Origin: a virus
Strand: one strand, 5' to 3'
IMG/VR virus record: IMGVR_UViG_3300002835_000026
Length of the DNA stretch: 64,000 bases
Part shown: one piece after another, positions 1 to 64,000 of the stretch
How positions within the stretch are numbered: the first letter of the stretch is position 1
How the letters are laid out: the number at the start of each line of letters is the position of its first letter
Program-made: the position numbers and the translations under genes
The notes under the pieces: model-generated
Databases searched by the model: none
What the model was told of the DNA's origin: nothing
What the model saw: only the letters and a program-made list of their open reading frames with translations

Positions 1-28
1 TACTTCCTGAAGATGGCGTTACTCCCAT
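1..28 (-). CDS. Partial CDS (5' end only, MGVTPSSGS...), probably a tail-fibre-associated virion protein
   Basis: ATG at 28, 2 nt after the stop of the giant fibre gene; frame runs off the window. Confidence 0.5.
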
Positions 29-30
29 AA

Positions 31-3000
31 CTATTTATTTTTAAGTTGTTCTTCTAAATTATTTACTTTATCATTTAATTCTTGAATAGCTGCTACTAAT
101 AATGGTACTATTTTTTCGTATTGTACTGTTAAGTAATTTTCACCTGATTTACTAGTTGTATTTCCGTCATTATCTAAAATATTAATATCAAAAGGAGCTG
201 GTTTTACTACTTCAGGTAATACTTTTTGTAAATCCTGAGCTATAACACCAACTTGTCTTTCTGGGTGTTTAATTTGCATTAAATTATCAGCTAATTCATT
301 TTGGTAATAAGTTACTGCTCTTAATGAATTAACTTTACTTAAAGCATTATTAATTGGTTCTAGTCCTTTTTTAAGTCTTTCATCTGAATAGTAAGCTACT
401 ACATCACCTGCCGCGTAAAGAGCTCCAGATGAATATATATAATATCCACCTGACGTTTCAATATATCCTGATACACTTAATGTTGTACCATTAAATGTCA
501 TGTTTTGTTCAGCATTTATTGTAGAAGAATTTACTGATGTTATAACACGGTTATCAGCAGCACCAGTATAAGATGTTATACCAGCACTTGCTCCTGATGT
601 ACCTGAAGCACCTGATGCACCACTTGTTCCTGAAGCACCTGAAGTTCCTGATGTACCTGATGCACCACTTGTTCCTGAAGCACCTGAAGTTCCTGATAAA
701 CCTGAAGTACCGCTTGCACCTGAAGCACCTGATGTACCTGATGCACCACTTGTTCCTGAAGCACCTGAAGTTCCTGATGTACCTGATGCACCACTTGTTC
801 CTGAAGCACCTGAAGTTCCTGATAAACCTGAAGTACCGCTTGCACCTGAAGCACCTGATGTACCTGATGCACCACTTGTTCCTGAAGCACCTGAAGTTCC
901 TGATGTACCTGATGCACCACTTGTTCCTGAAGCACCTGAAGTTCCTGATAAACCTGAAGTACCGCTTGCACCTGAAGCACCTGATGTACCTGATGTACCG
1001 CTTGCTCCTGATGTTCCTGAAGCACCTGATAAACCTGAAGTACCGCTTGCACCTGAAGCACCTGATGTACCTGATGTACCGCTTGCTCCTGATGTTCCTG
1101 AAGCACCTGATAAACCTGAAGTACCACTAGCTCCTGAAGCTCCACTTGTACCTGACGCACCTGATGTACCTGACGCACCTGATGTACCTGATGTTCCTGA
1201 AGCACCTGATGTTCCGCTTGCTCCTGATATACCTGATCCGGCTACTAAACTCCAATATGTTCCGTTTGTAGGGACTATGTTTTCACTTCCTAATATGTTT
1301 ATATAAGAACTTCCATTGTATGAAACAACATTGTTTGGAATGTATGAAGTTCCAGCATTGTAAGCACCTAACCAAATTAAACCTATACCTGAACGACCTG
1401 ATGTACCTGAGGCACCTGATGCACCACTTGTACCTGAAGCACCTGATGTACCTGATGTACCTGAAGCACCACTTGTTCCTGAAGCACCTGATGTACCACT
1501 TAAACCTGATGTTCCGCTTGCGCCTGAAGCTCCTGATGTACCTGATGCTCCTGATGTTCCTGATGCTCCTGAAGTTCCACTTAAACCTGAAATTCCTGAT
1601 GTACCTGATGTTCCACTAGCACCTGAAGTTCCTGAAGCACCACTTGCCCCTGATGTTCCTGAAGCACCACTTGTACCTGAAGCACCTGAAGTTCCTGATA
1701 AACCTGAAATACCTGATGTACCTGAAGTTCCACTAGCACCTGAAGTACCACTTGTTCCTGATGCGCCACTTGTACCTGAAGCTCCTGAAGTACCGCTTGC
1801 ACCTGATATACCAGACCCAGCTACTAATTGCCAATATGTTCCATTTGTAGGGACAACTCCTTCGCTTTGTAATATGTTTATATAAGAACTTCCATTGTAT
1901 GAAACAACATTGTTTGGAATATAAGTTGTAGCGCCATTATAAGCACCTAACCAAATTAAACCTATACCTGAGCGACCTGATGTTCCTGAGGCGCCTGAAG
2001 CACCTGATGTACCTGAAGCACCACTTGTACCTGAAGCACCGCTTGTACCTGAAGCACCTGATAAACCTGAGATACCTGAGCGACCTGATGTTCCTGAAGC
2101 ACCACTTGCACCTGAAGTTCCTGAAGCACCTGATGTACCTGATAAACCTGAAGTGCCACTTGCACCTGAAGCCCCTGATGTACCGCTTGCACCTGATGTT
2201 CCTGAAGCACCTGATAAACCTGATGTTCCTGAGGCGCCACTAGCTCCACTTGTTCCTGAAGCACCTGATGTACCTGAAGCACCTGATAAACCTGATGTTC
2301 CTGAGGCGCCACTAGCTCCACTTGTTCCTGAAGCACCTGATGTACCTGAAGCACCTGATAAACCTGATGTTCCTGAGGCGCCTGATGCACCACTAGTTCC
2401 TGAAGCTCCACTTGTTCCTGAAGCACCTGATAAACCTGATGTTCCTGAGGCGCCACTAGCTCCACTTGTTCCTGATGCACCACTTGTTCCTGATGCGCCT
2501 GATGTACCTGAAGCACCTGATGTTCCGCTTGCTCCTGATATACCGGACCCAGCTACTAACTGCCAATATGTTGGGTTTGTAGGGACTATGTTTTCACTTC
2601 CTAATATGTTTATATAAGAACTTCCATTGTATGAAACAACATTGTTTGGAATGTATGAAGTTCCAGCATTGTAAGCACCTAACCAAATTAAGCCAATGCC
2701 TGAACGACCTGATGTTCCTGAAGCACCTGAAGCTCCACTTGTACCTGAAGCACCTGATGTACCTGATGCTCCTGATGTACCACTTAAACCTGATGTTCCG
2801 CTTGCGCCTGAAGCTCCTGATGTACCTGATGCTCCTGATGTTCCTGATGCTCCTGAAGTTCCTGATGCTCCTGAAGTTCCACTTAAACCTGAAATTCCTG
2901 ATGTACCTGATGTTCCACTAGCACCTGAAGTTCCTGAAGCACCTGATGTACCACTTGCACCTGATAAACCTGAAATACCTGAACGACCTGATGTTCCTGA

Positions 3001-6000
3001 AGCTCCTGAAGCACCACTTAAACCTGAAGTTCCTGAAGCACCACTTGCACCTGATGTTCCTGATGCTCCACTTGTACCTGAAGCTCCTGATGTACCTGAT
3101 AAACCTGAAATACCTGATGTACCTGAAGTTCCACTTGCTCCAGAAGCACCACTTGTTCCTGATGCGCCACTTGTACCTGAAGCTCCTGAAGTACCGCTTG
3201 CACCTGATATACCGGACCCAGCTACTAAACTCCAATATGTTGGGTTTGTAGGAACAGTTGCTTCACTTTGTAATATGTTTATATAAGTACTTCCATTATA
3301 TGAAACAACATTATTAGGAATATAAGTTGTAGCACCACTATAAGCACCTAACCAAATTAAACCTATACCTGAGCGACCTGATGTACCTGAAGCACCTGAA
3401 GCACCACTTGTTCCTGAAGCACCTGAAGTTCCTGATGCACCTGATGTACCACTTGCACCTGAAGTTCCACTTAAACCTGAAATTCCTGATGTACCTGATG
3501 TTCCACTAGCACCTGAAGCACCACTTGTACCTGAAGCACCTGATGTACCTGATGCGCCACTTAGTCCTGAGATACCTGAGTTTCCTGATGTACCGCTTGC
3601 GCCTGAAGCACCTGAAGTACCGCTTGCGCCTGAAGTACCTGAAGCACCACTTAGGCCTGAAATGCCTGAGTTTCCTGATGTACCGCTTGCGCCTGAAGCT
3701 CCACTTGTACCTGAAGCACCTGAAATACCTGATAAACCACTTATACCTGAACGTCCTGAAATACCTGATCCTGCCACTAATGACCATGAACTTGGTGTAT
3801 CTGATGGAGCTGCATCATTATTATTATTTAAAGCTATATAAGAACTTCCAAGGTATGATACTAAGTCATTTGTTTGATAATTTGTAGCACTACTCCAAGA
3901 ACCTTCCCAAATTAGACCTATACCTGAAAGACCAGATATACCACTTAGACCTGAGATACCTGAGTTGCCGCTTAAGCCTGAAATACCTGAGTTACCTGAT
4001 GTACCTGAAGCACCACTTAAACCTGATATACCTGAGTTACCTGATGTACCTGAGGCGCCACTTAGACCTGAGATACCTGAGTTGCCGCTTAAGCCTGAAA
4101 TACCTGAGTTACCTGAAGCGCCTGATGTACCACTTAGACCTGAAATGCCACTTAAACCTGAGATGCCTGAGTTACCTGATGTACCTGAAATGCCTGATAA
4201 ACCTGAAATACCGCTTAAACCTGATATACCTGAGCGACCTGAGATGCCTGATCCTGCTACTAAACTCCAATATGTTGGTGATTCGTTAGGTGATTGGTCT
4301 AAACTATTTTGTATCGCTATATATGTGTTTCCAAGGTATGATACTAAATCATTAGTTTGATAGTTTGTAGCACTACTCCAAGAACCTTTCCAAATTAGAC
4401 CTATACCTGAAAGACCTGAAATTCCGCTTAAACCTGATATACCACTTAGACCTGAAATGCCTGAGCGACCTGAAATACCGCTTAGACCTGAAATTCCTGA
4501 AATACCAGAAATACCACTTAAACCAGATATACCTAAAATTCCTGATAAACCTGAAATACCTGAGCGACCTGAGATGCCTGAAGCCGCTACTAGTTCCCAA
4601 TATGTTGCATTTGTAGGTAAATTATTTAAGTTGCTATTTGTAATTGATATATAAGAACTTCCATTATATGAAACTAAATCATTAATGTTATAAGTTACTT
4701 CAAAATCCCATCCTCCTGCTTTCCAATATAAACCTATACCTGATAAACCTGAGCGACCTGAAGTACCAGATAAACCTGATATTCCTGATAAGCCTGATAT
4801 ACCACTTAGGCCTGAGGTACCTGATAAACCTGAAATACCTGAGTTACCTGATAAACCTGAGATGCCACTTAGGCCTGAGATGCCTGAATTACCACTTAAG
4901 CCTGATATACCTGAAAAACCTGAAAGACCACTAACTGCTATAATAGACCAATATGTTGGTTGAGCTGATGGAGTAGCGCTAATATTACTATCTTGTAAAG
5001 AAATATAAGAACTTCCTTGATAATAAACTATATCATTTATATTATATAAAGTAAATGCATCCCAAGTACCTTCCCAAATTAAACCTATACCTGATAAACC
5101 TGAAATACCTGAGCGACCTGATGTTCCTGAAGCACCTGAAATGCCTGAAATGCCACTTAAACCTGATAAACCTGATATACCACTTAGACCAGAAATACCT
5201 GATATGCCACTTAATCCTGAAATACCTGAGCGACCTGAATCTCCACTTATACCTGAAAGTCCTGAATTACCACTTAGTCCTGATATACCTGAGATGCCTG
5301 AAAGACCAGATATACCTGAACGACCTGAGTTTCCATCAGTACCACTTAATCCTGAAATACCTGAGTTACCACTTAAACCTGAAATACCTGATAAGCCTGA
5401 TATGCCACTTATACCTGATAAACCAGATAAACCTGAAATTCCACTTATACCTGATAAACCTGAAATACCTGATAAGCCACTTATACCTGAAATTCCTGAT
5501 AATCCACTTATACCTGAAATACCGGATATACCACTTAATCCTGAAATGCCGCTTAAACCTGATATTCCTGAAATACCACTTAAACCTGAAATTCCTGATA
5601 TACCACTTAAACCACTTACACCTGAAATACCTGATAAACCTGATTCACCGCTTAAACCTGATATTCCTGAAATACCACTTAAACCTGAAATACCGCTTAT
5701 ACCTGATAAACCTGATAGACCAGATGTACCGCTTAAACCAGATGTGCCTGAGAGTCCTGAAATACCAGAAAGACCTGATATACCTGATATACCTGATATA
5801 CCACTTAGACCTGAGGTACCTGAAATACCTGATAAACCACTTTCACCACTTAATCCTGAAATGCCACTTATACCTGATAAACCAGATAGACCTGAATCGC
5901 CACTTAAACCTGAAATGCCACTTAATCCGCTTATACCTGAAAGTCCTGATAAACCTGATTCACCACTTAATCCACTTATACCTGATAAACCAGATGTACC

Positions 6001-9000
6001 TGAAAGACCTGATGTACCTGATAAACCACTGATACCTGATGTACCACTTAAGCCTGAGGTACCACTTAAACCTGAAAGACCAGATTCACCACTTAAGCCT
6101 GAGGTACCACTTAAACCACTTATACCTAAATTACCTGATAAGCCTGAAATACCACTTAAACCTGAAATTCCTGATAAACCTGATAAACCTGATTCACCAC
6201 TTAAGCCTGATATTCCTGAAAGTCCTGAGATGCCACTTAGTCCTGAAATACCGCTTATACCTAATAATCCTGAAATGCCTGATGTACCTAAAAGTCCTGA
6301 TATTCCTGACTCACCGCTTAATCCTGAGATGCCACTTAATCCACTTATGCCTGAAGTACCTGATAAACCTGAAATACCTGATGTACCGCTTAAACCACTT
6401 ATACCTGATAAACCTGATAAACCACTTTCCCCTGATAATCCTGAGATGCCACTTGTACCTGACAAGCCTGAAATTCCGCTTAATCCTGATAAGCCACTTT
6501 CGCCTGATAAACCTGAAATACCTGAAGTGCCACTTAAACCTGATGTACCTGATAAGCCTGAAAGTCCTGAGATGCCTGAAGTACCACTTAAACCTAAAAT
6601 ACCACTTATGCCTGATATGCCACTTAATCCACTTATACCTGATGTACCGCTAAGGCCTGATAAGCCACTTTCGCCTGAAAGACCTGATAAGCCTGAAAGT
6701 CCTGATATACCTGATGTACCTGATAAACCTGAAATTCCGCTTGTACCTAAAAGTCCTGATAAGCCACTTTCGCCTGATAATCCTGAAATACCTGATGTAC
6801 CACTTAATCCACTTATGCCGCTTAAACCTGAAATACCTGATGTACCACTTAATCCACTTATGCCGCTTAAACCTGAAATACCTGAGTCACCGTTTAGACC
6901 TGAAGTACCTGATAAACCACTAATTCCACTTAAACCTGATGTACCACTTAATCCTGAAATGCCACTTATACCTGATAAACCTGAAATACCTGAAAGTCCT
7001 AAGGTACCACTTAATCCACTTATACCTGAAGTTCCTAATAAACCTGAAATTCCTAATATACCGCTAAGACCTGATAATCCACTTTCGCCTGATAATCCTA
7101 AAATACCACTTATACCTGAAATACCTGATACACCACTTAAACCTGAAATACCGGAATCACCATTTAAACCTGATATACCGCTTAAACCACTTATACCTGA
7201 GATGCCACTTAGGCCTGAAATTCCTGAAAGACCTAATATTCCTGATTCACCACTTAATCCTGAGATGCCTGATAAACCAGAAACACCTGATAGACCTGAT
7301 AAACCGCTTATACCTGATAGACCTGAAGTACCACTTAAACCTGAAAGTCCTGAGTCACCGTTTAAACCTGATATGCCTGAAAGACCAGATACACCATTTA
7401 ATCCGCTTACACCTGATATTCCTGATAAGCCTGATATACCGCTTGTACCTGATAAGCCAGAAATGCCTGAAGTACCTTCTAAACCTGATATGCCTGAAAA
7501 ACCTGAAATACCGCTTAATCCTAAAATACCTGAGATGCCTGAGATGCCTGATAAACCACTTAATCCAGATAAGCCACTTTCACCATTTAAACCTGAAATA
7601 CCACTTAAACCTAAAAGTCCTGAAATACCTGATGTACCGCTTAAACCTGATAAACCTGATTCACCACTTAAGCCTGAAATACCACTTAAACCTGAAAATC
7701 CTGATGTACCGCTAAGACCTGATATACCTAAAAGTCCTGAAATACCTGATGTACCGCTTAAACCTGATAAACCTGATTCACCACTTAAGCCTGAAATACC
7801 GCTTGTGCCTGATAAACCTAAAATACCTGATAAACCACTTTCACCACTTAAACCTGATAAACCTAAGATACCTGAAATACCATTTAAACCAGAAATACCG
7901 CTTGTTCCTAACAATCCTGAAACCCCACTTAAACCTGAAAGACCTGATGTTCCTGAAAGACCTGATATACCATCTATACCAGAAAATCCTGATAAACCGC
8001 TTAAACCTGAGGTACCTGACATACCTGAAAGTCCTGATATACCTGATGTACTTATACCACTTAAACCAGATAAACCGGAAAGTCCTGAAGTTCCATCTAT
8101 GCCTGAAAGACCTGATATACCGCTTAAACCTGATGTACCTAATAAACCTGAAAGTCCTGATGAGCCGCTTAATCCTGAAAGACCTGAGTCTCCATTTAAT
8201 CCTAAAATACCACTTATACCACTTAAACCTGAAATTCCTGAGTCACCGTTTAGACCTAAAATTCCTGATAAACCTGAAATACCAGACAATCCTAAAATAC
8301 CAGATAGGCCTGAAGTACCACTTAGACCAGAAATACCTGAATCTCCAATATTACCATTTGTACCACTTAATCCTGAAATACCTGATGTGCCATTTAAACC
8401 TGAAATACCTGAATTTCCAATTAAACCAGATATACCTGAAACTCCTTCTAAACCTGAAATACCTGAAGTACCATTTGTACCTGATAAGCCACTTATACCT
8501 GACTGACCTAATAAACCTGAAGTGCCTTCTAAACCTGAAATTCCTGAAGTACCGTTTGTACCATTAGTACCACTTAAACCAGAAATTCCTGAATTACCTA
8601 AAAGTCCTGAAATACCTGAAGCTCCTTCTAAACCTGAGATGCCTGAAATACCATTTATACCTGAAATACCTTCTAAACCTGATATTCCTGAAGTTCCATT
8701 TGTACCATTTGTACCTGAAAGTCCTGAAATACCACTTAATCCTGAAGTACCTAAGATACCACTTAATCCTGAGATGCCTGAGTCACCATTTAGACCTAAC
8801 AAACCTGATAAACCACTTATACCTGAAGTTCCTAATGTACCTGATAAACCTGAAAGTCCTGATGTACCTTCAAGACCTGAAAGACCGGATGTACCATTTG
8901 TTCCATTTGTTCCTGATAAACCAGATAAACCTGAAGTTCCTAATGTACCTGATAAACCTGATAAACCTGATGTACCATTTAATCCACTTAAACCTGATGT

Positions 9001-10599
9001 ACCTTCAAGACCTGAAAGACCTGAAGTTCCGTTTGTACCGGATAAACCACTTAGACCTGAAGTTCCAGTGCCACTTAAGCCTGATAAACCACTTGTGCCT
9101 TCTAAACCACTTAGACCTGAAGTACCATTTGTACCACTTGTTCCTGATAAACCTGAGAGACCTGATGTACCAGTACCACTTAATCCACTTAGACCAGATA
9201 TACCTTCTAAACCTGAAAGTCCTGAGGTACCATTTGTTCCTGATAAACCTGAAAGTCCTGAGGTACCATTTGTACCATTAGTTCCTGAGAAACCACTTAT
9301 ACCAGATAAACCACTTATACCTTCTAAGCCACTTATACCTGATGTACCAATTGTACCACTTAATCCACTTATACCTGAAGTTCCAGTTCCACTAAGACCT
9401 GAAAGACCAGATGTACCTTCTAAACCAGATAAACCTGATAAGCCTGATAAGCCTGATAAGCCTGATAAACCAGTTCCTGAAAGACCAGATAAACCTGAGG
9501 TTCCAGTACCACTAAGACCTGAAAGTCCTGAAAGTCCTGTTCCACTAAGACCAGAAATTCCTGATGTACCTTCTAAACCTGATAAACCTGAAATTCCGTT
9601 TATACCTGATAAACCGCTTAAACCAGAAGTGCCAGTACCACTTAAACCTGAAAGTCCTGATGTACCTAATATGCCACTTAGACCTGATGTACCTTCAAGA
9701 CCTGAAAGACCGGATGTACCATTTGTTCCTGATAAACCTGAAAGTCCTGAAGTACTAGTACCACTAAGACCTGAAAGACCAGATGTACCTTCTAAGCCTG
9801 AAAGACCAGATGTACCATTAGTACCATTAGTACCTGAAAGACCTGAAAGTCCTGATATACCTGTACCACTTAGGCCTGATAAACCACTTAAGCCTTCTAA
9901 ACCTGAGAGTCCTGAGGTACCATTTGTACCATTAGTTCCTGATAAACCACTTAGACCTGATGTACCAGCTCCTGACAAACCAGATAAACCTGAAGTTCCA
10001 GTACCACTAAGACCTGAAAGTCCTGATAAACCTTCTAAACCAGAAAGACCTGAAGTTCCATTAGTTCCTGAAAGACCGCTCAAACCAGAAGTTCCTGTTC
10101 CACTTAAACCACTTAGACCTGAAGTTCCTGTACCACTTAAACCAGATAAACCACTTATACCTTCTAAACCTGATAAACCTGAGGTACCATTAGTTCCTGA
10201 TAAACCGCTTAATCCTGAGGTGCCAGTTCCACTTAATCCTGATAAACCTGAAGTGCCAGTACCACTTAAACCTGATAAACCTTCTAAACCTGAAAGTCCT
10301 GATGTACCATTTATTCCTGATAAACCACTTATACCAGATGTTCCAGCGCCACTTAGTCCTGAAATACCTGATGTACCTGTTCCTGATAAACCTGAAATAC
10401 CTGAGGTGCCAGTACCACTTAAGCCTGAAATACCTGAGGTGCCAGTACCACTTAAACCTGAAAGACCTGATAAACCTGAAAGTCCAGATGTACCAATTCC
10501 ACTACTACCTCCTGAAGTAGGTACTTCAAAAGAAGCTATAGATACTTGATCTAAAAATCGTACATTGTTTCTTGGTATGGAGTTATTGATTCTGGCCAT
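31..10599 (-). CDS. Giant Gly-X-Ser repeat (collagen-like) tail fibre with 8 aromatic CBM5/12-like modules and a C-terminal intramolecular chaperone (Peptidase S74-like)
   Basis: 3522-aa ORF; Gly at nearly every third residue; C-terminal YYSDERLK...[15 protein letters not shown]...[15 protein letters not shown] chaperone motifs; follows the neck genes. Confidence 0.85.
580..10500. repeat. Degenerate 9-bp tandem repeat array (plus strand cctga-nnnn type) encoding Gly-X-Ser
   Basis: Visible 9-nt periodicity; near-exact 126-bp units around 600-980; interrupted by 8 unique-like modules between ~1230 and ~5090. Confidence 0.95.
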
Positions 10600-11455
10600 A
10601 TTGTATTTCGTTTGTTGGGTTTGTTATTGTTGATTCTAAATTTATAATTATTTTACTCTTACTTGAAAATTTCTTGATAGAGTTTAAATCTTTTTGTAAT
10701 ACTTCTGGAACTATATAACCATATACTTTAATATTAAAAGTACTTCTAACTAATCGTTCAGCGTCATTTTGTAATTCTGTTACTGTATTAAATGTATCAA
10801 TACGAGTTTGGAATTGAAATTGTTCTGGGTTACCCCAATACGCATCTGAAGCATATTCAATTGCTTCTACTATTTTATTTAATTGTTCTACATAGTAAGT
10901 AAATACTACACAACTATAAGTTAATGTTAAGTAATCAGGTACTACTGAAGCATAATATGTAGTAGTTGGTATTCTGTTAGTTAAAACATTAAAATTACTA
11001 TATATATTACTTGGAGAGTATTGTTTTTCTGTTACTGTATAGTTGTTAGGTCTATTAGCATCTAATTTATTAGCTACAGTCCTATTTTTTTCTATACTAT
11101 CTCTTTTAAACATAATAAGTGGAGCCATAATAGCACCGTTTACATCTCTATAATAACCATCCTTTTGATATGATTTCCATTTTTCAGGTGAACCATATAT
11201 AACAGGAACTTCTATTCTTTCTTCATTTTGCACTACAAAAGGTTTAATAACATTTTGAAAATAATACATAATAGCTCCATCAATATCTTGAAGACTAATA
11301 CTAAATGGTTTAGTATTATCATTTCTAAAAGAAGTTTGTGTAGCTCTATTAGGATTATTAGACTTATTAGGGTTACCTCTTTCAACATCAAAAGGTACTT
11401 GTTGATCTACAAGTATCTCTTTTTGTGTTTTAGGTATAGGTATTCTTCCAGCCAT
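10583..11455 (-). CDS. gp15: Tail completion / sheath stabilizer, T4 gp15-like
   Basis: [11 protein letters not shown] and [10 protein letters not shown] motifs; synteny after gp13/gp14-like genes. Confidence 0.7.
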
Positions 11456-12003
11456 TATAATCTTGCTTTAGTTATGTTTACTCTATCTTGTGGTACATAA
11501 TGACAATCACAAACAATTGATTGATCCCAACCAAAGTTTTGTAATCCTGGATTTAAAGGATTTACATCATATGGGTAATCAGGATCTTTGCCTACAAATT
11601 GTTGGTTTGAAATTACATTATCTACTTCAAAATATCCATTTTGATATAAAATAATATCTCCTACTTGTGGTACTAAATTAGCTCCATAAAACTCAGTATC
11701 AATATTGTAGTCATAATTTTTATTTAATAAATCATCTTTTAAAAATGCTACTTTTATACCCCAAACTAAATCAACACCTAAATCACTTGTAGGGAATGCT
11801 TGATCATTTCTTTCAAGTAAACAATCTAATAGAACTGGGCCAATATAAAATTTACCCTCTACATTTTCACCATACATATTAACTCTAGTTTGACCTAGAT
11901 TATATTTGTAATAAGCAACTTGTTGGGTAATAACATTACCCATTAATTCTCTATTAATAAATCTTAAAGCTGAAACATCTCTTATACTTCCAAATAATGC
12001 CAT
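11455..12003 (-). CDS. gp14: Neck / head-closure protein, T4 gp14-like
   Basis: NMYGE and PQVGDIILYQNGYFEV motifs; position between gp13-like and gp15-like genes. Confidence 0.65.
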   Translation of the reverse strand: MALFGSIRDVSALRFINRELMGNVITQQVAYYKYNLGQTRVNMYGENVEGKFYIGPVLLDCLLERNDQAFPTSDLGVDLVWGIKVAFLKDDLLNKNYDYNIDTEFYGANLVPQVGDIILYQNGYFEVDNVISNQQFVGKDPDYPYDVNPLNPGLQNFGWDQSIVCDCHYVPQDRVNITKARL

Positions 12004-12004
12004 T

Positions 12005-13225
12005 TTATGCTATATAAATTACCATTGGTACTTGATTTATTTCTGTTACACGTGCTGCTGATTCAGCTGCTCTTCTTTCAAGCAATGCTTGACGTGAAGT
12101 TTGATCAAAATATTCTCTTAATCTTAAAATTAAAGCATCTTTAGTAGCTGTAGCTGAAGATAATAAATCTTGTTGATTTAAAGTTACTTCAGCATTAGGA
12201 ATAGGAACAGTACTATATTTTCCTCTAACATATCCTAATATTTCTTTAGTTAATGCTAAAGTGTATTCATATATCCAACTTCTACCTACTGAATTTAAAG
12301 CATTATAATTTGGATTAGTATAAGGTACATTTGATGTGTTAGTAATTTTATTTGTACCATCTCCAAACGCTGAATCTAATCTTTCTTGTAATGAAACATA
12401 TTCAAAATTTAAATACATTCCGTAATCTAAATTATTATCCATTTCTTCATTAAAAAATCCAGTTCCAGGAACTGGAAACACTGAGATTACATTATTTGTA
12501 ATTTCAAAAGTATAATTAGATAAGGTTATAGTGTTTTGCATCTCAATAGCTTGAATAGTTTGAGCTGTAAAACTTGTAGGCATCATTAAATAATTTGTAT
12601 AACCCATACCTAAACCATAAGCACCAGCCGCTGGGACTCCGCCTAAACCTCCTGCCATTGTTCCTAAGAAAGGAGCAAACATTTGAGATACAGCTGGAGG
12701 TGGTTGGTAAAATACTCTTTTAATTTCAATTCCACCTACAATACCTTGAGACTCAGCCCAAGCTTTTAAATCATATCTTTGTACTCCTGGAATTAAAGTT
12801 AATCTACCTTTTCTCCAAGTAACGTTACCTCCTGAACCTGCTTCTTCTCCATATTGTTCAGATAATCTAACAATATTAGCCATTGAAGGAGTAATTAATG
12901 CATTATCAGCATCAATAGAAGTTGAAGCTCCTTCAAATGTAAGATAATTATCTCTAGTTAAAAAAGCATATAATTCATTTCCATATGTAGTAACTGCTTC
13001 TTCAAAAGCAGCATATATGTTAATATCTTGAAGTTCAATATCCATAATAGGATATCCTAATCTACGAGTAACAAACATAGCTACACTATCAGCGTCTGTT
13101 TTAAATTGAGTCTCATTATCATAAAATCCAAACGGAGTAGGAGGAATTCCTGATGAAGGAGTATTATAATAAGATGCTGATACTTGAGCAAATGAACTAG
13201 AACCAGGCCAAATAGGTATATTCAT
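12005..13225 (-). CDS. gp13: Neck protein, T4 gp13-like
   Basis: RRLGYPIMDIELQD and YTLALTKEILGYVRGKY motifs. Confidence 0.75.
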   Translation of the reverse strand: MNIPIWPGSSSFAQVSASYYNTPSSGIPPTPFGFYDNETQFKTDADSVAMFVTRRLGYPIMDIELQDINIYAAFEEAVTTYGNELYAFLTRDNYLTFEGASTSIDADNALITPSMANIVRLSEQYGEEAGSGGNVTWRKGRLTLIPGVQRYDLKAWAESQGIVGGIEIKRVFYQPPPAVSQMFAPFLGTMAGGLGGVPAAGAYGLGMGYTNYLMMPTSFTAQTIQAIEMQNTITLSNYTFEITNNVISVFPVPGTGFFNEEMDNNLDYGMYLNFEYVSLQERLDSAFGDGTNKITNTSNVPYTNPNYNALNSVGRSWIYEYTLALTKEILGYVRGKYSTVPIPNAEVTLNQQDLLSSATATKDALILRLREYFDQTSRQALLERRAAESAARVTEINQVPMVIYIA

Positions 13226-13234
13226 ATTATTTTA

Positions 13235-13669
13235 TTAAATAGTTACAATGTAATATTCTATTGAAGCTGCGCTTGATGAAGGTTGTGCTTTAACTGACTG
13301 AATATCACTAAAATTAAAACTACCAGTACCAACACTTACACTTCCTGTCATTTTACTTGTAGATATCATATATGAACTACCTGTAGCAATTAAATAACTC
13401 ATAGCTTCTGTTGAAGAAGATACAATTAATTTAATTGGTGTAACAGTTGAATTGTTAGTTACTCTAACATACTGAACACTACTTGTTACAAATGTTCCAG
13501 CACCTGGTACTGAATCCATTGAAAATAATGTAGTAACTGAGCTAGTAGGGATACTAAGGATTCTGTTATCTACAAAATTAACATTGTTAATGGTGTTAGT
13601 AACAGAAGATCCTACGTTATCTCCATTTAATGTTAAAATTTCAAATATTTGGGAAGTGAAAGTTGCCAT
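13235..13669 (-). CDS. Ser/Thr-rich beta-rich hypothetical virion protein
   Basis: 144-aa ORF, preceded by the late-type motif, co-transcribed with neck genes. Confidence 0.55.
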   Translation of the reverse strand: MATFTSQIFEILTLNGDNVGSSVTNTINNVNFVDNRILSIPTSSVTTLFSMDSVPGAGTFVTSSVQYVRVTNNSTVTPIKLIVSSSTEAMSYLIATGSSYMISTSKMTGSVSVGTGSFNFSDIQSVKAQPSSSAASIEYYIVTI

Positions 13670-13678
13670 GCCTTTTAA

Positions 13679-13688
13679 TTATAAATAT
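13679..13688 (-). promoter_or_regulatory. Putative late promoter ATATTTATAA
   Basis: One of ~11 copies found just upstream of minus-strand starts. Confidence 0.6.
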
Positions 13689-13705
13689 CAAAAAAATATG
13701 GTTCC

Positions 13706-14419
13706 TTACTTAACTTTAACATTGGTCATGCCTCTTTCGTAAGCATCATTATATAATTCAATTAAGTCTTCAACTATTGGATTTCTATGGTTAGTAGTTA
13801 ATTTAATTCCAATCAAGTTTTTAATTTTTGACGCAGCTGTGTATAAAAATTTAAATCCAGAGTCACGTTTATTTTTTAAATCTACTTGATTATCATCACC
13901 ACATACTATCATTTTAGAATCAATACCAATACGAGTAACAATCATTTCCATTTGTTCATGGGTTACGTTTTGAGCTTCATCTACAATAACAATTGAGTTA
14001 ACAAATGTTCTACCACGCATAAATGATACAGGTACAATTTCTATATTACCTTCGGCTATATGTTTTTCTATAGCAACTTTATCATATAGTAAAAACATAT
14101 TTTGATAAATTGGTTGAACCCAAGGATCCATTTTTTCTCTTAAATCACCAGGTAAAAAACCAATTTCTTCTTTTGACACTGTAGGTCTAGTAATAATTAC
14201 TTTTTCTACTTCTTTCATAAATAGCTTTTCTAATGCTATCTGACATGCTAATAAGGTTTTACCTGAACCTGCTGAACCAGCTAATAATGTAACTGTATTA
14301 TTTAAAATTTTTTCTTTTGCTTGCTTCTGTTCTTCGTTTAATTGAATTTTAAATTTAATAGGAGTTTTAGGTTTACGTTTTTCTTTGAAGATCTCGTCCT
14401 CATGATGATTTGAACTCAT
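13706..14419 (-). CDS. phoH: PhoH-family ATPase
   Basis: GSAGSGKT Walker A, GFLPGDLREKMDPW, FMRGRTF, DEAQN, GDDNQVDL, HRNPIV. Confidence 0.95.
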   Translation of the reverse strand: MSSNHHEDEIFKEKRKPKTPIKFKIQLNEEQKQAKEKILNNTVTLLAGSAGSGKTLLACQIALEKLFMKEVEKVIITRPTVSKEEIGFLPGDLREKMDPWVQPIYQNMFLLYDKVAIEKHIAEGNIEIVPVSFMRGRTFVNSIVIVDEAQNVTHEQMEMIVTRIGIDSKMIVCGDDNQVDLKNKRDSGFKFLYTAASKIKNLIGIKLTTNHRNPIVEDLIELYNDAYERGMTNVKVK

Positions 14420-14588
14420 AATACAGTCGTTTAGTGAATAAAATTGTTGATTTGTTGATTAGCCCGTCTAATACAGCGGGTAAATATGAGATAATATAGT
14501 TGTGTATATTAATATTCAAATTGATAATAAGCGGTATTTTAGCAATATTTCCACTCATAAAACTTATTAGTTTTCAATACATATAGAC

Positions 14589-14625
14589 AAAAAAAGGACT
14601 CGCAATGCGAGTCCCTTCTTTTTAT
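14589..14625 (-). terminator. Intrinsic terminator after the major capsid gene (possibly bidirectional)
   Basis: ggactcgc-aat-gcgagtcc inverted repeat, A-run on the left and T-run on the right. Confidence 0.85.
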
Positions 14626-14640
14626 TCTATTAATTTAGAA

Positions 14641-16317
14641 TTAAATAGTATTTAATCCTTGGATATAGATCTTACCATAAAATTCTGGTCTTAACATTTT
14701 CTTAGCGTAACGAGTTAATAAACCTTTACGTGGAGTAAATGTATCTGGATCGTACACAAGTGGAGTCATAATTAATGGAACATATGGAGCAAATACAGCA
14801 CCAGCTTCTAAGAATTGTGAACCTCTGTAACCTAATAACATGATATTTTCAGTCATGTAAGGGTTTTTGTAAACTGTGTAACGGCCATTTAATTGACCTG
14901 CTTTTTGTACACCGAAAGCGTATTCCATTTGAGCAGCATCACCATTGTTGTTAGAAGCAAATCCTGGGATTGATTCTAATACTGTAGCTACAGTTGGAGA
15001 TGTAACGATGAAGTTAGCACCACCTCTTAAAGTTAATTGGTGAATTTTGTTGCTTAATTTTTGGATTTTAGTTCCTAAAGTTTGGAACCATTGGCCTTGT
15101 GTGTTGTAGAACGCTGAACCAGCTGTTGAGAAAGTAGCTGTAGCTGGGTTGTAAACGTTGTTGTTAACTGTTGACCAGTACTCAGTACCCGCAGCAGCAT
15201 CTTCGATCAACATATCTAAGATTTCAAGATCAATTTCCATTGAAATGTACTCAGACATGATGTTTGTTACTTCAGCTTCAGCATCAATGTTTTGGTAAGC
15301 AGCTAAATCTTGTGAGAATTCAGGTGTCCATACTGCTTTCAATTTTTTAGTTTTAGCAGTGATGGCTTGTGATTGCATTTTAACATTAATCTCAGGAATA
15401 ACGATAGATGAGTTATCTTGAGCATTTGGAACTGCGAATGATGACGAATCTTCAAAATCACCTACGTTATACGGGCTCATTTGAGTAGCTTTGTTATACA
15501 AAATTGTATAAGCACCTGAGTTAGCAATTGTAGCTGAAGAAGCACTCACAAAGAATGTAATAGTGTTGTTTGTGTAATCAAATGTAGTAAACTGTTGTAA
15601 GTTATTAGCAGCAGTAATAGCTGAACCTGATAAAATTAAGAAACCTCTAACAGCATCCATATCAAATGAAGGGATGTTTGTAGAAGCAGTTACTAATGTG
15701 ATTGCTTTGATTTGACCTGCAGCAACTGAAGCTGAGTAATCTGAATCAAAGTTAGTTGTAGCTAACGTACCTGAAACGATAAGTGAACCAGTTGCAATTG
15801 TGATTGCCGATGATGAGAATTGGTTGGTAGAGTAAGTGAAACGACCTGTTCCGTATAAACCACCTGATGGTGCTGGAGTTGCAAACGGGAATTCACCTGT
15901 TGCATTTCTGTTACCATACAATGAACTACCTACTGCAAATGGATCTTTAGCTGTTCCGTATTGGAAGTCTAAGAAGAACACAAGACCTGAAGGCATTGAC
16001 ATTGGTTGAACTGAAACAAATTCTTTTGCTGCAATTTGAGCAAATACTTTACGTACTAAAGGTAAAGCAATACCAGCCCAGTTTTCTGATTGACCAACAG
16101 AGAATGAACCTGCTGATGAACCTCCACCTGTATCTGATTGTTCCATAACTAATTGCTTAGCTTGGTTTTCTAATAATAAAGACATGTTGTTTGCCTCTAC
16201 ATTTGTTAAGCCTTCTAATAGACCCGTTTTGTTCCATTTAGAAGACAATTTAGCTGCATCGCTTTGGAGTGATTTCCAAGGACTAGCTGATTCTAATAAT
16301 GATTGAATTGTGCTCAT
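14641..16317 (-). CDS. gp23: Major capsid protein, T4 gp23-like
   Basis: LLENQ, LPLVRKVF, VSVQPMSMPSGLVFFL, TAKTKKLKAVWTPEFSQDL, APYVPL, TPRKGLLTRY; strongly biased codons. Confidence 0.95.
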   Translation of the reverse strand: MSTIQSLLESASPWKSLQSDAAKLSSKWNKTGLLEGLTNVEANNMSLLLENQAKQLVMEQSDTGGGSSAGSFSVGQSENWAGIALPLVRKVFAQIAAKEFVSVQPMSMPSGLVFFLDFQYGTAKDPFAVGSSLYGNRNATGEFPFATPAPSGGLYGTGRFTYSTNQFSSSAITIATGSLIVSGTLATTNFDSDYSASVAAGQIKAITLVTASTNIPSFDMDAVRGFLILSGSAITAANNLQQFTTFDYTNNTITFFVSASSATIANSGAYTILYNKATQMSPYNVGDFEDSSSFAVPNAQDNSSIVIPEINVKMQSQAITAKTKKLKAVWTPEFSQDLAAYQNIDAEAEVTNIMSEYISMEIDLEILDMLIEDAAAGTEYWSTVNNNVYNPATATFSTAGSAFYNTQGQWFQTLGTKIQKLSNKIHQLTLRGGANFIVTSPTVATVLESIPGFASNNNGDAAQMEYAFGVQKAGQLNGRYTVYKNPYMTENIMLLGYRGSQFLEAGAVFAPYVPLIMTPLVYDPDTFTPRKGLLTRYAKKMLRPEFYGKIYIQGLNTI

Positions 16318-16345
16318 TTTTTTTAAAATTTTTTTTTAAATTGTT

Positions 16346-17404
16346 TTATTTAATAATTCCTGCTATTTTTTGCATTCTTTTGAATGTGTCATTAACTTCT
16401 ACAATAGGTTTTCTTGCCGATGGCATGATACCTGTTGTTTTAGATGCTAAACTAGTTTTCAATGATTCATTAACATGTGATTTAGAAGTTTCTTTTAAAC
16501 CTTCTGATAATGTTTCGAATACTAATTTAGTTTCTTTTACTGTTGATGCTTTATCAAATGCATTTAAAACCTTTACTTTTTGTGACTCGGTTAAGTTTTT
16601 AGCTTTGAAAATTTTGTTAGTGTAAAGTAATTTCGCATTTAACAAATTAACTTCATTGATGTCAGTTCTCATAGTAGCAATAGTTGACATAGCTTCTTCT
16701 AACTCTTTTTTAAGTTTAGTCATTTCTTCTTTGTCTTTCTTGTCTTCTTTGTCACCTTTTTTCTTAGCTTCGTCTAATGCGATTTCAGCTAAAATTTCAT
16801 CAATTGAAACTTCTTCTTCTTCACTTTCCATTTCTTCGCCTTCTTCACCTTCCATGCCTTCACCAGCTTCTAATTCGCCAGATTCAACCATGTCTTTAAT
16901 TACGTCTTCAATGAATGATTTTAACTCTTCTTCAGTCATGTCTTCAATGTTGATTTCTTCTTCAGTTTCAACTTCTTCTTCACCTTCTGCTTCGTTTAAT
17001 TCTTCTTTTTTCATTTCGTCGTCTTCAGCATGCATGTTTTCGTCTTTCATGTCTGCTTCTAATTCAGCTAATAATTCGTCAAGATTAAGTTCATCTAATT
17101 CTTCTTCAGCTACATTACCATGTGCTGTTGGACCTTTTGGGTTGTTGATTAGATCTTCTTCTTCTTTAACTTCTTTGTAGCCCATTAAGTTTTCTTCTTT
17201 TTTAGAATACATTTCTTCCATATCATCCATCTCTGCTTCTTCAACATCCATTTCTTCCATTTCTGCAAGTTTAGCTGATAGCATAGATTTTAATTGTGGA
17301 GTAAAGTGTTCTTCAAGTGCTGCTTTTGCGCTTGCTATTGCTGTTTCTTTAACAACTTTAGCGTCTTCGATTGCTTCTTTAAGCAAATCTCTGTTTTTAC
17401 TCAT
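16346..17404 (-). CDS. Prohead scaffold / core protein (gp22-like); start probably MSKN at 17404
   Basis: Very acidic coiled-coil protein directly upstream of the capsid gene; many L-x-E sites; ends FKRMQKIAGIIK. Confidence 0.75.
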   Translation of the reverse strand: MSKNRDLLKEAIEDAKVVKETAIASAKAALEEHFTPQLKSMLSAKLAEMEEMDVEEAEMDDMEEMYSKKEENLMGYKEVKEEEDLINNPKGPTAHGNVAEEELDELNLDELLAELEADMKDENMHAEDDEMKKEELNEAEGEEEVETEEEINIEDMTEEELKSFIEDVIKDMVESGELEAGEGMEGEEGEEMESEEEEVSIDEILAEIALDEAKKKGDKEDKKDKEEMTKLKKELEEAMSTIATMRTDINEVNLLNAKLLYTNKIFKAKNLTESQKVKVLNAFDKASTVKETKLVFETLSEGLKETSKSHVNESLKTSLASKTTGIMPSARKPIVEVNDTFKRMQKIAGIIK

Positions 17405-17541
17405 TTGTCCTAAAATTTTGTTTGGGAAATACACTTATTTAAAGTGTAATAGAATTGTTATTTATAGATACTGCAAATGCGATTGCGGGCAGTATATTCT
17501 AATATACATATGTCCAGATTATCTAAAACACACAGAAGTGT

Positions 17542-17569
17542 AAAGAGAAAGCTCTTCTTTTGGAAGAGC
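17542..17569 (-). terminator. Intrinsic terminator after the nuclease gene
   Basis: gctcttc-ttttg-gaagagc hairpin followed by TTTCTCTTT on the minus strand. Confidence 0.65.
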
Positions 17570-17575
17570 CATGTT

Positions 17576-18169
17576 TTATTTACAATTACACTTAAACGTG
17601 TTTAAGTCTTTTGATGTAGGGGCAATGTTAAGAAAATAATAACAATACTTAGTGTTACCTACTTTTAATTCTTTATAGAATCCTTTAGGTATTGCCGCGT
17701 TTGTAGGTACACGTTTAGGTACTTTATCGTAATCTAATCTAACATATACTGATACAGTAGTTGTTTTTGCTTGTTCACGTTCCCATATTTCTAATGCTTT
17801 CCAAGGACCACGATTAAGTGATTGTTGTTGCATTGCTGAATTAATATAGGTAAATGTTGAGTATAACATTTCTTTAGTACAGTTAAATGAAGCAGCAGGA
17901 GCAATATGTCCTTTGTCCCACTCATTATTAACATAATCTTCGTTATCAGATGTTTTAATGTTTTTGTCTGTGTAGAATTCCATACCTGCTCTAGAAGCGG
18001 TACCTGTAGGACATTTAACAGTATAAGTAACCCATTTAGGTTGTTCTAAAATTTCAGAATATACAATACGAAAGTTAGGAGTTTGATAGTTAACACTATC
18101 TCTTAATTTAGTTTGTCCAAAAACTACTGTTGATAGGCAAACTAATATTACTAGAAATAAATTTTTCAT
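17576..18169 (-). CDS. Secreted DNA/RNA non-specific endonuclease (NucA / Endonuclease_NS family); start probably MKNLF at 18169
   Basis: DKGHIAP (DRGH-type) active site, STFTYINSAMQ...LNRGPWKALE, IPKGFYK; signal peptide MKNLFLVILVCLSTVVFG-Q. Confidence 0.9.
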   Translation of the reverse strand: MKNLFLVILVCLSTVVFGQTKLRDSVNYQTPNFRIVYSEILEQPKWVTYTVKCPTGTASRAGMEFYTDKNIKTSDNEDYVNNEWDKGHIAPAASFNCTKEMLYSTFTYINSAMQQQSLNRGPWKALEIWEREQAKTTTVSVYVRLDYDKVPKRVPTNAAIPKGFYKELKVGNTKYCYYFLNIAPTSKDLNTFKCNCK

Positions 18170-18170
18170 G

Positions 18171-18776
18171 TTAGAATAACGGACATGATCCATTAGCACA
18201 TAGAATATCAGTAATAATTGAATTAATTTTACCGTATTGATTTGTACCTGGAGTATATGATTCGTTTAAGTTGGTTGGTTGCATCCATGAACCAGGATTA
18301 GAAGGTGTTGAAACAAAATCCCAACATAGTAATTCAAAGTCATCTTGTACTTCCATTACATTACCTTTTTGTTCTAACGAACCCATTCCTCTTGATGATA
18401 CACCTACTGTAATACCACTTTCAATTAATGCTTTTAAGATGTTACCAGATGGAGTAGGTAAAATTTCAATTAAACCCATTACATTATCTCCATTCCACCA
18501 GCATTTTTTAATATTATGTGAAACATTTTTTAAGTTAATAATTGAAGAATCTGGGTGGTCTAATTCACCTAATGCTCTGTTTTCTCGAACTGATTCCATG
18601 TAGCGATCCATTTCACGTTCCCATAATTCTTTAGCGTAATATCTACCATTACCGTTTTTTACTTCGACAGTAGCTAACACACCTTCTACTAATATGTTAC
18701 CTCCAGGATTAGTTCCTTCAGTTAACCTAACAGCTTTAGGAGAAAATAATTGTGTTTCAATTAATACTTGTCTCAT
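18171..18776 (-). CDS. gp21: Prohead maturation protease, T4 gp21-like
   Basis: NGNGRYY, GELDHP, VSH, TPSGNI, GVSSRGMGS, DFVSTPS. Confidence 0.93.
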   Translation of the reverse strand: MRQVLIETQLFSPKAVRLTEGTNPGGNILVEGVLATVEVKNGNGRYYAKELWEREMDRYMESVRENRALGELDHPDSSIINLKNVSHNIKKCWWNGDNVMGLIEILPTPSGNILKALIESGITVGVSSRGMGSLEQKGNVMEVQDDFELLCWDFVSTPSNPGSWMQPTNLNESYTPGTNQYGKINSIITDILCANGSCPLF

Positions 18777-18782
18777 ATTACG

Positions 18783-20120
18783 TTAATTTGTATTTCTATT
18801 ACTTATAATTTTTTCAATTGCATTTTTTCTTCCTCCAAATCCCTTAACACCTTGACCACTTAATATATCTCTTAATTCATCATCTGTTATATTACGATCA
18901 TTAATTTGCTTTTGGTATTTCATTAACAACATGTTTTCAGATCTATTATCTGCCTCTTTACCTAACTCTTCAGGTGATCGCTTTAATGGTGTTACATCTG
19001 GGTTTGAAGAAGGTCTTGATAATATATCTCGGTCATGAATACCTTCTTTAATAGTTTTAGCTTTAGGTAAATCACCATATCCGCTTGACTTATATTTACC
19101 TTTAGGTGCAATTGTTAATTTTTCAGTTTTAAATCCTACTCCTTTAGTTCCAAACATAGCATTTTTAGCATAATAGTTTATGTCTTTAACCATGTTTTTA
19201 AGTACAATTTGTTTTAACTCATCAACTGTTTTAGTTTTGTTTTTAGGATCTTTCATTTCAGCATAGTAGCCATTTAAGAAAGATGTACCATAAACATTAT
19301 CAATATTTTTCTTATCTTCAGTATTATATTGATCAGCTAAATCTTTTTTAACTTGTTTAGATGGTTTTTTAAACTCATCATAATCACCATATAGTTTTCT
19401 ATTTGGAACACCAATGACTTCTGATAATGTTTCTTCTTTAACTGGTCTTAACAACATTGGTTTAGTTACAAATAACTCTCTACCATCTTCTGTCTTGCCT
19501 TTAATTTGTTTAATTTTGCCATCTACTTTATCTACTAAAGTAATTTCTACTTTATCATCACCAATCATAGCTTTATCACCAACTTTAACTTTAGAGCCAA
19601 ATGATAAATCACTATGTGAAGTACCTAATACATCACCTTCATTTGTATTTAAAAGAGGTTTTATATCTTGTGTAAATATTTCAGTTTCAGTGAATTTCTT
19701 TCCATCAGCCATTATAATCATATCAAGATCTTCTTTTTTAAGTTCTCCTGATTTAAGAGCATTAAATAAATCAATAGCTCTAGTGATGTTTTTATCATTT
19801 AATAATTTAGCACCTCCATTACGCTTTATCATACCTACAGCCTGCCCAAAGGGACCATCAGAAGCTGAAGTCATATCTACTGCCTCATTACTTGTATTTT
19901 CTCTAAAAATTTCTAACCAAGATGATGATGGTTTGTGACTAATTACACCACCAATACCTTCACTTAAAATACTTTTTGATTTAAGTACACTTATAGTTGT
20001 ATTATAATCAGAATATTGATTAATATAATTTGGAAATAAAATTCTTGCTTGTTTTAAGAAATGATCTTTGTTTCCTTTTCCTTCTTTAATAAGGATGTAT
20101 TGTTCTTGTAATGTTTTCAT
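18783..20120 (-). CDS. Hypothetical head-associated protein with CTS-like N-terminus (MKTLQEQYILIKE)
   Basis: 445-aa ORF in the head cluster; several [LI]-x-E sites. Confidence 0.6.
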   Translation of the reverse strand: MKTLQEQYILIKEGKGNKDHFLKQARILFPNYINQYSDYNTTISVLKSKSILSEGIGGVISHKPSSSWLEIFRENTSNEAVDMTSASDGPFGQAVGMIKRNGGAKLLNDKNITRAIDLFNALKSGELKKEDLDMIIMADGKKFTETEIFTQDIKPLLNTNEGDVLGTSHSDLSFGSKVKVGDKAMIGDDKVEITLVDKVDGKIKQIKGKTEDGRELFVTKPMLLRPVKEETLSEVIGVPNRKLYGDYDEFKKPSKQVKKDLADQYNTEDKKNIDNVYGTSFLNGYYAEMKDPKNKTKTVDELKQIVLKNMVKDINYYAKNAMFGTKGVGFKTEKLTIAPKGKYKSSGYGDLPKAKTIKEGIHDRDILSRPSSNPDVTPLKRSPEELGKEADNRSENMLLMKYQKQINDRNITDDELRDILSGQGVKGFGGRKNAIEKIISNRNTN

Positions 20121-20133
20121 TTATAATGAGTTA

Positions 20134-20358
20134 TTAATTGTAAAATAATACTGCTCCTGATGATAAAGAAGCACTAGTTACATAAATAGGAACAGTGAAT
20201 CCAGCGGGTACAACCCAAGGAGTTGTTAATGGAGATCCATTAAAATCTTTTATACCAGTGAATGTAGCTGATCCTGATACTACTGTAAAGCCAGCGTATG
20301 AACCAGTGATTGATGTTGTAGTTACTATTCCGGTTGTATTAACAGGTATATTTGCCAT
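20134..20358 (-). CDS. Small beta-rich virion protein (possible capsid decoration)
   Basis: 74 aa, Thr/Ser/Gly rich, in the head cluster. Confidence 0.55.
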   Translation of the reverse strand: MANIPVNTTGIVTTTSITGSYAGFTVVSGSATFTGIKDFNGSPLTTPWVVPAGFTVPIYVTSASLSSGAVLFYN

Positions 20359-20359
20359 A

Positions 20360-21196
20360 TTAGTCTTTAAATAAGTTTATTAAATCGTTTAAATAATCGT
20401 TTGCTAAATCAGTACCATATAACACATTAAAACTAGGTTTATCTTTATAATAATTTAATGTTTTTTCTTTTGCGTTTTGTAATAATGGTAATAATTCGTT
20501 TAATTTTTGTTCTAATGTATCAAATCCTTCTAATCTAGATTTGATAAATATTTTTAATTCTGGTGTATCTATGTTTAAAGAATCAATATAAGCATCTACA
20601 TCTAATTGTGCTTCGTTTACATTCTCTTTCCACATTTGTTTAACTTCGATTCCTTTCGCCTGTTGATTCAGTTTTTTTTGATTAACAGGTTTGTAACCTA
20701 GTTTATAGTAATAGTTATTTGTTGTGCCTTTAGAATTAGTATTTTTTTTATAAGCTGCATCTGTACCTGCTTTTGTAGCTGTTTGTGGTCCTTCACCTGG
20801 ACTAAATGCCCCTGCTGATGCTCCACCTCCTGTACCTGACTCTTCTTCTAAATCAATATTTAAATTGTTAAATTTTTCTTGGTTATAATTATCTAAATAT
20901 GGTTTTAAATCTTGTTTCCAAACTGCGGTTTGTGAAAAAGCTATATTATCTGCTTGTCCATGCTCTCCTTGTGTAGCTTTATCTAAGTCTTGGATAGTAA
21001 TTTTACCAGTCTCCATAGCTTTTTTAAATGTTCTAAATTCATTAGATGGGCTATAGATTTCTAGTTTATTTTTTAATAATTCTTTACCACCAAAAAGCCA
21101 AATCCACTGAAGAGCTGTATCAAATTGTCCGTCAATACCTTTATGAATACTAACTTCTTTTAATGTTTGTTTAATGATACTTTTTAACTTATCCAT
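20360..21196 (-). CDS. Hypothetical head-cluster protein
   Basis: 278-aa ORF; N-terminal KLKSIIKQTLKE motif. Confidence 0.6.
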   Translation of the reverse strand: MDKLKSIIKQTLKEVSIHKGIDGQFDTALQWIWLFGGKELLKNKLEIYSPSNEFRTFKKAMETGKITIQDLDKATQGEHGQADNIAFSQTAVWKQDLKPYLDNYNQEKFNNLNIDLEEESGTGGGASAGAFSPGEGPQTATKAGTDAAYKKNTNSKGTTNNYYYKLGYKPVNQKKLNQQAKGIEVKQMWKENVNEAQLDVDAYIDSLNIDTPELKIFIKSRLEGFDTLEQKLNELLPLLQNAKEKTLNYYKDKPSFNVLYGTDLANDYLNDLINLFKD

Positions 21197-22043
21197 TTAC
21201 CTTATGTAATTCTTCTAGTAATTCATAATAATGAAGTAAATTAGTCATATCATCATTACTAATTTTATCATTTTTATCTAATGTAACTAAAATATTAGAC
21301 ACCTCATTAATTTTAATTTGAGTTGTCTTATCTTTAACTTTTTTATTTAATTTAGTTAAATTAGATTTAATTTCTGTTACTTTAGTATTGTAAAAATCTT
21401 TTAATTTAGATGGATTATCAACACTGTTGATAAATTCTTTTAATACTGATTTTTGTCCTTCATTTAAATTAGCATACTTAGAATTAAATTTTTCTAATAA
21501 CGCTCTATAAGTTAACATACGAATATCTTTATCGTATGACTTAAATTCTTCCATTAGTGTATCTTTAGCAACTGTTGTAAGTGGTGCTGAAGTTAAATGT
21601 TCTAATAGAATTAATTTATTTGAGATTACTTGGTTAGCTTCTGGTTGATTAATACCATCATACATTTCTAATAATGTATAAAACGCTGCTTGTGTTTTGT
21701 AGTTAGGAAGTTTGGTTTTAAAAAATTCATCAACGTCATAATTTGCTTTAATTTCTTTAATTAAATTATATTTTTGACGACGTAATGCTGATTTGTTTAA
21801 ATATTTAGCACTTTCTAATAAAGTACTGATAATAATATCGGCTTTGCCTTCACTTAATTTAATGTTGTTTAACAACGTTTCATATAACTTATACTCTTTT
21901 CCTAACTCTGTTTTTACAAAGTGTTTTTTTAGAATAGTTGCTGCTTTTGAGTCTACGCCTGACAATGTATCAGACGTAATTTGTCTAACTAAAAGTTCAA
22001 ATAAAATGCCAGTATTCTTGTATTTTGAATGTTTAACAATCAT
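21189..22043 (-). CDS. Helical hypothetical protein downstream of portal (possible prohead core component)
   Basis: 284-aa ORF preceded by the late-type motif. Confidence 0.6.
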   Translation of the reverse strand: MIVKHSKYKNTGILFELLVRQITSDTLSGVDSKAATILKKHFVKTELGKEYKLYETLLNNIKLSEGKADIIISTLLESAKYLNKSALRRQKYNLIKEIKANYDVDEFFKTKLPNYKTQAAFYTLLEMYDGINQPEANQVISNKLILLEHLTSAPLTTVAKDTLMEEFKSYDKDIRMLTYRALLEKFNSKYANLNEGQKSVLKEFINSVDNPSKLKDFYNTKVTEIKSNLTKLNKKVKDKTTQIKINEVSNILVTLDKNDKISNDDMTNLLHYYELLEELHKVNG

Positions 22044-22058
22044 TCCTAAAGTGTTTTA

Positions 22059-22068
22059 TTATAAATAT
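22059..22068 (-). promoter_or_regulatory. Putative late promoter ATATTTATAA
   Basis: Recurrent motif upstream of start 22043. Confidence 0.6.
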
Positions 22069-22078
22069 ATAAGGATTA

Positions 22079-23956
22079 TTATTCTCTAATTTGGGATTCA
22101 TCTAATAGCGAATCTCCTGGTTTTTCTTGACTAAGACATAATTTTTTGTCAACTTGTTCAAACAAACGTTTATTTCTTGCGAAAGCTGACTTAGCATTTT
22201 CTAAAGCAAACGGTTTGGTTGTTGATTTACCATATCCTGGTTGGTCATCTGATTTCATATCTTTAACACCTAATCTATCACGACCTAACGCGCTATCTTG
22301 TGTGTTAATATTAGATACTTTTTCTTTTGGACGACCTAATTGTGTATCATTATTATATCCTGGTGGTAATTCACCTTCTGGTCTGCCGTTTTTACTATAT
22401 AAACTGGCTAAATCATGTGGTGTACCATAAGATTTACCTGTTTCTACTGGATCATTACCTTCTTCTTTAATTTGTGCGATTCTAAATTCACGTTTTGCAT
22501 CTTCAATCATCATATCTCTATATTCATCATATGAATCTTCAGAGAATCTGAATACATTGTCATAAACCCAATCAGTAGGCATTAATTTAGTTTCAATGAT
22601 GTTTTTAGCTAAATCAACTTTTTCCTTCATTAACATAATACGTTCTTGATCATATATAATAGACGGTGTGGTTAACGATAACTCGAAGTTAGTTAATTCA
22701 TCATTAGTATAACCTTGAACATATAAATGTACTAATGCGATTTTATATAATTCAGACAATGTAATACGTTGAATACGATCAATTGTACGAGCAAAACGAA
22801 TATCTTCCGCTGCTAATGTTGCTTTACCTTGTAAATCTTTATCATAACCTAAAAATGCTTTAGGTACCTTTAATGCTGCAAATAATTTATCTCTTAAATA
22901 TGCAACGTCTTGAATACCATCGTAATCTAAACCTTTAGTATTTTCAATACGTGTTGCTTGGTCATTACCTCTTACTGGAATATAAAAATCTTCTAGTAAG
23001 TTTTGCATGTTATATTTTACGTTATATTCACCTGTCTTTTGATCCATTAATGGAGTACGTTTCATTGAACTAATAGTTTTCTGCATAAATGCTTCAACTT
23101 CATTAGGCGGGATAGAACCAACATTAATAAAGAAAGTACGTTTTTCTGGTGAACGAACTACACGATGGATTAACATTGCATCTTCCATTAACGCGTATTG
23201 TTTATATAAACGACGAGCTGGTTCTAGATAAGATCTACCATATGGTAAATAATTAACATCTGTAATTAATCTAAAGTGAGCAACCTCATAGTTTTCAAAG
23301 AAAATACCTGGTTCGTTTTGACGGCCTAAATTAGGTGTATTGTAATAACCATCACCTGATAAAAATCCTTCAGGTTTAAATTGGAAACGAACAGACGCTG
23401 GTTTGTCTTTATCATAATTTTCTTGTCTTTCAATATGATACGCTGTGTATGGAATAACATTATATACACCAAATTTTTCAGCAATTTCTAATCTTAAGAA
23501 AAAATCACCATATTTACACATTTGACGAATCCAAGACCATAAATTAAATTCGATATTTAATACATCATAAAATAAGTTATATAAAATTCTTTGAATGTTT
23601 TCATCTGATGAACGAATAGATAATACTTCACCCATATCATCTTTTAATGTAGACTCATCAGCTACAATATCAAGTGCAGAACCAACAATTGCATCCTGAT
23701 CCATGATATCATAGTCTGAATATAATTGGGTACGTAAGTATTGATAATTTAAATTTAATTGAGCTCCATAAAGTGAAGATGCATTAGTTGAATAGATTCT
23801 ATTATATCTATCCATTAATGAGTTAGTAGCGATATCACCTGTTTGTTGTATGGTGTTAACGTCCATTACTTTTAATTGATCACCACCCTGATTTCTCATC
23901 ACTACATCAGTAGAGAACAGTCGTTGTAATCGTGAAAATAAGCCTTTGTCTGCCAT
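22079..23956 (-). CDS. gp20: Portal vertex protein, T4 gp20-like
   Basis: GRSYLEPARR, LMEDAMLIHRVVRSPEKRTFFINVG, LEDFYIPVRG, KLFAALKVP. Confidence 0.93.
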   Translation of the reverse strand: MADKGLFSRLQRLFSTDVVMRNQGGDQLKVMDVNTIQQTGDIATNSLMDRYNRIYSTNASSLYGAQLNLNYQYLRTQLYSDYDIMDQDAIVGSALDIVADESTLKDDMGEVLSIRSSDENIQRILYNLFYDVLNIEFNLWSWIRQMCKYGDFFLRLEIAEKFGVYNVIPYTAYHIERQENYDKDKPASVRFQFKPEGFLSGDGYYNTPNLGRQNEPGIFFENYEVAHFRLITDVNYLPYGRSYLEPARRLYKQYALMEDAMLIHRVVRSPEKRTFFINVGSIPPNEVEAFMQKTISSMKRTPLMDQKTGEYNVKYNMQNLLEDFYIPVRGNDQATRIENTKGLDYDGIQDVAYLRDKLFAALKVPKAFLGYDKDLQGKATLAAEDIRFARTIDRIQRITLSELYKIALVHLYVQGYTNDELTNFELSLTTPSIIYDQERIMLMKEKVDLAKNIIETKLMPTDWVYDNVFRFSEDSYDEYRDMMIEDAKREFRIAQIKEEGNDPVETGKSYGTPHDLASLYSKNGRPEGELPPGYNNDTQLGRPKEKVSNINTQDSALGRDRLGVKDMKSDDQPGYGKSTTKPFALENAKSAFARNKRLFEQVDKKLCLSQEKPGDSLLDESQIRE

Positions 23957-23974
23957 TTTATTATATGTTATTAA

Positions 23975-23984
23975 TTATAAATAT
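23975..23984 (-). promoter_or_regulatory. Putative late promoter ATATTTATAA
   Basis: Recurrent motif upstream of the portal gene. Confidence 0.6.
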
Positions 23985-25561
23985 TATCGTATTAACCAAC
24001 TAATGTCTTCATTTCCGCCCATACCATTTTCTATACTATATGGGTTAGGAACACTAGAACCATACGCTCCTGTAAATCCTGTTCTGTTAACAGACATATT
24101 ACTTAATGTTGCTCTAGACATTTCTAGGTTTTGTGATTTAAATCTTAATGATGTATCTCTTAAATACATTCCAATTGCAAAACTCATAATTAAGTCATCA
24201 TTGTATCCTGATTGTGCTTCAGGACGACCATTTTTCCAAATGAATACTTTCATTTCTTCTAGTAAACGTTTAGATTGAATAACAACACTTTTATCACCTA
24301 TATACTCTCTAAATTTATTAACTATTAAAGGACGAGTTTTCAGTGATGTTGTAAAACCAGGTACTAATTTTGAATTATCCATATATTGGTCAAAATAAGC
24401 ATCAGCATTATTACTAGCATCACTTTTAGGTGAATAATATAAATTCTTATATCCACGTTCTTGAATTGCATCTAATGCTGACCAACCAATATTAGCATTT
24501 TCTACTACTAATAAAGCTTGGTTATATTCTGTAGCTAAACCAACTAAGAAAAATCCAAATTCTTTAGGTGGTAATTGACCTTTATATTCTGCTACCTGTG
24601 TATTAGATTCAACATGTATAACATGGGCTGCGGAAAAATCCTTGCCATCACCCCGTGCTACATCGGCTATAACCATATATGATTGAGTATAGTCCGCCGG
24701 TTCCCATATCCATAAGTTACGGTCAACTCCGCGGCGTTCTAGCGGTTCTTTTATTGTGGTTTGAGATATAAATTCAATCCATTCTGAATAGAATACTGTA
24801 TCACCTGAAGTACTAAAATCACAATCACACTCTTGAGATGCTAATCTAGGATCACCTAATAATTCGTCTTGTTTTTTTCTCCATGCTTCATTTCTTTCAG
24901 GATGGACAAACCAAGGTAATTTAATAGGTAAGAAATCGTTTTGTTGGGCTTCAGCTTTAACCCATGTTTGATGAAACCAATTACCTGTACCATAAGGAGT
25001 AGATAATACAATAGCACCACCACCCGTAGCTAAGGTTTGTTGAGCAGAAGCCCAAATTGTATCAATACCTTCAATAAATGCTGCCTCGTCAATTAATAGT
25101 AAAGATACAGCTTCAGATCTACCAGCATCACCAGCAGCTGATACTGCTTTAATTTGAGATCCGTTATTTAATCGTAATGTAAGTTTATTATTTTCGTCTG
25201 CTGTTACTTTTAACCATGATGGTAAATTTTCATACATGAATTTTACCTTAGTTACCATGTTTTTAGCAGTTTCTTGCTTTGTAGCAATACAAAGTACGTT
25301 TTTATCTTTATGGAATAACATTAACCATAAAGAATAACCAGCTGATAGTGTTGAAATACCTAATTGTCTTGATTTAAGTACTATACTGTATGGATTGTCT
25401 TTCCATAAATTTAATACTTTATCTTGAAATGGATATAAATTAAACATGATTCTTCCTCTTTGAGGATGTTGAATATAACAGTATTTTTTCATAAAGTGGC
25501 TTGGGTCACTCGCACACTTTACATATTCCTGTCTTATAACTTCACGTAAGTCTTGACTCAT
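23984..25561 (-). CDS. terL: Terminase large subunit
   Basis: LYPFQ, KSRQLGIST Walker A, LLIDEAAF Walker B, STPYG, ADVARGDGKDFS, NDDLIMS nuclease motif. Confidence 0.96.
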   Translation of the reverse strand: MSQDLREVIRQEYVKCASDPSHFMKKYCYIQHPQRGRIMFNLYPFQDKVLNLWKDNPYSIVLKSRQLGISTLSAGYSLWLMLFHKDKNVLCIATKQETAKNMVTKVKFMYENLPSWLKVTADENNKLTLRLNNGSQIKAVSAAGDAGRSEAVSLLLIDEAAFIEGIDTIWASAQQTLATGGGAIVLSTPYGTGNWFHQTWVKAEAQQNDFLPIKLPWFVHPERNEAWRKKQDELLGDPRLASQECDCDFSTSGDTVFYSEWIEFISQTTIKEPLERRGVDRNLWIWEPADYTQSYMVIADVARGDGKDFSAAHVIHVESNTQVAEYKGQLPPKEFGFFLVGLATEYNQALLVVENANIGWSALDAIQERGYKNLYYSPKSDASNNADAYFDQYMDNSKLVPGFTTSLKTRPLIVNKFREYIGDKSVVIQSKRLLEEMKVFIWKNGRPEAQSGYNDDLIMSFAIGMYLRDTSLRFKSQNLEMSRATLSNMSVNRTGFTGAYGSSVPNPYSIENGMGGNEDISWLIR

Positions 25562-25947
25562 ATAACTAGTAAAATACCAACAAAAGCAATAGAACTAACT
25601 ATGAACTTTAATTTGAATTTTTTTATTTGTTTTTGGTAATCAGTAATAATATTATCTTTATATTCTAATTGTTTTTGACGATCTATATCAATTTTTTTAT
25701 ATAATGAAATAGATGTATCTTGATTTTTTATAATAGAATCTTGATTGTTTGTTATTGTAACTAAAATATTAACTGAATCTCTAACTACTGTGATTTGATT
25801 TTTAAGAAAATCACGTTCATTTTTTACAATTAAAGCATTTTTTAATGTTTTAGTGGGAACTGTAACTAAATCCTCAGTTAAAAGCGTTTGTGAACTCACT
25901 AACAAGGGCATCATTAGACAAGTTATTAATACGATTATGTTCTTCAT
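25558..25947 (-). CDS. Membrane protein with signal peptide, coiled coil and C-terminal TM segment; spanin-like
   Basis: MKNIIVLITCLMMPLLVSS-Q N-terminus, FIVSSIAFVGILLVI C-terminus; overlaps the upstream gene. Confidence 0.5.
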   Translation of the reverse strand: MKNIIVLITCLMMPLLVSSQTLLTEDLVTVPTKTLKNALIVKNERDFLKNQITVVRDSVNILVTITNNQDSIIKNQDTSISLYKKIDIDRQKQLEYKDNIITDYQKQIKKFKLKFIVSSIAFVGILLVI

Positions 25948-26221
25948 TGTATTTAGTTTTATATAAATCGGCTTTATATTTTAAACCCGATAATTTTGTT
26001 TTATCTTCTGTTACTTGTTTTTTATAAACAGCAGTAACTGAATCTAATTGGGCAATTTTAATTTTAGTAGAGTCAATATTTGCCTGTAATGAATCTATTT
26101 TATTATTTAATGTTTCGTTTTCTTTAGCCAAACGGAAATTAGGATTAATGTTAAGAATATTTACAATTAATAACACTAATCCTATGTATCCTAAAAATTT
26201 AAGAATTTCTTTATACAACAT
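25874..26221 (-). CDS. N-terminal TM plus coiled-coil protein; i-spanin-like
   Basis: FLGYIGLVLLIVNIL TM followed by heptad repeats; start probably MLYKE at 26221. Confidence 0.5.
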   Translation of the reverse strand: MLYKEILKFLGYIGLVLLIVNILNINPNFRLAKENETLNNKIDSLQANIDSTKIKIAQLDSVTAVYKKQVTEDKTKLSGLKYKADLYKTKYNEEHNRINNLSNDALVSEFTNAFN

Positions 26222-27257
26222 CAAATTCAAATTTATCCTTTAATGCTTCTAATTCTTTCTTTTGTGCTGTTTTTTCTTTTAATTTAGCAACAATATTTGC
26301 TTTTTCTTCGCCTTCAGCTTTTTTATAGTCGTTAGCTAATGTCTTCATTTCTTTTTCTACTTGAATTAAACCTTTTAATACTTTATCTAATTTAGAAGTA
26401 CGTTTAGTTAATTTATCAGCAGCTTTAGATGCTTGTTTGTCAATATCTGTTTCGTCTGGCGCTGAGTCTTCGTCTCCTGCTTTATAGTAGTCATCAGCTT
26501 CTTCTTCGCCTGTGTTAATATCTTTTTCCACTGCTTTAACTGCTTTTTCTATTTTTTCTTTAGATGGTTTAACAACCGCTGCTTTTGGAGCGGCTCCACC
26601 CATTGATACTACACCTTTATCTTTTAACATACCCATTAATTCTCTGAATTTAGGATTGTTAATACTAGCTGTATCATTTAAACCAAATTCTTTAGCTACA
26701 TCAGCAACTGACATTTCACCTTTTTCTAAAAGATATTCTAATGCTTTTTTAACATTACCTTTAGCTTTTTCAATTAATGAAGCTAATTCATCTTTCATTT
26801 CTTTATTTAAAATGTAAGATACTTTAGCACGAGCCATTTCATTTAAATCATTTTCATTATTAGATAATGACATCATTAAATCTTTTAAAAGATATTTAAA
26901 ATCTTTATCTTGTAACCATCCTCTTGTATGAGCATAATAATCATAAACATCTTTAACTGAGCTTAATTTTTTAATATCCTTAATAAATTCATCTGGATTT
27001 GGAGATACTTCTGATTCAAACTCATATACTGTTTGTTGTAATGGAGTTAAATCATTAACTTCTTCAGCTACGGCTATGGATTGTCCTGATTTTTTAGCTT
27101 GATCAATTGCTGCTTTAACAGTAGCAGTTGATGTTTTTTCTGATTTAGCTATTGTGTTAATATCATCAGTTGTTGTTTGTGGACCTACCATAGTAGTTTC
27201 ACTTAATGCACCTATGATTTCTTCACGTATAAAAGATTTAAATTCTTTGATTTTCAT
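26211..27257 (-). CDS. Hypothetical modular protein with an HTH-like segment; probable capsid cargo
   Basis: MKIKEFKSFIREEI N-terminus; GEMSVADVAKEFG HTH-like; late motif at 27270-27279. Confidence 0.6.
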   Translation of the reverse strand: MKIKEFKSFIREEIIGALSETTMVGPQTTTDDINTIAKSEKTSTATVKAAIDQAKKSGQSIAVAEEVNDLTPLQQTVYEFESEVSPNPDEFIKDIKKLSSVKDVYDYYAHTRGWLQDKDFKYLLKDLMMSLSNNENDLNEMARAKVSYILNKEMKDELASLIEKAKGNVKKALEYLLEKGEMSVADVAKEFGLNDTASINNPKFRELMGMLKDKGVVSMGGAAPKAAVVKPSKEKIEKAVKAVEKDINTGEEEADDYYKAGDEDSAPDETDIDKQASKAADKLTKRTSKLDKVLKGLIQVEKEMKTLANDYKKAEGEEKANIVAKLKEKTAQKKELEALKDKFEFDVV

Positions 27258-27278
27258 GTTATATTTTTCTGATAAATA

Positions 27279-27809
27279 TTATGAAAATATTGTCTCTTTA
27301 ACTTTTTTAACACGTTCTTCATTAGTTCCGCTAATTTCTACAAAATTTTTCATACGATGTGAATATCTATCAGCAATTCTTTGAATAAAGAAATCAATTG
27401 TTTTTCTAAACTCATTATCAGTTTCACGTACTCCGTTATTTTCCATAACTGTTCCAATAGGATTTACATAAAATATATAATCATATTGACTAACAAATAA
27501 TTTAGCGTAATCTTCAAATGCTTCTTTATCTAAAACATTAATAGATTTAGCGCATTTTGCAAATGCTATAACATCAATAACTGTTCTATCAGTAATTAAT
27601 TTAGGACGCATTAATTCACTAACACGTTCGGCTAAGAATATAGTTTGACCATTTAAAGTACTATCAGTATTTAATGGAATACCTAAATCTTTTAAATATT
27701 TACTACGTTCAGTTGTAACATAGTAGTCTTTAAATTCAGGCAATTCACCTAATGATTTTACTAATGTTGTTTTACCAACACTCATTGTTCCACAAAAACC
27801 TATTTTCAT
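27279..27809 (-). CDS. NadR/Ttd14-type AAA_28 P-loop kinase/ATPase
   Basis: GTMSVGKTTL, ITDRTVID, YDYIFYV, ENNGVR. Confidence 0.8.
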   Translation of the reverse strand: MKIGFCGTMSVGKTTLVKSLGELPEFKDYYVTTERSKYLKDLGIPLNTDSTLNGQTIFLAERVSELMRPKLITDRTVIDVIAFAKCAKSINVLDKEAFEDYAKLFVSQYDYIFYVNPIGTVMENNGVRETDNEFRKTIDFFIQRIADRYSHRMKNFVEISGTNEERVKKVKETIFS

Positions 27810-27816
27810 ATATTAT

Positions 27817-27845
27817 AATGTATGTAAAGTCTCTAATGAGACCAA
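27817..27845 (-). promoter_or_regulatory. Putative early/middle promoter TTGGTC-N17-TACATT
   Basis: Same spacing and consensus as three other copies. Confidence 0.55.
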
Positions 27846-27861
27846 GTTGTAATTAATTTGT

Positions 27862-28113
27862 TTAAACTCTAGAACCAGCTGCATTGCCAGTTGATGATTT
27901 GAACCATGGTAAACCTTCACGTTGTTTACAATGTTCTTTAAATAATTTTTCAGTGTATTTAATACCATATAAATAATACTCACGTTTTTTTCTTTCACCT
28001 TGAGGTATTAATGCTGGTCCATCCCAGTTATGATACTTGCCTTCCCAAACATACGCAATTGTTCCGTCTGCTTTTGTTAATTTTTTAGTTGGTTCAAATT
28101 TTTTATTTTCCAT
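27862..28113 (-). CDS. Small hypothetical protein (HNWDGPA motif)
   Basis: 83-aa ORF with its own promoter; H-x-x-DGPA...EYYL motif common in phage proteins. Confidence 0.7.
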   Translation of the reverse strand: MENKKFEPTKKLTKADGTIAYVWEGKYHNWDGPALIPQGERKKREYYLYGIKYTEKLFKEHCKQREGLPWFKSSTGNAAGSRV

Positions 28114-28120
28114 ATAATTA

Positions 28121-28149
28121 AATATAACATCAAATTAGTAGGAGGCCAA
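28121..28149 (-). promoter_or_regulatory. Putative early/middle promoter TTGGCC-N17-TATATT
   Basis: Recurrent bipartite motif with 17-nt spacer. Confidence 0.65.
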
Positions 28150-28151
28150 AC

Positions 28152-28475
28152 TTATACTGCGAAACTTTCACCACATCCACATGTTCGTGTTGCGTTTGGA
28201 TTATTGAATTGAAATCCTTTACCATTTAACCCATCTGAAAAATCAAGTTCAGTACCTGCTAGATATAGGAATGATTTCATATCTAACACTAATTTTTCTC
28301 CGTTATCTTCAAATTCCTGGTCACCTGATTTAATAGTATTGTCAAAATCTAATTTATAAGATAAACCAGAGCAACCTCCTCCTTGTACTGATACACGGAG
28401 GAAGTATGTTTCATCAAAATTAGATTCTAATTTGATTACTTTTATTCTATCTCTAGCTTTATCTGTAATTATCAC
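28152..28475 (-). CDS. iscA: A-type Fe-S cluster carrier (IscA/ErpA/HesB family)
   Basis: LRVSVQGGGCSGLSY and NPNATRTCGCGESF. Confidence 0.95.
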   Translation of the reverse strand: MIITDKARDRIKVIKLESNFDETYFLRVSVQGGGCSGLSYKLDFDNTIKSGDQEFEDNGEKLVLDMKSFLYLAGTELDFSDGLNGKGFQFNNPNATRTCGCGESFAV

Positions 28476-29167
28476 TTGTATAATTTTAATGTTCCACTAC
28501 CTATTTCATAATTAGATAATTCATATATTACATATGATTGATTTTCAATCCAGTCTCCTGTATTGATATATCTAATATTGTCTATAGTTTTGTCTACTGG
28601 TGTGTGAATATGTCCACAAATAACAGTATGGCAATTACGTTTTTTAGCTTGTCTAACCATTTCTTGCTCATAATCAACCATAAATGAAACAGCTGCTTTA
28701 ACATTATCTTTTAAATATTTAGATAAACTTGTTTTCTTATTAATTTTCTTTAATAGTCTATCAATAACAATAGCAGCATCATAACCAATTGAGCCTAACA
28801 TACCTAACCAATGCATTTTAATAATGCCATCATATTTGTCTCCATGACAAAACCAAATACCACCTTCGATAAATTCGTCTACTATTTTAATATTACCTAA
28901 TTGCATAGGTGTATATTTTCTTAAGAATTCATCATGATTACCTGATATCCAAATAATTTCTTTTTCTTTAGATATTTTAAACAACTTACGTATTACTTTG
29001 TTATGATCCGTGCTAAACTTCTTATAACGCTGGAATAACCACCCATCAATAATATCGCCTACTAATATTAAGCGGTCGTATTCTACGGTTTTAAGTAAAT
29101 TTATAATAGCTTTAGTATTACAACCTTTAGAACCTATATGTAGGTCAGACATTACTAATGTTTTCAT
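28472..29167 (-). CDS. Calcineurin-like metallophosphoesterase, LpxH-like
   Basis: SDLHIG, GDIIDGW, GNHD, HGDKYD, CGHIH, NTGDW. Confidence 0.88.
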   Translation of the reverse strand: MKTLVMSDLHIGSKGCNTKAIINLLKTVEYDRLILVGDIIDGWLFQRYKKFSTDHNKVIRKLFKISKEKEIIWISGNHDEFLRKYTPMQLGNIKIVDEFIEGGIWFCHGDKYDGIIKMHWLGMLGSIGYDAAIVIDRLLKKINKKTSLSKYLKDNVKAAVSFMVDYEQEMVRQAKKRNCHTVICGHIHTPVDKTIDNIRYINTGDWIENQSYVIYELSNYEIGSGTLKLYK

Positions 29168-29168
29168 A

Positions 29169-30485
29169 TTATTTTAATAATGATTCGGCAACATAAATAC
29201 CATGTGCACCACTAACTGTAATACCTCTCGCACTCAACGCATCACCAACAAAGTGTACATTTGGATATTTAGTTAATGCTAAATTAGTATAGTCTACTAA
29301 TGGTTCTGGTGATAAATATTTTACTTCAGGTATATAAACTCCCCAATCATCGCCTAATGTTGGAAATATTTTTTTCATATCATCAATAAAATCTTCAATA
29401 TATTGAAAATATCCTTGAAATTCTTGTTTTATATCTTTTAATCCAATCTCATCAACTTGAGCTGTATTAATAAGAGTTCCTTCAGATGTGGTTGATGGAT
29501 TACGAGTACCATTAGGTGAATAATATAAACCTGTATTGTTAGGTTTAATTTGTAATTTATTTACTAATTCTCTAGACCAAGTAAATGGATCTTCAATATC
29601 CTTAATTTCCATAATAATACCAAAATTAGTCATTCCATTTAGATATTTAGGATCTTTTTTAGCGTGACCATTGTAAGTAACATCACCATATGTTTCTTCT
29701 ACAGCAACATAAGCCGCGTTATTGTTTGTACAAAATGAACGTAATGAAACACCTTTATCATCAAATTTTCTATATAATTTAAAGTCATATGAAATATCAA
29801 TTAGTTTTTGAAAGTGTTCTTGTGGTGCTTCAAAACGTACTCCAATTTGAACTGATTTAGGTTCATCTGGTAGTTTATATTCATTTGCTAATTGTTGAGC
29901 AAAATCAATTCCTGATTTACCTACTGCAAATATAAGTTCATCATAAGTACCAATCCAAGGACTACCTGTAGTGGTTTCACCAAATATTTCACTAAAATTA
30001 AAATCAATAGTTTTAACTTTAGTTTCCCAAAAAAATCTAACACCTTTAGATACTAAATAATCATACCAATTTTTAGCAATTTCAGATAAATAATCTGTAC
30101 CTACATGCCATACAGGAAATAAACGTAAACCGAAATATGGTTTAATAAAATCTGGTTCAGCAATTGGGTTTGAGCATTGTACTTCTTCAGGTTTAGGATG
30201 GAAACGTTTAAAGTTAGTAATAACTTGATCCATTAATTCCATTGCTTTTTCCTCGCCTGTGTACTTAGCTAATTGACCACCAATAGCTGTATGGTATGTT
30301 AATTTACCATCACTCCATCCACCTGCTCCTAACATTCCTGTCATCACCTCTTCAGGTAAGCGGTTATATGGATCTTTACCCATATCAATGATAGTAATTA
30401 AATTACCATCATATCCATTATCTACTAATTTAGTTGCAGCATTAATGCCTGCTACTCCGGCTCCAACGATTACAATTTTTTTCAT
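29169..30485 (-). CDS. FAD-dependent oxidoreductase (uncharacterised dehydrogenase family)
   Basis: IVGAGVAG Rossmann motif, GAGGWSDGKL, AVGKSG, IGVRFE, SFCTN, HFVGD...RGI. Confidence 0.88.
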   Translation of the reverse strand: MKKIVIVGAGVAGINAATKLVDNGYDGNLITIIDMGKDPYNRLPEEVMTGMLGAGGWSDGKLTYHTAIGGQLAKYTGEEKAMELMDQVITNFKRFHPKPEEVQCSNPIAEPDFIKPYFGLRLFPVWHVGTDYLSEIAKNWYDYLVSKGVRFFWETKVKTIDFNFSEIFGETTTGSPWIGTYDELIFAVGKSGIDFAQQLANEYKLPDEPKSVQIGVRFEAPQEHFQKLIDISYDFKLYRKFDDKGVSLRSFCTNNNAAYVAVEETYGDVTYNGHAKKDPKYLNGMTNFGIIMEIKDIEDPFTWSRELVNKLQIKPNNTGLYYSPNGTRNPSTTSEGTLINTAQVDEIGLKDIKQEFQGYFQYIEDFIDDMKKIFPTLGDDWGVYIPEVKYLSPEPLVDYTNLALTKYPNVHFVGDALSARGITVSGAHGIYVAESLLK

Positions 30486-30492
30486 ATATTTT

Positions 30493-30521
30493 AATATAAT
30501 TAATTTTTAACTAAAGGCCAA
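30493..30521 (-). promoter_or_regulatory. Putative early/middle promoter TTGGCC-N17-TATATT
   Basis: Recurrent bipartite motif with 17-nt spacer. Confidence 0.65.
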
Positions 30522-30527
30522 ACTAAG

Positions 30528-30598
30528 GTGGCCCACCTTTTTTAGGGTGGGCCACAGCTCCATAATGTTTTATAAAATCGACAGGCTATGAATCTGTC
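30528..30598 (-). ncRNA. Candidate structured RNA: small pseudoknot followed by a 10-bp GC-rich hairpin
   Basis: GACAG/CUGUC stem whose loop UUCAUAG complements downstream UUAUGGA; GUGGCCCACC/GGUGGGCCAC stem. Confidence 0.45.
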
Positions 30599-30611
30599 TG
30601 TATGTTATTTA

Positions 30612-31217
30612 TTATTTAAAGAATGACATATTATTATTAACAGCATATAAAAAATCTTGAGAAAATTTATAAGCTTGTTTAATTCTTTTCCCCATATATT
30701 CTTTATCACCCATAGGTTTTCCTTGGTGTACTGAATTGATAAAAGTAATTAACATATTTTTGTCTACTTCTTCTTCTTTACTTGTTGTATTGATTTTATT
30801 TAAATAAGATATAGCTATATCAGGTGTTGTACTTTTTATTGCTTTTACCATAGCATCATATGCTTGTGTATTTGACATTTTATTTATATCAGCTGTGTTT
30901 CGTTTTGCATATGAAACCGGCATTTCAGTTTTTACAACTTGCTGGATTGATTGTTTTTGGTCTTGAGAAAAACCTGGAGATGCTAACAATGATGATAATA
31001 TAGCAGCAGTCATTAAGCCTTTTTTAGCATATGATTTAATTTTTTCTAATACATCATCAAATACTCCTTCATTTAATGTATTAATTATATCATCAGCTAT
31101 TTTTTGCTCTTCTGGTGATAAAGTAGTTTCTTGAATATCTTCTCTATATTTACTTTCAGTAATAATCCCAGCAAGTTTTTGCATACGGATAAATTGCTCG
31201 TTTAATGGTTGCTTCAT
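30612..31217 (-). CDS. Hypothetical capsid-cargo protein with N-terminal RMQKLAGI and an internal hydrophobic segment
   Basis: MKQPLNEQFIRMQKLAGIITE; GLMTAAILSSLLASPGFSQ. Confidence 0.65.
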   Translation of the reverse strand: MKQPLNEQFIRMQKLAGIITESKYREDIQETTLSPEEQKIADDIINTLNEGVFDDVLEKIKSYAKKGLMTAAILSSLLASPGFSQDQKQSIQQVVKTEMPVSYAKRNTADINKMSNTQAYDAMVKAIKSTTPDIAISYLNKINTTSKEEEVDKNMLITFINSVHQGKPMGDKEYMGKRIKQAYKFSQDFLYAVNNNMSFFK

Positions 31218-31219
31218 TA

Positions 31220-31459
31220 TTATTTAATTTTATTAAGTAATTCTTTATGATACATGTTAACAGCAGTTTCTAAATTTTTAAGATCAGCATCATCAGCTGT
31301 GTTATCTCTTTCAAATTCACGCAATTTGTTTAAATACTGCTTAATAACATTTTTTTGTCCTATGTTTATAGGACTATCATTTCCGGACATTTCCTCATTT
31401 ATTTTAATTCCCGCAATTTTTTGCATTTTTATAAATTGCTCATTTAATGGCTCTTTCAT
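31220..31459 (-). CDS. Small hypothetical protein with N-terminal KMQKIAGI
   Basis: MKEPLNEQFIKMQKIAGIKINE, paralogous to the N-terminus of its neighbour. Confidence 0.65.
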   Translation of the reverse strand: MKEPLNEQFIKMQKIAGIKINEEMSGNDSPINIGQKNVIKQYLNKLREFERDNTADDADLKNLETAVNMYHKELLNKIK

Positions 31460-31483
31460 TTTTTATATATTTTTAATTTTAAA

Positions 31484-32596
31484 TTATATTCCTGCTAGTT
31501 TTTGCATTCTAATGAATTCTAAAGATAAAGATTCATTTATTGCTGATGGTGATTTTATATTTTTTACAATAGAACTTATAGACTCCCAACTTTCTTTAAT
31601 TAATTCAATTATAGCATATGCTAATAATATATAATGACCAAATTCCCATATCTTTATAAGATCATCTGCGTAAGGAATATAAGCAGAATATTCTTTTATT
31701 TTTTCTTCTACCCAACTCCAAGAAGAGTTAAAAACTCCTGAAATTTCCATAACAGCTGATATAAGTTCTGGAATAACATGAAATTCCATAGCTTTAGGGC
31801 CTCCTATTTTTTCAATAAATTTAGATATTAGTGTTAATATTTTAGAACTTGCCCAAGAACCAGTTATACTTACAATACCCATTACTGGATTTAATGCTAC
31901 TTTTATTATGTTTCCTAACCATGTTTTCCATTTACTATTTTCTTCTGCTTCTAATAAAACATTAGGATTATTTAAATGTTCAGTAGTTTGTTTATTAAAT
32001 ATATTTTCTTGAATATTTTTTCCTGCTTCTTCTGCTTTTGTAATAACTGGTTCAACTACTTTGTCGCCAATAGCATCAATCATAGTACTTGGGTCTTCTA
32101 TTTTACCCTTAAAAAAACTATCTATTTTAAGTATGTGATTTATTTCAGCTATTAAATCATCTCTATCTGGGCCATTTAGTGCTTTTTTAAAGGCTTCTGT
32201 TATTTTATTTTTATTTTTTTCTATTAATCCTTTAATTGCTGTTTTTCCTTTTGAAATAAGATCAGTAAAAGCTTTTTTAATTTGAGCCCAAACTTTTACA
32301 ACATAATTTTTAATTCCACCAAAAGTAGATTTAACTTTTTCCCATCCTGATCTAAACCAATCTGCTATACCTTCGTTTACTTGAGATTCAAATAATACTA
32401 TATTTTTTCTATGAAAACTAGAATGTGATTCAAGATATAAAGATAATGCTTGTTTTTCACCACTAGTAAAATAATCATTATTTGGTATAGATTTAATAAA
32501 TTCTTCTTGAACTATTTTTATAGTCTTAGGTATTAAAGAAAATGAAATTTCCTTTTTTACTTCTTTAATTAATTGTTTTAATTCTGATTGTTTCAC
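31484..32596 (-). CDS. Helical protein with hydrophobic segments and both terminal cargo motifs
   Basis: GTG start MKQSELKQLIKE; ends EFIRMQKLAGI. Confidence 0.65.
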   Translation of the reverse strand: MKQSELKQLIKEVKKEISFSLIPKTIKIVQEEFIKSIPNNDYFTSGEKQALSLYLESHSSFHRKNIVLFESQVNEGIADWFRSGWEKVKSTFGGIKNYVVKVWAQIKKAFTDLISKGKTAIKGLIEKNKNKITEAFKKALNGPDRDDLIAEINHILKIDSFFKGKIEDPSTMIDAIGDKVVEPVITKAEEAGKNIQENIFNKQTTEHLNNPNVLLEAEENSKWKTWLGNIIKVALNPVMGIVSITGSWASSKILTLISKFIEKIGGPKAMEFHVIPELISAVMEISGVFNSSWSWVEEKIKEYSAYIPYADDLIKIWEFGHYILLAYAIIELIKESWESISSIVKNIKSPSAINESLSLEFIRMQKLAGI

Positions 32597-32853
32597 GACT
32601 TATATATTTTTAATCTTAATGTACCTGTACCTTTTATAGCGCGGTGCCATTCATGTCTTGGTATAAATATTGGTTGGTTTATAGAAGTCGGCAATTGATT
32701 TTCAAGTTGTAATTGCCAATCTGTTTTACCCATTACTTCAACTGTTCTGTCTTCATCATCACGATGCCACATTAGTTCAATTGGATCTATATTTTCGTTA
32801 AATTCACGAATAATATATTCATCTGTAACTTCTATATCAGTGTATGGTCTCAT
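32593..32853 (-). CDS. Small cupin-like protein
   Basis: WHRDDEDR...IFIPRHEWHRAIKG cupin His motifs. Confidence 0.65.
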   Translation of the reverse strand: MRPYTDIEVTDEYIIREFNENIDPIELMWHRDDEDRTVEVMGKTDWQLQLENQLPTSINQPIFIPRHEWHRAIKGTGTLRLKIYKS

Positions 32854-32857
32854 TTAA

Positions 32858-33388
32858 TTATATATTTTTATTTATTAGTATATATAATTTATATTCATCA
32901 TCTCCCCAACTGCCACCTAAAGATTCAACTTTAGTCACATATGGTAATTGTTTCATCATTTTTTCAGCTAAACTTTGATATATTCTATCTCGTTTACTAT
33001 TTCTACTTGTTTCTTCATCTGCCTCATTAGCAGGATGGCATTCTAATGTAAATTCACCATAGCCTTTAAAGTCAATTTCAATAAATTTTTTTAGAATATC
33101 AACAACAGTATTTAATACTGCTATACCGTCTCCTGATTCAGTTTGAGCCCATGGATTTCCTTTATTTAAACCAAAACTAACATCTAATATTAAATCATCA
33201 TTAGTTATATCTTCAGGTTTAGCTTTAGAATTCACTAAAGATATCCAGTAATCTTCATATGAATTATTTATAGAAACAAAAATATTGTTTCCTTTTTTAT
33301 TTATAAAATTATAACGTACACCATCACTTGTTTTTTTAGGACCTGTGAATGAGTAACTTTCTGTTAATAAATCAATGAGTTTGATCAT
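32858..33388 (-). CDS. Hypothetical protein with CTS-like N-terminus MIKLIDLLTE
   Basis: 176-aa ORF. Confidence 0.65.
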   Translation of the reverse strand: MIKLIDLLTESYSFTGPKKTSDGVRYNFINKKGNNIFVSINNSYEDYWISLVNSKAKPEDITNDDLILDVSFGLNKGNPWAQTESGDGIAVLNTVVDILKKFIEIDFKGYGEFTLECHPANEADEETSRNSKRDRIYQSLAEKMMKQLPYVTKVESLGGSWGDDEYKLYILINKNI

Positions 33389-34008
33389 TTTCTTTTAGTA
33401 TCAATCATATCGTAATAAAATGAATCTCCATCTTCAGTTACCCATCTATCAGATTGGTTTTCTACTGATGGTAATTCAGTGTCTACTTTAAATTGTTTTA
33501 AATCTTCAGGTAATTTTTTAGTTACCCAATTTGAATCTTTCCAAAATAATCTATTATTTGGTTGACACATTAAATATCCATCATCTGCTTTAAATATATG
33601 TCCACATTTATAATCTGATGGTTCATCACTATATGGATTATCATACCAATCTACAGTAAACATATAAGTTCCCCAAACTTTACTTCCGTCTCTTAAAACA
33701 ATTTGAGCTCTATGATATGATAAAAAATCATATTCTACAACTGATACATTAACTGAAAAACAATCCCATAATTGTTTAAAATTAAATGGAATGTCGTTTT
33801 CTGGAATTTTAGTATAGATTTCAGATATTGGAACCCTATTTCTAACCATACCATCATCAGTCATAACATGAAATGTTAATATTTTTCCGGAACATGATTG
33901 TAGTCCAAAAACATAAACATTTAAAAATACTTCTGAATCTTTTTTATTTTTAGTGAAATATGATTTACGAACTAAAGCTTTAAAACTTGGAATATCCGCG
34001 TTTAACAT
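33385..34008 (-). CDS. Conserved-looking hypothetical phage protein
   Basis: 207 aa; QLWDCFS, YMFTVDW, QPNNRL motifs. Confidence 0.7.
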   Translation of the reverse strand: MLNADIPSFKALVRKSYFTKNKKDSEVFLNVYVFGLQSCSGKILTFHVMTDDGMVRNRVPISEIYTKIPENDIPFNFKQLWDCFSVNVSVVEYDFLSYHRAQIVLRDGSKVWGTYMFTVDWYDNPYSDEPSDYKCGHIFKADDGYLMCQPNNRLFWKDSNWVTKKLPEDLKQFKVDTELPSVENQSDRWVTEDGDSFYYDMIDTKRK

Positions 34009-34009
34009 A

Positions 34010-34327
34010 TTATTTTTCTCTAATTAACAATTCGCCTAATACTTCTAAACGACCAACTTCACGTTGGAATTCATTTTGAGTCATATCTAATGATATTTTT
34101 TTATAGGTTTCATCGAATTCTTTTTTAGCTGCTTCTTTATCAAATTTACCTTTTATAGCTTTTTTATAATAAGATGGTTTCACATTAAAGTGAGTATATG
34201 TTAATAAAGCATCGCCGCCTTTTTCTTTAGCATTAGCTATAATTTTTTCAGCACCTGCTAAACGATTTTTAGCAAATGTTTCAAAACTTTCTTTAGCTTC
34301 AGTTAATAATTGAATAAGATTAATCAT
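34010..34327 (-). CDS. Hypothetical protein with CTS-like N-terminus MINLIQLLTE
   Basis: 105-aa ORF. Confidence 0.65.
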   Translation of the reverse strand: MINLIQLLTEAKESFETFAKNRLAGAEKIIANAKEKGGDALLTYTHFNVKPSYYKKAIKGKFDKEAAKKEFDETYKKISLDMTQNEFQREVGRLEVLGELLIREK

Positions 34328-34767
34328 TTTTTTATTTTTTTAAATGGAGCATATCCTGAACCATATGGAGCTGATTTGCCAGATTGAGGATCTGGAGTTT
34401 CTGATATAGTCCAAGTTTTAGCATCATGTGCTTTTTCTTTCAATTTAAATGTAACAACACCACGAATTGATTTAATATCTTTTTCTACTTTAGTTACAAT
34501 ATTAGTATTGTCATTTAATCCTTTAGGGAATGGTGATGGATCAATTTTAATATCTAAATAAGCATATTCATATTGTGATGATGGATTACCTGACTGATAT
34601 TCTCTGTTATTAACAATAGTTACACCTAATACAGCTCTAACATCAGATAAAATGTATTTCATTTTAGCAACTTTAGGGTTGATAACAATAACACCACCAA
34701 TGGCTAATACCTTTTTTGATGAAGCATATTCTTCTTTAATTGCTTTTTTAATTTCTGATAGTTTCAT
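34324..34767 (-). CDS. Hypothetical protein (start probably MKLSEIKKAIKEE)
   Basis: ORF track 34324..34785; the ATG at 34767 carries the shared N-terminal motif. Confidence 0.6.
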   Translation of the reverse strand: MKLSEIKKAIKEEYASSKKVLAIGGVIVINPKVAKMKYILSDVRAVLGVTIVNNREYQSGNPSSQYEYAYLDIKIDPSPFPKGLNDNTNIVTKVEKDIKSIRGVVTFKLKEKAHDAKTWTISETPDPQSGKSAPYGSGYAPFKKIKK

Positions 34768-34778
34768 AATTGTAAGTA

Positions 34779-35426
34779 TTACCAAAAACCGGTAAAAGTA
34801 GTTTTAAATCCTAATAAGTTTGCGTAACGAGGTAATCTACATGACCAGTAACGTGCTGTTGTTTTATCTTTAGCTTGTGGACAATTCATTCTATCTGAAA
34901 ATGCTTTACGTGCTTTAGGATTGTTTAGTTTTGCTCTTAAAGCTCCACCAGCCATACCAAATGATATTTTTTTAACTTTATCACCGTCTTTAACATAAAC
35001 ATAGAATTTTTTAGATCCACCACGTTTTGGTTTACCTAATGCTACTTCTTTACCTTGGTATTTAGCTTCAGTTATTATTTCCATTAATGGTAAATCTAAA
35101 GGAACAAATTCGCCTTCATATTTTGCCCACCTGCCAATATCAGTACGTTCAAATATTTTTTTATCTGTACCTTGTAATTCAATAATACCTTTAGACCATA
35201 ACATTCTCGCTTCAGTCAATAATTTTTGATGAGCGAAACTGCCTGGGCGATATATATTCTCGGTAAGCTGTATTTTACTGTCTATATGGTAACGCATCGC
35301 CTCAGATATCGCCATATTGTACTGCTTAGACTCTACGAGTAAAGGCGGTGTATCGCAGTGTTTGCATGAATCGGTTACTTTGTAATTTTGCAAAGTTTCT
35401 GAGATAAGTTGTTTTAATTTATTCAT
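34779..35426 (-). CDS. Two-module hypothetical protein with a basic Cys-containing C-terminal domain
   Basis: MNKLKQLISE; ITE|AKY junction; KKFYVYVK...ARKAFSDRMNC...ARYWSC; late motif at 35429-35438. Confidence 0.7.
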   Translation of the reverse strand: MNKLKQLISETLQNYKVTDSCKHCDTPPLLVESKQYNMAISEAMRYHIDSKIQLTENIYRPGSFAHQKLLTEARMLWSKGIIELQGTDKKIFERTDIGRWAKYEGEFVPLDLPLMEIITEAKYQGKEVALGKPKRGGSKKFYVYVKDGDKVKKISFGMAGGALRAKLNNPKARKAFSDRMNCPQAKDKTTARYWSCRLPRYANLLGFKTTFTGFW

Positions 35427-35437
35427 GATTATAAATA

Positions 35438-36463
35438 TTAAATTGCTTTAGCAGTTGAAAATTGCTTTTTAGGATAAAATCCAAATCTTGCGTTTTTAAT
35501 GTCTTGTTGACTCATATTATTTCTAAAAGTGACAGCCATATGTGGTATATATTCTCCAGTTAATTGTTGTGGATATATAAAATAAGCAGGACTAGTTATT
35601 TCAAAATACTCACCTTTATCAATTAATGTTATATTTCCAAAGCATATTAATTCTACTTTATCAATTCCAAAATCTTCACCTAAACCGTAAGATGCTTTTA
35701 ATTTTAAATCATCAGATTTAATATCTCTTTTATAACTGTCTTTATTTTTTAGTTCTCCACCTGATGTTTGCTTAACAGCATCTATAAAGCTTTTAACCTC
35801 ATCATTATTACTTAATTTACTCATTCCTGATAATTGTTGAGATTGAATATCTTTATGTTGGATATATAGATTTTCATCACCCTTAAATATAAAATCAGCT
35901 TGTTTATTACCTGGTATTTTTTCTACTGTAGTAATATTTTTGTATACTTTTTCTCCTACTTTTATATTAATACTTCCACCTTTTTCTTCAATAGCTTTAT
36001 TTAAATTACTTAATTGATAATCTTCAATATCAGCACCAATAGCTTCCATACCTAATACTAAAATTATATCTTTTCCTTCAATAGGAAATTGGAATGCAAA
36101 ATTTCTGCTACTAGGATTTTGGTTATTAGGATTACCTAATTTTGTTGGAGGAAGAATTTTAATATCTTTAGGATCTATATCAAATATATTAGATATAATA
36201 TCTATAAATTCATTATTAGTAATATTCCCTATATTTTTTATACGTTTAGGTCTACTATGAGGACCTAATTTTCCTTTAGCTTCATCTGATGATAAAATAG
36301 TTCTTATAACTTGGGGTGTTGTTATTTTATCTTCTTTTAAACTAATACCTAAATTATTTAGTAATGATTCCATTAATAAAATATCCTGTTCATTTTTCAT
36401 GTCAGGATATCCTTTAGGAAATTTATAAGAATATTGTTTTAAAAACTTATCTAATGGATCCAT
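35438..36463 (-). CDS. Putative PD-(D/E)xK-like nuclease with a separate N-terminal module
   Basis: IED...KQADFIF...YIQHK catalytic-like spacing; N-terminal KFPKGYPD...SLKE segment. Confidence 0.5.
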   Translation of the reverse strand: MDPLDKFLKQYSYKFPKGYPDMKNEQDILLMESLLNNLGISLKEDKITTPQVIRTILSSDEAKGKLGPHSRPKRIKNIGNITNNEFIDIISNIFDIDPKDIKILPPTKLGNPNNQNPSSRNFAFQFPIEGKDIILVLGMEAIGADIEDYQLSNLNKAIEEKGGSINIKVGEKVYKNITTVEKIPGNKQADFIFKGDENLYIQHKDIQSQQLSGMSKLSNNDEVKSFIDAVKQTSGGELKNKDSYKRDIKSDDLKLKASYGLGEDFGIDKVELICFGNITLIDKGEYFEITSPAYFIYPQQLTGEYIPHMAVTFRNNMSQQDIKNARFGFYPKKQFSTAKAI

Positions 36464-36753
36464 TATTTTACTTCAATTTGCTTCAAATTTGAAAATATTT
36501 GAGTTAATAAATTGTCGTCATTTGTTTTAATCATAGCAATCATAGTATCAGCCAATATTTTATTAGCCGCTACATTCAAAGGTTTATTACTTTTTACTAA
36601 ATTAATAGTAGTAGTAAATTTAGAAGGATCAAAACCTTCAACACCTAATTTTTTAAATAAATCTGTTTTGATTTGACCTTGAAGTTTTGGTTCTTCAGTA
36701 GTGACTTCTAAAATTTGTTCTCTTATTAATTTTTTAAGTTCTGATTTTTTCAT
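36463..36753 (-). CDS. Hypothetical protein, N-terminus MKKSELKKLIREQILE
   Basis: 96-aa ORF. Confidence 0.65.
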   Translation of the reverse strand: MKKSELKKLIREQILEVTTEEPKLQGQIKTDLFKKLGVEGFDPSKFTTTINLVKSNKPLNVAANKILADTMIAMIKTNDDNLLTQIFSNLKQIEVK

Positions 36754-36764
36754 AATATTAGTAA

Positions 36765-37253
36765 TTAAATTGTTAAATCAGCAGCTGGAGTTGATTCTTC
36801 AGCTGGACCTGGTTCTGTAGCTGCTTCATCACCTGAATCTTTAAATGATGAATTCGCATCTTTTGAAGCTCCATATGATAATAATCTAGCTATAGATTCT
36901 GTTGCCCGCCCTTCGTCTTTTATATCATTTAGCCAATATTTTTTACCTTCTGATTTACAAATCCATGTAACATCATCATATAGTAAGTAAAAGAATTGAT
37001 TGTTAGCTAATAATATTTTAAATGTTGTTGGTTTAGGTGCTATCCATTGTATTTCACTAACAAAATCTTTATATTGAGTTGTTAGTAATTGAATGATAGA
37101 ATCACGTAATGTAGGGAATTTAGCTAAAATAGGAAACTTATCCAAATCTAAAGAAATATCTGTTTTAGGAACATCTAAATCTATTTTAGATTGGGCTTTG
37201 TAAACTTGTTTTACAATAGCACGTATTCTATTTTTAAAGTCTTCTTTTACCAT
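36765..37253 (-). CDS. Hypothetical protein
   Basis: 162-aa ORF, coupled to its upstream gene. Confidence 0.65.
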   Translation of the reverse strand: MVKEDFKNRIRAIVKQVYKAQSKIDLDVPKTDISLDLDKFPILAKFPTLRDSIIQLLTTQYKDFVSEIQWIAPKPTTFKILLANNQFFYLLYDDVTWICKSEGKKYWLNDIKDEGRATESIARLLSYGASKDANSSFKDSGDEAATEPGPAEESTPAADLTI

Positions 37254-38653
37254 TAGTTTTTATTTTCTTTATTCCAGTCTGATAAACTCATCATGCCTAC
37301 TTCAGTATCATAATCATCATAATAATTATTTTTTACTCGTTGACCTATTTTTTGAGCTTCAGCTTTTGAATTTAAAGTATGTCTTAATTTTTTACCGGTT
37401 TTATCTACATTAATCCATACTACCCACTTTTCACCTTCTGCTGCTTCTTCTTTAACCATTGGTTTTTTAAGTTTAGCCATTATTTTTTCAGATAATGTTG
37501 AGTTTGTTAAAGATTTAACTTCATCCATGTTCTGTGCATTTACAGCGTTAAAAACTTCTTGACCATATTTTGACACTACTTCTTTCTCAGACTTTCCAGC
37601 ATCAATCATTTTTTTAGCCGCAGCAATATCCTGTTTAAATTGTGTTGGTTTAGATGATTTAACTCTATATTTTTCTTGTGCAGGAGTAACTTCATTCATT
37701 GGTTCATCCATTGCTGGAATAATATCTTCGTAATCCTGCATTGACAATGTTTCTTTACTTTTATTGATTTCAATAGCTTTTTCAGCCACATCATGTAAAT
37801 CCATATCCGCTTTAGCGTCTTCACGAGCAAATTCTAACATACGAATAAATAAAGGTACATCCATAGTAACTGTATCTACTGCATCTTTAGCTTCTGCTTC
37901 TTCTTCGTTAACTTCTTCTTTAACTAAACCACCTTTAAGGATAGTCATAATAGATGAGTAAGCATCATCAATACTATAATCATAGTATTTAGCTACACCT
38001 TTAACAAATTGTTCTACTTTTTTTCTTAATTCAGGATTAATACTACCTCCAGTAACAAACATTTGAGCTTTTTCTTCTTGAATCATAGCATCTAAAGCTG
38101 GTTGTTTATCTTCAAATTCTAAATAATGTTTAGCTTTATCCATATAATCAGCAGCTAGATGGATTTTTTCTTGCCACCAATCAGGGAAATCAACTTCTTG
38201 ATCCATTTGATCATATTTATCTAGCATTTTATATAAACTAGCGGCATATTTAGCTATACGATAAACAGATGCTTTTAACATATCTGGTTCATCATCTTGA
38301 TGGCCTAAATCAATATCTTCTTTTGTAGCTTTTTTAATGATTGATTTTTGCAATTCATCAGGTAATGATTTTTGACCACCTTTTAAAGCAGGATCAGTAT
38401 CAAACTCTTTTGAAAATTTTTCATCTACAGGACTCATAAGAGTCTTTTTAATCATTTCACGTACTTTATCTTTATTCATGTTTTCTGCTGTTTTTTTAGC
38501 TATATTAGTAGCACGTCCATACATCACTTTTTCAGCATCTTTACCATAGCGTTTAACTAATGATGATTTTGCGGTTTTAAGTTGCTTAATAACTTCCTCA
38601 CGTTTTTTTAATTCATTAGGAGTTAATGTTTTTTCAGTGATACTTTGTTTCAT
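37253..38653 (-). CDS. Modular hypothetical polyprotein
   Basis: 466 aa; short modules separated by x-x-E sites. Confidence 0.7.
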   Translation of the reverse strand: MKQSITEKTLTPNELKKREEVIKQLKTAKSSLVKRYGKDAEKVMYGRATNIAKKTAENMNKDKVREMIKKTLMSPVDEKFSKEFDTDPALKGGQKSLPDELQKSIIKKATKEDIDLGHQDDEPDMLKASVYRIAKYAASLYKMLDKYDQMDQEVDFPDWWQEKIHLAADYMDKAKHYLEFEDKQPALDAMIQEEKAQMFVTGGSINPELRKKVEQFVKGVAKYYDYSIDDAYSSIMTILKGGLVKEEVNEEEAEAKDAVDTVTMDVPLFIRMLEFAREDAKADMDLHDVAEKAIEINKSKETLSMQDYEDIIPAMDEPMNEVTPAQEKYRVKSSKPTQFKQDIAAAKKMIDAGKSEKEVVSKYGQEVFNAVNAQNMDEVKSLTNSTLSEKIMAKLKKPMVKEEAAEGEKWVVWINVDKTGKKLRHTLNSKAEAQKIGQRVKNNYYDDYDTEVGMMSLSDWNKENKN

Positions 38654-40776
38654 TATCTTAAAATTCTTTTTAACATTGGAAACATATTTTCATTAATTTG
38701 ATTTAATTTACCTTTAGCTTTTTTAGCTTCAGCCATATCAGGATAACTATCATCATAAACATCCATGCTGTCATCATAATTATCATCATTATCATCACCT
38801 GGATTATCTCCAGCATCATATTGATTTAAGAAGTCTTCCAATTTCATTCCTGGATTTTTCTGTATTGCTGTAAACATATCATTTATTATGTCTTCATTGT
38901 CCATATTTGATAAAATATCATATATAGCATCAGCACTATCATCATTTATAGCTTCATTAATTGGAGCTGTATCTAAGATATGAGCTTTAGTAAAATAAGT
39001 AATTGTATTAGCAATTTGAGTAATTAATTTTTCATCACCTAATGCTTTTGCTTCAGCATATGCTGCTTGTAAGTTAGATTGAATACCTGATACTTCAGTT
39101 GTTTTACCAGCCATCATATCTGATTCAGGAGCATCAACTACTTCAGTATCGTCTACTGTTATGTCTTCAACTTCTTTATCTTTTTTAGCTTCACTAAGAC
39201 TGTCATTAGCTAACTTACCCATGTCCACTAAATTTTCTAATTCTTCACGTTCATCATTATTAAGATCTGTGCCATCTTTAAATTTAGCAACAGAAATATA
39301 AACGTCAGAATAATCATTATAAGATCCACCTTCTACTTCAATTGAATTAACATCAACTTCTTTTCCGTTTAACATTACTTTGTTTGATTCTGCTTCTTTT
39401 AAGGTAGTACCATCAGAAATTCCTTTAATACTTGAATGTAACATTGCTAAGAAATATTTCATTTCTATTATTCTATCTTCCATCTCTCTATCTGTGAATT
39501 GACCAAACATGACAAGATTTTTAACTATATCTAAATTCCTAAAAGCAGTTTCTATAGCAGTAACAGTTTTTCTTTCAACATCTTTAGGCTTAGTAAAGTC
39601 CCAATTATCTCCAATAGTAGATATAGCTTCATCTAAAGGATTTTGCAACATATCTTCTAATTTTTCTGCTTCTTCTTCTGATAAACCAGGATAAGAGTTC
39701 ATTAATTCTTCAGCATCATATTCACGCATCTCATCTATAAAAAGATCACCTTTATTTTTAAAATATTTAAATAAAAACTCAGCATCATAGTTGTTGTCTT
39801 CTAATTCTACTTCTTCTGCTTCAGCTAATGGATCATACATGTTATTTAAAGCACCTGGTTCATCAATATCTTCTGTAGAATCTTCATTTAATTCAGCTAA
39901 AATCATTTCTTTGATTTTTGATTTTAGTTTAGATTTAGTCATCTTTTCTTTTTCGATTTCTTCACCTTTTTTAACTCCAGCACCATATATATTTTCTTCA
40001 CCTTTTTTACCTAAACGTTTAGCTGATTTAGCTCTATCATAATCAGTATCACCTTCGCTCATTTGTGTATTATTTAATTTAGATAAATCGTTTGGATCAA
40101 TAACAACTATTAAATTATCAATTTCTTGACCATATCCTATTGGACTATCACCTACTTCATTTTTTACTCCAATAGAAGTTAAATAATTACTCATTTCATC
40201 TGCTAATTTATCTACTGTATTATTTAAAAATGATTTTTCTTTATCTTTTAAATAATCTCTATCACCAAAATCCATAGAATTTTCTATTTCTTTAAAATTA
40301 TCACTGTTAGTAACAACTAAATAAAGTTCATTATCTACTTTATAGTATTCAACATTTTTAAATTTACCAAAACTTACTTTTGAATCTTTGTAAGCACCTT
40401 CACCTTCATTCATATCATCTAAGAAAAAGTCTTGACCTGGGAATAAAGTAGCTAAATCAGTTAATTTTAAATTAACTTGATAAATAGATGGAGCCATTTC
40501 TTGGTATACTTCTGAATTATATTTGTCTGCTATAGTTTGGATCATAATGTCATCATTTGATGCAATCATGACTTTGTTTTTTGCTGGGTATACCCAGATG
40601 TCTAGTGTTTCATCAGCATTTTTATTTGGAGGTACCATGTGGTAGATATTATCATCTCCCATGATTCTTTTCCATGATGAAAAATTTAACATGTTAGTAT
40701 TAGATCCTTGATTTTCTTTAATAATACCCGCAAGTTTTTGCATGCGAGCTAATTGTTCATTTAATGTTGGTTTCAT
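38653..40776 (-). CDS. Acidic modular polyprotein with N-terminal RMQKLAGI
   Basis: 707 aa; MKPTLNEQLARMQKLAGIIKE; late motif at 40795-40804. Confidence 0.7.
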   Translation of the reverse strand: MKPTLNEQLARMQKLAGIIKENQGSNTNMLNFSSWKRIMGDDNIYHMVPPNKNADETLDIWVYPAKNKVMIASNDDIMIQTIADKYNSEVYQEMAPSIYQVNLKLTDLATLFPGQDFFLDDMNEGEGAYKDSKVSFGKFKNVEYYKVDNELYLVVTNSDNFKEIENSMDFGDRDYLKDKEKSFLNNTVDKLADEMSNYLTSIGVKNEVGDSPIGYGQEIDNLIVVIDPNDLSKLNNTQMSEGDTDYDRAKSAKRLGKKGEENIYGAGVKKGEEIEKEKMTKSKLKSKIKEMILAELNEDSTEDIDEPGALNNMYDPLAEAEEVELEDNNYDAEFLFKYFKNKGDLFIDEMREYDAEELMNSYPGLSEEEAEKLEDMLQNPLDEAISTIGDNWDFTKPKDVERKTVTAIETAFRNLDIVKNLVMFGQFTDREMEDRIIEMKYFLAMLHSSIKGISDGTTLKEAESNKVMLNGKEVDVNSIEVEGGSYNDYSDVYISVAKFKDGTDLNNDEREELENLVDMGKLANDSLSEAKKDKEVEDITVDDTEVVDAPESDMMAGKTTEVSGIQSNLQAAYAEAKALGDEKLITQIANTITYFTKAHILDTAPINEAINDDSADAIYDILSNMDNEDIINDMFTAIQKNPGMKLEDFLNQYDAGDNPGDDNDDNYDDSMDVYDDSYPDMAEAKKAKGKLNQINENMFPMLKRILR

Positions 40777-40807
40777 GTTTTATATAGTTATATATTATAA
40801 ATATGTG

Positions 40808-41080
40808 TTATTTGTTAAACTTAACTTTTGCTTTTTCTGTATTGGATACAAATTGTTTACCTTTTTTACTACCCTCAACTTTTTTGCGTGTTGTTGCGGC
40901 ACGTTCTGCTTTAGTTAAGCGTTTTGCTTTAGCTAATGGTAAGCAACGTTGTGTTGCTTTACCTTTAGGCATTGTACCACAGTCACCTGCGATGTTACCT
41001 TGAGTATCTATACGGACCCATTTTTCTTTTTTAAACCAGTCACGTAGTGATTCTTGTACTAGACGTTTTAAATTGTCCAT
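40808..41080 (-). CDS. Small basic Cys-containing hypothetical protein
   Basis: LRDWFKKEKWVRI...CG...CLP. Confidence 0.7.
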   Translation of the reverse strand: MDNLKRLVQESLRDWFKKEKWVRIDTQGNIAGDCGTMPKGKATQRCLPLAKAKRLTKAERAATTRKKVEGSKKGKQFVSNTEKAKVKFNK

Positions 41081-41430
41081 TATTTTTTCTTGCCTGACAT
41101 TAATCCTTTACATACCTTAACAGCTCGACCTGATAAATAAGCTGAAGATTTTTCGCCAGATGCAAGTCTACGTTGACGATATGCTTCGCCTTTAGGGCAA
41201 AGTTTTTCAGTTAATAATTCATTTAATATATTATCAATGCGTTCTTTTAATCTAGGTGTATTAAATATTTTATTAATAATAACAAAATCAGTTATTGGAT
41301 CTAATTCATCCACTGTTTTACCATTAGCATAAAGTTTTAAAAAATATTTTACTGTAGGTGTATTGTAAGTATCAATTTTGTCTTTGATAATTTCTAATTT
41401 TTCCTTAGCTACTTGTTGAATTGCATCCAT
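41080..41430 (-). CDS. Hypothetical protein with a basic Cys-containing C-terminal module
   Basis: LTE|KLCPKG...SAYLSGRAVKVCKG. Confidence 0.65.
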   Translation of the reverse strand: MDAIQQVAKEKLEIIKDKIDTYNTPTVKYFLKLYANGKTVDELDPITDFVIINKIFNTPRLKERIDNILNELLTEKLCPKGEAYRQRRLASGEKSSAYLSGRAVKVCKGLMSGKKK

Positions 41431-41431
41431 A

Positions 41432-41635
41432 TTATTTACTTAATAGATCATTAATTTTGTAGTGAAATTGTGACATACTAGTGTCTAGTAAATCAGGATT
41501 ATCCTTTAATATTTTATATAGTTTTTCACTAACATCAAATTTAATTACAGGATTTAATATATCTTCTTCCATCATCTCATTATTTTCAACTAAACGACGA
41601 TTGTTAAAATATTTATATGTGTTAAATGTACCCAT
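41432..41635 (-). CDS. Small hypothetical protein
   Basis: 67-aa ORF tightly packed between neighbours. Confidence 0.55.
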   Translation of the reverse strand: MGTFNTYKYFNNRRLVENNEMMEEDILNPVIKFDVSEKLYKILKDNPDLLDTSMSQFHYKINDLLSK

Positions 41636-42240
41636 TATTTTTTAGTTTTTAAGTAATTACTTAGTAGTGTACCTATAGCACCTATCTTCTGTCTTATAAA
41701 TATCCATTCTTCTAGCGTTAATGTATGATTTTCATTAACATAATCAATAACTAACACACCTATAAACTGATCATGCAAATCATGTATAGCAAGAGCATAA
41801 AATGATTTAGTTCCACATGTTTTGTCTACAGGGAATAAATTTTGAGCTTTATCAGCATCATAATGAGGTAATGTAATTTCACCTTCTCTATATAATGTAG
41901 AAAATGCTTTACTAAATAATGATGTAGGAATATTTTGGTATACTTCTTTAACAGATGCTACATCAATGCTTACTTTTTCATATAATATTGAAAATTTTTG
42001 TAATGATTTACCTGTAGGATATAAATGCCCACCATTATGGAATTGTGATATCCATACACGGTCACAATTTAATTGGTCAAATAAATTATCAACTTGATGG
42101 TCGATTAATGCATTATGTTCAATAGCTTCAGCTAATGGATCTTGCTTTTTTCTTTCTAATTTAGTTTTAACCCAAGTCATTGCTATTGGTCCTATTACTG
42201 CTGTTATAAATGCAACTATCACTGCCGTTATTATATCCAT
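41635..42240 (-). CDS. N-terminal TM plus GAF-like domain; T4 holin T-like architecture
   Basis: IITAVIVAFITAVIGPIAM TM; DRVWISQFHNG...SFYALAIHD...IGVLVIDY GAF-like strands. Confidence 0.55.
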   Translation of the reverse strand: MDIITAVIVAFITAVIGPIAMTWVKTKLERKKQDPLAEAIEHNALIDHQVDNLFDQLNCDRVWISQFHNGGHLYPTGKSLQKFSILYEKVSIDVASVKEVYQNIPTSLFSKAFSTLYREGEITLPHYDADKAQNLFPVDKTCGTKSFYALAIHDLHDQFIGVLVIDYVNENHTLTLEEWIFIRQKIGAIGTLLSNYLKTKK

Positions 42241-42809
42241 TACTTTTTTAAACTTTGTAGGTATTCTATTGTTTGTTCTTTATTCTTTAATAATTGTGCT
42301 TTGTCTGAACCGTTCCATGATTCTACATCTCCTGCCTCTGTAATATAAGATTCCATTTTGGTATCTATTTTTTCATCAATCCAAATATTAAAATCTTTAA
42401 TTATACTATCAATATCAGAATTTAATATATTTTTTTCATATTCAACCCATAATCCTTTTGCTTTTATTGTACCTTCAAATTCTATTTGGCAATTAAAACA
42501 TCTGTTATATTGAATATAAAACTGTTTATCATAACGGTGTTTCATTACTTTAGAGCATTCAGGGCAAAACAAGGGTAAATGGATTTGAGCTTTTGCTTTA
42601 TCCAATTTTGTAACATTTTGTTTTATACCATTTTTAATAGTCCATTTACGACTATCTTCTTCCCATACATCTCCTTCATTATGAAACTCTTGTTGTTTGG
42701 TAAAACCAATACTAGTACTAGTTTTTTCACCATATTTACCTTGAACTAAATTACGAAGACGTTGTACATCTTTTTCTTTAAATTCTTTTTTTAAAACTGA
42801 TTCTGACAT
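42240..42809 (-). CDS. Hypothetical zinc-finger protein
   Basis: CPEC...CFNC. Confidence 0.7.
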   Translation of the reverse strand: MSESVLKKEFKEKDVQRLRNLVQGKYGEKTSTSIGFTKQQEFHNEGDVWEEDSRKWTIKNGIKQNVTKLDKAKAQIHLPLFCPECSKVMKHRYDKQFYIQYNRCFNCQIEFEGTIKAKGLWVEYEKNILNSDIDSIIKDFNIWIDEKIDTKMESYITEAGDVESWNGSDKAQLLKNKEQTIEYLQSLKK

Positions 42810-42812
42810 TTA

Positions 42813-43454
42813 TTACTTTATTAGATTTTTTATTTGTTCTCTAATGACTTCTTGTAATTCTTTTTTAGTCATTTTAACTTTCATATACTCAGCTTTAGGA
42901 TCTTTAGGTAATTCTTTAATTTTACCTGCTTTAAACTGTTGCATAAAATATAATTTTGCTTCTTGATCTAATTTATCTGCTGATTCATCAACTGCTTCTT
43001 TATCTACTATTGAATAATTAATTTTAGCATTTTTCATTACTACATCAATAATTTTTTTAGTTAAGTCTTTAGCTGGATTTCCTGATTTAGGGAAAACAAT
43101 AGTATCATCTTTAACTTTATATTTTAATAATGTAGGTTTAGAAGTATGTGATTTAACAAAATCATCAATTGATGTTTTAGTTTTAACAGGAAAAGGAAAA
43201 CCTTGATCTCTTTCCATTTTCTTGCGTTTAGCAGGAATAACAGGACCAAAGTGATCTTCTATAGCTTTTTGTATAGATGATTTATTACGCATGTTAGAAA
43301 CATACATTCCATAGTTATCTAATGTTTCTAAAGCCTTAACTGTATCTTCTACAGAAACACTATTAGGAGTAACTACAATATCGTAATTTACTTGTTCACG
43401 ATTTGAAGGTGTAGTTTCTGCTTCTTCTTCTCTTAATTTATATTTGTAAGCCAT
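42813..43454 (-). CDS. Hypothetical protein with C-terminal ELQEVIREQI motif
   Basis: 213-aa ORF. Confidence 0.65.
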   Translation of the reverse strand: MAYKYKLREEEAETTPSNREQVNYDIVVTPNSVSVEDTVKALETLDNYGMYVSNMRNKSSIQKAIEDHFGPVIPAKRKKMERDQGFPFPVKTKTSIDDFVKSHTSKPTLLKYKVKDDTIVFPKSGNPAKDLTKKIIDVVMKNAKINYSIVDKEAVDESADKLDQEAKLYFMQQFKAGKIKELPKDPKAEYMKVKMTKKELQEVIREQIKNLIK

Positions 43455-43455
43455 A

Positions 43456-43851
43456 TTATTGCTTTAATTTTTGAATTAATTCTTTAGCTTTAGCTTTTTT
43501 CTCATCAATATCTTTTTTAGATGTTCTAAATTCATCCATTGATGATTTTAACTCATCAATTTGCATATCACGTTCTTTTAAAACCATAGTAGCTGTTCTG
43601 CCAGCATCTGATTTGTTTTTATACATACCCATGATATTTTCATATGTTAAGCCATTTTTAATTTTTTCAGCTAATGAAAAAAGATCAGCTTCAAACATTA
43701 TTTCTTCTTTTGTAGATTTAGTACCTGGTTTAGATACAACAAAGAATTTACCTACTTCATCAACTACATCATAGTTTTTAGTGATAATTTCTTTTGTTTC
43801 CATTGTTTCTTCTTCTAAATTTTCTCTTAAAAGGTCAATTAATTTTTTCAT
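43456..43851 (-). CDS. Hypothetical protein with CTS-like N-terminus MKKLIDLLRE
   Basis: 131-aa ORF. Confidence 0.65.
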   Translation of the reverse strand: MKKLIDLLRENLEEETMETKEIITKNYDVVDEVGKFFVVSKPGTKSTKEEIMFEADLFSLAEKIKNGLTYENIMGMYKNKSDAGRTATMVLKERDMQIDELKSSMDEFRTSKKDIDEKKAKAKELIQKLKQ

Positions 43852-43870
43852 ATTATCTTTTTATTTTGTT

Positions 43871-46800
43871 TTATTTATTTTTAATACTGTCTTCCCAATT
43901 TCTAAACATCATATTACCTTTTTTGTAAGCTTCTCTTTCAATTTCAGGTAAATCTCCGTCTTCATTTGTATTTGTTGTACCTATATTATTTAATCTATTA
44001 TCTAAATTTTGTTCATGATGTATCATTTCATGTGAAAATGAACGTAAAACATCTTTAGGATGTCTATTCATAGTAAATAAAGTAATTGATTTTTCTTCTG
44101 GGCTGTAAAATGCTGTTTTGCCAAATACATTTTCAGCATTTGCTTTATCATTGTTAATAAATTTAACAACAGGTAATGGCTTAATATTCATTCCTTGATT
44201 AACCATATATTTAGTTAATTCAGGAATATATTTTTTATAGTCATTATTTTCTTTACCTTCTTTTAATTTTCCTTGTCCACCTGCTTTTAATAACGGACTA
44301 TCTTTAGGTAATTTTGTATTAATATAATCAATAGTATTTTGAATTGTTTTATATAAATCTTTTTGAAATTCTTTATATCCTTCTGGATTATATTTTCTTA
44401 TTTGTTCTATATTTGAGTGAAAATTAGTTAATGTACTTCTTGAATCCCACCCTGGATTTGTATTTATTCCTAAAAACCATCCTCCCCAATCTGCTATTTT
44501 TCTTATAAATTTTTGAATATCATTACCTTTTTCTCCTTTAGATAACCAATCCATTGTACTTTTATTAAACATTTTATTTTTACCAGAATAAAAATCTAAA
44601 ATATCTTGATAATAAGAGTTTAACTCAAGTACAGCTTGTTTTAAATTATCTTTATTATTATTTATATATTCATAACTATTAAATTTTATAGCTTCTAAAA
44701 ATTCACCTGTTTGTGATGGAAATTCTTCCCAAGTACCATAATATAATTCTGGTTTTGAAGGGTCATATTTAGTTTTTAATGGCTTGTGATTTACAGCTGG
44801 ATCTTTTGCATGAATTAATTCATGACGTAAAGAAGATAAAAGAGCTTCTTTAGGATTATCTCCAGTTAATGTTTTCCAAATAGATTCTAATGTTCCTTCA
44901 AAAGCAGGAAACCAATAATTTCCATTAATTCCTATAAAATTATCTTTAAAATTAGTATTATCTTGTGTTAAAAACTTAGCTGCTGATCGGGTGTCACCAT
45001 CATCATAAATGTATGGTACAAATTCTGCTTCTTCTCCTGAAGCCATTTTGTATTTGATAGGATTAGTTAATCCTACTTTAAAGTCTTTTTCTTTTAAAGC
45101 TTGTATAAAAATAGGAATTAAATTTCTTAATTTTGTTTCTTCTTCATCACTTAATGATATAATACCTTCTTTTAAATCTTCTACTTTATTAACAGCTAAG
45201 ATATAATTTTTTATGTTATCAATTCCACCTTCAGGACCTTTAAAAGATATTCTTTCTTCTTGTTCATCATAATCACCAGTATTATTAAAGAAATCTCTCA
45301 CTACACTTTCAGGTTCATCTTCTAACCAATTATATTCCCAATTGTCTTCATAGTTCCATCCCGGTCTGTAGGCAAAAGGTGTTATTTTATATTTGTCAGA
45401 TAATTTGTCTCCATCTAATGTAATTCTATAATCTGTTTTTACTCCAAAATTAGATCCTTTTTTATAGAAATTTTTATTACGAGTAAATGAAATATAATAT
45501 AATTCATTACCTAAATAATTTTCTTCAGAGGTATTTATTTTATTAGACTGAAGGATGCCTTTTAATCCATCGGCTGATGTGTAGTGATATAAAGGACCAA
45601 CTTGCTTACCTTCTTCTAATCCACCAGGTGTATCTAATTTTTTACCTGTTTTAACATCTGTATCATAATCACAAGTTCCTTCATTTAAATCAGGATTATT
45701 ATCATGTCCACATATACTACCATCTGGTAATTTGTTATGGCAAATATATAAATCCTTACCACCATCAGCTAATTTCCAGGTCCAGCCACAGTTATCACAA
45801 ATAACTTCTGTAGCTGTTACTAGTTCTTGAATGACAGTAGATAAAGTATTAAATATTTCTGTTTTTTCTTTTACTTTTTCAGGAATAAAAGATAAAAATG
45901 CTTCTTGTCCTTTTTTTAATGCTTGACGAGCATCAGTTCCACTTGTATCTGATTGAGTAATTATAGGAGCTAATTCAACATTTTCATATTTACCTATACC
46001 TTTAGTTTTTGATGCTAAGTCTACAAAATCATCATCTTTACCATCTCTAGCTCCAATAACCCATATTACATCTTCATCTTGATGATTTTCAATATACTCA
46101 TATATAGCTGTAATTGGTGATTTAGCTGGTTCTACTTTTACTTTTAAAGGTAAGTATTTTTTATATATATCCCAAGTTAAAAGTGATTCAGCTTGAGTAA
46201 TTCCATCTCTTGTTCCAGAACCAACATAAATAATAAATTCATCTATTTGAGGAAATTGCTCTAATGCTTTTTCAACAACTTCAAAATGACCTTTGTGAGG
46301 TGGTTTAAAACCACCACCATAAAGTGCTACTGTTTTCTTTGAATCTGCTTCAATTAAAGGTAAGATTAATTCTCTAACTAATCCTTTAAATAATTTATTT
46401 TCTAATAAACTACTAACTGCGTCTAATGCTGCTTGTTTATTATCACCTTTAGGTGTATCAACTTCTCCACTTTTAATAGACACCATTGATTTAAATATAC
46501 CTTTTATTCTATTTTTAGAACGTTCGTTTTTTAATTTAGATTTTAAATCTTGTAATAATGTTTTAAAATCACCATCTATATTGTAGTTGTCAAATAATTT
46601 TTTAACAATACTCCAATTTGAAGATTTCCAAACCTCAGTTCTATTAAGTTCTTTAAAATTATCTAATGTTACTATACGTAATGTTAATCCAGCACTTGAT
46701 AAATTAAATTCATATTCTTGATTCGCTTCAAGTTCAGGTACATTAGTAATACCTAATCTAGTGAATATTTTTTTAGGATCTTCTTCTAAACAAATTACTT

Positions 46801-47254
46801 TAGCTAAACCTAAAAGTAAACCTTGTACTTCAGCTGGATAATCTAAGAATGTATTTTTAAATGTTGATTCTTCTTCACTAGTAGAAATAATATTATCTAT
46901 TTGAACAAATTCATCAGACATACCAACTATAGGGTATAATACAGTTACTAATTCACCACTACTAAGTGATTTTTTTCCTTTATATTTATTACTTTTAAAA
47001 GGTACAATAACTGAATCAGGGAGAGAAGCAAAATATTTAGCTAAATCTTGTTTAGCTAATTTTTTATCATTACTATCTAAATGAACAATTAAATCAATGT
47101 CACCAAAGTCTTGTTTAGTTCCTGTATTATAAGAACCAGTTGCTTTAGCGTCCTTAAATCCAGGGAATTTAGATAATACTTTATTTATATAATCTTGAAC
47201 AGTTTTTTCTACTGCTGCCCTAGATATTCTATTTCCACCTGCTGAACCTGACAT
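43871..47254 (-). CDS. Polyvalent protein: Pol-beta nucleotidyltransferase + HIGH nucleotidyltransferase + Zn finger + ADP-ribosyltransferase-like domain + two HExxH metallopeptidase-like domains
   Basis: GSY...GDIDL and VQID; GGGFKPPHKGH; CDNC...CH; LYHYTS/ISFTR/EQEE; RHELIH; SHEMIHH. Confidence 0.75.
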   Translation of the reverse strand: MSGSAGGNRISRAAVEKTVQDYINKVLSKFPGFKDAKATGSYNTGTKQDFGDIDLIVHLDSNDKKLAKQDLAKYFASLPDSVIVPFKSNKYKGKKSLSSGELVTVLYPIVGMSDEFVQIDNIISTSEEESTFKNTFLDYPAEVQGLLLGLAKVICLEEDPKKIFTRLGITNVPELEANQEYEFNLSSAGLTLRIVTLDNFKELNRTEVWKSSNWSIVKKLFDNYNIDGDFKTLLQDLKSKLKNERSKNRIKGIFKSMVSIKSGEVDTPKGDNKQAALDAVSSLLENKLFKGLVRELILPLIEADSKKTVALYGGGFKPPHKGHFEVVEKALEQFPQIDEFIIYVGSGTRDGITQAESLLTWDIYKKYLPLKVKVEPAKSPITAIYEYIENHQDEDVIWVIGARDGKDDDFVDLASKTKGIGKYENVELAPIITQSDTSGTDARQALKKGQEAFLSFIPEKVKEKTEIFNTLSTVIQELVTATEVICDNCGWTWKLADGGKDLYICHNKLPDGSICGHDNNPDLNEGTCDYDTDVKTGKKLDTPGGLEEGKQVGPLYHYTSADGLKGILQSNKINTSEENYLGNELYYISFTRNKNFYKKGSNFGVKTDYRITLDGDKLSDKYKITPFAYRPGWNYEDNWEYNWLEDEPESVVRDFFNNTGDYDEQEERISFKGPEGGIDNIKNYILAVNKVEDLKEGIISLSDEEETKLRNLIPIFIQALKEKDFKVGLTNPIKYKMASGEEAEFVPYIYDDGDTRSAAKFLTQDNTNFKDNFIGINGNYWFPAFEGTLESIWKTLTGDNPKEALLSSLRHELIHAKDPAVNHKPLKTKYDPSKPELYYGTWEEFPSQTGEFLEAIKFNSYEYINNNKDNLKQAVLELNSYYQDILDFYSGKNKMFNKSTMDWLSKGEKGNDIQKFIRKIADWGGWFLGINTNPGWDSRSTLTNFHSNIEQIRKYNPEGYKEFQKDLYKTIQNTIDYINTKLPKDSPLLKAGGQGKLKEGKENNDYKKYIPELTKYMVNQGMNIKPLPVVKFINNDKANAENVFGKTAFYSPEEKSITLFTMNRHPKDVLRSFSHEMIHHEQNLDNRLNNIGTTNTNEDGDLPEIEREAYKKGNMMFRNWEDSIKNK

Positions 47255-48216
47255 TATGCTGCTTTATATTTATTTAAATTAGAATCATCAGGTAAAAATT
47301 TACCTTTAAGACCTAAGCGACTTTGATTAGTAATCCAATATTCTTGAAGATCTAATGGAATATCAGCTCTAGTTGAGTCTAATATTCTTAAATATATATC
47401 TAATACTTGATTTAATTTATCTTTAGGTAGTTTTTTCTTTAAAACATCCATTAACTCAAAATAATCATTTAATACATCTTGAGATAAATTAAGTTTAAAT
47501 CCTTGGTTTAATACATCTAATGCTTCTTGAGGATTAGTCGCTACTATATCTCCTGTTTCTTTATCCTTAACACCAGTACCATGACTAAAAGTTTTATTTA
47601 ATGCTTGGAACATAGCTACCATTAATTGGGTTCTATGTAAACCTTTTACATTATCTTTATAGGTATTTGAATAGTAACTAAAATTTAGCCAATCTAAATT
47701 ACCTACATTAATATCTATTTGTACTGATTTATCATTAAGTATTTCTCCTTTTTCATTGTATTGAGGAAAATTACAAAATATTGAGCCATTACCTGCTGCT
47801 TTTAAATCAGTGTCTATATATTCTGATTTCTTTTCAAGATTAGTAGCTATTAATTCTAACATAGCTCTTAATTTGCTTTGAGTTTCTGATGCTGAACGTG
47901 AACGTTTTCTAATTTTTTCATATAGAGTGTCAAATTCAGCTTTATCAATATTCCAATTAGATAATAATGGATTACCATCTTTATCCATAAATTGGTCAAC
48001 ACTCATACCTAAATCAATATCACCAGATTCATCTTTTTTACCAACTGAACCTAAAGTATTAAAGTTAAATTTTACTTTTGGGTATACTTTATTTAATTCA
48101 GCAGTGAAATTTTTAAGAGTGGGTTGGATGTATTCTTTTTTGATACTAGAGGTGGTGCCAAATACGTTGCCACCTTCTAAAGTTATTGATTTTAAAAGCT
48201 CAATTAAAGAAATCAT
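47254..48216 (-). CDS. Pol-beta superfamily nucleotidyltransferase
   Basis: LGSVGKKDESGDIDLG and VQIDIN; late motif at 48229-48238. Confidence 0.75.
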   Translation of the reverse strand: MISLIELLKSITLEGGNVFGTTSSIKKEYIQPTLKNFTAELNKVYPKVKFNFNTLGSVGKKDESGDIDLGMSVDQFMDKDGNPLLSNWNIDKAEFDTLYEKIRKRSRSASETQSKLRAMLELIATNLEKKSEYIDTDLKAAGNGSIFCNFPQYNEKGEILNDKSVQIDINVGNLDWLNFSYYSNTYKDNVKGLHRTQLMVAMFQALNKTFSHGTGVKDKETGDIVATNPQEALDVLNQGFKLNLSQDVLNDYFELMDVLKKKLPKDKLNQVLDIYLRILDSTRADIPLDLQEYWITNQSRLGLKGKFLPDDSNLNKYKAA

Positions 48217-48244
48217 CTTAATGTTTATATATAAATATTAATAC

Positions 48245-49033
48245 TTATACTCCTATTTGAATTTCTGTAGGATACTGTTCAGATGATGGGCGTGGGTTTG
48301 GGTTTTCTAATTTAAATAGATTATGAATTGAATGAAATAATGTTAAATTATCTTCAATGCTACGCTCAGATTCTGCTAATTCCCAACCTTTACCTTGAAT
48401 TTTTTTATTATTTTTATCAGGACCGTGTTTAGCTGATTTTAACCACAATATACCTGCACGTTCTATTTTCTCTTCAAAGTTTTCATTCCATGCTTGTGAG
48501 TAAGCAGCTAATTGTAATTCTTGACTTGTATGTAATGATTTTGATGTTTTAATATCTACCATCCATTTTTCACCATTAATTTCAAGTACTAAATCACAAG
48601 TACCAGCATATATAAATTGGTCTGAGAATAAATGGATTTCACTCTCTATTAGAGTTGGTTTATAAGTACTCCAAAAATCATGGAATTTTAAAATCATTTT
48701 CCATACATCTAATGAATAAATAGATGTTCCTTTCTCATCAAACCATTGTAGTTTTTCGCCTTTAAGATATCTTTCAGCGGCGTCATGTACTTGAGTACCT
48801 TCTTCAGCTGCTCTACGAGCAATAATATCTGCGTTATGTCCTACATCTTTAAGCCAATTTTCAAAATATTTATTTTTTGGCATAAATTGTAAAATATTAG
48901 TAACAGATGGATAATAATTTCCATGTCTACTATAGAATCTACTGTCTAATATATTAACTCGTTTAGAATCTACATCCGCTTCTAAAATACGTTTAACATG
49001 TTTTTTGTTAATGTTTACATTTTTTTCTATCAT
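48245..49033 (-). CDS. PD-(D/E)xK exonuclease (Cas4-like phage type)
   Basis: YPSVTNIL, GTQVH, YAGTCDLV, VDIKTS, QLAAY. Confidence 0.85.
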   Translation of the reverse strand: MIEKNVNINKKHVKRILEADVDSKRVNILDSRFYSRHGNYYPSVTNILQFMPKNKYFENWLKDVGHNADIIARRAAEEGTQVHDAAERYLKGEKLQWFDEKGTSIYSLDVWKMILKFHDFWSTYKPTLIESEIHLFSDQFIYAGTCDLVLEINGEKWMVDIKTSKSLHTSQELQLAAYSQAWNENFEEKIERAGILWLKSAKHGPDKNNKKIQGKGWELAESERSIEDNLTLFHSIHNLFKLENPNPRPSSEQYPTEIQIGV

Positions 49034-49959
49034 AATGATAATTTTTTTTCAAGCAAGCCTGAAAAGGTTAGGGGATAGGTGTTCTGTATTAATTCAGTAA
49101 AATGTCTAAATCCTAATTCGCTTGGATCTTTACCATCTAAATCTACTAAATATACTTCTTTGCCTTCATTTATTAATTGTTCACAAAATTGTAATGCTTC
49201 TCTTAATGCGTCTCTATCTAAAGCTACGTAAATTTTCTTAACAGATGATGCTACTAGCTTTAACATCAACGTAGACTGTATATTCTTGCCTAATAACGGT
49301 ATAACATTTCGTTTAATAGCAATGGCGTCAAACATTCCTTCGCACAGTATAATCGGTGTATTCCAGTTTATAAACAGTTCGAATGGTATAACGTTACGTG
49401 ACACATCTGGATTCTTATATTTAAGACTTGATGTTTTATCAAAGTTACGAGCAGTAAAGTAATTTAATTTGCCCGTAGCATCATATGATGGTAAAATAAT
49501 CATTTTATTAAATTTACCACCCTCACAATAACCTATATTATATTTTAATATATCATCTTCTGTTATACCTCGTTTTTTAATATAATTTAAAGCATGTTTA
49601 CCTATAATATTACTATCAGATATATTAGTTAATGGTTTAAATTCTTGAGGTAATTTTAAAATAGTTGCAGTTTGTACTATTTTTTCGCCTGATGTGTATT
49701 TAACTAATGGTCTTAGTTCTGCTAACTTATCAGGATCAGCATGTATTGCTTTAAATAAATTAATTAATGATTTACCTTTTTTATTACAACTCCAACAATG
49801 CCATGGATTTTCACTTTTATCTGATTCAGTAAAATTGATTTCTAACTTAGGTTTATGGTGATTACAGAAAGGACAATGATACGCGTAGTTGCCTTTTGAT
49901 GTAGATTTACTAATGCCTAAAACCGAGTTTACTAAATTTACAAGTAGTTGATTTACCAT
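49030..49959 (-). CDS. DNA primase (zinc finger + TOPRIM)
   Basis: CPFC...WHCWSC; YIKKRGI; KYKNP; LCEGMFDA; ALDRDA; KDPSE. Confidence 0.9.
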   Translation of the reverse strand: MVNQLLVNLVNSVLGISKSTSKGNYAYHCPFCNHHKPKLEINFTESDKSENPWHCWSCNKKGKSLINLFKAIHADPDKLAELRPLVKYTSGEKIVQTATILKLPQEFKPLTNISDSNIIGKHALNYIKKRGITEDDILKYNIGYCEGGKFNKMIILPSYDATGKLNYFTARNFDKTSSLKYKNPDVSRNVIPFELFINWNTPIILCEGMFDAIAIKRNVIPLLGKNIQSTLMLKLVASSVKKIYVALDRDALREALQFCEQLINEGKEVYLVDLDGKDPSELGFRHFTELIQNTYPLTFSGLLEKKLSL

Positions 49960-49966
49960 ACCTCAT

Positions 49967-49995
49967 ATTATACGAAAGAATGGTTAAAAAGCCAA
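49967..49995 (-). promoter_or_regulatory. Putative early/middle promoter TTGGCT-N17-TATAAT
   Basis: Recurrent bipartite motif, 7 nt before the primase ATG. Confidence 0.7.
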
Positions 49996-49996
49996 A

Positions 49997-50455
49997 CTAT
50001 AGTGTAAAGTCCTTAGTAAAGAACTTACCTAATATATTATCATTATAGAATGATTCTGGGTGTTCTAATACTTTATATGTAAATAAGGCTTGTGTTTCGT
50101 AGTAAGTTAGTAATTTTTTATTAGGTGCTAATTTAATTATAGTGCGAGTGAACAAATCTTGTTTACCGTCTTTAATTAATTGCATTACTTCTTTATTAGA
50201 GCCGTAATATGTTTCCCAATCTGATTCTTTGGTTATTATTTTAGTAGTTGGTTTACGGCCAACACCAGTTAATTCGGCTACTTCTTTTTTACCTAATTTT
50301 ACTTTTTTATTATGGTATAATACTTTTTTACCTATATAAGATTTATTAGTATCAGTATTTTTAACTATATAAATAAATCCAAATGTATCTTTAGGAAAAT
50401 CGTTGAGGTTAGTGATGGGTTTACTATTGTAAACCCAAGTTGGTAATGTTAACAT
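49997..50455 (-). CDS. GIY-YIG family nuclease-like protein
   Basis: FGFIYIV...SYIGKK, YYGS, YYE, FYNDNI. Confidence 0.75.
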   Translation of the reverse strand: MLTLPTWVYNSKPITNLNDFPKDTFGFIYIVKNTDTNKSYIGKKVLYHNKKVKLGKKEVAELTGVGRKPTTKIITKESDWETYYGSNKEVMQLIKDGKQDLFTRTIIKLAPNKKLLTYYETQALFTYKVLEHPESFYNDNILGKFFTKDFTL

Positions 50456-51459
50456 TATCTGTCTAAATTAATTAATATTGTTGTATCTGTAGTAGGTGAT
50501 ACAGGTAAGGGTTGGGATAGTTTTCCTACTGCTAATAAGTTTTGATTTTCATCATATAAACCTACTGTTGTTACATAAGGTGAAAAATAAGAACCTGTTA
50601 CGTTATCTGTTAAATATTGTCCTGGAGTAAAGAAAGTACCCATTGAACTTGATATTAATGTACTACCTGAGGATAAACTTGGATTTTGAGAAAAATTAAA
50701 TTCATTTTCTCTCATTGTACATTTATATTGTGTTTCATATATTTTATATGAACTAGAGAATGAACAAGTTATATTGCTACCAGTAACATATTCTAAAATT
50801 GAAGTATTATCTCCTGCTTGACCACCATAAAGTGTATTACCATAAGTTACAAATCCATATCCTATAGGATTAGAAGTTGTAATAGTTATAAGTCCTTGAT
50901 AATAAAATATATTACCTATAATTTCTAAGTTTTCATCTATTATATTACCTTCTCCATCATCTGTTATGCTACCACTAGGTGTAGTATAAACAAATGACTT
51001 AGGTTGAATATAATCTCCAAATAAACGTGAAGGAATAGATATAACACCTATAATATCATTTGAACCTGTAGGAAAATATCTTTGGTAAGTTAATGTAGTT
51101 TGTAAGTAGTTAAAATAGTTAGGTGTTTGTGTGGTACCAACATATCTATCTCCTGCTGTATCAGCTCCAGGTATTAAACTAGCTGTATTTACATTATCAC
51201 CATAACTTGAACTTAAGTAGTTTGTATAATATAATTCTTTAATTGAATTATATACTAAACTTTGATATTGAGTTGATACTTGTCCTGTTGTAGGAGCAGA
51301 AGCAAGATTAAAAGCTCCTGTTATATTAGTTCCTAAAAATCTATCAATTCCAACACCAGAAGCAGTTAATGCGGCTGCTCCCTCGAAGTTGAATGCTTTA
51401 TTCACTTCGAAGGGAGTTACTACGATATCAGATGCTAAAAATTGTTTGTAAGCGCCCAT
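50455..51459 (-). CDS. Tail/baseplate structural protein (paralog of 51463..52497)
   Basis: C-terminal EFNFSQNPS...YVTTVGLYD...LLAVGKLSQP. Confidence 0.65.
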   Translation of the reverse strand: MGAYKQFLASDIVVTPFEVNKAFNFEGAAALTASGVGIDRFLGTNITGAFNLASAPTTGQVSTQYQSLVYNSIKELYYTNYLSSSYGDNVNTASLIPGADTAGDRYVGTTQTPNYFNYLQTTLTYQRYFPTGSNDIIGVISIPSRLFGDYIQPKSFVYTTPSGSITDDGEGNIIDENLEIIGNIFYYQGLITITTSNPIGYGFVTYGNTLYGGQAGDNTSILEYVTGSNITCSFSSSYKIYETQYKCTMRENEFNFSQNPSLSSGSTLISSSMGTFFTPGQYLTDNVTGSYFSPYVTTVGLYDENQNLLAVGKLSQPLPVSPTTDTTILINLDR

Positions 51460-51462
51460 TCA

Positions 51463-52497
51463 TTAGAAATCTAATTTTACTCTAATAAGAGCTTCTTTTG
51501 TAAAGTCTTTTAATAATGGTCTAGATAATTTTGCTACCGCTAATAATTCGTTAGTATCGTTATATAAACCTACTGTTGTAATGTAAGTTTGTGGGTTATT
51601 AATAAATGAAGGATATAATACCTCACCTGTTGAACCTGAAATGAATGATGGATTTTCTGAGTAATTAAATTCTGCACTTCTAGGTCTTACAAATATAAAA
51701 TCTGAAGTAATTGTTTCTTGAGAATTAATTGTAAATGTAGCGGCTGTTGAACCACTTATGGCTCTATATAATTTTTGATTATTACTACCTGTTGAATTTG
51801 ATACTATACTATAATTTAATCCAATACCACCTGAAGCTACTGAGCCACTTAATGCTGCTGGGTTTAATAAAATAGTTCCAATATCTGGTAATAACCAACC
51901 ATATGAACCTGAGTTTAAACTAAATCCATCAGTTGTTGTAGATGCTGTAGTTACTTTAACACCTGCTGAACCTGAAATTAATTGAAATACCCTACCAGCT
52001 TCATTAAATGTTTGAGAAGCAACATAATTACTATTATCAGTTAAAGATATAACTCCTAAACTACCTGATAATTCTAATGTTAAAGAACCAGGGAATAATG
52101 ATTGTTTATATCTTGCTCTTTCAAATGATATAGCCCAAAATTGTGAAGAAGTAAATGCTCCAAATACAAAATTTGTATTTTCATCTCCTAATACTATATT
52201 TTGGTATTGACCATAAACTGTTGAAGTAGGTGATAATCCATTTACTGCTGAGTTATATAATGTACTTCCGCTTCCGGCTGAGTTACCATAAGCTACCGCA
52301 AATTGAATTGATGCAGTAGATGATGTTTGAGGATCAGCTTGAAAAACATTTAAATAATAATCTCCACTTGAACCAGCTTCTTGAACTGATGAAGTAAAAA
52401 ATGTAGTTAATGTAGGTATAGCTCCAGTCCATAACGTTGCTGTTATTGAGTCTGAACTTACTACAAAATCTGATGGATCTAATCTATTAAAAGACAT
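51463..52497 (-). CDS. Tail/baseplate structural protein
   Basis: C-terminal EFNYSENPS...YITTVGLYN...LLAVAKLSRP. Confidence 0.65.
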   Translation of the reverse strand: MSFNRLDPSDFVVSSDSITATLWTGAIPTLTTFFTSSVQEAGSSGDYYLNVFQADPQTSSTASIQFAVAYGNSAGSGSTLYNSAVNGLSPTSTVYGQYQNIVLGDENTNFVFGAFTSSQFWAISFERARYKQSLFPGSLTLELSGSLGVISLTDNSNYVASQTFNEAGRVFQLISGSAGVKVTTASTTTDGFSLNSGSYGWLLPDIGTILLNPAALSGSVASGGIGLNYSIVSNSTGSNNQKLYRAISGSTAATFTINSQETITSDFIFVRPRSAEFNYSENPSFISGSTGEVLYPSFINNPQTYITTVGLYNDTNELLAVAKLSRPLLKDFTKEALIRVKLDF

Positions 52498-52507
52498 ATG
52501 TTATATA

Positions 52508-53167
52508 TTAAGCTGTTTTTGTTACTGTTACTGGGATTGTTTGTCTTGCACCACTATCTCTACCTACTATTGTTAATGTAGCTTGTAATTGAGTATAAGT
52601 TTGGAATAATGTGTTCACTGTTGTAGCTCTTAAATTAAGTACTGTTCCTACTACTGTTTGAGATATTGTTGTACCTAATGTTGTAGTTGAATTAGATACA
52701 TTTAATGCTGTTACAGCGGGTGAATTAACTCCTACACCTTCAAATGTAGAAAATAATCTAACATCTGAGATTGTAAATGTGTATCCTGATGGTTCAACTG
52801 TGTTAGCTCCTAAATAATTTAATGTTTGAGGTGAAATTGCTTGTGAAGCACCTTGTGGTAAACTAATTGAAGGAGGTACTGATAATATAGGTAATCTAGC
52901 TGTACCACGAGGTAAAGTTACTAACTTATATTTCATAGTTTGAGTAGTTTCAGCAAACGCTTCTAATAAAGGCATGTTTTCAATTGCTTGACCATAGTAA
53001 GCAGAACCTGATGGATTGTTTGGATTATATAAAGTATAATCAATTTCATCATCAGCTAAAGCAAATTGTGTGATTCTAAACGTTCCGTCGTTTTGAGCTA
53101 GTAACTGACGACCTGTTGTTGTTAATATCGCGTCAACTGTTACTATAGTATTATTTAAATATCCCAT
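52508..53167 (-). CDS. Tail/baseplate structural protein
   Basis: DAILTTTGRQLLA...ITQFALADDEIDY; late motif at 53183-53192. Confidence 0.65.
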   Translation of the reverse strand: MGYLNNTIVTVDAILTTTGRQLLAQNDGTFRITQFALADDEIDYTLYNPNNPSGSAYYGQAIENMPLLEAFAETTQTMKYKLVTLPRGTARLPILSVPPSISLPQGASQAISPQTLNYLGANTVEPSGYTFTISDVRLFSTFEGVGVNSPAVTALNVSNSTTTLGTTISQTVVGTVLNLRATTVNTLFQTYTQLQATLTIVGRDSGARQTIPVTVTKTA

Positions 53168-53206
53168 TGGTTATTATTTTTGTTATAAATATATACAAAT
53201 TTTATT

Positions 53207-55639
53207 TTATATTAAATTTTGAGTTAGTATATTTTGAATTATTGTGTCTACTTCTTTAGTAACATATTGTGGTTTTAAAATACCATTACCTGTACTACTA
53301 GAACTACCACTTTTATCTTGCAATGGATAATTTACATTAAGTAAAATACTTGATGGATCATCTACATATCGTCTTAATAAGAAACGATCTAAGTTAACTC
53401 CATTTGGTATTTCTTGATCTAAATTAAGTATCATTTGGTTATTAGCTGATTCAGTAACAGTAGTAATAATAAATGATAATTGTTCTAATCCTTCAAATCG
53501 AATTTCATCATATATTTGAGGTTCAAAATCTAAGTTAATAGGTTTAAATCCACTATTTGCTATATCTTTTTGTTTTTGATTTCTATAAATATTTAAACCT
53601 TCAGATGCTGTACTAGCTAATAATATATTAGCGGATGAACCTGTTGTCCAAAATGGAGCTTTTGCTAAACCAGTATTTGGAGCTGGGTATTGAGTTATCC
53701 AAAAATATGAATTATTATTTAAATATACTGGACTTTGAGTAGGTATGGCTTGGGGAGGTGAATCATATTTAAATACTTCAGTACTGGTAACAGCTACTCT
53801 ATATAATGAAGAAGTTGTGGCATTACGTTCTTGATAAAAAATATTAGCGTCTCTACTAACTCCTAAATCCTTTACGTTTTGAGGGGTAAAAGCATAATTA
53901 ACTTGAGTTGTCGCTAAATCACTCCAACTAGATCCTCCATTAATTGATTTTTGTAAAGCATAAGTGACTGTAACAGCAGTAATAGTATTAGATACTAATT
54001 TAACACGAAAATCTAAAATATATCCTTCTGTTTTTAAATTAGTTAAAGATCCTGTAGGATTATAAATACTACCAGAATAAGCGATAAAAATATTATCACG
54101 TAAACTTCCTGAAGATCCTATATTTACAGAGGTAAAATGAAGTCCAGCAGGTAATGCCATTCCTACTGAAAGGGGTTGGCTAGGGGTTATTATATCTTCT
54201 GTACCTGCCGCATACATCATATAATCATTTTTAGTCACATTAGGACCTTGTTCTCCTTGAACAAATGACATTGTTGTTGTGTAACCAAATCCTGTTACAT
54301 TACCACTAACATCATAACTAGCAGTTTGTGTATATAAAATAGGTTCAATTCTATATCCACTTTTAAAAAGAGGCCACTGACCATTTAGTGTTGATAAATC
54401 AGATCCTGATACTTCTACATTATTTAAAAAAAGAGAAGCATTAGATTGATTATGTGTTCTATTATTTATTGAAGGTGTTGATTCTGGAAATGTTTGGCGA
54501 ATTGTATTTAAATTTATATTGTCAGTATCATTAATAGGTTTTGTGAGATTATTATTACTATCAATAATATATTCAATATTAACTTGAGTTAAATCAACAT
54601 TATTATTACCCCATTGAGGTGAAGTACCATTTAAACTTTTAAATGAAACAAAATTTACTTCAGGATTACTTACATTAGGTACTTTACCATAAGATATATC
54701 ACCTTCTGTCCATACATTTATAGCCGCTGAAGATAATTCTTTACCAATATATCTTGGACTAGTGTTAGCAAATGTTGTATAGTTTGAGTCTTGTACTGCT
54801 GCTCTAGTTGCTGATCCTGATATGATTTGTACTTGGTTTACAGCTTGTACAATATTAGTAGAATAATCTACATCCATATAAAGTTCACTATAGCGAGGTA
54901 TAACAGCATTTCCTGCTAATACATTATATTCACTAACATAAAAATTTTCATCAATATATGGTTGTAAAACAACTAAATCTGAAACAGAAGCTGTAGGTGG
55001 TACTGATTGAGTAGCAAAATAACTTCCTGTAAATTGAGCATCAGCTCCAGGAGAAAAAGTTAAATAAAAATATTCTCCAGTTATTGGGACTGTTGTAAAT
55101 GATGATGTCATTATAGTTCTAGGATTTCCTGTAGGGAAAAAATAACTTTGTGAAGCTACAATTCCATTAAGATTAGAAACTATACGTAAAACAGAGGTAA
55201 CTTCATCTGCTGATGAAGTAACAGAAGCTGACACTTTTATAATGATAGGTATATTAGGTTGATTTCCTAATGTGTATCTACCATTACTCATATCAAAATA
55301 TCCTAAATTATCATAAGCTTCAGATCCATAAGGTATATAATTATTTAAAATATATGTTGTACCAACTGCAAAATCTCTAGTATACGAAGCTGAAAATCTA
55401 TAATTTAGTACTTGATTATCAGCTGATGAAGTAGCATTAGTTGGTGCTATCCCAAATAAGAAATAAGTATTATATTTTGAAATTGAAGTGACAGGATATT
55501 CTATTATACCTGTATCACTATAGTCAATTCTAATACTATTTAATTCTTGTAAAGACAAAGTATTATCCTTACCTTGATCGTCTATACGAGCAATTTTAAT
55601 AAATTTAACACCTTGTGAAAAAACGGGGGTATATGCCAT
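53207..55639 (-). CDS. Large virion (baseplate/tail) protein
   Basis: 810 aa, beta/Ser/Thr rich, in the baseplate cluster. Confidence 0.6.
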   Translation of the reverse strand: MAYTPVFSQGVKFIKIARIDDQGKDNTLSLQELNSIRIDYSDTGIIEYPVTSISKYNTYFLFGIAPTNATSSADNQVLNYRFSASYTRDFAVGTTYILNNYIPYGSEAYDNLGYFDMSNGRYTLGNQPNIPIIIKVSASVTSSADEVTSVLRIVSNLNGIVASQSYFFPTGNPRTIMTSSFTTVPITGEYFYLTFSPGADAQFTGSYFATQSVPPTASVSDLVVLQPYIDENFYVSEYNVLAGNAVIPRYSELYMDVDYSTNIVQAVNQVQIISGSATRAAVQDSNYTTFANTSPRYIGKELSSAAINVWTEGDISYGKVPNVSNPEVNFVSFKSLNGTSPQWGNNNVDLTQVNIEYIIDSNNNLTKPINDTDNINLNTIRQTFPESTPSINNRTHNQSNASLFLNNVEVSGSDLSTLNGQWPLFKSGYRIEPILYTQTASYDVSGNVTGFGYTTTMSFVQGEQGPNVTKNDYMMYAAGTEDIITPSQPLSVGMALPAGLHFTSVNIGSSGSLRDNIFIAYSGSIYNPTGSLTNLKTEGYILDFRVKLVSNTITAVTVTYALQKSINGGSSWSDLATTQVNYAFTPQNVKDLGVSRDANIFYQERNATTSSLYRVAVTSTEVFKYDSPPQAIPTQSPVYLNNNSYFWITQYPAPNTGLAKAPFWTTGSSANILLASTASEGLNIYRNQKQKDIANSGFKPINLDFEPQIYDEIRFEGLEQLSFIITTVTESANNQMILNLDQEIPNGVNLDRFLLRRYVDDPSSILLNVNYPLQDKSGSSSSTGNGILKPQYVTKEVDTIIQNILTQNLI

Positions 55640-55642
55640 ATA

Positions 55643-58600
55643 TTAGTCTGCTGGAGATGAAGTAGAACCGGTATCATAAAATAAATATATTTGACCTGAT
55701 TCTGGTACTGTTGTATTTAATAAAAATATATCTGCTGATACTGTATTCGAATTGTAAAATACAGGAGAATAATTAGTTGGAGTTTTAGGATATTGTAAAA
55801 AGGTATTATTACCATTTAAATCACCATTAGTTACTTCTAAATTTGTTCCTTCTAATTCACCATTATAATCAAATTCATTAGTTACTAATTGTTCAAAATC
55901 ACCTACTGGTGTTATATTCACAGTATAATAAGCCGGTTCAGAATATATTAGAACATTTGAAAATTTAATATTAGCATTATCACTGTCATTTTTTATAGTT
56001 AAATATCCACTTGTTATATTAAATATTTCATTTAATGTATAATTAAGTGGTAATGATGATGTTGTATATATTAATTCATCTGTAGTAACATCACCATTAT
56101 AAAATTTTATAACTGCTGGTGTTAATGCTTCTTGTGATGATGATATATTACTAATGATACGAACTGGTCCTGTTAACTCCAAATTTAAAGTTAAAGTATT
56201 AGTGGCCGCTAAATTAAAAAATGATGAAGTATATATTAAATTCTCAGAATTACGAATTGATCCACCTTCACCTCCTTCAATATAACCCATCTGAACTGAT
56301 GAACCAGTAACTAAAATATTTTCAGTTAAATAAGGAATATTAGTTGATCCACTACCTATAAAGGCAATTGATGAGGTAATATTAGCTTGAGGTAATGGAT
56401 ATTTGTTACGTTCTAAAACGTGTTGTTTTACAACAACTCCTGCTGCTAAACTTGTTCTAGCAGGAACCCAATCTTGTAACATTTTAAATAATGAGTTATC
56501 AAAGAACTTAATAAGTCTTATATAATCCCATTCATCATAGTTGCTAGTATATTTTTCAAAATAAGCGTCTCTTAAATCATCTAAAGGAGGATATGATTCT
56601 TCTTTAGTTGGTACTAATCTTGGATCACCAATATATTCTCCAATATTAAAGTAACCTAATTGATCATAAATGTCAATATTAATTTCATCTTGAGGAGAAA
56701 ATGCTACTTCAACATAATCAATATCTCTAGTTACACTTTGTGATATTGGAGGATTTTGTTGTATTGAAATATAAGGAGATAAAGTACTGCCTGTAGGCAT
56801 TATCATACTTGCTACTTTAATCTTATCAGTGATAGGATTTTGAATACCTACTGCTGGTTGATTATAGTAAGCATATTCTGTATTAGAAGTAAATAATGGG
56901 GTTAAACTAGAAGTCCAACTATTATTACCTCCAGCAAATGAAGATGTAGCTATCCAAGAACCAGTTACTTTAGGATGTATTGATAACGAAGCAGTATACA
57001 ATTCTCCACCTAATGAAGCTCTAAAAGCTAATTGATTAGGTGTATCTTCTGATTCAATAGATTGAGGATTCATTATATAATCTTCAAATCTATTAACTGA
57101 TATAGGTTGAGTGTAATATCTAATTTCTTGTAATGAACCAGTTAAACTATTAGCTGGATATTCATTATCTGTATTATAGAATGAACTAGTTACACTAGCT
57201 GATTCCCATAATCCTCCTACATAATTTACTGATGAAGAAGCTAAAAATCCTATAGTATTACCTTCAAATCCTTGATATATTTTATTACCTGCGTATATAT
57301 TGTAATTAGAACCAGTTTGGGTAACCATCACTGACCACCATCCACCATCAAAGAAAGGTAAATAAACACTAGCTGTAGTTGATAATGAATTATAAGAAGG
57401 ATAAAATACTAAATTAGCATATTGATTATAAGGGTTAGGAATTGATCCGCTATATGATCCTGATGTATATCCTGATCCTGTATATGTTAATACTATTCCT
57501 GCTCCTTCATCTACTCCGTCTGCTCTAACAAGCCATAAACTTTGAGATAATGGAATATTAGAAGTAGGTAAACCTTGGGTTTGAAATCTAAATTGTACAG
57601 TTGAAGGAGTGTTAGTTGCATTTAACGTATCCCAACTTGAATTTAAAGTCCATGGGGTAGTTATTACTCCAGAACCAGTAATTAAATTATAATTGTAAAT
57701 TTGTTTAAAATAATCCCATGTATTAGGATTTTTATCTTTACCACCATACTCACTTATACTTAAAATAGTTTCAGGAATACCGTATGTAGTAATTAATGCT
57801 CTTAAACCCTCATATGAACCTTTTTTCTTTAATAAGAATGGTAAATTGTGGTAAATACGCTTATAAGTTTCTTTATTAACATCATCTGTACCTACTAGAG
57901 ACGCTGTGTTAGAGGCGGTAACTATAAGGTTAATATACTCTAAACCGGTTGGAGCTGGTAATGTATTTGTAATATTAGGAATATTATATAAACTTCCTGA
58001 ATTAGTTAATCCTAAGAAAGCAGTATATAAATTATCTACTGAAAAATTGTTTTGATAAATTTTAACACCTAAATCTCTTAATATTTGAGCTACTAAGTCT
58101 TTAGATACTCCATAATTTAATCTGTTGTCAGCATTATATTTGTTAGTAACATCTTTAATATAAACCCAAATATCATCAAAGTATTGACCTATCATCTCAA
58201 TGAATAATTCATATTGAGCGTTTGCTGGGTCATCTAATAGATAGCTAGGAATACTATAAATTAAATTGTTACTATTTTCTAAATCATATTCTTCTGCCTC
58301 TACTAACTTAATATTTAACCAAGCTTGTGAAGCTGAAGCGTTTGTAGATAAATTATTATAAGGAGGAGTACTATTAGATTTAGGCCATGAATTACTTCCT
58401 GAGTCAAAATATAAGAAATATTCATAACCATCAAAATTAGTTATAATATCATTTATTTTACTATCCCAAATAGTTTGACTACCTGATGTATAATAATTAG
58501 TTGAACCTGTTGTATAACTACTACTAACACTATATTGTTCAATTAATACTAATTTATAGTAAAAATTTTCTATACGTGTTTGTGCTGAAGAAAAATTGCA

Positions 58601-59476
58601 AAAATTACTAAAATTATTATAATCTATATTAATTGAAATTCCTTTTTCAGCAAGTAAACTATTTAATTGATATTTTAAACTTGATGAATTATTTAATGAG
58701 GTTGTAGCTTTTAATGAAGAATAATTAATATAATCAGTTGAATTATTAATTTGATCACTAATATTTAAATTAGTATTAGGTCCTTTTAATTGTATAAACT
58801 CATCTAATGGTTGAAATACTTGAGTTATTTCAATTTGATAAGCTAAAGGTTCAATTATTGTTTCTGCTACCCAACATTGAGATTGTAAACTAAAATCTAA
58901 AGGAAGCGGATCATATAATTTAATTAATACTGTAGGATCATTTGGATTACTATTATCTAATAATACATTATTAGCAATAATAAGTTGATTTGATCCAAAA
59001 TCTAAGTAAAAATCTTTATAACCTCCAAAAGATTGACTAATTTGAATTTGTAATTCTAAAGAAGAAGATACAACATCAATATTAGGTATTTGAGTAGTGT
59101 TTAATCTAATTTCAGTTCTATCTGAACTGATTTGATCAATATAATAACGATTAAGAGCGTTAGATGATAATAATGGATTTAAAAAATTATAAACTGTATA
59201 GTATTGACCTTCTGTATATCCTTGAGTTTCTAAATCAATTTGAGGATCAATAGTTAATACATTTGCTCCTTGAAATGAATAACCACTATAGCCAATTTCA
59301 TTACTATATAAAATATTATTATTTAAATCATAAATAAAATACTCTATATAACTTGAAGAAACATTAAAATTATTAGTGACTTCAAAGCTAGATATTAAAG
59401 ATTCATCCTGAGGTGAATATGTTTGATATTCAAATGTTATAGGATTAACTGGTTGTATATTAACTATTTTACTCAT
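55643..59476 (-). CDS. Large baseplate wedge-like protein
   Basis: 1277 aa; RIYHNLPFLLKKKGS...LRALITTYGIP segment typical of baseplate wedge proteins. Confidence 0.6.
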   Translation of the reverse strand: MSKIVNIQPVNPITFEYQTYSPQDESLISSFEVTNNFNVSSSYIEYFIYDLNNNILYSNEIGYSGYSFQGANVLTIDPQIDLETQGYTEGQYYTVYNFLNPLLSSNALNRYYIDQISSDRTEIRLNTTQIPNIDVVSSSLELQIQISQSFGGYKDFYLDFGSNQLIIANNVLLDNSNPNDPTVLIKLYDPLPLDFSLQSQCWVAETIIEPLAYQIEITQVFQPLDEFIQLKGPNTNLNISDQINNSTDYINYSSLKATTSLNNSSSLKYQLNSLLAEKGISINIDYNNFSNFCNFSSAQTRIENFYYKLVLIEQYSVSSSYTTGSTNYYTSGSQTIWDSKINDIITNFDGYEYFLYFDSGSNSWPKSNSTPPYNNLSTNASASQAWLNIKLVEAEEYDLENSNNLIYSIPSYLLDDPANAQYELFIEMIGQYFDDIWVYIKDVTNKYNADNRLNYGVSKDLVAQILRDLGVKIYQNNFSVDNLYTAFLGLTNSGSLYNIPNITNTLPAPTGLEYINLIVTASNTASLVGTDDVNKETYKRIYHNLPFLLKKKGSYEGLRALITTYGIPETILSISEYGGKDKNPNTWDYFKQIYNYNLITGSGVITTPWTLNSSWDTLNATNTPSTVQFRFQTQGLPTSNIPLSQSLWLVRADGVDEGAGIVLTYTGSGYTSGSYSGSIPNPYNQYANLVFYPSYNSLSTTASVYLPFFDGGWWSVMVTQTGSNYNIYAGNKIYQGFEGNTIGFLASSSVNYVGGLWESASVTSSFYNTDNEYPANSLTGSLQEIRYYTQPISVNRFEDYIMNPQSIESEDTPNQLAFRASLGGELYTASLSIHPKVTGSWIATSSFAGGNNSWTSSLTPLFTSNTEYAYYNQPAVGIQNPITDKIKVASMIMPTGSTLSPYISIQQNPPISQSVTRDIDYVEVAFSPQDEINIDIYDQLGYFNIGEYIGDPRLVPTKEESYPPLDDLRDAYFEKYTSNYDEWDYIRLIKFFDNSLFKMLQDWVPARTSLAAGVVVKQHVLERNKYPLPQANITSSIAFIGSGSTNIPYLTENILVTGSSVQMGYIEGGEGGSIRNSENLIYTSSFFNLAATNTLTLNLELTGPVRIISNISSSQEALTPAVIKFYNGDVTTDELIYTTSSLPLNYTLNEIFNITSGYLTIKNDSDNANIKFSNVLIYSEPAYYTVNITPVGDFEQLVTNEFDYNGELEGTNLEVTNGDLNGNNTFLQYPKTPTNYSPVFYNSNTVSADIFLLNTTVPESGQIYLFYDTGSTSSPAD

Positions 59477-59829
59477 TATTGATTAATGCTACCTGTAGGA
59501 TTTAATATTTGTTCTTGTAAAGTTAAATTTTCTTGTCTTAATGATGTTACTTCCTCAATTAATGCTTGAATAGTATCATCACTATTACTAAAATCACCAG
59601 CGTATGCTTGGCTTGTTTTTATCAAATATTCATGTGAATTTGTATTACCATACTTAGGTATTTCAAAAAATAATGTTTGATAATTAGTAAAAAATTCAGC
59701 TATTGAAATAGATGGAGGAACAACTGAACTAGTAGCAGCTGGCTGTACTAGTTGAGTGAATGAAGTATCAATAACTTTTTCATATTGATCCTTTAAAAAA
59801 ACATTTTTATTTAAATTTACTTGTTCCAT
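59476..59829 (-). CDS. Hypothetical baseplate-cluster protein with C-terminal coiled coil
   Basis: 117-aa ORF. Confidence 0.6.
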   Translation of the reverse strand: MEQVNLNKNVFLKDQYEKVIDTSFTQLVQPAATSSVVPPSISIAEFFTNYQTLFFEIPKYGNTNSHEYLIKTSQAYAGDFSNSDDTIQALIEEVTSLRQENLTLQEQILNPTGSINQ

Positions 59830-60965
59830 TATCCATTAACTACCTTAAAGTAATAATCATCATTAAAAATAAGTACTGAACCACTAAAAATAGTTTTAAT
59901 TAATATTTGGTAATTTCTTTCTGGTTCTAAACCATTCATATACATTGTAAAGAAACTACCTGAAATATCTGTACTTAGTTTAGTATAAGGATCACTGAAA
60001 TCTATAATTACTTCGTTGGTAGATAAATCTTTTAATGACCAATATGATTCAGTAGGTAAATAATAATTTTGAAGATAAATTGACGCTGTTTGAAATACTA
60101 CTGGTGGGTATGTTGGTCTACAATTTACTCTAAATTTATTAATACTACCACTATAAAATGTACCTGGGTTTTCTCCTAATACAACAGTCATTTGATCTGT
60201 ATTAATAGTAGTGACAGTTGTTGAGCCAGTATAACTAGATGTATCATTCCATCTAAACTCTAATTGAGGAGGATAAATAGTATTAGTATCAATTGAGAAA
60301 AATTTAAATTCTACTTGAACATTAGGATTATCTATAAACTCATCTTGATTAGCTTGTTTAACTATGAATCCATTATTTGGTAAACTACTACTAGTATTAT
60401 AAGTATTAGTTAAACTACCTGTATACCAAGCACTTACTATATTTTTTACACTAACATTTAAATCAATATTATCTGAGTATTGAAATAATTGAGATGATGA
60501 TATATTATTATACCATACTCCTCCTCCAGGTGTTGTACTATATGAACCTGTAGAACCAGCATTAAAAGATGCTGTAGTCCATTGTATAGAACCTGAATAA
60601 TTAGTCCATACCCAAGAAACTCCATCTGTAGTTACTGGCTGATCTAAATATTTTCCTGTACCGTTATTCCAACTTTGTGAAGATGGAAAAATATCTATTG
60701 TAGTAGGTTCATTTAAACCTGTCACAACGGCCGCGTAACATTGTAAATAAGCATCCCATTGTCTTGCTCCTATTCTAGTACTAATAATACTATTCATTTC
60801 GTTTGAATCGAATTGAATTAAAAATCTACTAACTTCAGGATTTGGAACAAATGGACCAAATGTTGTTGTTGTTGCTTCTATGATCTCATCAATACCTGTA
60901 TTCATCTGTGGGAACATAGAATACATAGTTGCATCTTGAGTAGGAAATATTTTATATACTGCCAT
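59829..60965 (-). CDS. Virion protein, beta-sandwich (DNRLRE-like) domain
   Basis: DATMYS...NTG...SRFLIQFD...W...NNGFIVK...FFS...PPQLE. Confidence 0.55.
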   Translation of the reverse strand: MAVYKIFPTQDATMYSMFPQMNTGIDEIIEATTTTFGPFVPNPEVSRFLIQFDSNEMNSIISTRIGARQWDAYLQCYAAVVTGLNEPTTIDIFPSSQSWNNGTGKYLDQPVTTDGVSWVWTNYSGSIQWTTASFNAGSTGSYSTTPGGGVWYNNISSSQLFQYSDNIDLNVSVKNIVSAWYTGSLTNTYNTSSSLPNNGFIVKQANQDEFIDNPNVQVEFKFFSIDTNTIYPPQLEFRWNDTSSYTGSTTVTTINTDQMTVVLGENPGTFYSGSINKFRVNCRPTYPPVVFQTASIYLQNYYLPTESYWSLKDLSTNEVIIDFSDPYTKLSTDISGSFFTMYMNGLEPERNYQILIKTIFSGSVLIFNDDYYFKVVNG

Positions 60966-60975
60966 TATTTAATTA

Positions 60976-62832
60976 TTATAAAGGTACTACTTTACCTTGA
61001 ATGTCTGTGTTTAAGTATTTTACTTCAAATATAGATGGATCTAAACTAGGATAAATAACATTATTTGCTGTTGCTCCTGTAATATCGTAAGCATAAGGTG
61101 AATATCCTAAATTAGTACCTACTTTATTTACTATATCCACAGTTTTTACTGTTTGAACTCCTTCAATTCTATCTAAAAGTATATATAAATTACGTAATAA
61201 GATAGGTTGATTAATTTGCCATTTATCAATTGTGAAATAATCTTGTAATGCTAATATACAAGCTGTTAATACTTGATTATTATTATAGTTAGGTAAAATT
61301 ATAATTTCAAAATTTACTCCAATATTAATAATAAATCCATCTTTAATATTAATAGAATCATTAACCATTCTATATTGTGATAGATAAGTAATTACATTTT
61401 GTTTTAAAGCTAATGAGCCTGTGGTTAATTGACCTTGAGCATTATTACTTAAAACATATAAATCTAATATTGAATTAGATTCACCAGCTGATATAGTTTG
61501 TGCTTTAGTAGGTTCAATATATGCTTTTGCTACTGTACCATATTTAGCCGGCATAGCTAATGTTCTAACTAAATAATCATCTTGAGTAACATTACGTTGT
61601 TGTGAAGCAAAGTTAGCAGATGAATTTTGTCTAATTTCTTCTTCTGTATCTCCACTACCTCCTCCACTTGCTGCTTCTGGATTTGATACAGCTAATGAAT
61701 TAAATATTGTATTAGCTGTAGTAGAATTTAGATTACTATTTAAGAATTGAACACTGCCATTAAACTGAGTTAAGTCATTAGACGGCACATTCGCTGAAAC
61801 TCCTCCTCCAGTTAAGTAACTAAAGGTTAATTGAGTAGTAGACGGAGCTATACCATAGGTACGAGTAAAAGTAAAGTTATTAGGTGAGTAAGCTACTGTT
61901 AATCTATCTTTTTCAAATGGTAAACCTAAACCAACATTGTCTGGATTAGGAATAATTTCTTCATCTTTATCTGTTGCGGTTCCAGCACCAAATTGTATTT
62001 GTAATGAGCCTGAATCAATAAAACGAGTAACAAATCTTCTTTGAACTTGTTCTAATTGTAATAAATAAGGTGTATCTCCTTGATATTGTGATAAATAAGG
62101 ATCGTTAGTGTTAGTATTTCTTATTGATTTATAAATTGTATCTTGAGCTAAATAATCAACTTCATACCATGGATTACTATCAGTATCAACACAATCTAAT
62201 ATACCAATAATATTTTCATCATTTAATTCAACAGTTGCAAATTGAACTGGTTCTCCAAATGTATAAGTTTTAGACTTAAGAGTAGCAGAAATAGATTTAC
62301 GAGTTTTCTTTAATAAAAATGATTGAGGAGTTGTTCCTGTTATTTGATATATAGTTACTTCAGTTGGATCACTTGAACTTGAAAATGAAAAATCAACTGG
62401 ATCTCCAACTAAAAATGAAATGTTTGAATTAAGATTAGATGTTACTCTAGAATTAGGTTCAATATATAAAGCATAATTAAAATCAGGTATATAAGATGAA
62501 CCTGAAGATATAGCAGGTACTTGTTGATAAAAATTTATATCAGCTAATGCTACACCTGTTACATTTGGTTTATAACCAAACATATAAGCTAATTCATATA
62601 AATTATTTGTTTGACGAGCATATTGTAAAAATGTTTCTTGGAATTGATTATCTAAATAGAATGACAAAACATCACCTACATAAGCTGCCATTTCCATAAA
62701 CATCATACCTGGTGATGCTGGAGTAAAATCGTTATACGTAGTTGGAAAATACGTTTTAACGTAGTTTACTAAACTAGATCTTAACTCTGTAAAATCTTTA
62801 TTTAGGTACTTTATATCTTTAATTGTTGCCAT
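60976..62832 (-). CDS. gp6: Baseplate wedge protein, T4 gp6 / baseplate J-like
   Basis: KDFTELR, YNDF...GMMFMEMAAYVGDVLSFY, GYKP, YLTGGG...N, ASGG...EEIR...QQRNVTQDDY. Confidence 0.85.
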   Translation of the reverse strand: MATIKDIKYLNKDFTELRSSLVNYVKTYFPTTYNDFTPASPGMMFMEMAAYVGDVLSFYLDNQFQETFLQYARQTNNLYELAYMFGYKPNVTGVALADINFYQQVPAISSGSSYIPDFNYALYIEPNSRVTSNLNSNISFLVGDPVDFSFSSSSDPTEVTIYQITGTTPQSFLLKKTRKSISATLKSKTYTFGEPVQFATVELNDENIIGILDCVDTDSNPWYEVDYLAQDTIYKSIRNTNTNDPYLSQYQGDTPYLLQLEQVQRRFVTRFIDSGSLQIQFGAGTATDKDEEIIPNPDNVGLGLPFEKDRLTVAYSPNNFTFTRTYGIAPSTTQLTFSYLTGGGVSANVPSNDLTQFNGSVQFLNSNLNSTTANTIFNSLAVSNPEAASGGGSGDTEEEIRQNSSANFASQQRNVTQDDYLVRTLAMPAKYGTVAKAYIEPTKAQTISAGESNSILDLYVLSNNAQGQLTTGSLALKQNVITYLSQYRMVNDSINIKDGFIINIGVNFEIIILPNYNNNQVLTACILALQDYFTIDKWQINQPILLRNLYILLDRIEGVQTVKTVDIVNKVGTNLGYSPYAYDITGATANNVIYPSLDPSIFEVKYLNTDIQGKVVPL

Positions 62833-63239
62833 TAATTGAATGCTATATCTAATTGATCACTTATATTAGTGTCTGCTATTGTATATTTTAATGTTACTAC
62901 TACTTGGTTTATATCTGGATATTCTATAACATCTAATCTAGCTACTATAACATTAGGAAAATATAAACCTATTTGGGTTTGAATATCTTGTTTTAAAAAA
63001 TCAGTATTATTAGCTGTTATTTGTTCAAATATAAAATTTCTTAAATTACCACCAAATAATGGATTTAAATAACGTTCTGGTTGGTTGGTTAAGAAAAAAT
63101 TTATTAAATTATTCTTAATAGCATCTTTAGTTAAATAAGTAGACTGAAATACTCCAGGATTACTAAAATCTAAACTAACACCAATAGCCGTACCAGTTTT
63201 AGTATCAATAGGAAATATTTTTTGTGCACCAAATGCCAT
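62832..63239 (-). CDS. gp25: Baseplate protein, T4 gp25-like
   Basis: IKNNLINFFLTNQPERYLNPLFGGNL...FE. Confidence 0.85.
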   Translation of the reverse strand: MAFGAQKIFPIDTKTGTAIGVSLDFSNPGVFQSTYLTKDAIKNNLINFFLTNQPERYLNPLFGGNLRNFIFEQITANNTDFLKQDIQTQIGLYFPNVIVARLDVIEYPDINQVVVTLKYTIADTNISDQLDIAFN

Positions 63240-63241
63240 TA

Positions 63242-63595
63242 TTATTTATTTAATAAACCCATAATTTGATCTAATCCAACATTACCATCAGGTAAAGATC
63301 CATTAATTGCATCTCCTCCTCTAGGTATAAATGTATTAGCAGTAAGAGCTTCTGTTGTCATTGTTCTACCAGATGCCATATCACCTAAAATATTAGCCAT
63401 AACTGCTTTTTTAGCATTTGGATCTAATGGTTTAGAACTAATTGGTTTAACTGATTCTGTAACAGTTCCATAACCACCTTGACCTGCTGAGGCTTTAGGT
63501 GCTTTAACCGCTTCTAAAAGTATTTCTTTCATTTCTTCAACGAATACTTCACGAACGGCTTCTTTAATGATTTTTTTAAATTCTTCTGATTTCAT
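63242..63595 (-). CDS. Hypothetical protein, N-terminus MKSEEFKKIIKEAVRE
   Basis: 117-aa ORF; late motif at 63600-63609. Confidence 0.65.
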   Translation of the reverse strand: MKSEEFKKIIKEAVREVFVEEMKEILLEAVKAPKASAGQGGYGTVTESVKPISSKPLDPNAKKAVMANILGDMASGRTMTTEALTANTFIPRGGDAINGSLPDGNVGLDQIMGLLNK

Positions 63596-63613
63596 CGTGT
63601 TATAAATATTAAG

Positions 63614-64000
63614 TTAATAGGCTTTTAAATTATCTCTATCAATAATTAGTTTTAATTCATCAATTAATGTTTGATCATCAGTTGTAAATGATAATTCGGT
63701 TTGAATTAATATAATACCATCTTGATTTTTACCAATAGCTCGTCTACGAGTTATAGTAGAAGTATATGGTACTAATTCAATTTCAATAATAAAGCCTTTA
63801 TAAGTTGTTTGATTTTGTGTTATTGTTGCTTGAGCTTGAACATCTGCTATATCTTGTGTTTCTTTAGATATAGGAACTAATTCATTTGCTTGATCTGGGG
63901 CGCATTTTTTTAAGAAAATATCAATAGAACTTAATAATCCTATAGCTATTAATACAAATCCACCAATAATAGATGATACTAATGCTGCTCCTCCAATTAT
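63614..64000 (-). CDS. Partial CDS (3' end, ...IDRDNLKAY*)
   Basis: Frame open from the window edge to TAA at 63614-63616 (manual translation). Confidence 0.7.
   Translation of the reverse strand: MIGGAALVSSIIGGFVLIAIGLLSSIDIFLKKCAPDQANELVPISKETQDIADVQAQATITQNQTTYKGFIIEIELVPYTSTITRRRAIGKNQDGIILIQTELSFTTDDQTLIDELKLIIDRDNLKAY

Follow-up and report, generated by a model that had tools for sequence, protein, structure and literature searches.

T4-type capsid-targeting sequences are known from the T-even phages, where they mark just a handful of cargo proteins. In phage T4, the N-terminal capsid-targeting sequence (CTS) of IPII and IPIII and the related propeptides of IPI, gp24, and gp22 are removed by gp21 at L/I-x-E (PMC9026906, PMC3012670), the motif that defines the specificity of this protease (PMC9026906). 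For the CTS of IPIII, residues 4 and 7 serve targeting and residues 8 and 10 serve processing (PMC9026906). As read from NC_000866, ipII and ipIII begin with MKTYQEFIAE and gp24 begins with MAKINELLRE. Propeptides of head and ejection proteins are likewise cut by a diverged gp21-like protease in phiKZ, 201phi2-1, and SPN3US (PMC9026906, PMC5694885, PMC10052503).

The DNA analyzed here (the window) is a stretch of 64,000 nucleotides from an uncultured water phage of the "Far-T4" type, a distant relative of T4 with Flavobacterium phage immuto as its closest cultured relative. Similar to the T4 CTS, the leaders that we describe lie at the extreme N-terminus, are about 10 residues long (10 in the basic form), are hydrophobic at positions 4, 7, and 8, have Glu at position 10, and occur in the same form on otherwise unrelated proteins. 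The same genome encodes a gp21-family protease together with a gp20/gp22/gp23-type head module, of which the scaffold and head-core proteins begin with the same kind of start. Compared to T4, the leaders differ in their consensus (MIKLIDLLxE instead of MKTYQEFIAE), in the number of tagged genes (around 18 in the window alone, whereas T4 processes about ten head proteins), in the presence of a 12-residue form and of a 21-residue RMQKLAGI-type tag, and in the retention of the motif at the joints of fused multi-domain proteins. A further difference lies in their predicted cargo, in which nucleotidyltransferases, Zeta-toxin-like kinases, and HD hydrolases are represented. The giant phages phiKZ, 201phi2-1, and SPN3US resemble what is predicted for this phage in that many head proteins are cut behind Glu, with redundant propeptide sites and a large packaged set, but their sites read S/A-x-E and their propeptides are longer and non-uniform, whereas a uniform 10- or 12-residue module is used here. 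The leaders and the capsid site do not show the S/A-x-E motif of the phiKZ/SPN3US type, as Leu or Ile takes the third position ahead of the predicted cut (Val in the capsid protein of the window).

Head module and prohead protease

Pfam searches of the window found a gp23-type capsid protein (Gp23), a gp20-type portal (Portal_T4), and a Peptidase_S77 protein (Table 1). The latter had been named as the protease in the initial annotation, and its Pfam family, a match to PDB 5JBL (8.7e-18), and the retained equivalents of the catalytic residues His85 and Ser140 identify it as gp21-type. S77 is present in 7 of 8 large contigs that carry a true leader, including all 5 that are at least 87% complete, but common descent confounds this co-occurrence, as the contigs are all from a single phage lineage. 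A leader but no S77 match was found in one contig of 70% completeness, and the nine mid-size contigs searched for S77 are fragments of 11% to 50% completeness.

Table 1. Leaders and head-module features located in the window (arrows mark known or predicted cuts)
Feature	Position	Strand	Basis
Major capsid protein, gp23-type (gene 14641-16317); predicted propeptide, residues 1-59, sites LLE9 and LVME59	16141..16317	-	Pfam Gp23; alignment to T4 gp23
Putative scaffold (gene 16346-17404); 10-residue leader MSKNRDLLKE from ATG at 17404	17375..17404	-	Position motif; cf. T4 gp22
Prohead protease, Peptidase_S77 (T4 gp21 family)	18171..18776	-	Pfam 2.6e-31
Gene 18783-20120, in T4 gp68 position, adjoining the protease; 13-residue leader MKTLQEQYILIKE	20082..20120	-	N-terminus seen at gene start
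Head-module gene 20360-21196; 14-residue leader ending TLKE↓V	21155..21196	-	N-terminus
Further 12-residue leaders	27222-27257, 32561-32596, 34732-34767, 63560-63595		Position motif
Further RMQKLAGI-type tags	31155-31217, 31394-31459		
10-residue leader MIKLIDLLTE; gene 32858-33388 (176 aa, no known family)	33359..33388	-	N-terminus
10-residue leader MINLIQLLTE; gene 34010-34327 (105 aa)	34298..34327	-	N-terminus
10-residue leader MNKLKQLISE; gene 34779-35426	35397..35426	-	Position motif
12-residue leader MKKSELKKLIRE; gene 36463-36753	36718..36753	-	Same motif as 10-residue form
21-residue RMQKLAGI-type tag ending IIKE↓N; gene 38653-40776	40714..40776	-	N-terminus
10-residue leader MDNLKRLVQE; gene 40808-41080	41051..41080	-	Position motif
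10-residue leader MKKLIDLLRE; gene 43456-43851 (131 aa)	43822..43851	-	N-terminus
14-residue leader MISLIELLKSITLE; Pol-beta-fold nucleotidyltransferase (gene 47254-48216)	48175..48216	-	Fold match; NTase signature

An L/I-x-E specificity of the protease appears to be visible at the maturation site of the major capsid protein, where LVME↓Q of the window aligns with FLTE↓A of T4 gp23. Across six relatives, the sites LVME↓Q, IVSE↓A, LVTE↓A, LISE↓A, and LLKE↓A all align with this T4 site and retain a hydrophobic-hydrophobic-x-Glu form. The sequence MSTIQSLLE, previously read as the capsid protein's own leader, is indeed found at its start, but judged from this alignment the real propeptide would comprise around 59 residues. 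The 9-residue start would then be at most a first site, and it is not conserved in Mel-JY01 and LR756508. The putative scaffold starts with a 10-residue leader that can be compared to the start of T4 gp22 (MLKEQLIAE↓A), and the pattern [LI]-x-E↓G recurs at the corresponding spot in orthologues of the gene adjoining the protease (e.g., AIQE↓G in immuto and DLKE↓G in the complete relative G001).

N-terminal leaders in the window

All six N-termini quoted in the initial annotation lie at minus-strand gene starts (33388, 34327, 43851, 48216, 20120, and 16317), and the proposed total of about 20 tagged genes agrees well with the 18 that we count in the window. The list of 10-residue leaders had been incomplete, given that the genes starting at 35426 and 41080 and the scaffold gene at 17404 also carry one, and their description as a separate "third address" does not hold: leaders of 10 and of 12 residues represent a single motif, and I-x-E closes the RMQKLAGI-type tag as well. 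Because of this shared I-x-E-like ending, all three probably feed one protease.

When the motif [LIVFMY]xx[LIVFM][LIVFM]xE was sought in the 520 ORFs of the window, immuto, and G001, its Glu fell on residue 10 in 14 proteins (P = 5e-12) and on residue 12 in 12 (P = 1e-9); the expectation for any one position is 1.0. In the consensus MIKLIDLLxE, L4, L7, L8, and E10 are fixed, and positions 3, 6, and 9 vary along with the residue following the Glu. The core LI[DEQ]LL occupies residues 4 to 8 in four genes, with a single occurrence in the interior of a gene, and the similarity between these four proteins is confined to the leader. MIKLIDLLTE is found in identical form on an immuto protein with a body merely 30% identical to that of gene 32858-33388, M-x-x-L-x-x-[LI]-[LI]-x-E is retained by nearly all members of the family of gene 34010-34327 (80 related loci), and MKKLIDLLRE is closely similar to the start of T4 gp24. 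Tagged proteins of immuto (vB_FspM_immuto; host, Flavobacterium sp. LMO8) are encoded by the genes at 24569, 112261, 113188, and 102294, and the predicted site in its capsid protein is IVSE. Pfam and PHROGs searches assigned the tag-bearing proteins to no informative family, and some of these proteins contain additional internal hydrophobic-hydrophobic-x-Glu sites. Ordinary enzymes in the tagged-gene block (primase, nuclease, oxidoreductase, and phosphoesterase) are without a leader.

Spread across viral contigs and protein families

A back-translated leader pattern has matches in at least 120 viral contigs. Among the matches listed, 106 of 122 in viral contigs are ORF starts (87%), compared to 14 of 120 in prokaryote genomes (12%). 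The 89 leader proteins fall into at least 38 unrelated body families. Leu and Ile codons are chosen equally in the leaders and in the gene bodies, and Phe, though permitted by the search pattern, occurs at just 1% of positions 4, 7, and 8; this codon usage shows that selection acts on the leader peptide and not on the DNA. The DNA upstream differs between tagged genes. Enzyme-like cargo includes Zeta-toxin/AAA_33 kinases, HD hydrolases, and NT5C-like proteins, which could equally well act in the cytoplasm. A literature search gave no match to the leader string, and no virion proteomics was found for immuto, Mel-JY01, or Far-T4 phages.

Leader loss and retention in the GGNVF family

The product of gene 47254-48216 has the nucleotidyltransferase signature G-S...D-x-D, and in an AF2 model its leader (pLDDT below 50) stands apart from the fold of the body (around 95). 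Its N-terminus MISLIELLKSITLE had been counted among the 10-residue type; it is present at 48216 but represents a degenerate double site, and close relatives read MISLIQLLKE followed by IITE↓GG. At least 35 family members, including the immuto orthologue, have no leader and start with M-GGNVF exactly at the predicted mature end, and Glu immediately precedes GGNVF in 26 of 28 leader-bearing and 15 of 15 fused forms. These comparisons point to a cut directly behind the Glu. The tag is a portable module that was gained, lost, or retained at fusion joints in evolution, and packaging is dispensable for the protein's function because leaderless orthologues exist.

Interpretation of the leaders

The position peaks, the match to the T4 positions, the portability, the selection on the peptide, and the GGNVF pattern together make for a well-supported T4-like reading, and we therefore think it probable that the leaders are the Far-T4 counterpart of the T4 capsid-targeting sequence and propeptide. 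What stands of the CTS-like signal proposed initially is its length, positions 4, 7, 8, and 10, the gp21-family protease, the capsid site, the portability, and the Glu boundary.

An N-terminal helix that stays uncleaved and serves another partner, for example as a docking peptide within a phage complex or as a tag recognized by a modifying enzyme, seems unlikely, although any model with a shared partner would accommodate a portable tag found on so many unrelated proteins. No candidate partner enzyme (radical-SAM type) was found in the block of tagged genes, and docking alone leaves the boundary Glu, the exact leaderless starts, and the retention at fusion joints unexplained. We further regard as quite improbable a propeptide that the protease removes without any role in targeting, either to keep an enzyme inactive until it is cut or to provide a free N-terminal Gly-Gly, with cleavage outside the prohead. 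The Glu before GGNVF in nearly all forms other than the leaderless ones shows selection for a defined mature end, and several cargo proteins are toxin-like enzymes, but the T4 protease resides in the core of the prohead and acts while the prohead matures (PMC9026906), the conserved hydrophobic residues 4 and 7 correspond to the targeting and not the cutting positions of T4, and residue 9 and the residue following the Glu are free to vary.

An expression device, in which an A+T-rich coding start aids translation initiation or a DNA element is repeated, is very improbable despite the high A+T content of the leader codons and the promoter-like motif ATATTTATA that immediately precedes some of the tagged genes; we reject it on the synonymous codon usage, the rarity of Phe, and the unconserved upstream DNA. 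The ATATTTATA motif lies upstream of structural genes as well, and the late-promoter argument adds little because it precedes only 3 to 4 leader-like genes per genome. Chance in a proteome rich in Leu, Ile, Lys, and Glu, where L-x-E is frequent and about 0.5% of positions match the looser [LIVFM][LIVFM]xE, has a negligible probability and is ruled out by the peaks at residues 10 and 12 and by the control with prokaryote genomes.

In the T4-like reading, the leader would form a short amphipathic N-terminal helix, hydrophobic at positions -6, -3, and -2 from the Glu, which may dock the protein onto the scaffolding core during prohead assembly. The S77 (gp21-type) protease would cut behind the Glu of hydrophobic-hydrophobic-x-Glu, as suggested by comparison of the sites, and the mature protein would then be freed inside the head and, if T4 is a guide, exit with the DNA upon infection. 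By analogy, the tag most likely loads proteins into the capsid as T4 does its internal proteins. With confidence falling a little short of even, we propose that the 10- and 12-residue leaders and the RMQKLAGI-type tag constitute a lineage-wide address code by which a large and fast-changing set of enzymes and small proteins is loaded into the capsid for injection in Far-T4 phages that infect aquatic Bacteroidota. Candidates would be Zeta-toxin-like kinases, nucleotidyltransferases, HD hydrolases, and polyproteins bearing ADP-ribosyltransferases, with multi-domain cargo cut at the same motif.

Biological significance

The design familiar from T4 recurs here with its own consensus in a large lineage of uncultured aquatic phages and on no fewer than 38 unrelated families. 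If its function matches that of the T4 CTS, the tag would provide a simple sequence rule to find proteins that are delivered with the phage DNA, which would likely be host-takeover or anti-defense factors of the first minutes of infection, and a natural packaging tag for engineered Bacteroidota phages. Cargo loading would then be an old and expandable trait of the T4 superfamily and, should the address code be true, candidate injected host-takeover and anti-defense proteins could be read directly from metagenomes.

A recurrent N-terminal leader on unrelated proteins

The initial annotation had described short N-terminal leaders ending in L-x-E on several genes of this stretch, and all six N-termini that it quoted lie exactly at gene starts. 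The core LI[DEQ]LL forms residues 4 to 8 in four genes and occurs a single time inside a gene; these four proteins have no mutual similarity outside the leader, and searches against Pfam and PHROG matched none of them to a family. Across 520 ORFs called from the window, the whole genome of Flavobacterium phage vB_FspM_immuto (immuto, the closest cultured relative) and the complete 173-kb relative G001, 14 proteins carry the motif [LIVFMY]xx[LIVFM][LIVFM]xE with its Glu at residue 10 (1.0 expected, P 5e-12) and 12 with its Glu at residue 12 (1.0 expected, P 1e-9); residues 8 to 14 combined account for 40 occurrences compared to 7.1 expected. A looser version of the motif gave the identical two peaks; the 10-residue and 12-residue (MKxSELKxLIxE-type) leaders are thus one motif of two lengths. 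I-x-E also terminates the 21-residue RMQKLAGI-type tag. By our count the window has 18 tagged genes, which agrees well with the earlier estimate of about 20, and the scaffold and head-core-position proteins begin in a similar way. No leader is present on the ordinary enzymes encoded in this gene block (primase, PD-(D/E)XK nuclease, FAD oxidoreductase, phosphoesterase, Fe-S protein and AAA_28 kinase). A look through the block for a partner enzyme of the radical-SAM type found none. Tagged genes of immuto and G001 cluster in 25 to 35 kb adjoining the head module.

The leader is portable across viral proteins

A degenerate DNA pattern encoding M-I-[KNSR]-[LF]-I-[DEQH]-[LF]-[LF]-x-E matched at least 120 loci in IMG/VR, and 106 of the 122 matches listed coincide with the initial ATG of an ORF encoding 50 residues or more. 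With the same pattern, ORF starts account for 14 of 120 matches listed in a prokaryote-genome control, where Phe and Leu are mixed as expected by chance and 2 of the 14 look like mis-binned phage contigs. Among the matches listed, 89 distinct viral proteins fall into at least 38 unrelated body families; those identified include Zeta_toxin/AAA_33 kinases, an HD phosphohydrolase, an NT5C-like nucleotidase and small zinc-finger-like proteins. The largest leader-carrying family among these matches is the Zeta_toxin/AAA_33 P-loop kinase. Synonymous codons for Leu and Ile are used alike in the listed viral leaders and in the gene bodies, and Phe, though permitted by the search pattern, makes up just 1% at positions 4, 7 and 8, which argues for selection on the peptide and not on the DNA. 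The NT5C-like enzyme is leaderless in G001, and its leader measures 10 residues in other contigs and 14 in immuto. MIKLIDLLTE is identical in the window and immuto on proteins just 30% identical. A literature search found no publication describing this leader.

Likeness to T4 signals in a T4-type head module

Judged by its gene content, the window has a head module of the T4 type (see table), and every gene between 10.6 and 63.6 kb lies on the minus strand. Its Peptidase_S77 (S77) prohead protease shows a match to 5JBL, the structure solved for T4 gp21 (E 8.7e-18), and retains the equivalents of His85 and Ser140. The nearest phages are immuto (capsid 55% identical), Microcystis phage Mel-JY01, the uncultured 484-kb LR756508 and Rhodothermus phage RM378, so the window belongs to the "Far-T4" phages.

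Features of the window
Feature	Position	Strand
Large terminase	23984-25561	minus
Portal_T4	22079-23956	minus
Peptidase_S77	18171-18776	minus
Putative scaffold	16346-17404	minus
Gp23-family major capsid protein	14641-16317	minus
GGNVF-family nucleotidyltransferase	47254-48216	minus
1127-residue protein	43871-47254	minus
ATATTTATA(A) sites	63609, 53192, 48238, 40804, 35438, 23984, 22068, 13688	minus

In T4 (NC_000866), ipII and ipIII start with MKTYQEFIAE, gp24 with MAKINELLRE, Alt with MELITELFDE and gp22 with MLKEQLIAE, and FLTE precedes the mature end of gp23. The T4 protease gp21 cuts after Glu at L/I-x-E, residues 1 to 10 of IPIII are sufficient for encapsidation, and within this capsid-targeting sequence (CTS) residues 4 and 7 mainly govern targeting, residues 8 and 10 processing (PMC9026906). 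Compared to the CTS, the leaders described here have its four functional positions fixed (Leu4, Leu7, Leu8 and Glu10), with residues 3, 6 and 9 variable. In a capsid alignment, LVME/Q of the window falls on the T4 gp23 cleavage site (slashes mark the boundary), as do IVSE/A, LVTE/A, LISE/A and LLKE/A of four relatives, which argues for a conserved specificity of the S77 protease in this lineage. The same alignment overturns the proposed 9-residue leader of the capsid protein, whose predicted propeptide would instead comprise ~59 residues. Residues 3 to 81 of the capsid protein resemble residues 67 to 140 of the product of head-module gene 20360-21196 (E 0.001), and residues 15 to 116 of the latter resemble residues 81 to 172 of gene 18783-20120 (E 6e-5); head-core and capsid proteins seem to have a propeptide-like segment in common.

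S77 is encoded by 7 of the 8 contigs longer than 120 kb with a true leader among the matches listed, including all 5 leader contigs at least 87% complete; the sole exception is 70% complete. Two contigs with a chance non-ORF match lack S77, and all mid-size leader contigs searched are fragments (11% to 50% complete). No complete leader-bearing genome without S77 was found among the contigs searched. Since the contigs all come from a single lineage, common descent confounds this link.

On its coding strand the window has 11 copies of the motif ATATTTATA(A), and on the opposite strand one. The portal gene, two more head/neck genes, one gene of the tail module and four tagged genes have it 2 to 20 nt upstream of their ATG. 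The genes that it precedes in immuto and G001 encode terminase, portal, sheath, tube and baseplate proteins. The motif probably acts as a late promoter, in which case the 5' leaders would be very short; ATATTTATA is the reverse complement of the T4 late promoter TATAAATA.

Comparative evidence for cutting after the leader Glu

The GGNVF-family gene of the window encodes a Pol-beta-fold nucleotidyltransferase body, and in its AF2 model the leader forms a helix that stands apart from the body and is modelled with low confidence (pLDDT <50 vs ~95 for the body). Its immuto orthologue (52% identical) begins M-GGNVF, exactly after the predicted site ITLE/GGNVF. Close relatives have MISLIQLLKE followed by IITE/GG, i.e., two tandem sites, of which the window copy no longer has the first Glu. 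In a set of 150 diverse family representatives, at least 35 start with M-GGNVF, and 28 have leaders of 4 to 20 residues, with Glu directly before GGNVF in 26; in a further 15, the domain lies inside longer fusions, invariably preceded by x-x-Glu and usually by [LI]-x-Glu. The Glu is invariant only if something precedes the domain, as predicted for a cleavage site, and cutting after the leader Glu is thus supported by comparative evidence.

The neighbouring protein, 1127 residues long, combines nucleotidyltransferase with cytidylyltransferase-like domains and also gives a weak ADP-ribosyltransferase match. In other phages, cytidylyltransferase-like domains are followed in the same polypeptide by the GGNVF nucleotidyltransferase, and the junction reads [LI]-x-E.

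Related tags and overall reading

Within 20 kb on each side of the LR756508 capsid gene, ~25 small head-adjacent ORFs begin MK-[LIV]-x-E-x-K-L-R-x-x-I-x-E-E. These leaders, 12 to 14 residues long and ending in hydrophobic-x-Glu, amount to a far larger set of tags of this type. RMQK[LI]AGI forms the C-terminus of the scaffold, where it is kept in immuto, Mel-JY01 and LR756508, and of protein 31484-32596, as well as the N-terminus of three window proteins (31217, 31459 and 40776), where I-x-E comes after it. Four immuto paralogues (1803, 103806, 117631 and 118632) have another common start of 12 to 13 residues, MENFDLKKFLVE/N, whose end again has the form of the cleavage motif.

The leaders are no product of chance but a genuine, portable element under selection at the peptide level. 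Position for position, their sequence follows the capsid-targeting and propeptide design of T4, and the same genome encodes a matching protease. On the precedent of T4, the tagged proteins may dock to the prohead core, be present in the virion and be injected.

Follow-up and report, generated by a model that had tools for sequence, protein, structure and literature searches.

The C-terminal peptide of the prohead scaffold protein encoded by this virus is found again on several other proteins, whose remaining parts are unrelated. The reading that we favour, with a probability of roughly 0.7, is that the copied peptide would imitate the scaffold tail and serve as a cleavable address for the prohead, allowing cargo proteins to dock inside the assembling head and to be released there. 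The evidence is sequence comparison, and the steps of docking, packaging, cleavage and ejection are inferred by analogy with T4. The analysed DNA, referred to below as the window, is the whole stretch of 64,000 nucleotides (64 kb), and all of its genes lie on the minus strand.

The window contains tail genes and a T4-type head module, which is composed of a large terminase, a portal protein, an S77/gp21-like prohead protease, a scaffold protein and a gp23-like capsid protein (Table 1). The nearest cultured relatives are Flavobacterium phage immuto, whose capsid protein is 55% identical, and Microcystis phage Mel-JY01, while Rhodothermus phage RM378 is a more distant cultured relative. The capsid propeptide, which precedes a variable G/S linker, is conserved across 81 relatives (0.80–0.88). 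The scaffold protein has no Pfam or PHROG match, and its likeness to T4 gp22 is weak (BLASTP E 0.12 over LN..Y.N...LTESQK.KV). Its N-terminal LLKEAIEDAK resembles T4 MLKEQLIAEAQK, and the plan LKE..IA[ED]A.K is common to the N-termini of both proteins. A GTG at position 17434 had been taken as the scaffold start; this was corrected, as homologues point to the ATG at 17404 (MSKNRD...). An AlphaFold2 (AF2) model of the scaffold, built on a 41-sequence alignment, predicts a long N-terminal helix followed by acidic disordered stretches, a confident helical C-terminal domain (residues 201–302, pLDDT > 94), a disordered linker of about 35 residues (303–338), and finally the tag itself as a short helix (339–347, pLDDT about 86). 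The tail is modelled as a single helix and not as a helix-turn-helix. This helix is amphipathic: it carries basic residues, and its hydrophobic side chains (F, M, L/A, I) form a heptad-like stripe. [LI]xE sites are numerous in the scaffold, many of them far from the tag.

A six-frame scan of the window for MQK[LIVM]AG gave exactly five matches, all on the minus strand and all reading MQK[LI]AG, against a mean of 0.01 expected from 100 shuffles. These five are the copies that the preliminary description had named, and looser tag patterns revealed no extra site elsewhere in the window. The shared stretch, [VL]-N-[DE]-x-F-x-[RK]-M-Q-K-[LI]-A-G-I, exceeds the eight residues recognised at first. 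The same description had claimed an [LI]-x-E site next to each tag and unrelated protein bodies, and both claims were borne out: such a site lies on the body side of all five copies (ITE, INE, IKE, INE and IVE), and BLAST detected no mutual similarity among the bodies of the tagged window proteins. The smallest of these proteins, of 79 residues, has an orthologue with the same tag in relatives (L093/G008). Codon choice at R, L/I, A, G and I varies among the five copies; the repeated element is therefore a conserved peptide and not a DNA repeat, and selection acts on the peptide. A DNA repeat or a shared promoter-tag cassette was considered and rejected, because the codons differ and the upstream DNA is common only in AT-rich stretches.

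Table 1. Head genes, scaffold-tail tags and the second leader of the 370-aa protein in the window
Feature	Position	Strand	Description
Prohead protease, T4 gp21 type	18171..18776	-	Pfam Peptidase_S77 2.6e-31; PHROG head maturation protease 4.8e-56
gp22-like prohead scaffold protein	16346..17434	-	Between the S77 protease and gp23-like capsid genes; acidic, helical (AF2)
Major capsid protein, gp23 type	14641..16317	-	Pfam Gp23 7e-74; conserved 60-residue N-terminal propeptide
Scaffold C-terminal tag	16349..16405 (core 16358-16375)	-	IVE site, then VNDTFKRMQKIAGIIK; C-terminus ...IVEVNDTFKRMQKIAGIIK, then stop
N-terminal tag, 201-aa protein (30612-31217)	31155..31217	-	MKQPLNEQFIRMQKLAGIITE; ends in ITE
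N-terminal tag, 79-aa protein (31220-31459)	31394..31459	-	MKEPLNEQFIKMQKIAGIKINE; ends in INE
C-terminal tag, 370-aa protein (31484-32596)	31487..31540	-	...INESLSLEFIRMQKLAGI, then stop; INE before the tag
Second leader (M)KQSELKQLIKE, N-terminus of 370-aa protein	32552..32596	-	LIxE site invariant across the family
N-terminal tag, 707-aa protein (38653-40776)	40714..40776	-	MKPTLNEQLARMQKLAGIIKE; ends in IKE

The tail is a constant feature of the scaffolds of related phages. Capsid similarity alone was used to pick from IMG/VR a sample of at least 599 matching stretches, 598 of them encoding a capsid relative, and the best 80 loci of these contained 79 readable upstream scaffolds. All 79 end in the same way, with P-I-[ILM]-E, then x-N-D-x-[FV]-x-R-[MWF]-x-x-L-A-[GF], a few residues and the stop, and the peptide persists across capsid identities of 66–96%. 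Additionally, a direct motif scan of IMG/VR returned at least 119 loci. Among the matches listed, about two thirds are scaffold C-termini, and most of the remainder are tags at N-termini, with the plan MKKQ(I)LSEEFxRMQKLAGI[IL]xE. In more distant T4-like scaffolds, namely those of T4 (...GAEDIVSVYAKVASRF), a KVP40-like Vibrio phage, cyanophage S-RIM8 and RM378, a protease site is followed by a tail of 13–18 residues with the plan hydrophobic-x-K-hydrophobic-A-[GS].

Reuse of the peptide is more restricted than the tail itself. In the more distant phages RM378, Mel-JY01 and LR756508, no copy was found beyond the scaffold, bar one doubtful internal site in LR756508. Similarly, several complete or near-complete relatives (G001, G016, G017 and G019) carry the peptide on the scaffold only, and cargo reuse is thus not universal in the clade. 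A search for covariation of the scaffold tail with the cargo tags inside genomes found none: cargo tags remain MQKLAG[IL] beside the scaffold variants RMRELAGL, RFKKLAGI, RMQQLAGL and RWQKLAGI. Since the cargo tags stay constant whereas the scaffold tails vary, there is no covariation tying both to one co-evolving receptor. This fits a conserved receptor, and does not say which receptor that is.

Among the IMG/VR matches listed, 35 tagged non-scaffold proteins fall into 29 BLAST-unrelated clusters, which supports the idea of a portable tag, as does a move from the C-terminus to the N-terminus within one family. This is the family of the 370-aa protein, of which 19 cluster representatives were aligned. 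The tag is C-terminal in most members and one member (P0016) stops before it, while another (P0019) has a decayed C-terminus (RKSKVAGP) and a new N-terminal tag (MKNLQEVNRLQKLAGIQ). It had been proposed that the tag is usable at either terminus; copies at both were indeed found, and internal copies as well. C-terminal tags occur in the 370-aa protein of the window and in L022, L098 and L113. Internal tags (L278, L028 and L029) have a site on both sides, for instance ...ALNE/SFLKMQKLAGVITE/AQY.... AF2 models the 370-aa protein with a helical core that includes neither of its tagged ends.

The tagged genes are frequently adjacent, and a count over the window and related contigs gave from none to four tagged cargo genes per genome. 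Where the 707-aa protein is encoded, the tag and the upstream DNA are retained in close relatives (G006–G008), and the body is mosaic, with lengths of 707, 448, 293 or 268 residues. No function could be recognised in the cargo bodies. Pfam and PHROGs were blank for the window cargo, and the ten longest tagged relatives had no Pfam family above the cut-off, the lone sub-threshold row being 'PT disordered repeat' (E 0.0008, 19 bits, cut-off 26). For the 370- and 707-aa proteins, the ESM Atlas offered no clue, and the all-alpha AF2 model of the former (pLDDT 63) had no PDB match at E <= 0.001. A literature search found no paper with MQKLAGI and no virion proteome for immuto or any tagged phage.

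The junction between tag and body points to cleavage. The T4 gp21 protease has the specificity (L/I)-x-E (PMC9026906). Among the matches listed, there are 53 unique N-terminal tags, and in 42 of these an [LIVM]-x-E motif starts right after AG[ILV]; in 49 of the 53 it is at most three residues away. The background of this motif in the same proteins is 0.024 per position, giving a binomial p of about 5e-58 for 42/53. Among the scaffolds listed by the motif scan, 48/83 have a site whose end is seven residues ahead of M, and the scaffolds chosen by capsid similarity have the same seven-residue spacing throughout. A gp21-type site at the tag/body junction far above chance, together with the encoded S77 protease, supports on comparative grounds the earlier proposal that the tag is cleavable.

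A second class of leader, MKKSELKQLIKE, is present on five N-termini in the window, where the motif begins four residues after Met. It also occurs at one C-terminus (42813-43454) and once inside the scaffold, and in relatives it is found on at least 25 unique genes. The pattern was written after seeing the data, and the shuffle control (0.32 expected) therefore flatters it. This leader resembles the scaffold N-terminus, the T4 gp22 N-terminus (MLKEQLIAEA) and the capsid-targeting sequence (CTS) of T4 (MKTYQEFIAEA). The second leader at the N-terminus is combined with the RMQKLAGI tag at the C-terminus in the 370-aa protein of the window and in L022, L025 and L098. An N-terminal leader with a C-terminal tag is the same layout as that of the scaffold.

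By analogy with T4, the following course of events is proposed. The tag would be the docking tail of the gp22-like scaffold, a short amphipathic helix on a long flexible tether, of which other genes may have acquired copies at their N-terminus, C-terminus or interior. The tagged products would settle in the prohead where the scaffold tail does. The capsid protein, through its inner face or its propeptide, would be the likeliest site, with the scaffold core as the other option. The 60-residue propeptide is put forward solely as a candidate receptor for the tag. Once the shell has closed, the gp21-type protease would cut at [LIV]-x-E between tag and body, the tag and scaffold fragments would leave, and the freed bodies would remain in the head, probably to be ejected into the host with the DNA in the manner of the T4 internal proteins. 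A broader and more tentative proposal, with the balance leaning somewhat against it, is that both ends of gp22-type scaffolds are general docking peptides and that all capsid-targeting leaders of T4-like phages were copied from them, including the T4 CTS, which resembles the N-terminus of gp22.

The address role could be the same and the receptor could be the scaffold core, in which case the tail helices would bundle, the cargo tags would join them, and the cargo would be buried in the core. The hydrophobic stripe of the tag would suit such bundling, reviews of T4 put CTS-bearing proteins in the core, and the second leader class, which copies the scaffold N-terminus and an internal helix, fits mimicry of scaffold–scaffold contacts. 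However, it is textbook knowledge that the scaffold C-terminus contacts the coat protein in P22 and herpesviruses, a single nine-residue helix on a 35-residue tether suggests docking rather than bundling, and the strongly conserved capsid propeptide could be the receptor. We give a core receptor a sizeable chance, though less than an even one.

Explanations other than an address for the head interior fit less well. The peptide may be recognised by an exosite of the prohead protease, and would then mark substrates for cutting at the adjacent [LIV]xE without being a head address. This is improbable: although the tag always adjoins a cleavage motif and the scaffold is the main protease substrate, the capsid protein is a substrate as well and does not have the tag, many scaffold [LI]xE sites are far from it, and no substrate can be cut before it has entered the prohead, for which an address would still be needed. 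The presence of the peptide on every copy of the scaffold, of which there are hundreds, argues against an element that targets the membrane or binds the portal when head assembly begins, with the tagged proteins being assembly factors of few copies. The tagged bodies are also hypervariable and look dispensable, unlike assembly factors, and we hold this idea to be very improbable even though T4 heads begin on the membrane at the portal and the helix is amphipathic with basic residues. Finally, the clustering of the tagged genes and their mosaic bodies would be in line with the peptide being a functionless passenger of recombination between genes; yet it is conserved despite synonymous codon changes, is kept across capsid identities of 66–96%, and is always in register with the cleavage site, which makes a passenger scarcely credible.

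The closest precedent for a cleavable prohead address, which the preliminary description had not named, is the T4 capsid-targeting sequence, and the present tag is hence not a new principle. The CTS of the T4 internal proteins IPI–III and Alt was reportedly described by Mullaney and Black in 1996. Its form MKTYQEFIAE was confirmed in the T4 sequence. The T4 CTS takes a range of unrelated proteins to the core, and gp21 cuts it off (PMC9958956, PMC9026906); how T4-type phages choose the proteins that enter the head is still called mysterious (PMC9958956). In both systems, unrelated and rapidly evolving proteins bear a short propeptide at a terminus, with a gp21-type (L/I)-x-E at the junction. 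Both also have gp21 and gp23 homologues and a gp22 or gp22-like scaffold in the head, and tagged genes clustered in variable loci. In contrast, the RMQKLAGI tag is unlike MKTYQEFIAE, and only the second leader resembles the T4 CTS. The tag described here is also about 15 residues long and equals the C-terminal peptide of the scaffold. Whereas the T4 CTS is described as N-terminal only, the present tag is found at the N-terminus, at the C-terminus and internally.

In other systems, the docking part of the scaffold is a tethered C-terminal helical element, as in the helix-turn-helix of the P22 scaffold, herpesvirus UL26/UL26.5 and lambda C/Nu3. The protease of herpesviruses and of lambda, a second protein that is packaged, shares the scaffold tail through nested in-frame genes, and the tail is cut off at maturation. 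Unlike these, the tail described here is a free-standing module on many unrelated genes and at either end, and its binding to the coat protein is putative. Encapsulins and microcompartments have in common with it short terminal peptides or helices that are movable, work at either end and load a protein shell, which in encapsulins is of the HK97 fold. They differ in that they lack a portal and DNA, a scaffold that could be mimicked and a maturation protease to take the tag off. The window encodes portal, large terminase, scaffold and tail genes, rather than the shell without these that an encapsulin would be.

Terminal addresses for head cargo and hypervariable internal-protein loci are thus already known from T4, as are loading peptides for either end from encapsulins and microcompartments. 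What is new is that the tag is identical to the scaffold tail, that it is used at either end and internally, and that it is spread in a large uncultured aquatic phage group. If the broader proposal on both scaffold ends is true, the T4 targeting mechanism would be scaffold mimicry, a search for copies of scaffold termini beside a protease site would yield a catalogue of the proteins that hundreds of uncultured phages inject, and tags would be at hand for loading foreign proteins at either end. As the address is visibly the scaffold's own tail, a concrete hypothesis follows, in which the cargo competes with the scaffold or sits beside it at one receptor. The tag itself offers a loading tag that would work at either end of a protein. 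It also allows a prediction, for which sequence suffices, of which hypervariable proteins in an abundant aquatic phage group are packaged and probably injected, and these predicted proteins are likely to be counter-defence factors.

Besides the tag, proteins of the window share a second leader, MK(K)SELKQLIKE, which carries an LIxE site of its own. It resembles both the N-terminus of the gp22-like prohead scaffold protein and an internal scaffold helix, and in related contigs it is found on at least 25 unique genes. Several proteins combine this leader at the N-terminus with the RMQKLAGI tag, the C-terminal scaffold peptide, at the other end.

Scaffold C-termini were compared among T4, a KVP40-like Vibrio phage, cyanophage S-RIM8, RM378 and a 484-kb uncultured phage (loci L128 and L140-L143). 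Each gp22-like protein has a protease-type site followed by a tail of 13-18 residues, and the pattern hydrophobic-x-K-hydrophobic-A-[GS] lies within the tails of all five. A recurrent small family in genome G021 (loci L275/L282) consists of the tag plus EEEYKAKLWYKKY and is coded directly after the protease gene. The 707-aa tagged protein (38653-40776) is mosaic relative to its counterparts at loci L160, L161, L154 and L016: a module at residues ~505-616 is common to all of them, and the other modules are variably present.

The capsid propeptide is 60 residues long, well conserved and contains three LLE sites; the Gly/Ser linker directly after it is poorly conserved. The genes for the prohead protease and the scaffold are separated by an inserted endonuclease gene, whose product has a signal-peptide-like N-terminus and lacks the tag. 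The tag is also absent from the 1127-aa protein, whose gene shares a block of small unknown genes with the tagged proteins and whose nucleotidyltransferase and ADP-ribosyltransferase-like matches are weak and sub-threshold.

Features located in the window and, where stated, in a related locus; nucleotide positions in the leader rows are those of the gene that carries the leader
Feature	Position	Strand	Remark
MK(K)SELKQLIKE leader	26211-27257		N-terminal
MK(K)SELKQLIKE leader	31484-32596		N-terminal
MK(K)SELKQLIKE leader	34324-34785		N-terminal
MK(K)SELKQLIKE leader	36463-36753		N-terminal
MK(K)SELKQLIKE leader	63242-63595		N-terminal
MK(K)SELKQLIKE-type sequence	42813-43454		C-terminal
MK(K)SELKQLIKE-type sequence	scaffold residues ~165-176		internal
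Capsid protein N-terminal region	14641-16317, residues 1-70	-	conserved propeptide, then linker
DNA/RNA non-specific endonuclease	17576-18199	-	Pfam 3e-23
1127-aa protein	43871-47254	-	cytidylyltransferase-like domain, above Pfam cut-off
3522-aa open reading frame	31-10599	-	downstream of head module
24-residue tag-only mini-ORF, MARLNEQYLRMQKLAGIITKNKNK	locus L302, ~9911-9985		flanked by two tagged genes

The leader of the window proteins is also similar to the capsid-targeting sequence (CTS) of T4 internal proteins. In T4 itself (L128, NC_000866, 6118-6927; loci L138/L139), the IPII/IPIII CTS, MKTYQEFIAEA, resembles the gp22 scaffold N-terminus, MLKEQLIAEA, and the likeness takes in the cleavage site, IAE|A. 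Because of this resemblance between peptides, T4 cargo, too, may copy a scaffold terminus.

Follow-up and report, generated by a model that had tools for sequence, protein, structure and literature searches.

Eight proteins with otherwise unrelated bodies share a short N-terminal leader (hereafter, the tag) in the window, by which we mean the whole 64,000-nucleotide stretch of viral DNA analyzed here. In related phages this portable module precedes about 17 body families, and its carriers are encoded in a late variable block and in the head module. We tentatively read the tag as a T4-style capsid-targeting propeptide removed by a gp21-like protease, a function that it may well have on the analogies set out below.

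The textbook example of a virus that directs proteins to its own head, to be delivered together with the genome, is the capsid-targeting sequence (CTS) of T4, which a handful of T-even proteins are known to carry and which also serves as a tool for packaging foreign proteins. The phage studied here is an uncultured, T4-like, aquatic one from a lineage of environmental Bacteroidota phages that is distant from T4 and abundant (more than 598 portal relatives in viral contigs); its cultured relative, Flavobacterium phage immuto, has three to four tagged genes. In this distant lineage we meet a leader that differs from the T4 CTS, is longer, and sits on many unrelated orphans. If our reading is true, the co-injection of proteins would matter far more to phage biology, and in a more modular way, than T4 implies, dozens of orphan genes would gain a role open to testing, either as injected effectors or as components of the core, and the stock of packaging tags would grow.

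The tag comes in two versions. The long form, of about 20 residues, has the consensus M-K-K-S-E-L-K-x-x-I-K-E-x-I-x-x-x-L-S/T-E with hydrophobic residues at positions 6, 9, 10, 14, and 18, whereas the short form spans 10 residues with hydrophobic positions 4, 7, and 8, a spacing that the long form repeats with an offset of two residues. Two candidate protease motifs lie within the tag, namely I/V-x-E (residues 10–12) and L-S/T-E (residues 18–20), and it is at the latter that the similarity among several unrelated families ends. All 11 peptides quoted in a preliminary description of this DNA are present on the minus strand (as are all features given below), eight of them at the N-termini of ORFs and three at internal or C-terminal positions, and the bodies of the eight N-terminal carriers are unrelated (best pairwise E value 0.28). 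The consensus proposed there, in its exact form, fits only 3 of the 11 peptides. Describing the helix as amphipathic is only modestly supported, with a helical hydrophobic moment clearly above that of shuffles in only two or three of the eight tags.

Five carriers have the long form. In the 117-residue protein encoded at 63242–63595 it occupies residues 1–20 (63536–63595; 23.7 bits) and is kept in the orthologues of immuto and of the complete genome G001. The gene is the first of the baseplate-wedge operon and has a TATTTATAA element 5 nt upstream. The conserved helix of this protein extends to about residue 31, closing in I-L-L-E. Residues 1–20 of a 96-residue orphan (36463–36753; tag at 36694–36753), for which a search of 5.8 billion proteins returned only four close homologues, score 22 bits on a profile derived from a different family and are predicted, with low confidence, to form a helix from residue 3 to 19. 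The 348-residue protein at 26211–27257 likewise carries the tag on residues 1–20 (27198–27257). The 370-residue protein at 31484–32596 (tag at 32543–32596; 12.6 and 22.3 bits in two profile searches) begins with a GTG that overlaps the stop codon of the upstream gene and has, besides its N-terminal tag, the peptide R-M-Q-K-L-A-G-I at its C-terminal end. We liken this arrangement to that of T4 Alt, which has a propeptide at each end (PMC9026906). The weakest long-form tag (34729–34767; only 4.8 bits) starts a 147-residue protein (34324–34767), whose true start is the ATG at 34767.

The short form is found on three proteins. Those of 90 (a basic protein, 40808–41080; tag at 41039–41080) and 215 residues (34779–35426; tag at 35385–35426) have the same register, in which positions 4, 7, and 8 are hydrophobic and position 10 is Glu, and the gene of the latter has a TATTTATAA element 3 nt upstream. 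The third, a 278-residue head-module protein (20360–21196; tag at 21155–21196), has Gln at position 10 and L-K-E at 12–14; its gene lies between those for the portal and the protease, the position of gp67/gp68. In the 34779–35426 family the tag is optional, being present in most orthologues, absent from one, and replaced by a different leader in immuto. As for the 20360–21196 protein, in a close relative the same tag is fused straight onto the Gly/Ser-rich linker, and other orthologues start with a K-Y-K-Y-K-type leader instead; a flexible-linker composition after the tag had no statistical support, which counts against the propeptide reading. Such comparisons indicate that the tag is modular and swappable, with orthologues that exchange leader types or have none.

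The copies that had been reported away from the N-terminus are present at all three places, although they score only about 10 bits with the tag profile. One is a C-terminal helix (42831–42872; residue 195 of the protein at 42813–43454; 10.5 bits), which is retained in the orthologues of G001 and a second relative, G002, on a protein with a K-Y-K-type leader at its N-terminus. Another ends in L-N-E within an acidic protein of 707 residues (38653–40776; copy at 39901–39942, residue 279; 10.4 bits), whose orthologues have internal copies scoring 21.5 and 13.5 bits. The third is an acidic island with tag-like hydrophobic spacing in the scaffold (16898–16939, residue 166).

The N-terminal occurrence of the tag is far beyond chance. 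A relaxed core pattern fits 8 N-termini among the 61 proteins of the window, whereas some 20,000 internal positions yield only 2 matches. When the first 20 residues of every protein are shuffled among themselves, the matches average 0.03 (maximum 2). Using a profile seeded on the N-terminus of one family, we searched 80 related phage loci, where it retrieves further families by their N-termini, aligned in register from the first residue on. Upon iteration, 55 N-terminal and 6 internal matches of at least 10 bits are obtained among 1754 proteins, the former spanning the roughly 17 unrelated body families; two kinds of shuffle yield no match.

These numbers bear on whether the helices have anything in common beyond composition, as N-terminal helices rich in Lys, Glu, Leu, and Ile arise easily at 28% G+C and each could serve the folding or oligomerization of its own protein. 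The modest hydrophobic moment fits this explanation, as does the short helix that also starts T4 gp16. So does the N-terminus of the large terminase (25520–25561), an ordinary structural helix that mimics the loose pattern; we rejected it as a false match, since its counterpart in T4 gp17 is an internal helix that starts at residue 104, and since the tag profile gives it just about 4 bits. Nonetheless, we consider the absence of a common function quite unlikely given the lack of matches in shuffles of unchanged N-terminal composition, the shared register from residue 1, the optional and swappable nature of the tag among orthologues, and the early genes of the relatives, which have the same base composition and no match outside the block and head module.

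A leader driven by translation is less probable still. According to this explanation, TATTTATAA positioned 3–5 nt before the ATG would give rise to (near-)leaderless late mRNAs that need an A-rich, unstructured 5′ coding region. The element indeed precedes several tagged genes and many other small late genes at that distance, and the tag codons are mainly AAA, GAA, TTA, and ATT. However, many tagged genes lie inside operons and lack the element, and orthologues conserve the internal and C-terminal copies. Moreover, I10, I14, and L18 are invariant though their codons differ (ATT, ATC, or ATA for Ile and all six codons for Leu), and G+C-rich codons are tolerated for Arg at position 3 (CGT or CGC). 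The tag is thus conserved as a peptide and not as RNA. The tag can hardly be a RiPP-like recognition leader for a modifying enzyme either, as no gene for a radical-SAM maturase lies near the tagged genes of the relatives. Each relative has one radical-SAM gene, which is located in the early region and fits QueE of a deazaguanine cluster.

In three complete or near-complete relatives, 11 of the 12 tag matches fall in the block that runs from the baseplate genes to the large terminase, even though this block holds 115 of the 699 ORFs (Fisher test, 1.6e-8), and the twelfth adjoins the protease gene. Among the roughly 580 other ORFs of these relatives, early genes included, no tag was found. Within the window, 16 of the 38 proteins encoded at 16346–43851 have hydrophobic-hydrophobic-x-Glu at the N-terminus, versus 1 of 23 elsewhere. 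Tagged genes are confined to the late variable block and to the head module. The tag is therefore not equally common in early proteins, a result that the preliminary description had named as one that would refute it. All leader classes in the block end in hydrophobic-x-Glu.

The enzyme presumed to remove the tag is the prohead protease (18171–18776; PHROG 207, E value 5e-56). It shares 35% identity with T4 gp21, including the motifs G-E-L-x-H-P and G-V-S-S-R-G with the catalytic His and Ser, and its own N-terminal V-L-I-E corresponds to L-L-I-E of T4. The scaffold (16346–17434) is the positional analogue of T4 gp22, as it is encoded between the protease and capsid genes and has a weak local match to gp22; its conserved ends are L-L-K-E (N-terminal) and R-M-Q-K-I-A-G-I (C-terminal). 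In the major capsid protein (14641–16317), L-V-M-E aligns with the T4 cut L-T-E|A, and capsid proteins of the clade have L-V-M-E, L-V-T-E, or I-V-S-E at this position. The suggestion that the tag ends in a protease-type motif is thus borne out insofar as its hydrophobic-x-Glu resembles the predicted capsid-protein maturation site of the clade. Because such a motif is common in helices rich in Lys, Glu, Ile, and Leu, it is weak evidence on its own.

According to the propeptide reading, the leader helix would dock its carrier into the scaffolding core during prohead assembly, the gp21-like protease would cut after the Glu of hydrophobic-x-Glu (residues 10–12 and 18–20), and the mature protein would be released inside the head. 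We infer docking, cleavage, and the presence of tagged proteins in the virion from the comparisons made here. That a gp21-family protease and an acidic scaffold are both encoded counts in favor of this reading, and that the 63242–63595 family heads a baseplate and not a head operon counts against it. We found no virion proteome or biochemical data on this phage or on immuto. As for docking to the scaffold, the acidic island is kept in at least 35 related scaffolds amid acidic sequence that cannot be aligned, and its net charge is −4 compared to +1 to +2 for the tags. A profile of the island, however, reaches at most 6.8 bits on the tags, a weak match that counts against the propeptide reading. 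Of the original interpretation, the portable tag, its protease-type end, and its late location therefore hold, whereas the link to the scaffold is weak.

It is also conceivable, though somewhat unlikely, that the clade has a multi-address cargo system in which interchangeable leader classes, each ending in a protease motif, load many fast-changing proteins into the head, the basic helix docking through complementary charges onto the conserved acidic island of the scaffold, whose hydrophobic pattern it shares. The classes comprise the basic helix, the R-M-Q-K-L-A-G-I peptide, the M-I-K-L-x-D-L-L type, and the K-Y-K-Y-K type, the last being close to T4's own CTS. Short peptides that direct diverse cargo to the interior of an HK97-fold shell are familiar from encapsulin cargo-loading peptides and the C-terminal coat-binding helices of P22-type scaffolds. 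Unlike the tag as we read it, these mostly sit at the C-terminus, attach to the shell itself, and are not cleaved off.

The closest parallel remains the CTS of T4 IPI, IPII, IPIII, and Alt (PMC9026906, PMC3012670), which, like the tag, is an N-terminal peptide of 10–20 residues found on fast-evolving proteins that otherwise have nothing in common. Its residues 4, 7, and 8 are hydrophobic and residue 10 is Glu, the register of the short form on two of its three carriers. IPII/IPIII and the gp24 propeptide share this register; in IPIII, residues 4 and 7 serve targeting and residues 8 and 10 processing (PMC9026906). Both peptides end in L/I-x-E, both occur in phages whose protease is of the gp21 type and whose acidic scaffold resembles gp22, and in both cases the cargo genes are located in variable regions. 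The likeness is one of pattern, with no recognizable sequence homology. The main form of the tag is twice as long and basic, and it has two candidate cut sites. At least eight carriers are encoded in this one 64-kb window, beside several other leader classes, as well as additional internal and C-terminal copies, and the tag is known from sequence alone.

Short N-terminal pieces ending in L/I-x-E are also present in T4 gp24, gp67, gp68, gp22, and gp21 (NC_000866), and in the window the same ending is seen in the protease, in the scaffold, and in the product of the gene just upstream of the protease gene. The T4 head-protein propeptides, however, have no portable sequence in common, whereas here one stereotyped sequence is found on many proteins. 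In the giant phages phiKZ, 201phi2-1, and SPN3US, many head and ejection proteins mature by cleavage after Glu, for which a gp21-related protease uses redundant S/A-x-E sites in their propeptides (PMC9026906); the P3 preference differs from that of the tag, and no single shared leader sequence has been described.

The 26211–27257 family also counts against the propeptide reading. It is the best-populated tagged family and nearly universal, and the tag is its sole nearly invariant part (M1, K2, I10, I14, and L18 are invariant or near-invariant, and no member lacks both tag Glu residues), predicted as a helix at residues 3–19 followed by disorder at 21–30. In 24 of 26 relatives its gene keeps to one slot, two or three genes upstream of that for the large terminase and with one or two membrane ORFs in between, and the body is predicted to be a winged helix plus a helical hairpin, short members lacking the winged helix. 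No gp16-type small terminase (PF11053) was matched in three relatives. The family, encoded at a place typical of small terminases, may be the small terminase rather than cargo, in which case its tag would be no capsid address. More broadly, the helix could dock another late-assembly partner (the packaging motor, the portal, or a chaperone) and not be a capsid signal removed by a protease. The slot, the predicted fold, the missing gp16 match, and the position of the 63242–63595 family at the head of the baseplate operon would all suit such docking. Still, we regard it as unlikely, for it leaves unexplained why similarity stops at hydrophobic-x-Glu and why all leader classes of the block have this ending. 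Furthermore, a comparison of the family with T4 gp16 revealed no similarity (hhalign probability 0.05), PHROG and the PDB gave no match, and G001 lacks the family altogether, yet carries the same tag on a different body.

Eleven peptides of the window had been proposed to represent one shared amphipathic helix (the tag), and all 11 are present as quoted, eight at N-termini and three at internal or C-terminal positions. The bodies of the eight N-terminal carriers, which we name by ORF start (63242, 40808, 36463, 34779, 34324, 31484, 26211, and 20360), are mutually unrelated, and neither PHROGs nor Pfam gave a function for any carrier. The consensus of the preliminary description, as written, fits only three peptides exactly; the tag occurs in a long form, M-K-K-S-E-L-K-x-x-I-K-E-x-I-x-x-x-L-S/T-E, and a short form, M-D/N-x-L-K-x-L-I-x-E. 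A relaxed core pattern occurs at 8 of 61 N-termini and at 2 of about 20,000 internal positions; when the first 20 residues of every protein are shuffled among themselves, a mean of 0.03 matches remains. The claimed amphipathic character holds in a weaker sense, the hydrophobic moment lying above that of shuffles, but modestly.

The window has a G+C content of 28–30% and carries nearly all its genes on the minus strand. Its large terminase shares 59% identity with its counterpart in the cultured Flavobacterium phage vB_FspM_immuto (immuto; MW353177; host Flavobacterium sp. LMO8), whose 81.9–135 kb region is syntenic with the window in reversed orientation, with the baseplate wedge, a variable block, and the head module following one another. 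The latter follows the T4 gene order: large terminase (23984–25561), portal (22079–23956), three or four small genes between portal and protease, prohead protease (18171–18776; 35% identical to T4 gp21, with the His and Ser motifs kept), acidic scaffold (16346–17434), and major capsid protein (14641–16317). An EndoG-like nuclease gene (17576–18199) with a signal-peptide-like N-terminus is an insertion that separates the protease gene from the scaffold gene; it shares 52% identity with a gene of immuto's early region, and G001, G002, and immuto lack it at this spot. Portals about 70% identical to the window's are encoded on more than 598 viral contigs, from which we sampled 80 loci; to these we added the (near-)complete genomes G001 (171,684 bp, terminally repeated) and G002 (149 kb).

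In these related loci the 26211–27257 family has 44 members, and among the 28 that were aligned the sole (nearly) invariant columns are M1, K2, I10, I14, and L18, i.e., the tag. A profile seeded with the first 22 residues of this family alone matches the N-termini of nonhomologous families in a register starting at residue 1, among them 36463 (22 bits), 31484, 63242, three immuto genes, and several metagenomic genes. After one iteration, 55 proteins match at the N-terminus with at least 10 bits, against only six internal matches, while fully shuffled and N-terminally shuffled controls give none at that threshold; N-terminal matches of at least 8 bits span about 17 body families. At the invariant Ile/Leu positions, three to six synonymous codons occur, and the Arg at position 3 is either CGT or CGC, so that, judged from the sequences, the tag is conserved at the peptide level. 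A search with the first 40 residues of 36463 against 5.8 billion proteins returned four orthologues only and was thus uninformative on how widely the tag occurs; for 63242, the ESM Atlas yielded viral hypothetical clusters only.

The tagged genes are confined in location. As an exact-match scan of viral contigs recovered the window only in fragments of 4–6 kb, we compared early and late genes in immuto, G001, and G002, where 11 of the 12 profile matches fall within a block of 115 of the 699 ORFs that is flanked by the baseplate-wedge operon and the large terminase (Fisher 1.6e-8). In immuto, the candidate tagged proteins are encoded at 81481–81900, 102250–102825, 102836–103315, and 113144–113902. 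The twelfth adjoins the protease gene, and no match falls among replication, nucleotide-metabolism, tail, or other genes. Since the matches are confined to the block and the protease neighbor, with none among early genes, the tag is not equally common in early proteins. We conclude that it is a real, peptide-selected, and portable leader on late-block and head-module proteins of this T4-like clade. The large terminase was rejected as a further carrier: its N-terminus fits the loose pattern, yet belongs to the fold, aligning with a helix inside T4 gp17 at residue 104.

The preliminary description also had the tag ending in a protease site. Such an ending of the predicted kind, hydrophobic-x-Glu, is indeed present, and cleavage there stays a candidate. 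T4 gp21 cuts after L/I-x-E; with Asp at the cut site, T4 cargo is still loaded but no longer cleaved. In the capsid targeting sequence (CTS) of the T4 internal proteins, targeting depends on residues 4 and 7 and processing on residues 8 and 10 (PMC9026906). In the T4 sequences (NC_000866), the N-termini read M-K-T-Y-Q-E-F-I-A-E in IPII and IPIII and M-A-K-I-N-E-L-L-R-E in gp24, and gp67, gp22, gp21, and Alt likewise bear short N-terminal pieces ending in L/I-x-E. The CTS register is identical in the short form of 34779 and 40808, 20360 having Gln at position 10 and L-K-E at 12–14, and is offset by two residues in the long form. Tag residues 9–12 read L-I-K-E, L-I-R-E, F-I-R-E, and similar, and residues 18–20 are L-S/T-E in at least five unrelated families, after which similarity ends. 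Aligned opposite the T4 capsid-protein cut site (L-T-E, cut before A), the window has L-V-M-E, G001 has L-V-T-E, and immuto has I-V-S-E.

An N-terminal hydrophobic-hydrophobic-x-Glu is found in 16 of the 38 window proteins in 16346–43851, including the protease, the scaffold, and carriers of another shared peptide, R-M-Q-K-L-A-G-I, versus 1 of 23 elsewhere (P 0.001). In the relatives it is present in 24–26% of late-block versus 10–14% of early proteins, early and late being provisional classes here, as a regular expression for early promoters from four window genes did not carry over to the relatives. Every member of the 26211 family keeps Glu 12, Glu 20, or both; with only 1.6 members expected to lack the two, this is not significant, nor is linker composition after the tag (0.49 versus 0.45, P 0.13). 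Taken together, our best, albeit tentative, account is a T4-style mechanism, rated at slightly under an even chance, in which the tag would direct its carriers as a targeting propeptide and the prohead protease would then take it off. A radical-SAM maturase reading was unsupported and rejected. Our literature search found no account of such leaders beyond the T-even phages, nor a virion proteome for immuto or Mel-JY01.

A capsid address is weakened by two carriers, as the 63242 family stands at the head of the baseplate operon and the 26211 family occupies a small-terminase-like slot. The helix could instead dock its carriers to some other partner in late assembly, a reading that we rank second and regard as rather improbable. 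The 26211 family is almost universal, and in 24 of 26 relatives its tagged gene sits in the same place, after a kinase-like gene and ahead of one or two membrane ORFs and then the terminase; in G001 the family is absent, and the same tag sits on a different body nearby. The gene itself evolves very fast yet stays syntenic, with the large terminase following two to three genes downstream. Its predicted model comprises the tag helix (3–19), a disordered stretch (21–30), an optional winged helix, an acidic linker, and, at the C-terminus, a helical hairpin. No similarity emerged when the family profile was compared with PHROGs, PDB sequences, and T4 gp16 (the small terminase), and Foldseek found no similar solved structure for the model. 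A gp16-type gene could not be detected in the relatives, which makes the family a candidate small terminase; if it is one, the tag would be more than a capsid address alone.

Turning to the scaffold, its island M-S/T-E-E/D-E/D-L-K-S-F-I-E-D-V-I-A-D-M-V is strongly conserved within acidic sequence that is otherwise unalignable. It has the hydrophobic spacing of the tags but the opposite charge (−4 versus +1 to +2). N-terminal tags are the top matches of an island profile other than scaffolds, at a nonsignificant 6.8 bits or less, so that a scaffold–tag link is suggestive only.

Several tagged genes, as well as portal and tail genes, have a TATTTATAA element upstream (window 63600–63608, 35429–35437, 40795–40803, 23975–23983, 22059–22067, 53183–53191, and 13679–13687). 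It is 15-fold enriched directly upstream of ORFs, 3–5 nt or 11–23 nt from the ATG, and is found at 37 gene starts in G001. If TATTTATAA is a late −10 element, mRNAs with the short spacing would be leaderless or nearly so.

Leaders are also exchanged between bodies. Most members of the 34779 family are tagged, one is untagged, and the immuto member has a different leader; in the 43456 family, the window protein has an M-K-K-L-I-D-L-L type and the G001 and G002 proteins have the tag's type; and the 20360 head-module family (gp67/gp68 position) has K-Y-K-Y-K-L-K-E in 37 members, the tag in three, and others too. Leader elements are combined as well: 31484 joins the tag to a C-terminal R-M-Q-K-L-A-G-I, and 38653 joins an N-terminal R-M-Q-K-L-A-G-I to an internal copy of the tag helix.

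Further leader classes were observed. M-I/K-K/N/S-L-I-D/Q/E-L-L-T/R/K-E, also ending in hydrophobic-x-Glu, is carried by four additional unrelated window proteins (33347–33388, 34286–34327, 43810–43851, and 48175–48216, at the N-termini of 32858–33388, 34010–34327, 43456–43851, and 47254–48216, respectively) and by small G001 genes (starts 1920, 98940, 109080, and 171476). M-A/G-x-Y/F-K-Y-K-L/I-K/A-E, the class nearest to the CTS of T4 IPII/IPIII, is found on the 37 head-module family members of relatives (e.g., L013:3748–4671 and G001 16126–16686) and, in the window, at 43425–43454 at the start of 42813–43454. Unrelated small proteins of relatives share the N-terminal piece F-D/N-x-K/H-K-F/W-L-x-E-N-K-L-T, often directly after TATTTATA (G001 166885, 75131, 119611, and 78166; G002 20171).

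Finally, two families show notable features behind their leaders. In 20360–21196, about 115 residues (20810–21154) separate the leader from a Gly/Ser-rich linker that it directly abuts in a close relative (L011:2358–2882); this comparison suggests insertion of a domain after a retained leader. Behind the leader, most orthologues of 34779–35426 have a Cys-rich linker of the D-C-G-C-G-C-K-G or K-D-C-C type (window 35330–35385) that leads up to a conserved A-P-I-L-N-E junction; this possibly represents a metal site or a second site of cleavage.

Follow-up and report, generated by a model that had tools for sequence, protein, structure and literature searches.

A polyvalent phage polyprotein with prohead protease-type motifs at its module joints is a probable capsid cargo

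How does a phage deploy a protein in which several enzymes are strung together on one chain? The question is raised by an ORF in a 64,000-nucleotide stretch of DNA (hereafter the window; IMG/VR record IMGVR_UViG_3300002835_000026) from a T4-like phage of lake water. The ORF (43871-47254, minus strand) is a single reading frame of 1127 aa, annotated here as a putative polyvalent cargo polyprotein. Its homologs number more than 1000 and differ by shuffling of the C-terminal modules. The same window contains genes for the gp20 portal, gp23, terminase and an S77 protease. The original prediction described the protein as polyvalent, with protease-like sites at its domain junctions, and as a packaged toolkit that is cut into separate enzymes and injected. 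Disparate domains were indeed found in this one phage polypeptide: a nucleotidyltransferase (NTase), a HIGH-motif transferase, an ADP-ribosyltransferase (ART) and two zincins. The per-domain HMM and structure searches that had been proposed as a check recovered the predicted folds.

The N-terminal module (residues 1-285; 46400-47254, minus strand; pLDDT about 88) carries a G-S ... D-x-D motif at 40-54. Pfam NTP_transf_2 scored 20.3 bits, just below the cut-off of 21, and PF14792 is precomputed on its homologs. The domain had no match among PDB sequences. Foldseek matched its model to Pol lambda, Pol beta and TthPolX at E 2e-6 to 6e-5, with about 220 columns aligned for Pol lambda and PolX. By its motif and the palm fold of the model, the module is an NTase of the family X/Pol-beta type, an assignment that does not imply polymerase activity. 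A low-confidence amphipathic helix follows (residues 286-302; 46349-46399, minus strand), bounded by the motifs LLE/N and LIE/A (the slash follows the Glu). The next module (residues 303-477; 45824-46348, minus strand) contains P-P-H-K-G-H and S-x-T-x-x-R motifs, with H-x-G-H at 320-323 and S-x-T-x-x-R at 438-443, and ends in IQE/L. It matched Pfam CTP_transf_like (26 bits versus a cut-off of 21, E 1e-5) and the structures of NadD/PPAT (TM 0.66-0.75), with a weak match to archaeal NMNAT. Its signature and the Rossmann-like fold of the model make it a HIGH-type nucleotidylyltransferase, NadD/NMNAT/PPAT-like as a putative substrate class. A 48-aa Zn ribbon (CxxC ... C ... C; residues 478-525; 45680-45823, minus strand) ends in LNE/G, and a 23-aa spacer peptide (residues 526-548; 45611-45679, minus strand) lies between LNE/G and LEE/G. 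The spacer is missing from close relatives and from a 69-nt deletion variant present in lake metagenome contigs.

The ART module (residues 549-696; 45167-45610, minus strand; model pLDDT 84) ends in LKE/G. The strings by which it was first recognized lie at residues 555-560, 587-592 and 663-668. K550, G553, Y556, H557, S589 and G615 are invariant, and Y622, E664, E666 and E667 are nearly so (at least 90% of 55 sequences). A structural search with VIA returned Tpt1 (Z 9.4 and 9.0) and DarT (Z 7.3), followed by many ART toxins; the best matches had rmsd 2.6-3.5 over 89-119 residues at 10-17% sequence identity. These best matches are thus the RNA 2'-phosphotransferase Tpt1/KptA and the ssDNA ADP-ribosyltransferase DarT, although the N-terminal RNA-binding lobe of Tpt1 is absent from the module. 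Pfam Tox-ART-HYD1 reached 24 bits (gathering threshold 25) over the N-terminal half of its model only, and matched 17 of the 55 family members with E no higher than 0.01. The sole match of the family profile among PDB sequences was DarT (E 0.09). The module is modelled as an ART fold resembling the H-type clade (Tox-ART-HYD1, DarT, Tpt1). An R-S-E ART of the Alt/ModA/ModB type was considered and rejected: the module has His (Y-H-Y-T) as its first catalytic residue, and the tblastn search of phage records described below gave no match in T4. The parallel with T4 Alt that had been drawn therefore stands as an analogy but not as kinship.

Two zincin modules complete the chain, at the places where HELIH and HEMIHH domains had been noted. 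The first (residues 697-999; 44258-45166, minus strand) is of the HExxHxxD type, ends in LKE/G and has invariant H811, E812, H815, D818, P819, Y838 and E844. It gave weak matches to DPP III/M48 and to Tox-MPTase2. Foldseek returned nothing at E 0.001 or better for the ART+zincin model, and the VIA matches for residues 285-449 of that model were generic helical ones. We call the module zincin-like, on the basis of its motifs and the weak DPP III/M48 matches. The C-terminal zincin (residues 1000-1127; 43874-44257, minus strand; pLDDT about 80) has invariant H1075, E1076 and H1079, and sub-threshold matches to MPTase-PolyVal (15.7 bits versus a Pfam cut-off of 27.5), M91 and DUF6782. The HExxH motifs, in HELIH (811-815) and HEMIHH (1075-1080), are each invariant in their own family. 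In the Protein Atlas, features matched unnamed clusters made up of viruses only; IrrE/M78 and LPD23 were weak leads.

All the junction motifs quoted in the original prediction were found, in low-pLDDT linkers: LLE/N (residues 283-285), LIE/A (300-302), IQE/L (475-477), LNE/G (523-525), LEE/G (546-548) and LKE/G (694-696 and 997-999). The total number of [LI]xE motifs in the polyprotein is at chance level (14 versus 13.9 ± 3.3 in shuffles). Their placement at the joints is not chance. Inter-domain linkers, which make up 81 residues or 7.2% of the protein, hold 6 of the 14 (binomial P = 2.5e-4), and L-x-E-G occurs 4 times versus 0.55 expected, a count equalled in 42 of 20,000 shuffles. In the AF2 model the joint sites all fall in low-pLDDT inter-domain segments, whereas the other seven [LI]xE motifs are inside helices or strands. 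The first site, although present as quoted, is really x-L-E: in the homolog alignment L284 is invariant and residue 283 is M, T or L. The Glu of the E302 column is kept in 32 of 121 homologs and that of the E477 column in 72 of 121, with alternative [LIVM]xE sites near these columns in homologs. Across distant relatives, the L and E of the joints persist amid variation of the middle residue and flanks (LNE, LEE, LKE, LDE, LQE, INE, LFE, ITE), a pattern indicative of selection at the protein level.

More than 600 relatives have the ART or HExxHxxD module as a stand-alone protein. These carry diverse N-terminal leaders of 5-40 aa, which end in [LIVM]xE at the position of the polyprotein joint. 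The motif stands directly before the G549-aligned residue in 63 of 70 stand-alone ARTs, all representatives of different 50%-identity clusters, and at the LKE/G position in 30 of 32 stand-alone HExxHxxD zincins; its per-position chance is 1.7%. Several of the leaders nearly match the IPII/IPIII leader of T4 (record NC_000866). Among split relatives, the leader ends at the LIE/A position in HIGH-first forms, where it is homologous to the helix at 286-302, and at the IQE/L position in ZnR-first forms. Each polyprotein joint corresponds to a leader end in some stand-alone or split homolog, and the joints are homologous to leader cleavage sites. In a complete 181-kb phage, the ART lies inside a run of seven genes with one common leader. 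S77 is encoded by 8 of the 9 long IMG/VR contigs in which ART homologs occur, including all 5 with a completeness of at least 90% (raw counts). Contigs encoding two stand-alone homologs were only 1.6-5.2 kb long. A tblastn search of 50,697 cultured phage records with a stand-alone ART (P0206) and zincin (P0154) gave no match.

A candidate processing enzyme is encoded by the phage itself. The window contains the gene of a gp21-type prohead protease (Peptidase_S77; 18171-18776, minus strand), with Pfam E 2.6e-31 and PHROG head maturation protease E 5e-56. Like T4 gp21, it has LIE at its N-terminus (PMC9026906). A scaffold-like protein of 362 aa and the gp23 major capsid protein (14641-17434, minus strand) carry the same [LIVM]xE sites, with five [LI]xE/[GA] sites in the former and four [LIVM]xE sites at the N-terminus of the latter. 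Alternatively, the embedded zincins could cut the chain in cis or in trans, at a stage before packaging or following injection, with the prohead protease uninvolved. There are two modules with an invariant HExxH, the C-terminal zincin is present in 63 of 63 aligned near-length homologs, and for polyvalent proteins in general Iyer et al. (2017) predict that MPTase domains bring about release by autoproteolysis, citing P1 DdrB (PMC5512222). We nevertheless regard zincin self-cutting as quite improbable, because the joint motif is of the gp21 type and also punctuates the scaffold and capsid protein of this phage, and because stand-alone ARTs of 110-280 aa without a zincin carry the identical [LIVM]xE leader end. 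A need for Glu at P1 is also not known for zincins.

The joints are also sites of rearrangement. Close relatives have gained or lost whole modules precisely at L-x-E-G and lake metagenome contigs contain breaks or skips at joint codons, both in keeping with the cargo reading. The deletions seen in relatives and in metagenome variants run precisely from joint to joint, one of them with 5-nt microhomology. The two LKE/G joints have 12 identical bases, which could serve recombination alone. The motifs might thus be relics or recombination handles left by the fusion of CTS-tagged genes, in an intact multi-enzyme chain that is packaged or not; N4 vRNAP and polyvalent proteins of the ArdC type undergo transfer without cleavage (PMC5512222). 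This explanation appears unlikely to us. In a genome of 28% GC, codon bias would be expected to produce the 12-nt identity, the conservation of L and E amid variable neighbors extends to distant relatives, and in relatives the Glu decays at joints that lack an inserted module.

Some findings count against the capsid-cargo reading itself, among them the incomplete conservation of the E302 and E477 columns and the 12-nt identity of the LKE/G joints. In minimal relatives of 640 aa, the Glu is lost at the joint before the C-terminal zincin. In addition, an N-terminal leader is absent from the polyprotein (which starts M-S-G-S-A-G-G-N) and from 112 NTase-first relatives, and this counts against loading into the capsid; a few NTase-first relatives start with a 5-aa LxE leader. 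To our knowledge, the function of T4 capsid-targeting sequences has been demonstrated at N-termini only.

The genomic setting provides a possible partner. A 320-aa gene immediately upstream (47254-48216, minus strand) has a TAATG overlap with the polyprotein ORF. Its product contains a G-S ... D-x-D motif and starts with a leader of 6 aa that ends in LIE. The two genes are probably co-transcribed. Tandem paralogy of their products was considered and is unsupported by sequence, with no significant BLASTP similarity between them. A promoter-like motif, ATATTTATA (48230-48238, minus strand), precedes the operon; it is intergenic and common to the polyprotein operon, the portal, p284 and p707. Matches to the T4 late-promoter consensus TATAAATA are no more frequent in the window than chance predicts (21 found versus 21.9 expected), so late expression is not callable from it. 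Metatranscriptome contigs match parts of the gene at 85-95% identity, which does not show transcription of this phage. The polyprotein gene is contained in an array of leader-tagged genes at about 30.6-48.2 kb, and the array extends on its downstream side.

On balance, we consider it likely that the polyprotein is a cargo that is packaged in the capsid, cut at its joints by the S77 prohead protease and injected. The in-silico tests able to refute the packaged-toolkit reading all came out in its favor, and the reading is supported. Cleavage, packaging, injection and targets of the polyprotein are what we infer, as follows. The gene would be expressed together with the head genes, and the chain would enter the scaffolding core, possibly by way of internal leader-like helices or its leader-tagged upstream partner. 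During head maturation it would be cut after E285 and/or E302, E477, E525, E548, E696 and E999, each joint having kept the [LIVM]-x-E after which a gp21-type (S77) prohead protease cuts. This would yield six folded modules, including the 48-aa Zn ribbon, along with two short peptides. A PolX-like NTase, an NMNAT/NadD/PPAT-like adenylyltransferase, the Zn ribbon, a Tpt1/DarT-like ART and two zincin metallopeptidases would be released in this way, and ejected with the phage DNA. Speculatively, the set of modules points to NAD-centred chemistry, in which NAD synthesis is combined with ADP-ribosylation, perhaps of nucleic acid.

The NMNAT-like module also suggests a simpler role, that of a cytoplasmic enzyme of nucleotide or NAD metabolism that is never packaged, as implied by the database label "NMN adenylyltransferase". 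In tblastn against 50,697 phage records including T4, the polyprotein matched only Flavobacterium phage vB_FspM_immuto. Its gp088 (907 aa, annotated NMN adenylyltransferase, of the NadR type) is the nearest cultured relative, at 47% identity over 55% of the query. In both phages a primase, an exonuclease and a hypothetical gene precede the polyprotein gene, in that order, and the HIGH domain is NadD/NMNAT-like. The label, however, spans 175 of 1127 residues, and a scan of 30 ORFs of the window revealed neither Nampt nor any other NAD-salvage gene. Against it stand also the leader-tagged gene array downstream and the homology of the modules to leader-tagged proteins. We consider a purely cytoplasmic role very unlikely.

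Capsid cargo of this kind has precedents. The capsid-targeting sequences of T4 are propeptides of 10-20 aa that are taken off by gp21 (PMC9026906, PMC5694885). As in T4, with its IPI, IPII, IPIII and Alt, a gp21-type protease is encoded by this phage, and the stand-alone homologs of the modules have leaders of 10-20 aa ending in [LI]xE, some of them near-identical to those of IPII/IPIII. By analogy with Alt, a NAD-using ART would travel with the DNA, and the one-leader array of cargo genes in the 181-kb ART phage resembles the IP loci of T-even phages (PMC3012670). In contrast to the T4 internal proteins, up to six modules are present per chain, the sites are internal, and the chain has neither an N-terminal leader nor any resemblance in sequence to the body of a T4 internal protein; the ART of Alt is of the R-S-E type, and that of the polyprotein Tpt1/DarT-like. 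Ejection and inner-body proteins of phiKZ, 201phi2-1 and SPN3US are cut after Glu by the gp21-related gp175/gp245 (PMC9026906, PMC5694885). These too are head-packaged proteins with a short motif and often several cut sites, but the motif is S/A-x-E rather than L/I-x-E, and their processing is chiefly propeptide removal, with no separation of enzyme chains described (PMC9026906, PMC5694885).

The domain content resembles that of the polyvalent proteins of phages and conjugative elements described by Iyer, Burroughs, Anand, de Souza and Aravind (2017, PMC5512222). These likewise combine unrelated enzymatic domains (Pol-beta NTase, ART, zincin MPTase, Zn ribbon) in a single phage polypeptide for which injection is predicted, and the HExxHxxD form of zincin fits their description of a "phage-type" MPTase. 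Release is ascribed there to embedded peptidases, whereas the joints here bear the motif of a prohead protease encoded by a gene of its own and share homology with the ends of capsid-targeting leaders. Text searches of that paper turned up neither S77 nor conserved inter-domain linkers (PMC5512222).

If correct, the cargo reading would join T4 capsid targeting and gp21 processing with phage-injected polyvalent proteins, which are kept apart in the cited literature. Release would then have a concrete mechanism open to testing, with a head protease acting in trans on defined joints. For the interpretation of similar genes there would be a rule as well, under which splitting at linker [LIVM]xE motifs gives the inventory of injected enzymes. 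Leader-tagged Tpt1/DarT-like ARTs and HExxHxxD zincins, a large and uncharacterized family, stand out as candidate injected effectors. More tentatively, and with slightly less than even confidence, we propose a general plug-in system in T4-like phages of lakes and seas. A module would be either a leader-tagged gene or a bead of a polyprotein, the protease motif would be both release site and recombination joint, and internal leader-like helices would load the whole chain in place of an N-terminal tag. The family of more than 1000 members, with its conserved core of NTase, adenylyltransferase, Zn ribbon and zincin, would then be a widespread injected NAD- or nucleotide-directed kit for takeover or anti-defence, which includes an ART of the nucleic-acid type.

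Testing is made practical by the cultured relative immuto. The joint style of gp088 is that of the present polyprotein, but the ART and HExxHxxD modules are absent from it, and other modules follow its C-terminal zincin.

The window derives from a T4-like phage and encodes a T4-type large terminase, a gp20 portal (E 9e-65), a Peptidase_S77 (gp21-type) prohead protease (18171-18776, minus strand; E 2.6e-31) and a gp23 major capsid protein (E 7e-74). From ~10.6 kb onward the GC content is 27-31% and nearly all genes lie on the minus strand, among them the single ORF (43871-47254) for the 1127-aa protein studied here (the chain). A 3522-aa ORF (31-10599, minus strand) lies in a stretch of 39-46% GC, compared with 27-31% in the remaining window. 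More than 20 metagenome runs (lake and freshwater, 2016-2024) contain near-identical DNA. The closest cultured relative is Flavobacterium phage vB_FspM_immuto (immuto), whose gp088 (907 aa, labeled NMN adenylyltransferase in the database) shows 47% identity across 55% of the chain as query, and the gene order primase-exonuclease-hypothetical-gene is common to the two loci.

The domain list of the original prediction (Pol-beta NTase, HIGH transferase, Zn finger, ART and two zincins) was borne out by Pfam profiles, Foldseek and model matches, and invariant motifs. Pfam detected NTP_transf_2 (residues 24-83; 20.3 bits, cut-off 21), CTP_transf_like (311-444; 26 bits, cut-off 21), Tox-ART-HYD1 (555-596; 20.7 bits, cut-off 25) and, weakly, Peptidase_M91 (1049-1109), and a CxxC...C...C Zn ribbon spans residues 486-516. 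A full-length AF2 model of the chain, built with 63 homologs, was confident at residues 7-285, 306-475 and 1005-1127. In Foldseek searches, residues 7-285 matched the family-X polymerases Pol lambda, Pol beta and Thermus PolX (E 2e-6 to 6e-5), and residues 306-475 matched NadD and PPAT (TM 0.66-0.75); the nearest PDB sequences to the latter, as weak matches, were archaeal NMNATs. In a second model, covering residues 549-999 (68 homologs, mean pLDDT 84.4), the first 149 residues matched Tpt1 (Z 9.4 and 9.0), DarT (Z 7.3 and 7.2) and Scabin, followed by a long series of ART toxins. K550, G553, Y556, H557, S589 and G615 are invariant in the ART family, and Y622, E664, E666 and E667 are kept in at least 90% of 55 sequences. 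The ART is H-type and Tpt1/DarT-like, and kinship with T4 Alt, an ART of the R-S-E type, was rejected on that ground. The likeness to Tpt1 and DarT makes a nucleic-acid target a speculative option. In the module at 697-999, for which fold matches were weak, H811, E812, H815, D818, P819, Y838 and E844 are invariant; it carries the HExxHxxD signature described for the phage-type MPTase by Iyer et al. (PMC5512222). The C-terminal module has H1075, E1076 and H1079 invariant in 63/63 homologs and scores below threshold to MPTase-PolyVal, M91 and DUF6782.

Protease-like sites had been proposed at every domain junction. Their placement in linkers exceeds chance, but their overall number does not: the whole chain holds 14 [LI]xE, against 13.9 ± 3.3 expected, and six of these have their Glu in what the models show as inter-domain linkers, together 81 residues or 7.2% of the chain (P = 2.5e-4). 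The other seven lie inside predicted helices or strands. L-x-E-G occurs four times (0.55 expected), a count reached in just 42 of 20,000 shuffles. At LLE|N the motif is x-L-E, with L284 invariant and E285 present in 116/121 sequences; the exact alignment columns of E302 (LIE|A) and E477 (IQE|L) are conserved only in part, with alternative sites nearby. In minimal 640-aa relatives, the Glu is gone from the joint preceding the C-terminal zincin. The loss shows that this joint is not universal, and it fits cutting being dispensable there when no module is inserted.

More than 1000 homologs were found, which have the NTase-HIGH-Zn ribbon core and the C-terminal zincin in common and vary in the modules in between or later. 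Close relatives differ by whole modules, the limits of which fall precisely on L-x-E-G: some lack the HExxHxxD zincin between the two LKE|G joints, others the ART, and still others the 23-aa spacer. One lake metagenome contig lacks precisely the 69 nt that encode this spacer (45609-45677), with a 5-nt microhomology, and contigs from several lake metagenome runs end at the module joints 44266, 45158-45193 and 45610. Twelve bases are identical between the two LKE|G joints, which can therefore act as recombination handles. This would suit joints that are relics, of use for recombination alone; we consider that view unlikely, since L and E are kept in spite of variation at the middle residue and on either side of the motif.

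HMMER, run exhaustively with residues 549-999 as query, retrieved 615 proteins, many of them stand-alone ARTs (about 110-280 aa) or stand-alone HExxHxxD zincins (about 300-340 aa). Counting each 50%-identity cluster once, [LIVM]xE (chance per position 1.7%) stands directly before the position aligned to G549, the first ART residue, in 63/70 ART matches, and at the LKE|G position in 30/32 zincin matches. The leaders before stand-alone modules are diverse and 5-40 aa long, and several differ by few substitutions from the T4 IPII/IPIII leader, as read from the T4 record. In T4, gp21 removes the capsid-targeting sequences, propeptides of 10-20 aa by which unrelated proteins are brought into the prohead core (PMC9026906, PMC5694885, PMC3012670). 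Split relatives beginning with the HIGH domain or the Zn ribbon start with a leader ending at the LIE|A or IQE|L position, respectively, and stand-alone NTases end C-terminally in the same short helix between two sites. Each predicted joint thus matches the leader end of some relative, with the exception of LLE|N, which is really x-L-E. A purely cytoplasmic NMNAT is highly improbable, as it ignores both these leader-tagged relatives and 85% of the protein. A polyvalent form with a leader exists as well: in an 801-aa protein (L058, 5971-8376, plus strand), the ART module comes straight after a T4-like 10-aa leader, and more modules follow.

The same motif recurs in head proteins of this phage. 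The scaffold-like protein contains five [LI]xE|[GA] sites, the capsid protein N-terminus four [LIVM]xE sites, and a 445-aa head-module protein a 13-aa leader ending in LIKE|G. The prohead protease begins with a LIE site, as does T4 gp21 (PMC9026906). Peptidase_S77 is encoded by 8/9 long IMG/VR contigs with ART homologs, as a raw count, and by 5/5 of those at least 90% complete. Self-processing by embedded peptidases is a published idea for polyvalent proteins (PMC5512222), but cutting of the chain by its own zincins seems distinctly unlikely, because it leaves unexplained both the same site in zincin-free stand-alone ARTs and the motif identity with scaffold and capsid protein. Next to the protease gene, and overlapping it, a gene for a DNA/RNA non-specific endonuclease (17576-18199, minus strand; Pfam E 3e-23) with a signal-peptide-like N-terminus separates it from the scaffold gene.

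The chain qualifies as a polyvalent protein. By analogy, the chain system would work like the CTS/gp21 cargo system of T4, and like the ejection proteins that phiKZ-type phages process. What sets it apart from the literature consulted is a multi-enzyme chain with joints that are homologous to capsid-targeting leader ends and would be cut by a prohead protease with a gene of its own.

An N-terminal leader is absent from the chain and from 112 NTase-first relatives; a few NTase-first relatives begin with a 5-aa LxE leader. Loading might proceed via internal leader-like helices or the upstream partner, both of which are guesses. Leader-tagged genes form an array at about 30.6-48.2 kb, with the chain gene at its edge. 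The chain gene overlaps by TAATG with an upstream gene (47254-48216, minus strand), whose 320-aa product has a 6-aa leader ending in LIE and a G-S ... D-x-D Pol-beta-like motif. This product showed no similarity to the chain's NTase by BLASTP, and its homolog precedes gp088 in immuto. Similarly to the T-even IP locus, a complete 181-kb IMG/VR phage (L016, 3983-7424, plus strand) has an ART homolog among seven consecutive small genes with the common 10-aa leader M-I-K-L-x-x-[IL]-L-x-E.

The operon of the 320-aa gene and the chain gene is preceded by ATATTTATA, which occurs 11 times on the coding strand; at eight of these places it lies in a short gap between genes, immediately before a start codon (13680, 22060, 23976, 35430, 40796, 48230, 53184 and 63601, minus strand). 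It also precedes the portal gene and the genes for p284, another window protein, and a 707-aa protein (38653-40776, minus strand), whereas the primase gene, 29169-30485 and 27862-28113 are preceded by TTTGGC(C/T) instead. ATATTTATA looks like a late-type promoter element, and this common upstream motif suggests that the chain gene may be co-expressed with head genes.

The 707-aa protein has no Pfam match and contains five x-L/I-x-E|A sites (1.2 expected); it is probably a further multi-cut cargo chain. The peptide tag R-M-Q-K-L-A-G-I-I occurs in four window proteins (16346-17434, 38653-40776, 30612-31217 and 31484-32596, minus strand), at the C-terminus of the scaffold-like and 370-aa proteins and just past the leader in the 707-aa and 201-aa proteins, as well as in the leaders of the metagenomic stand-alone ART and zincin proteins P0124 and P0257. 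A SegE-like GIY-YIG homing endonuclease is encoded at 49997-50455 (minus strand; Pfam E 8e-28); the family name 'NAD synthetase' that PHROG and the immuto record give it is probably an annotation error.
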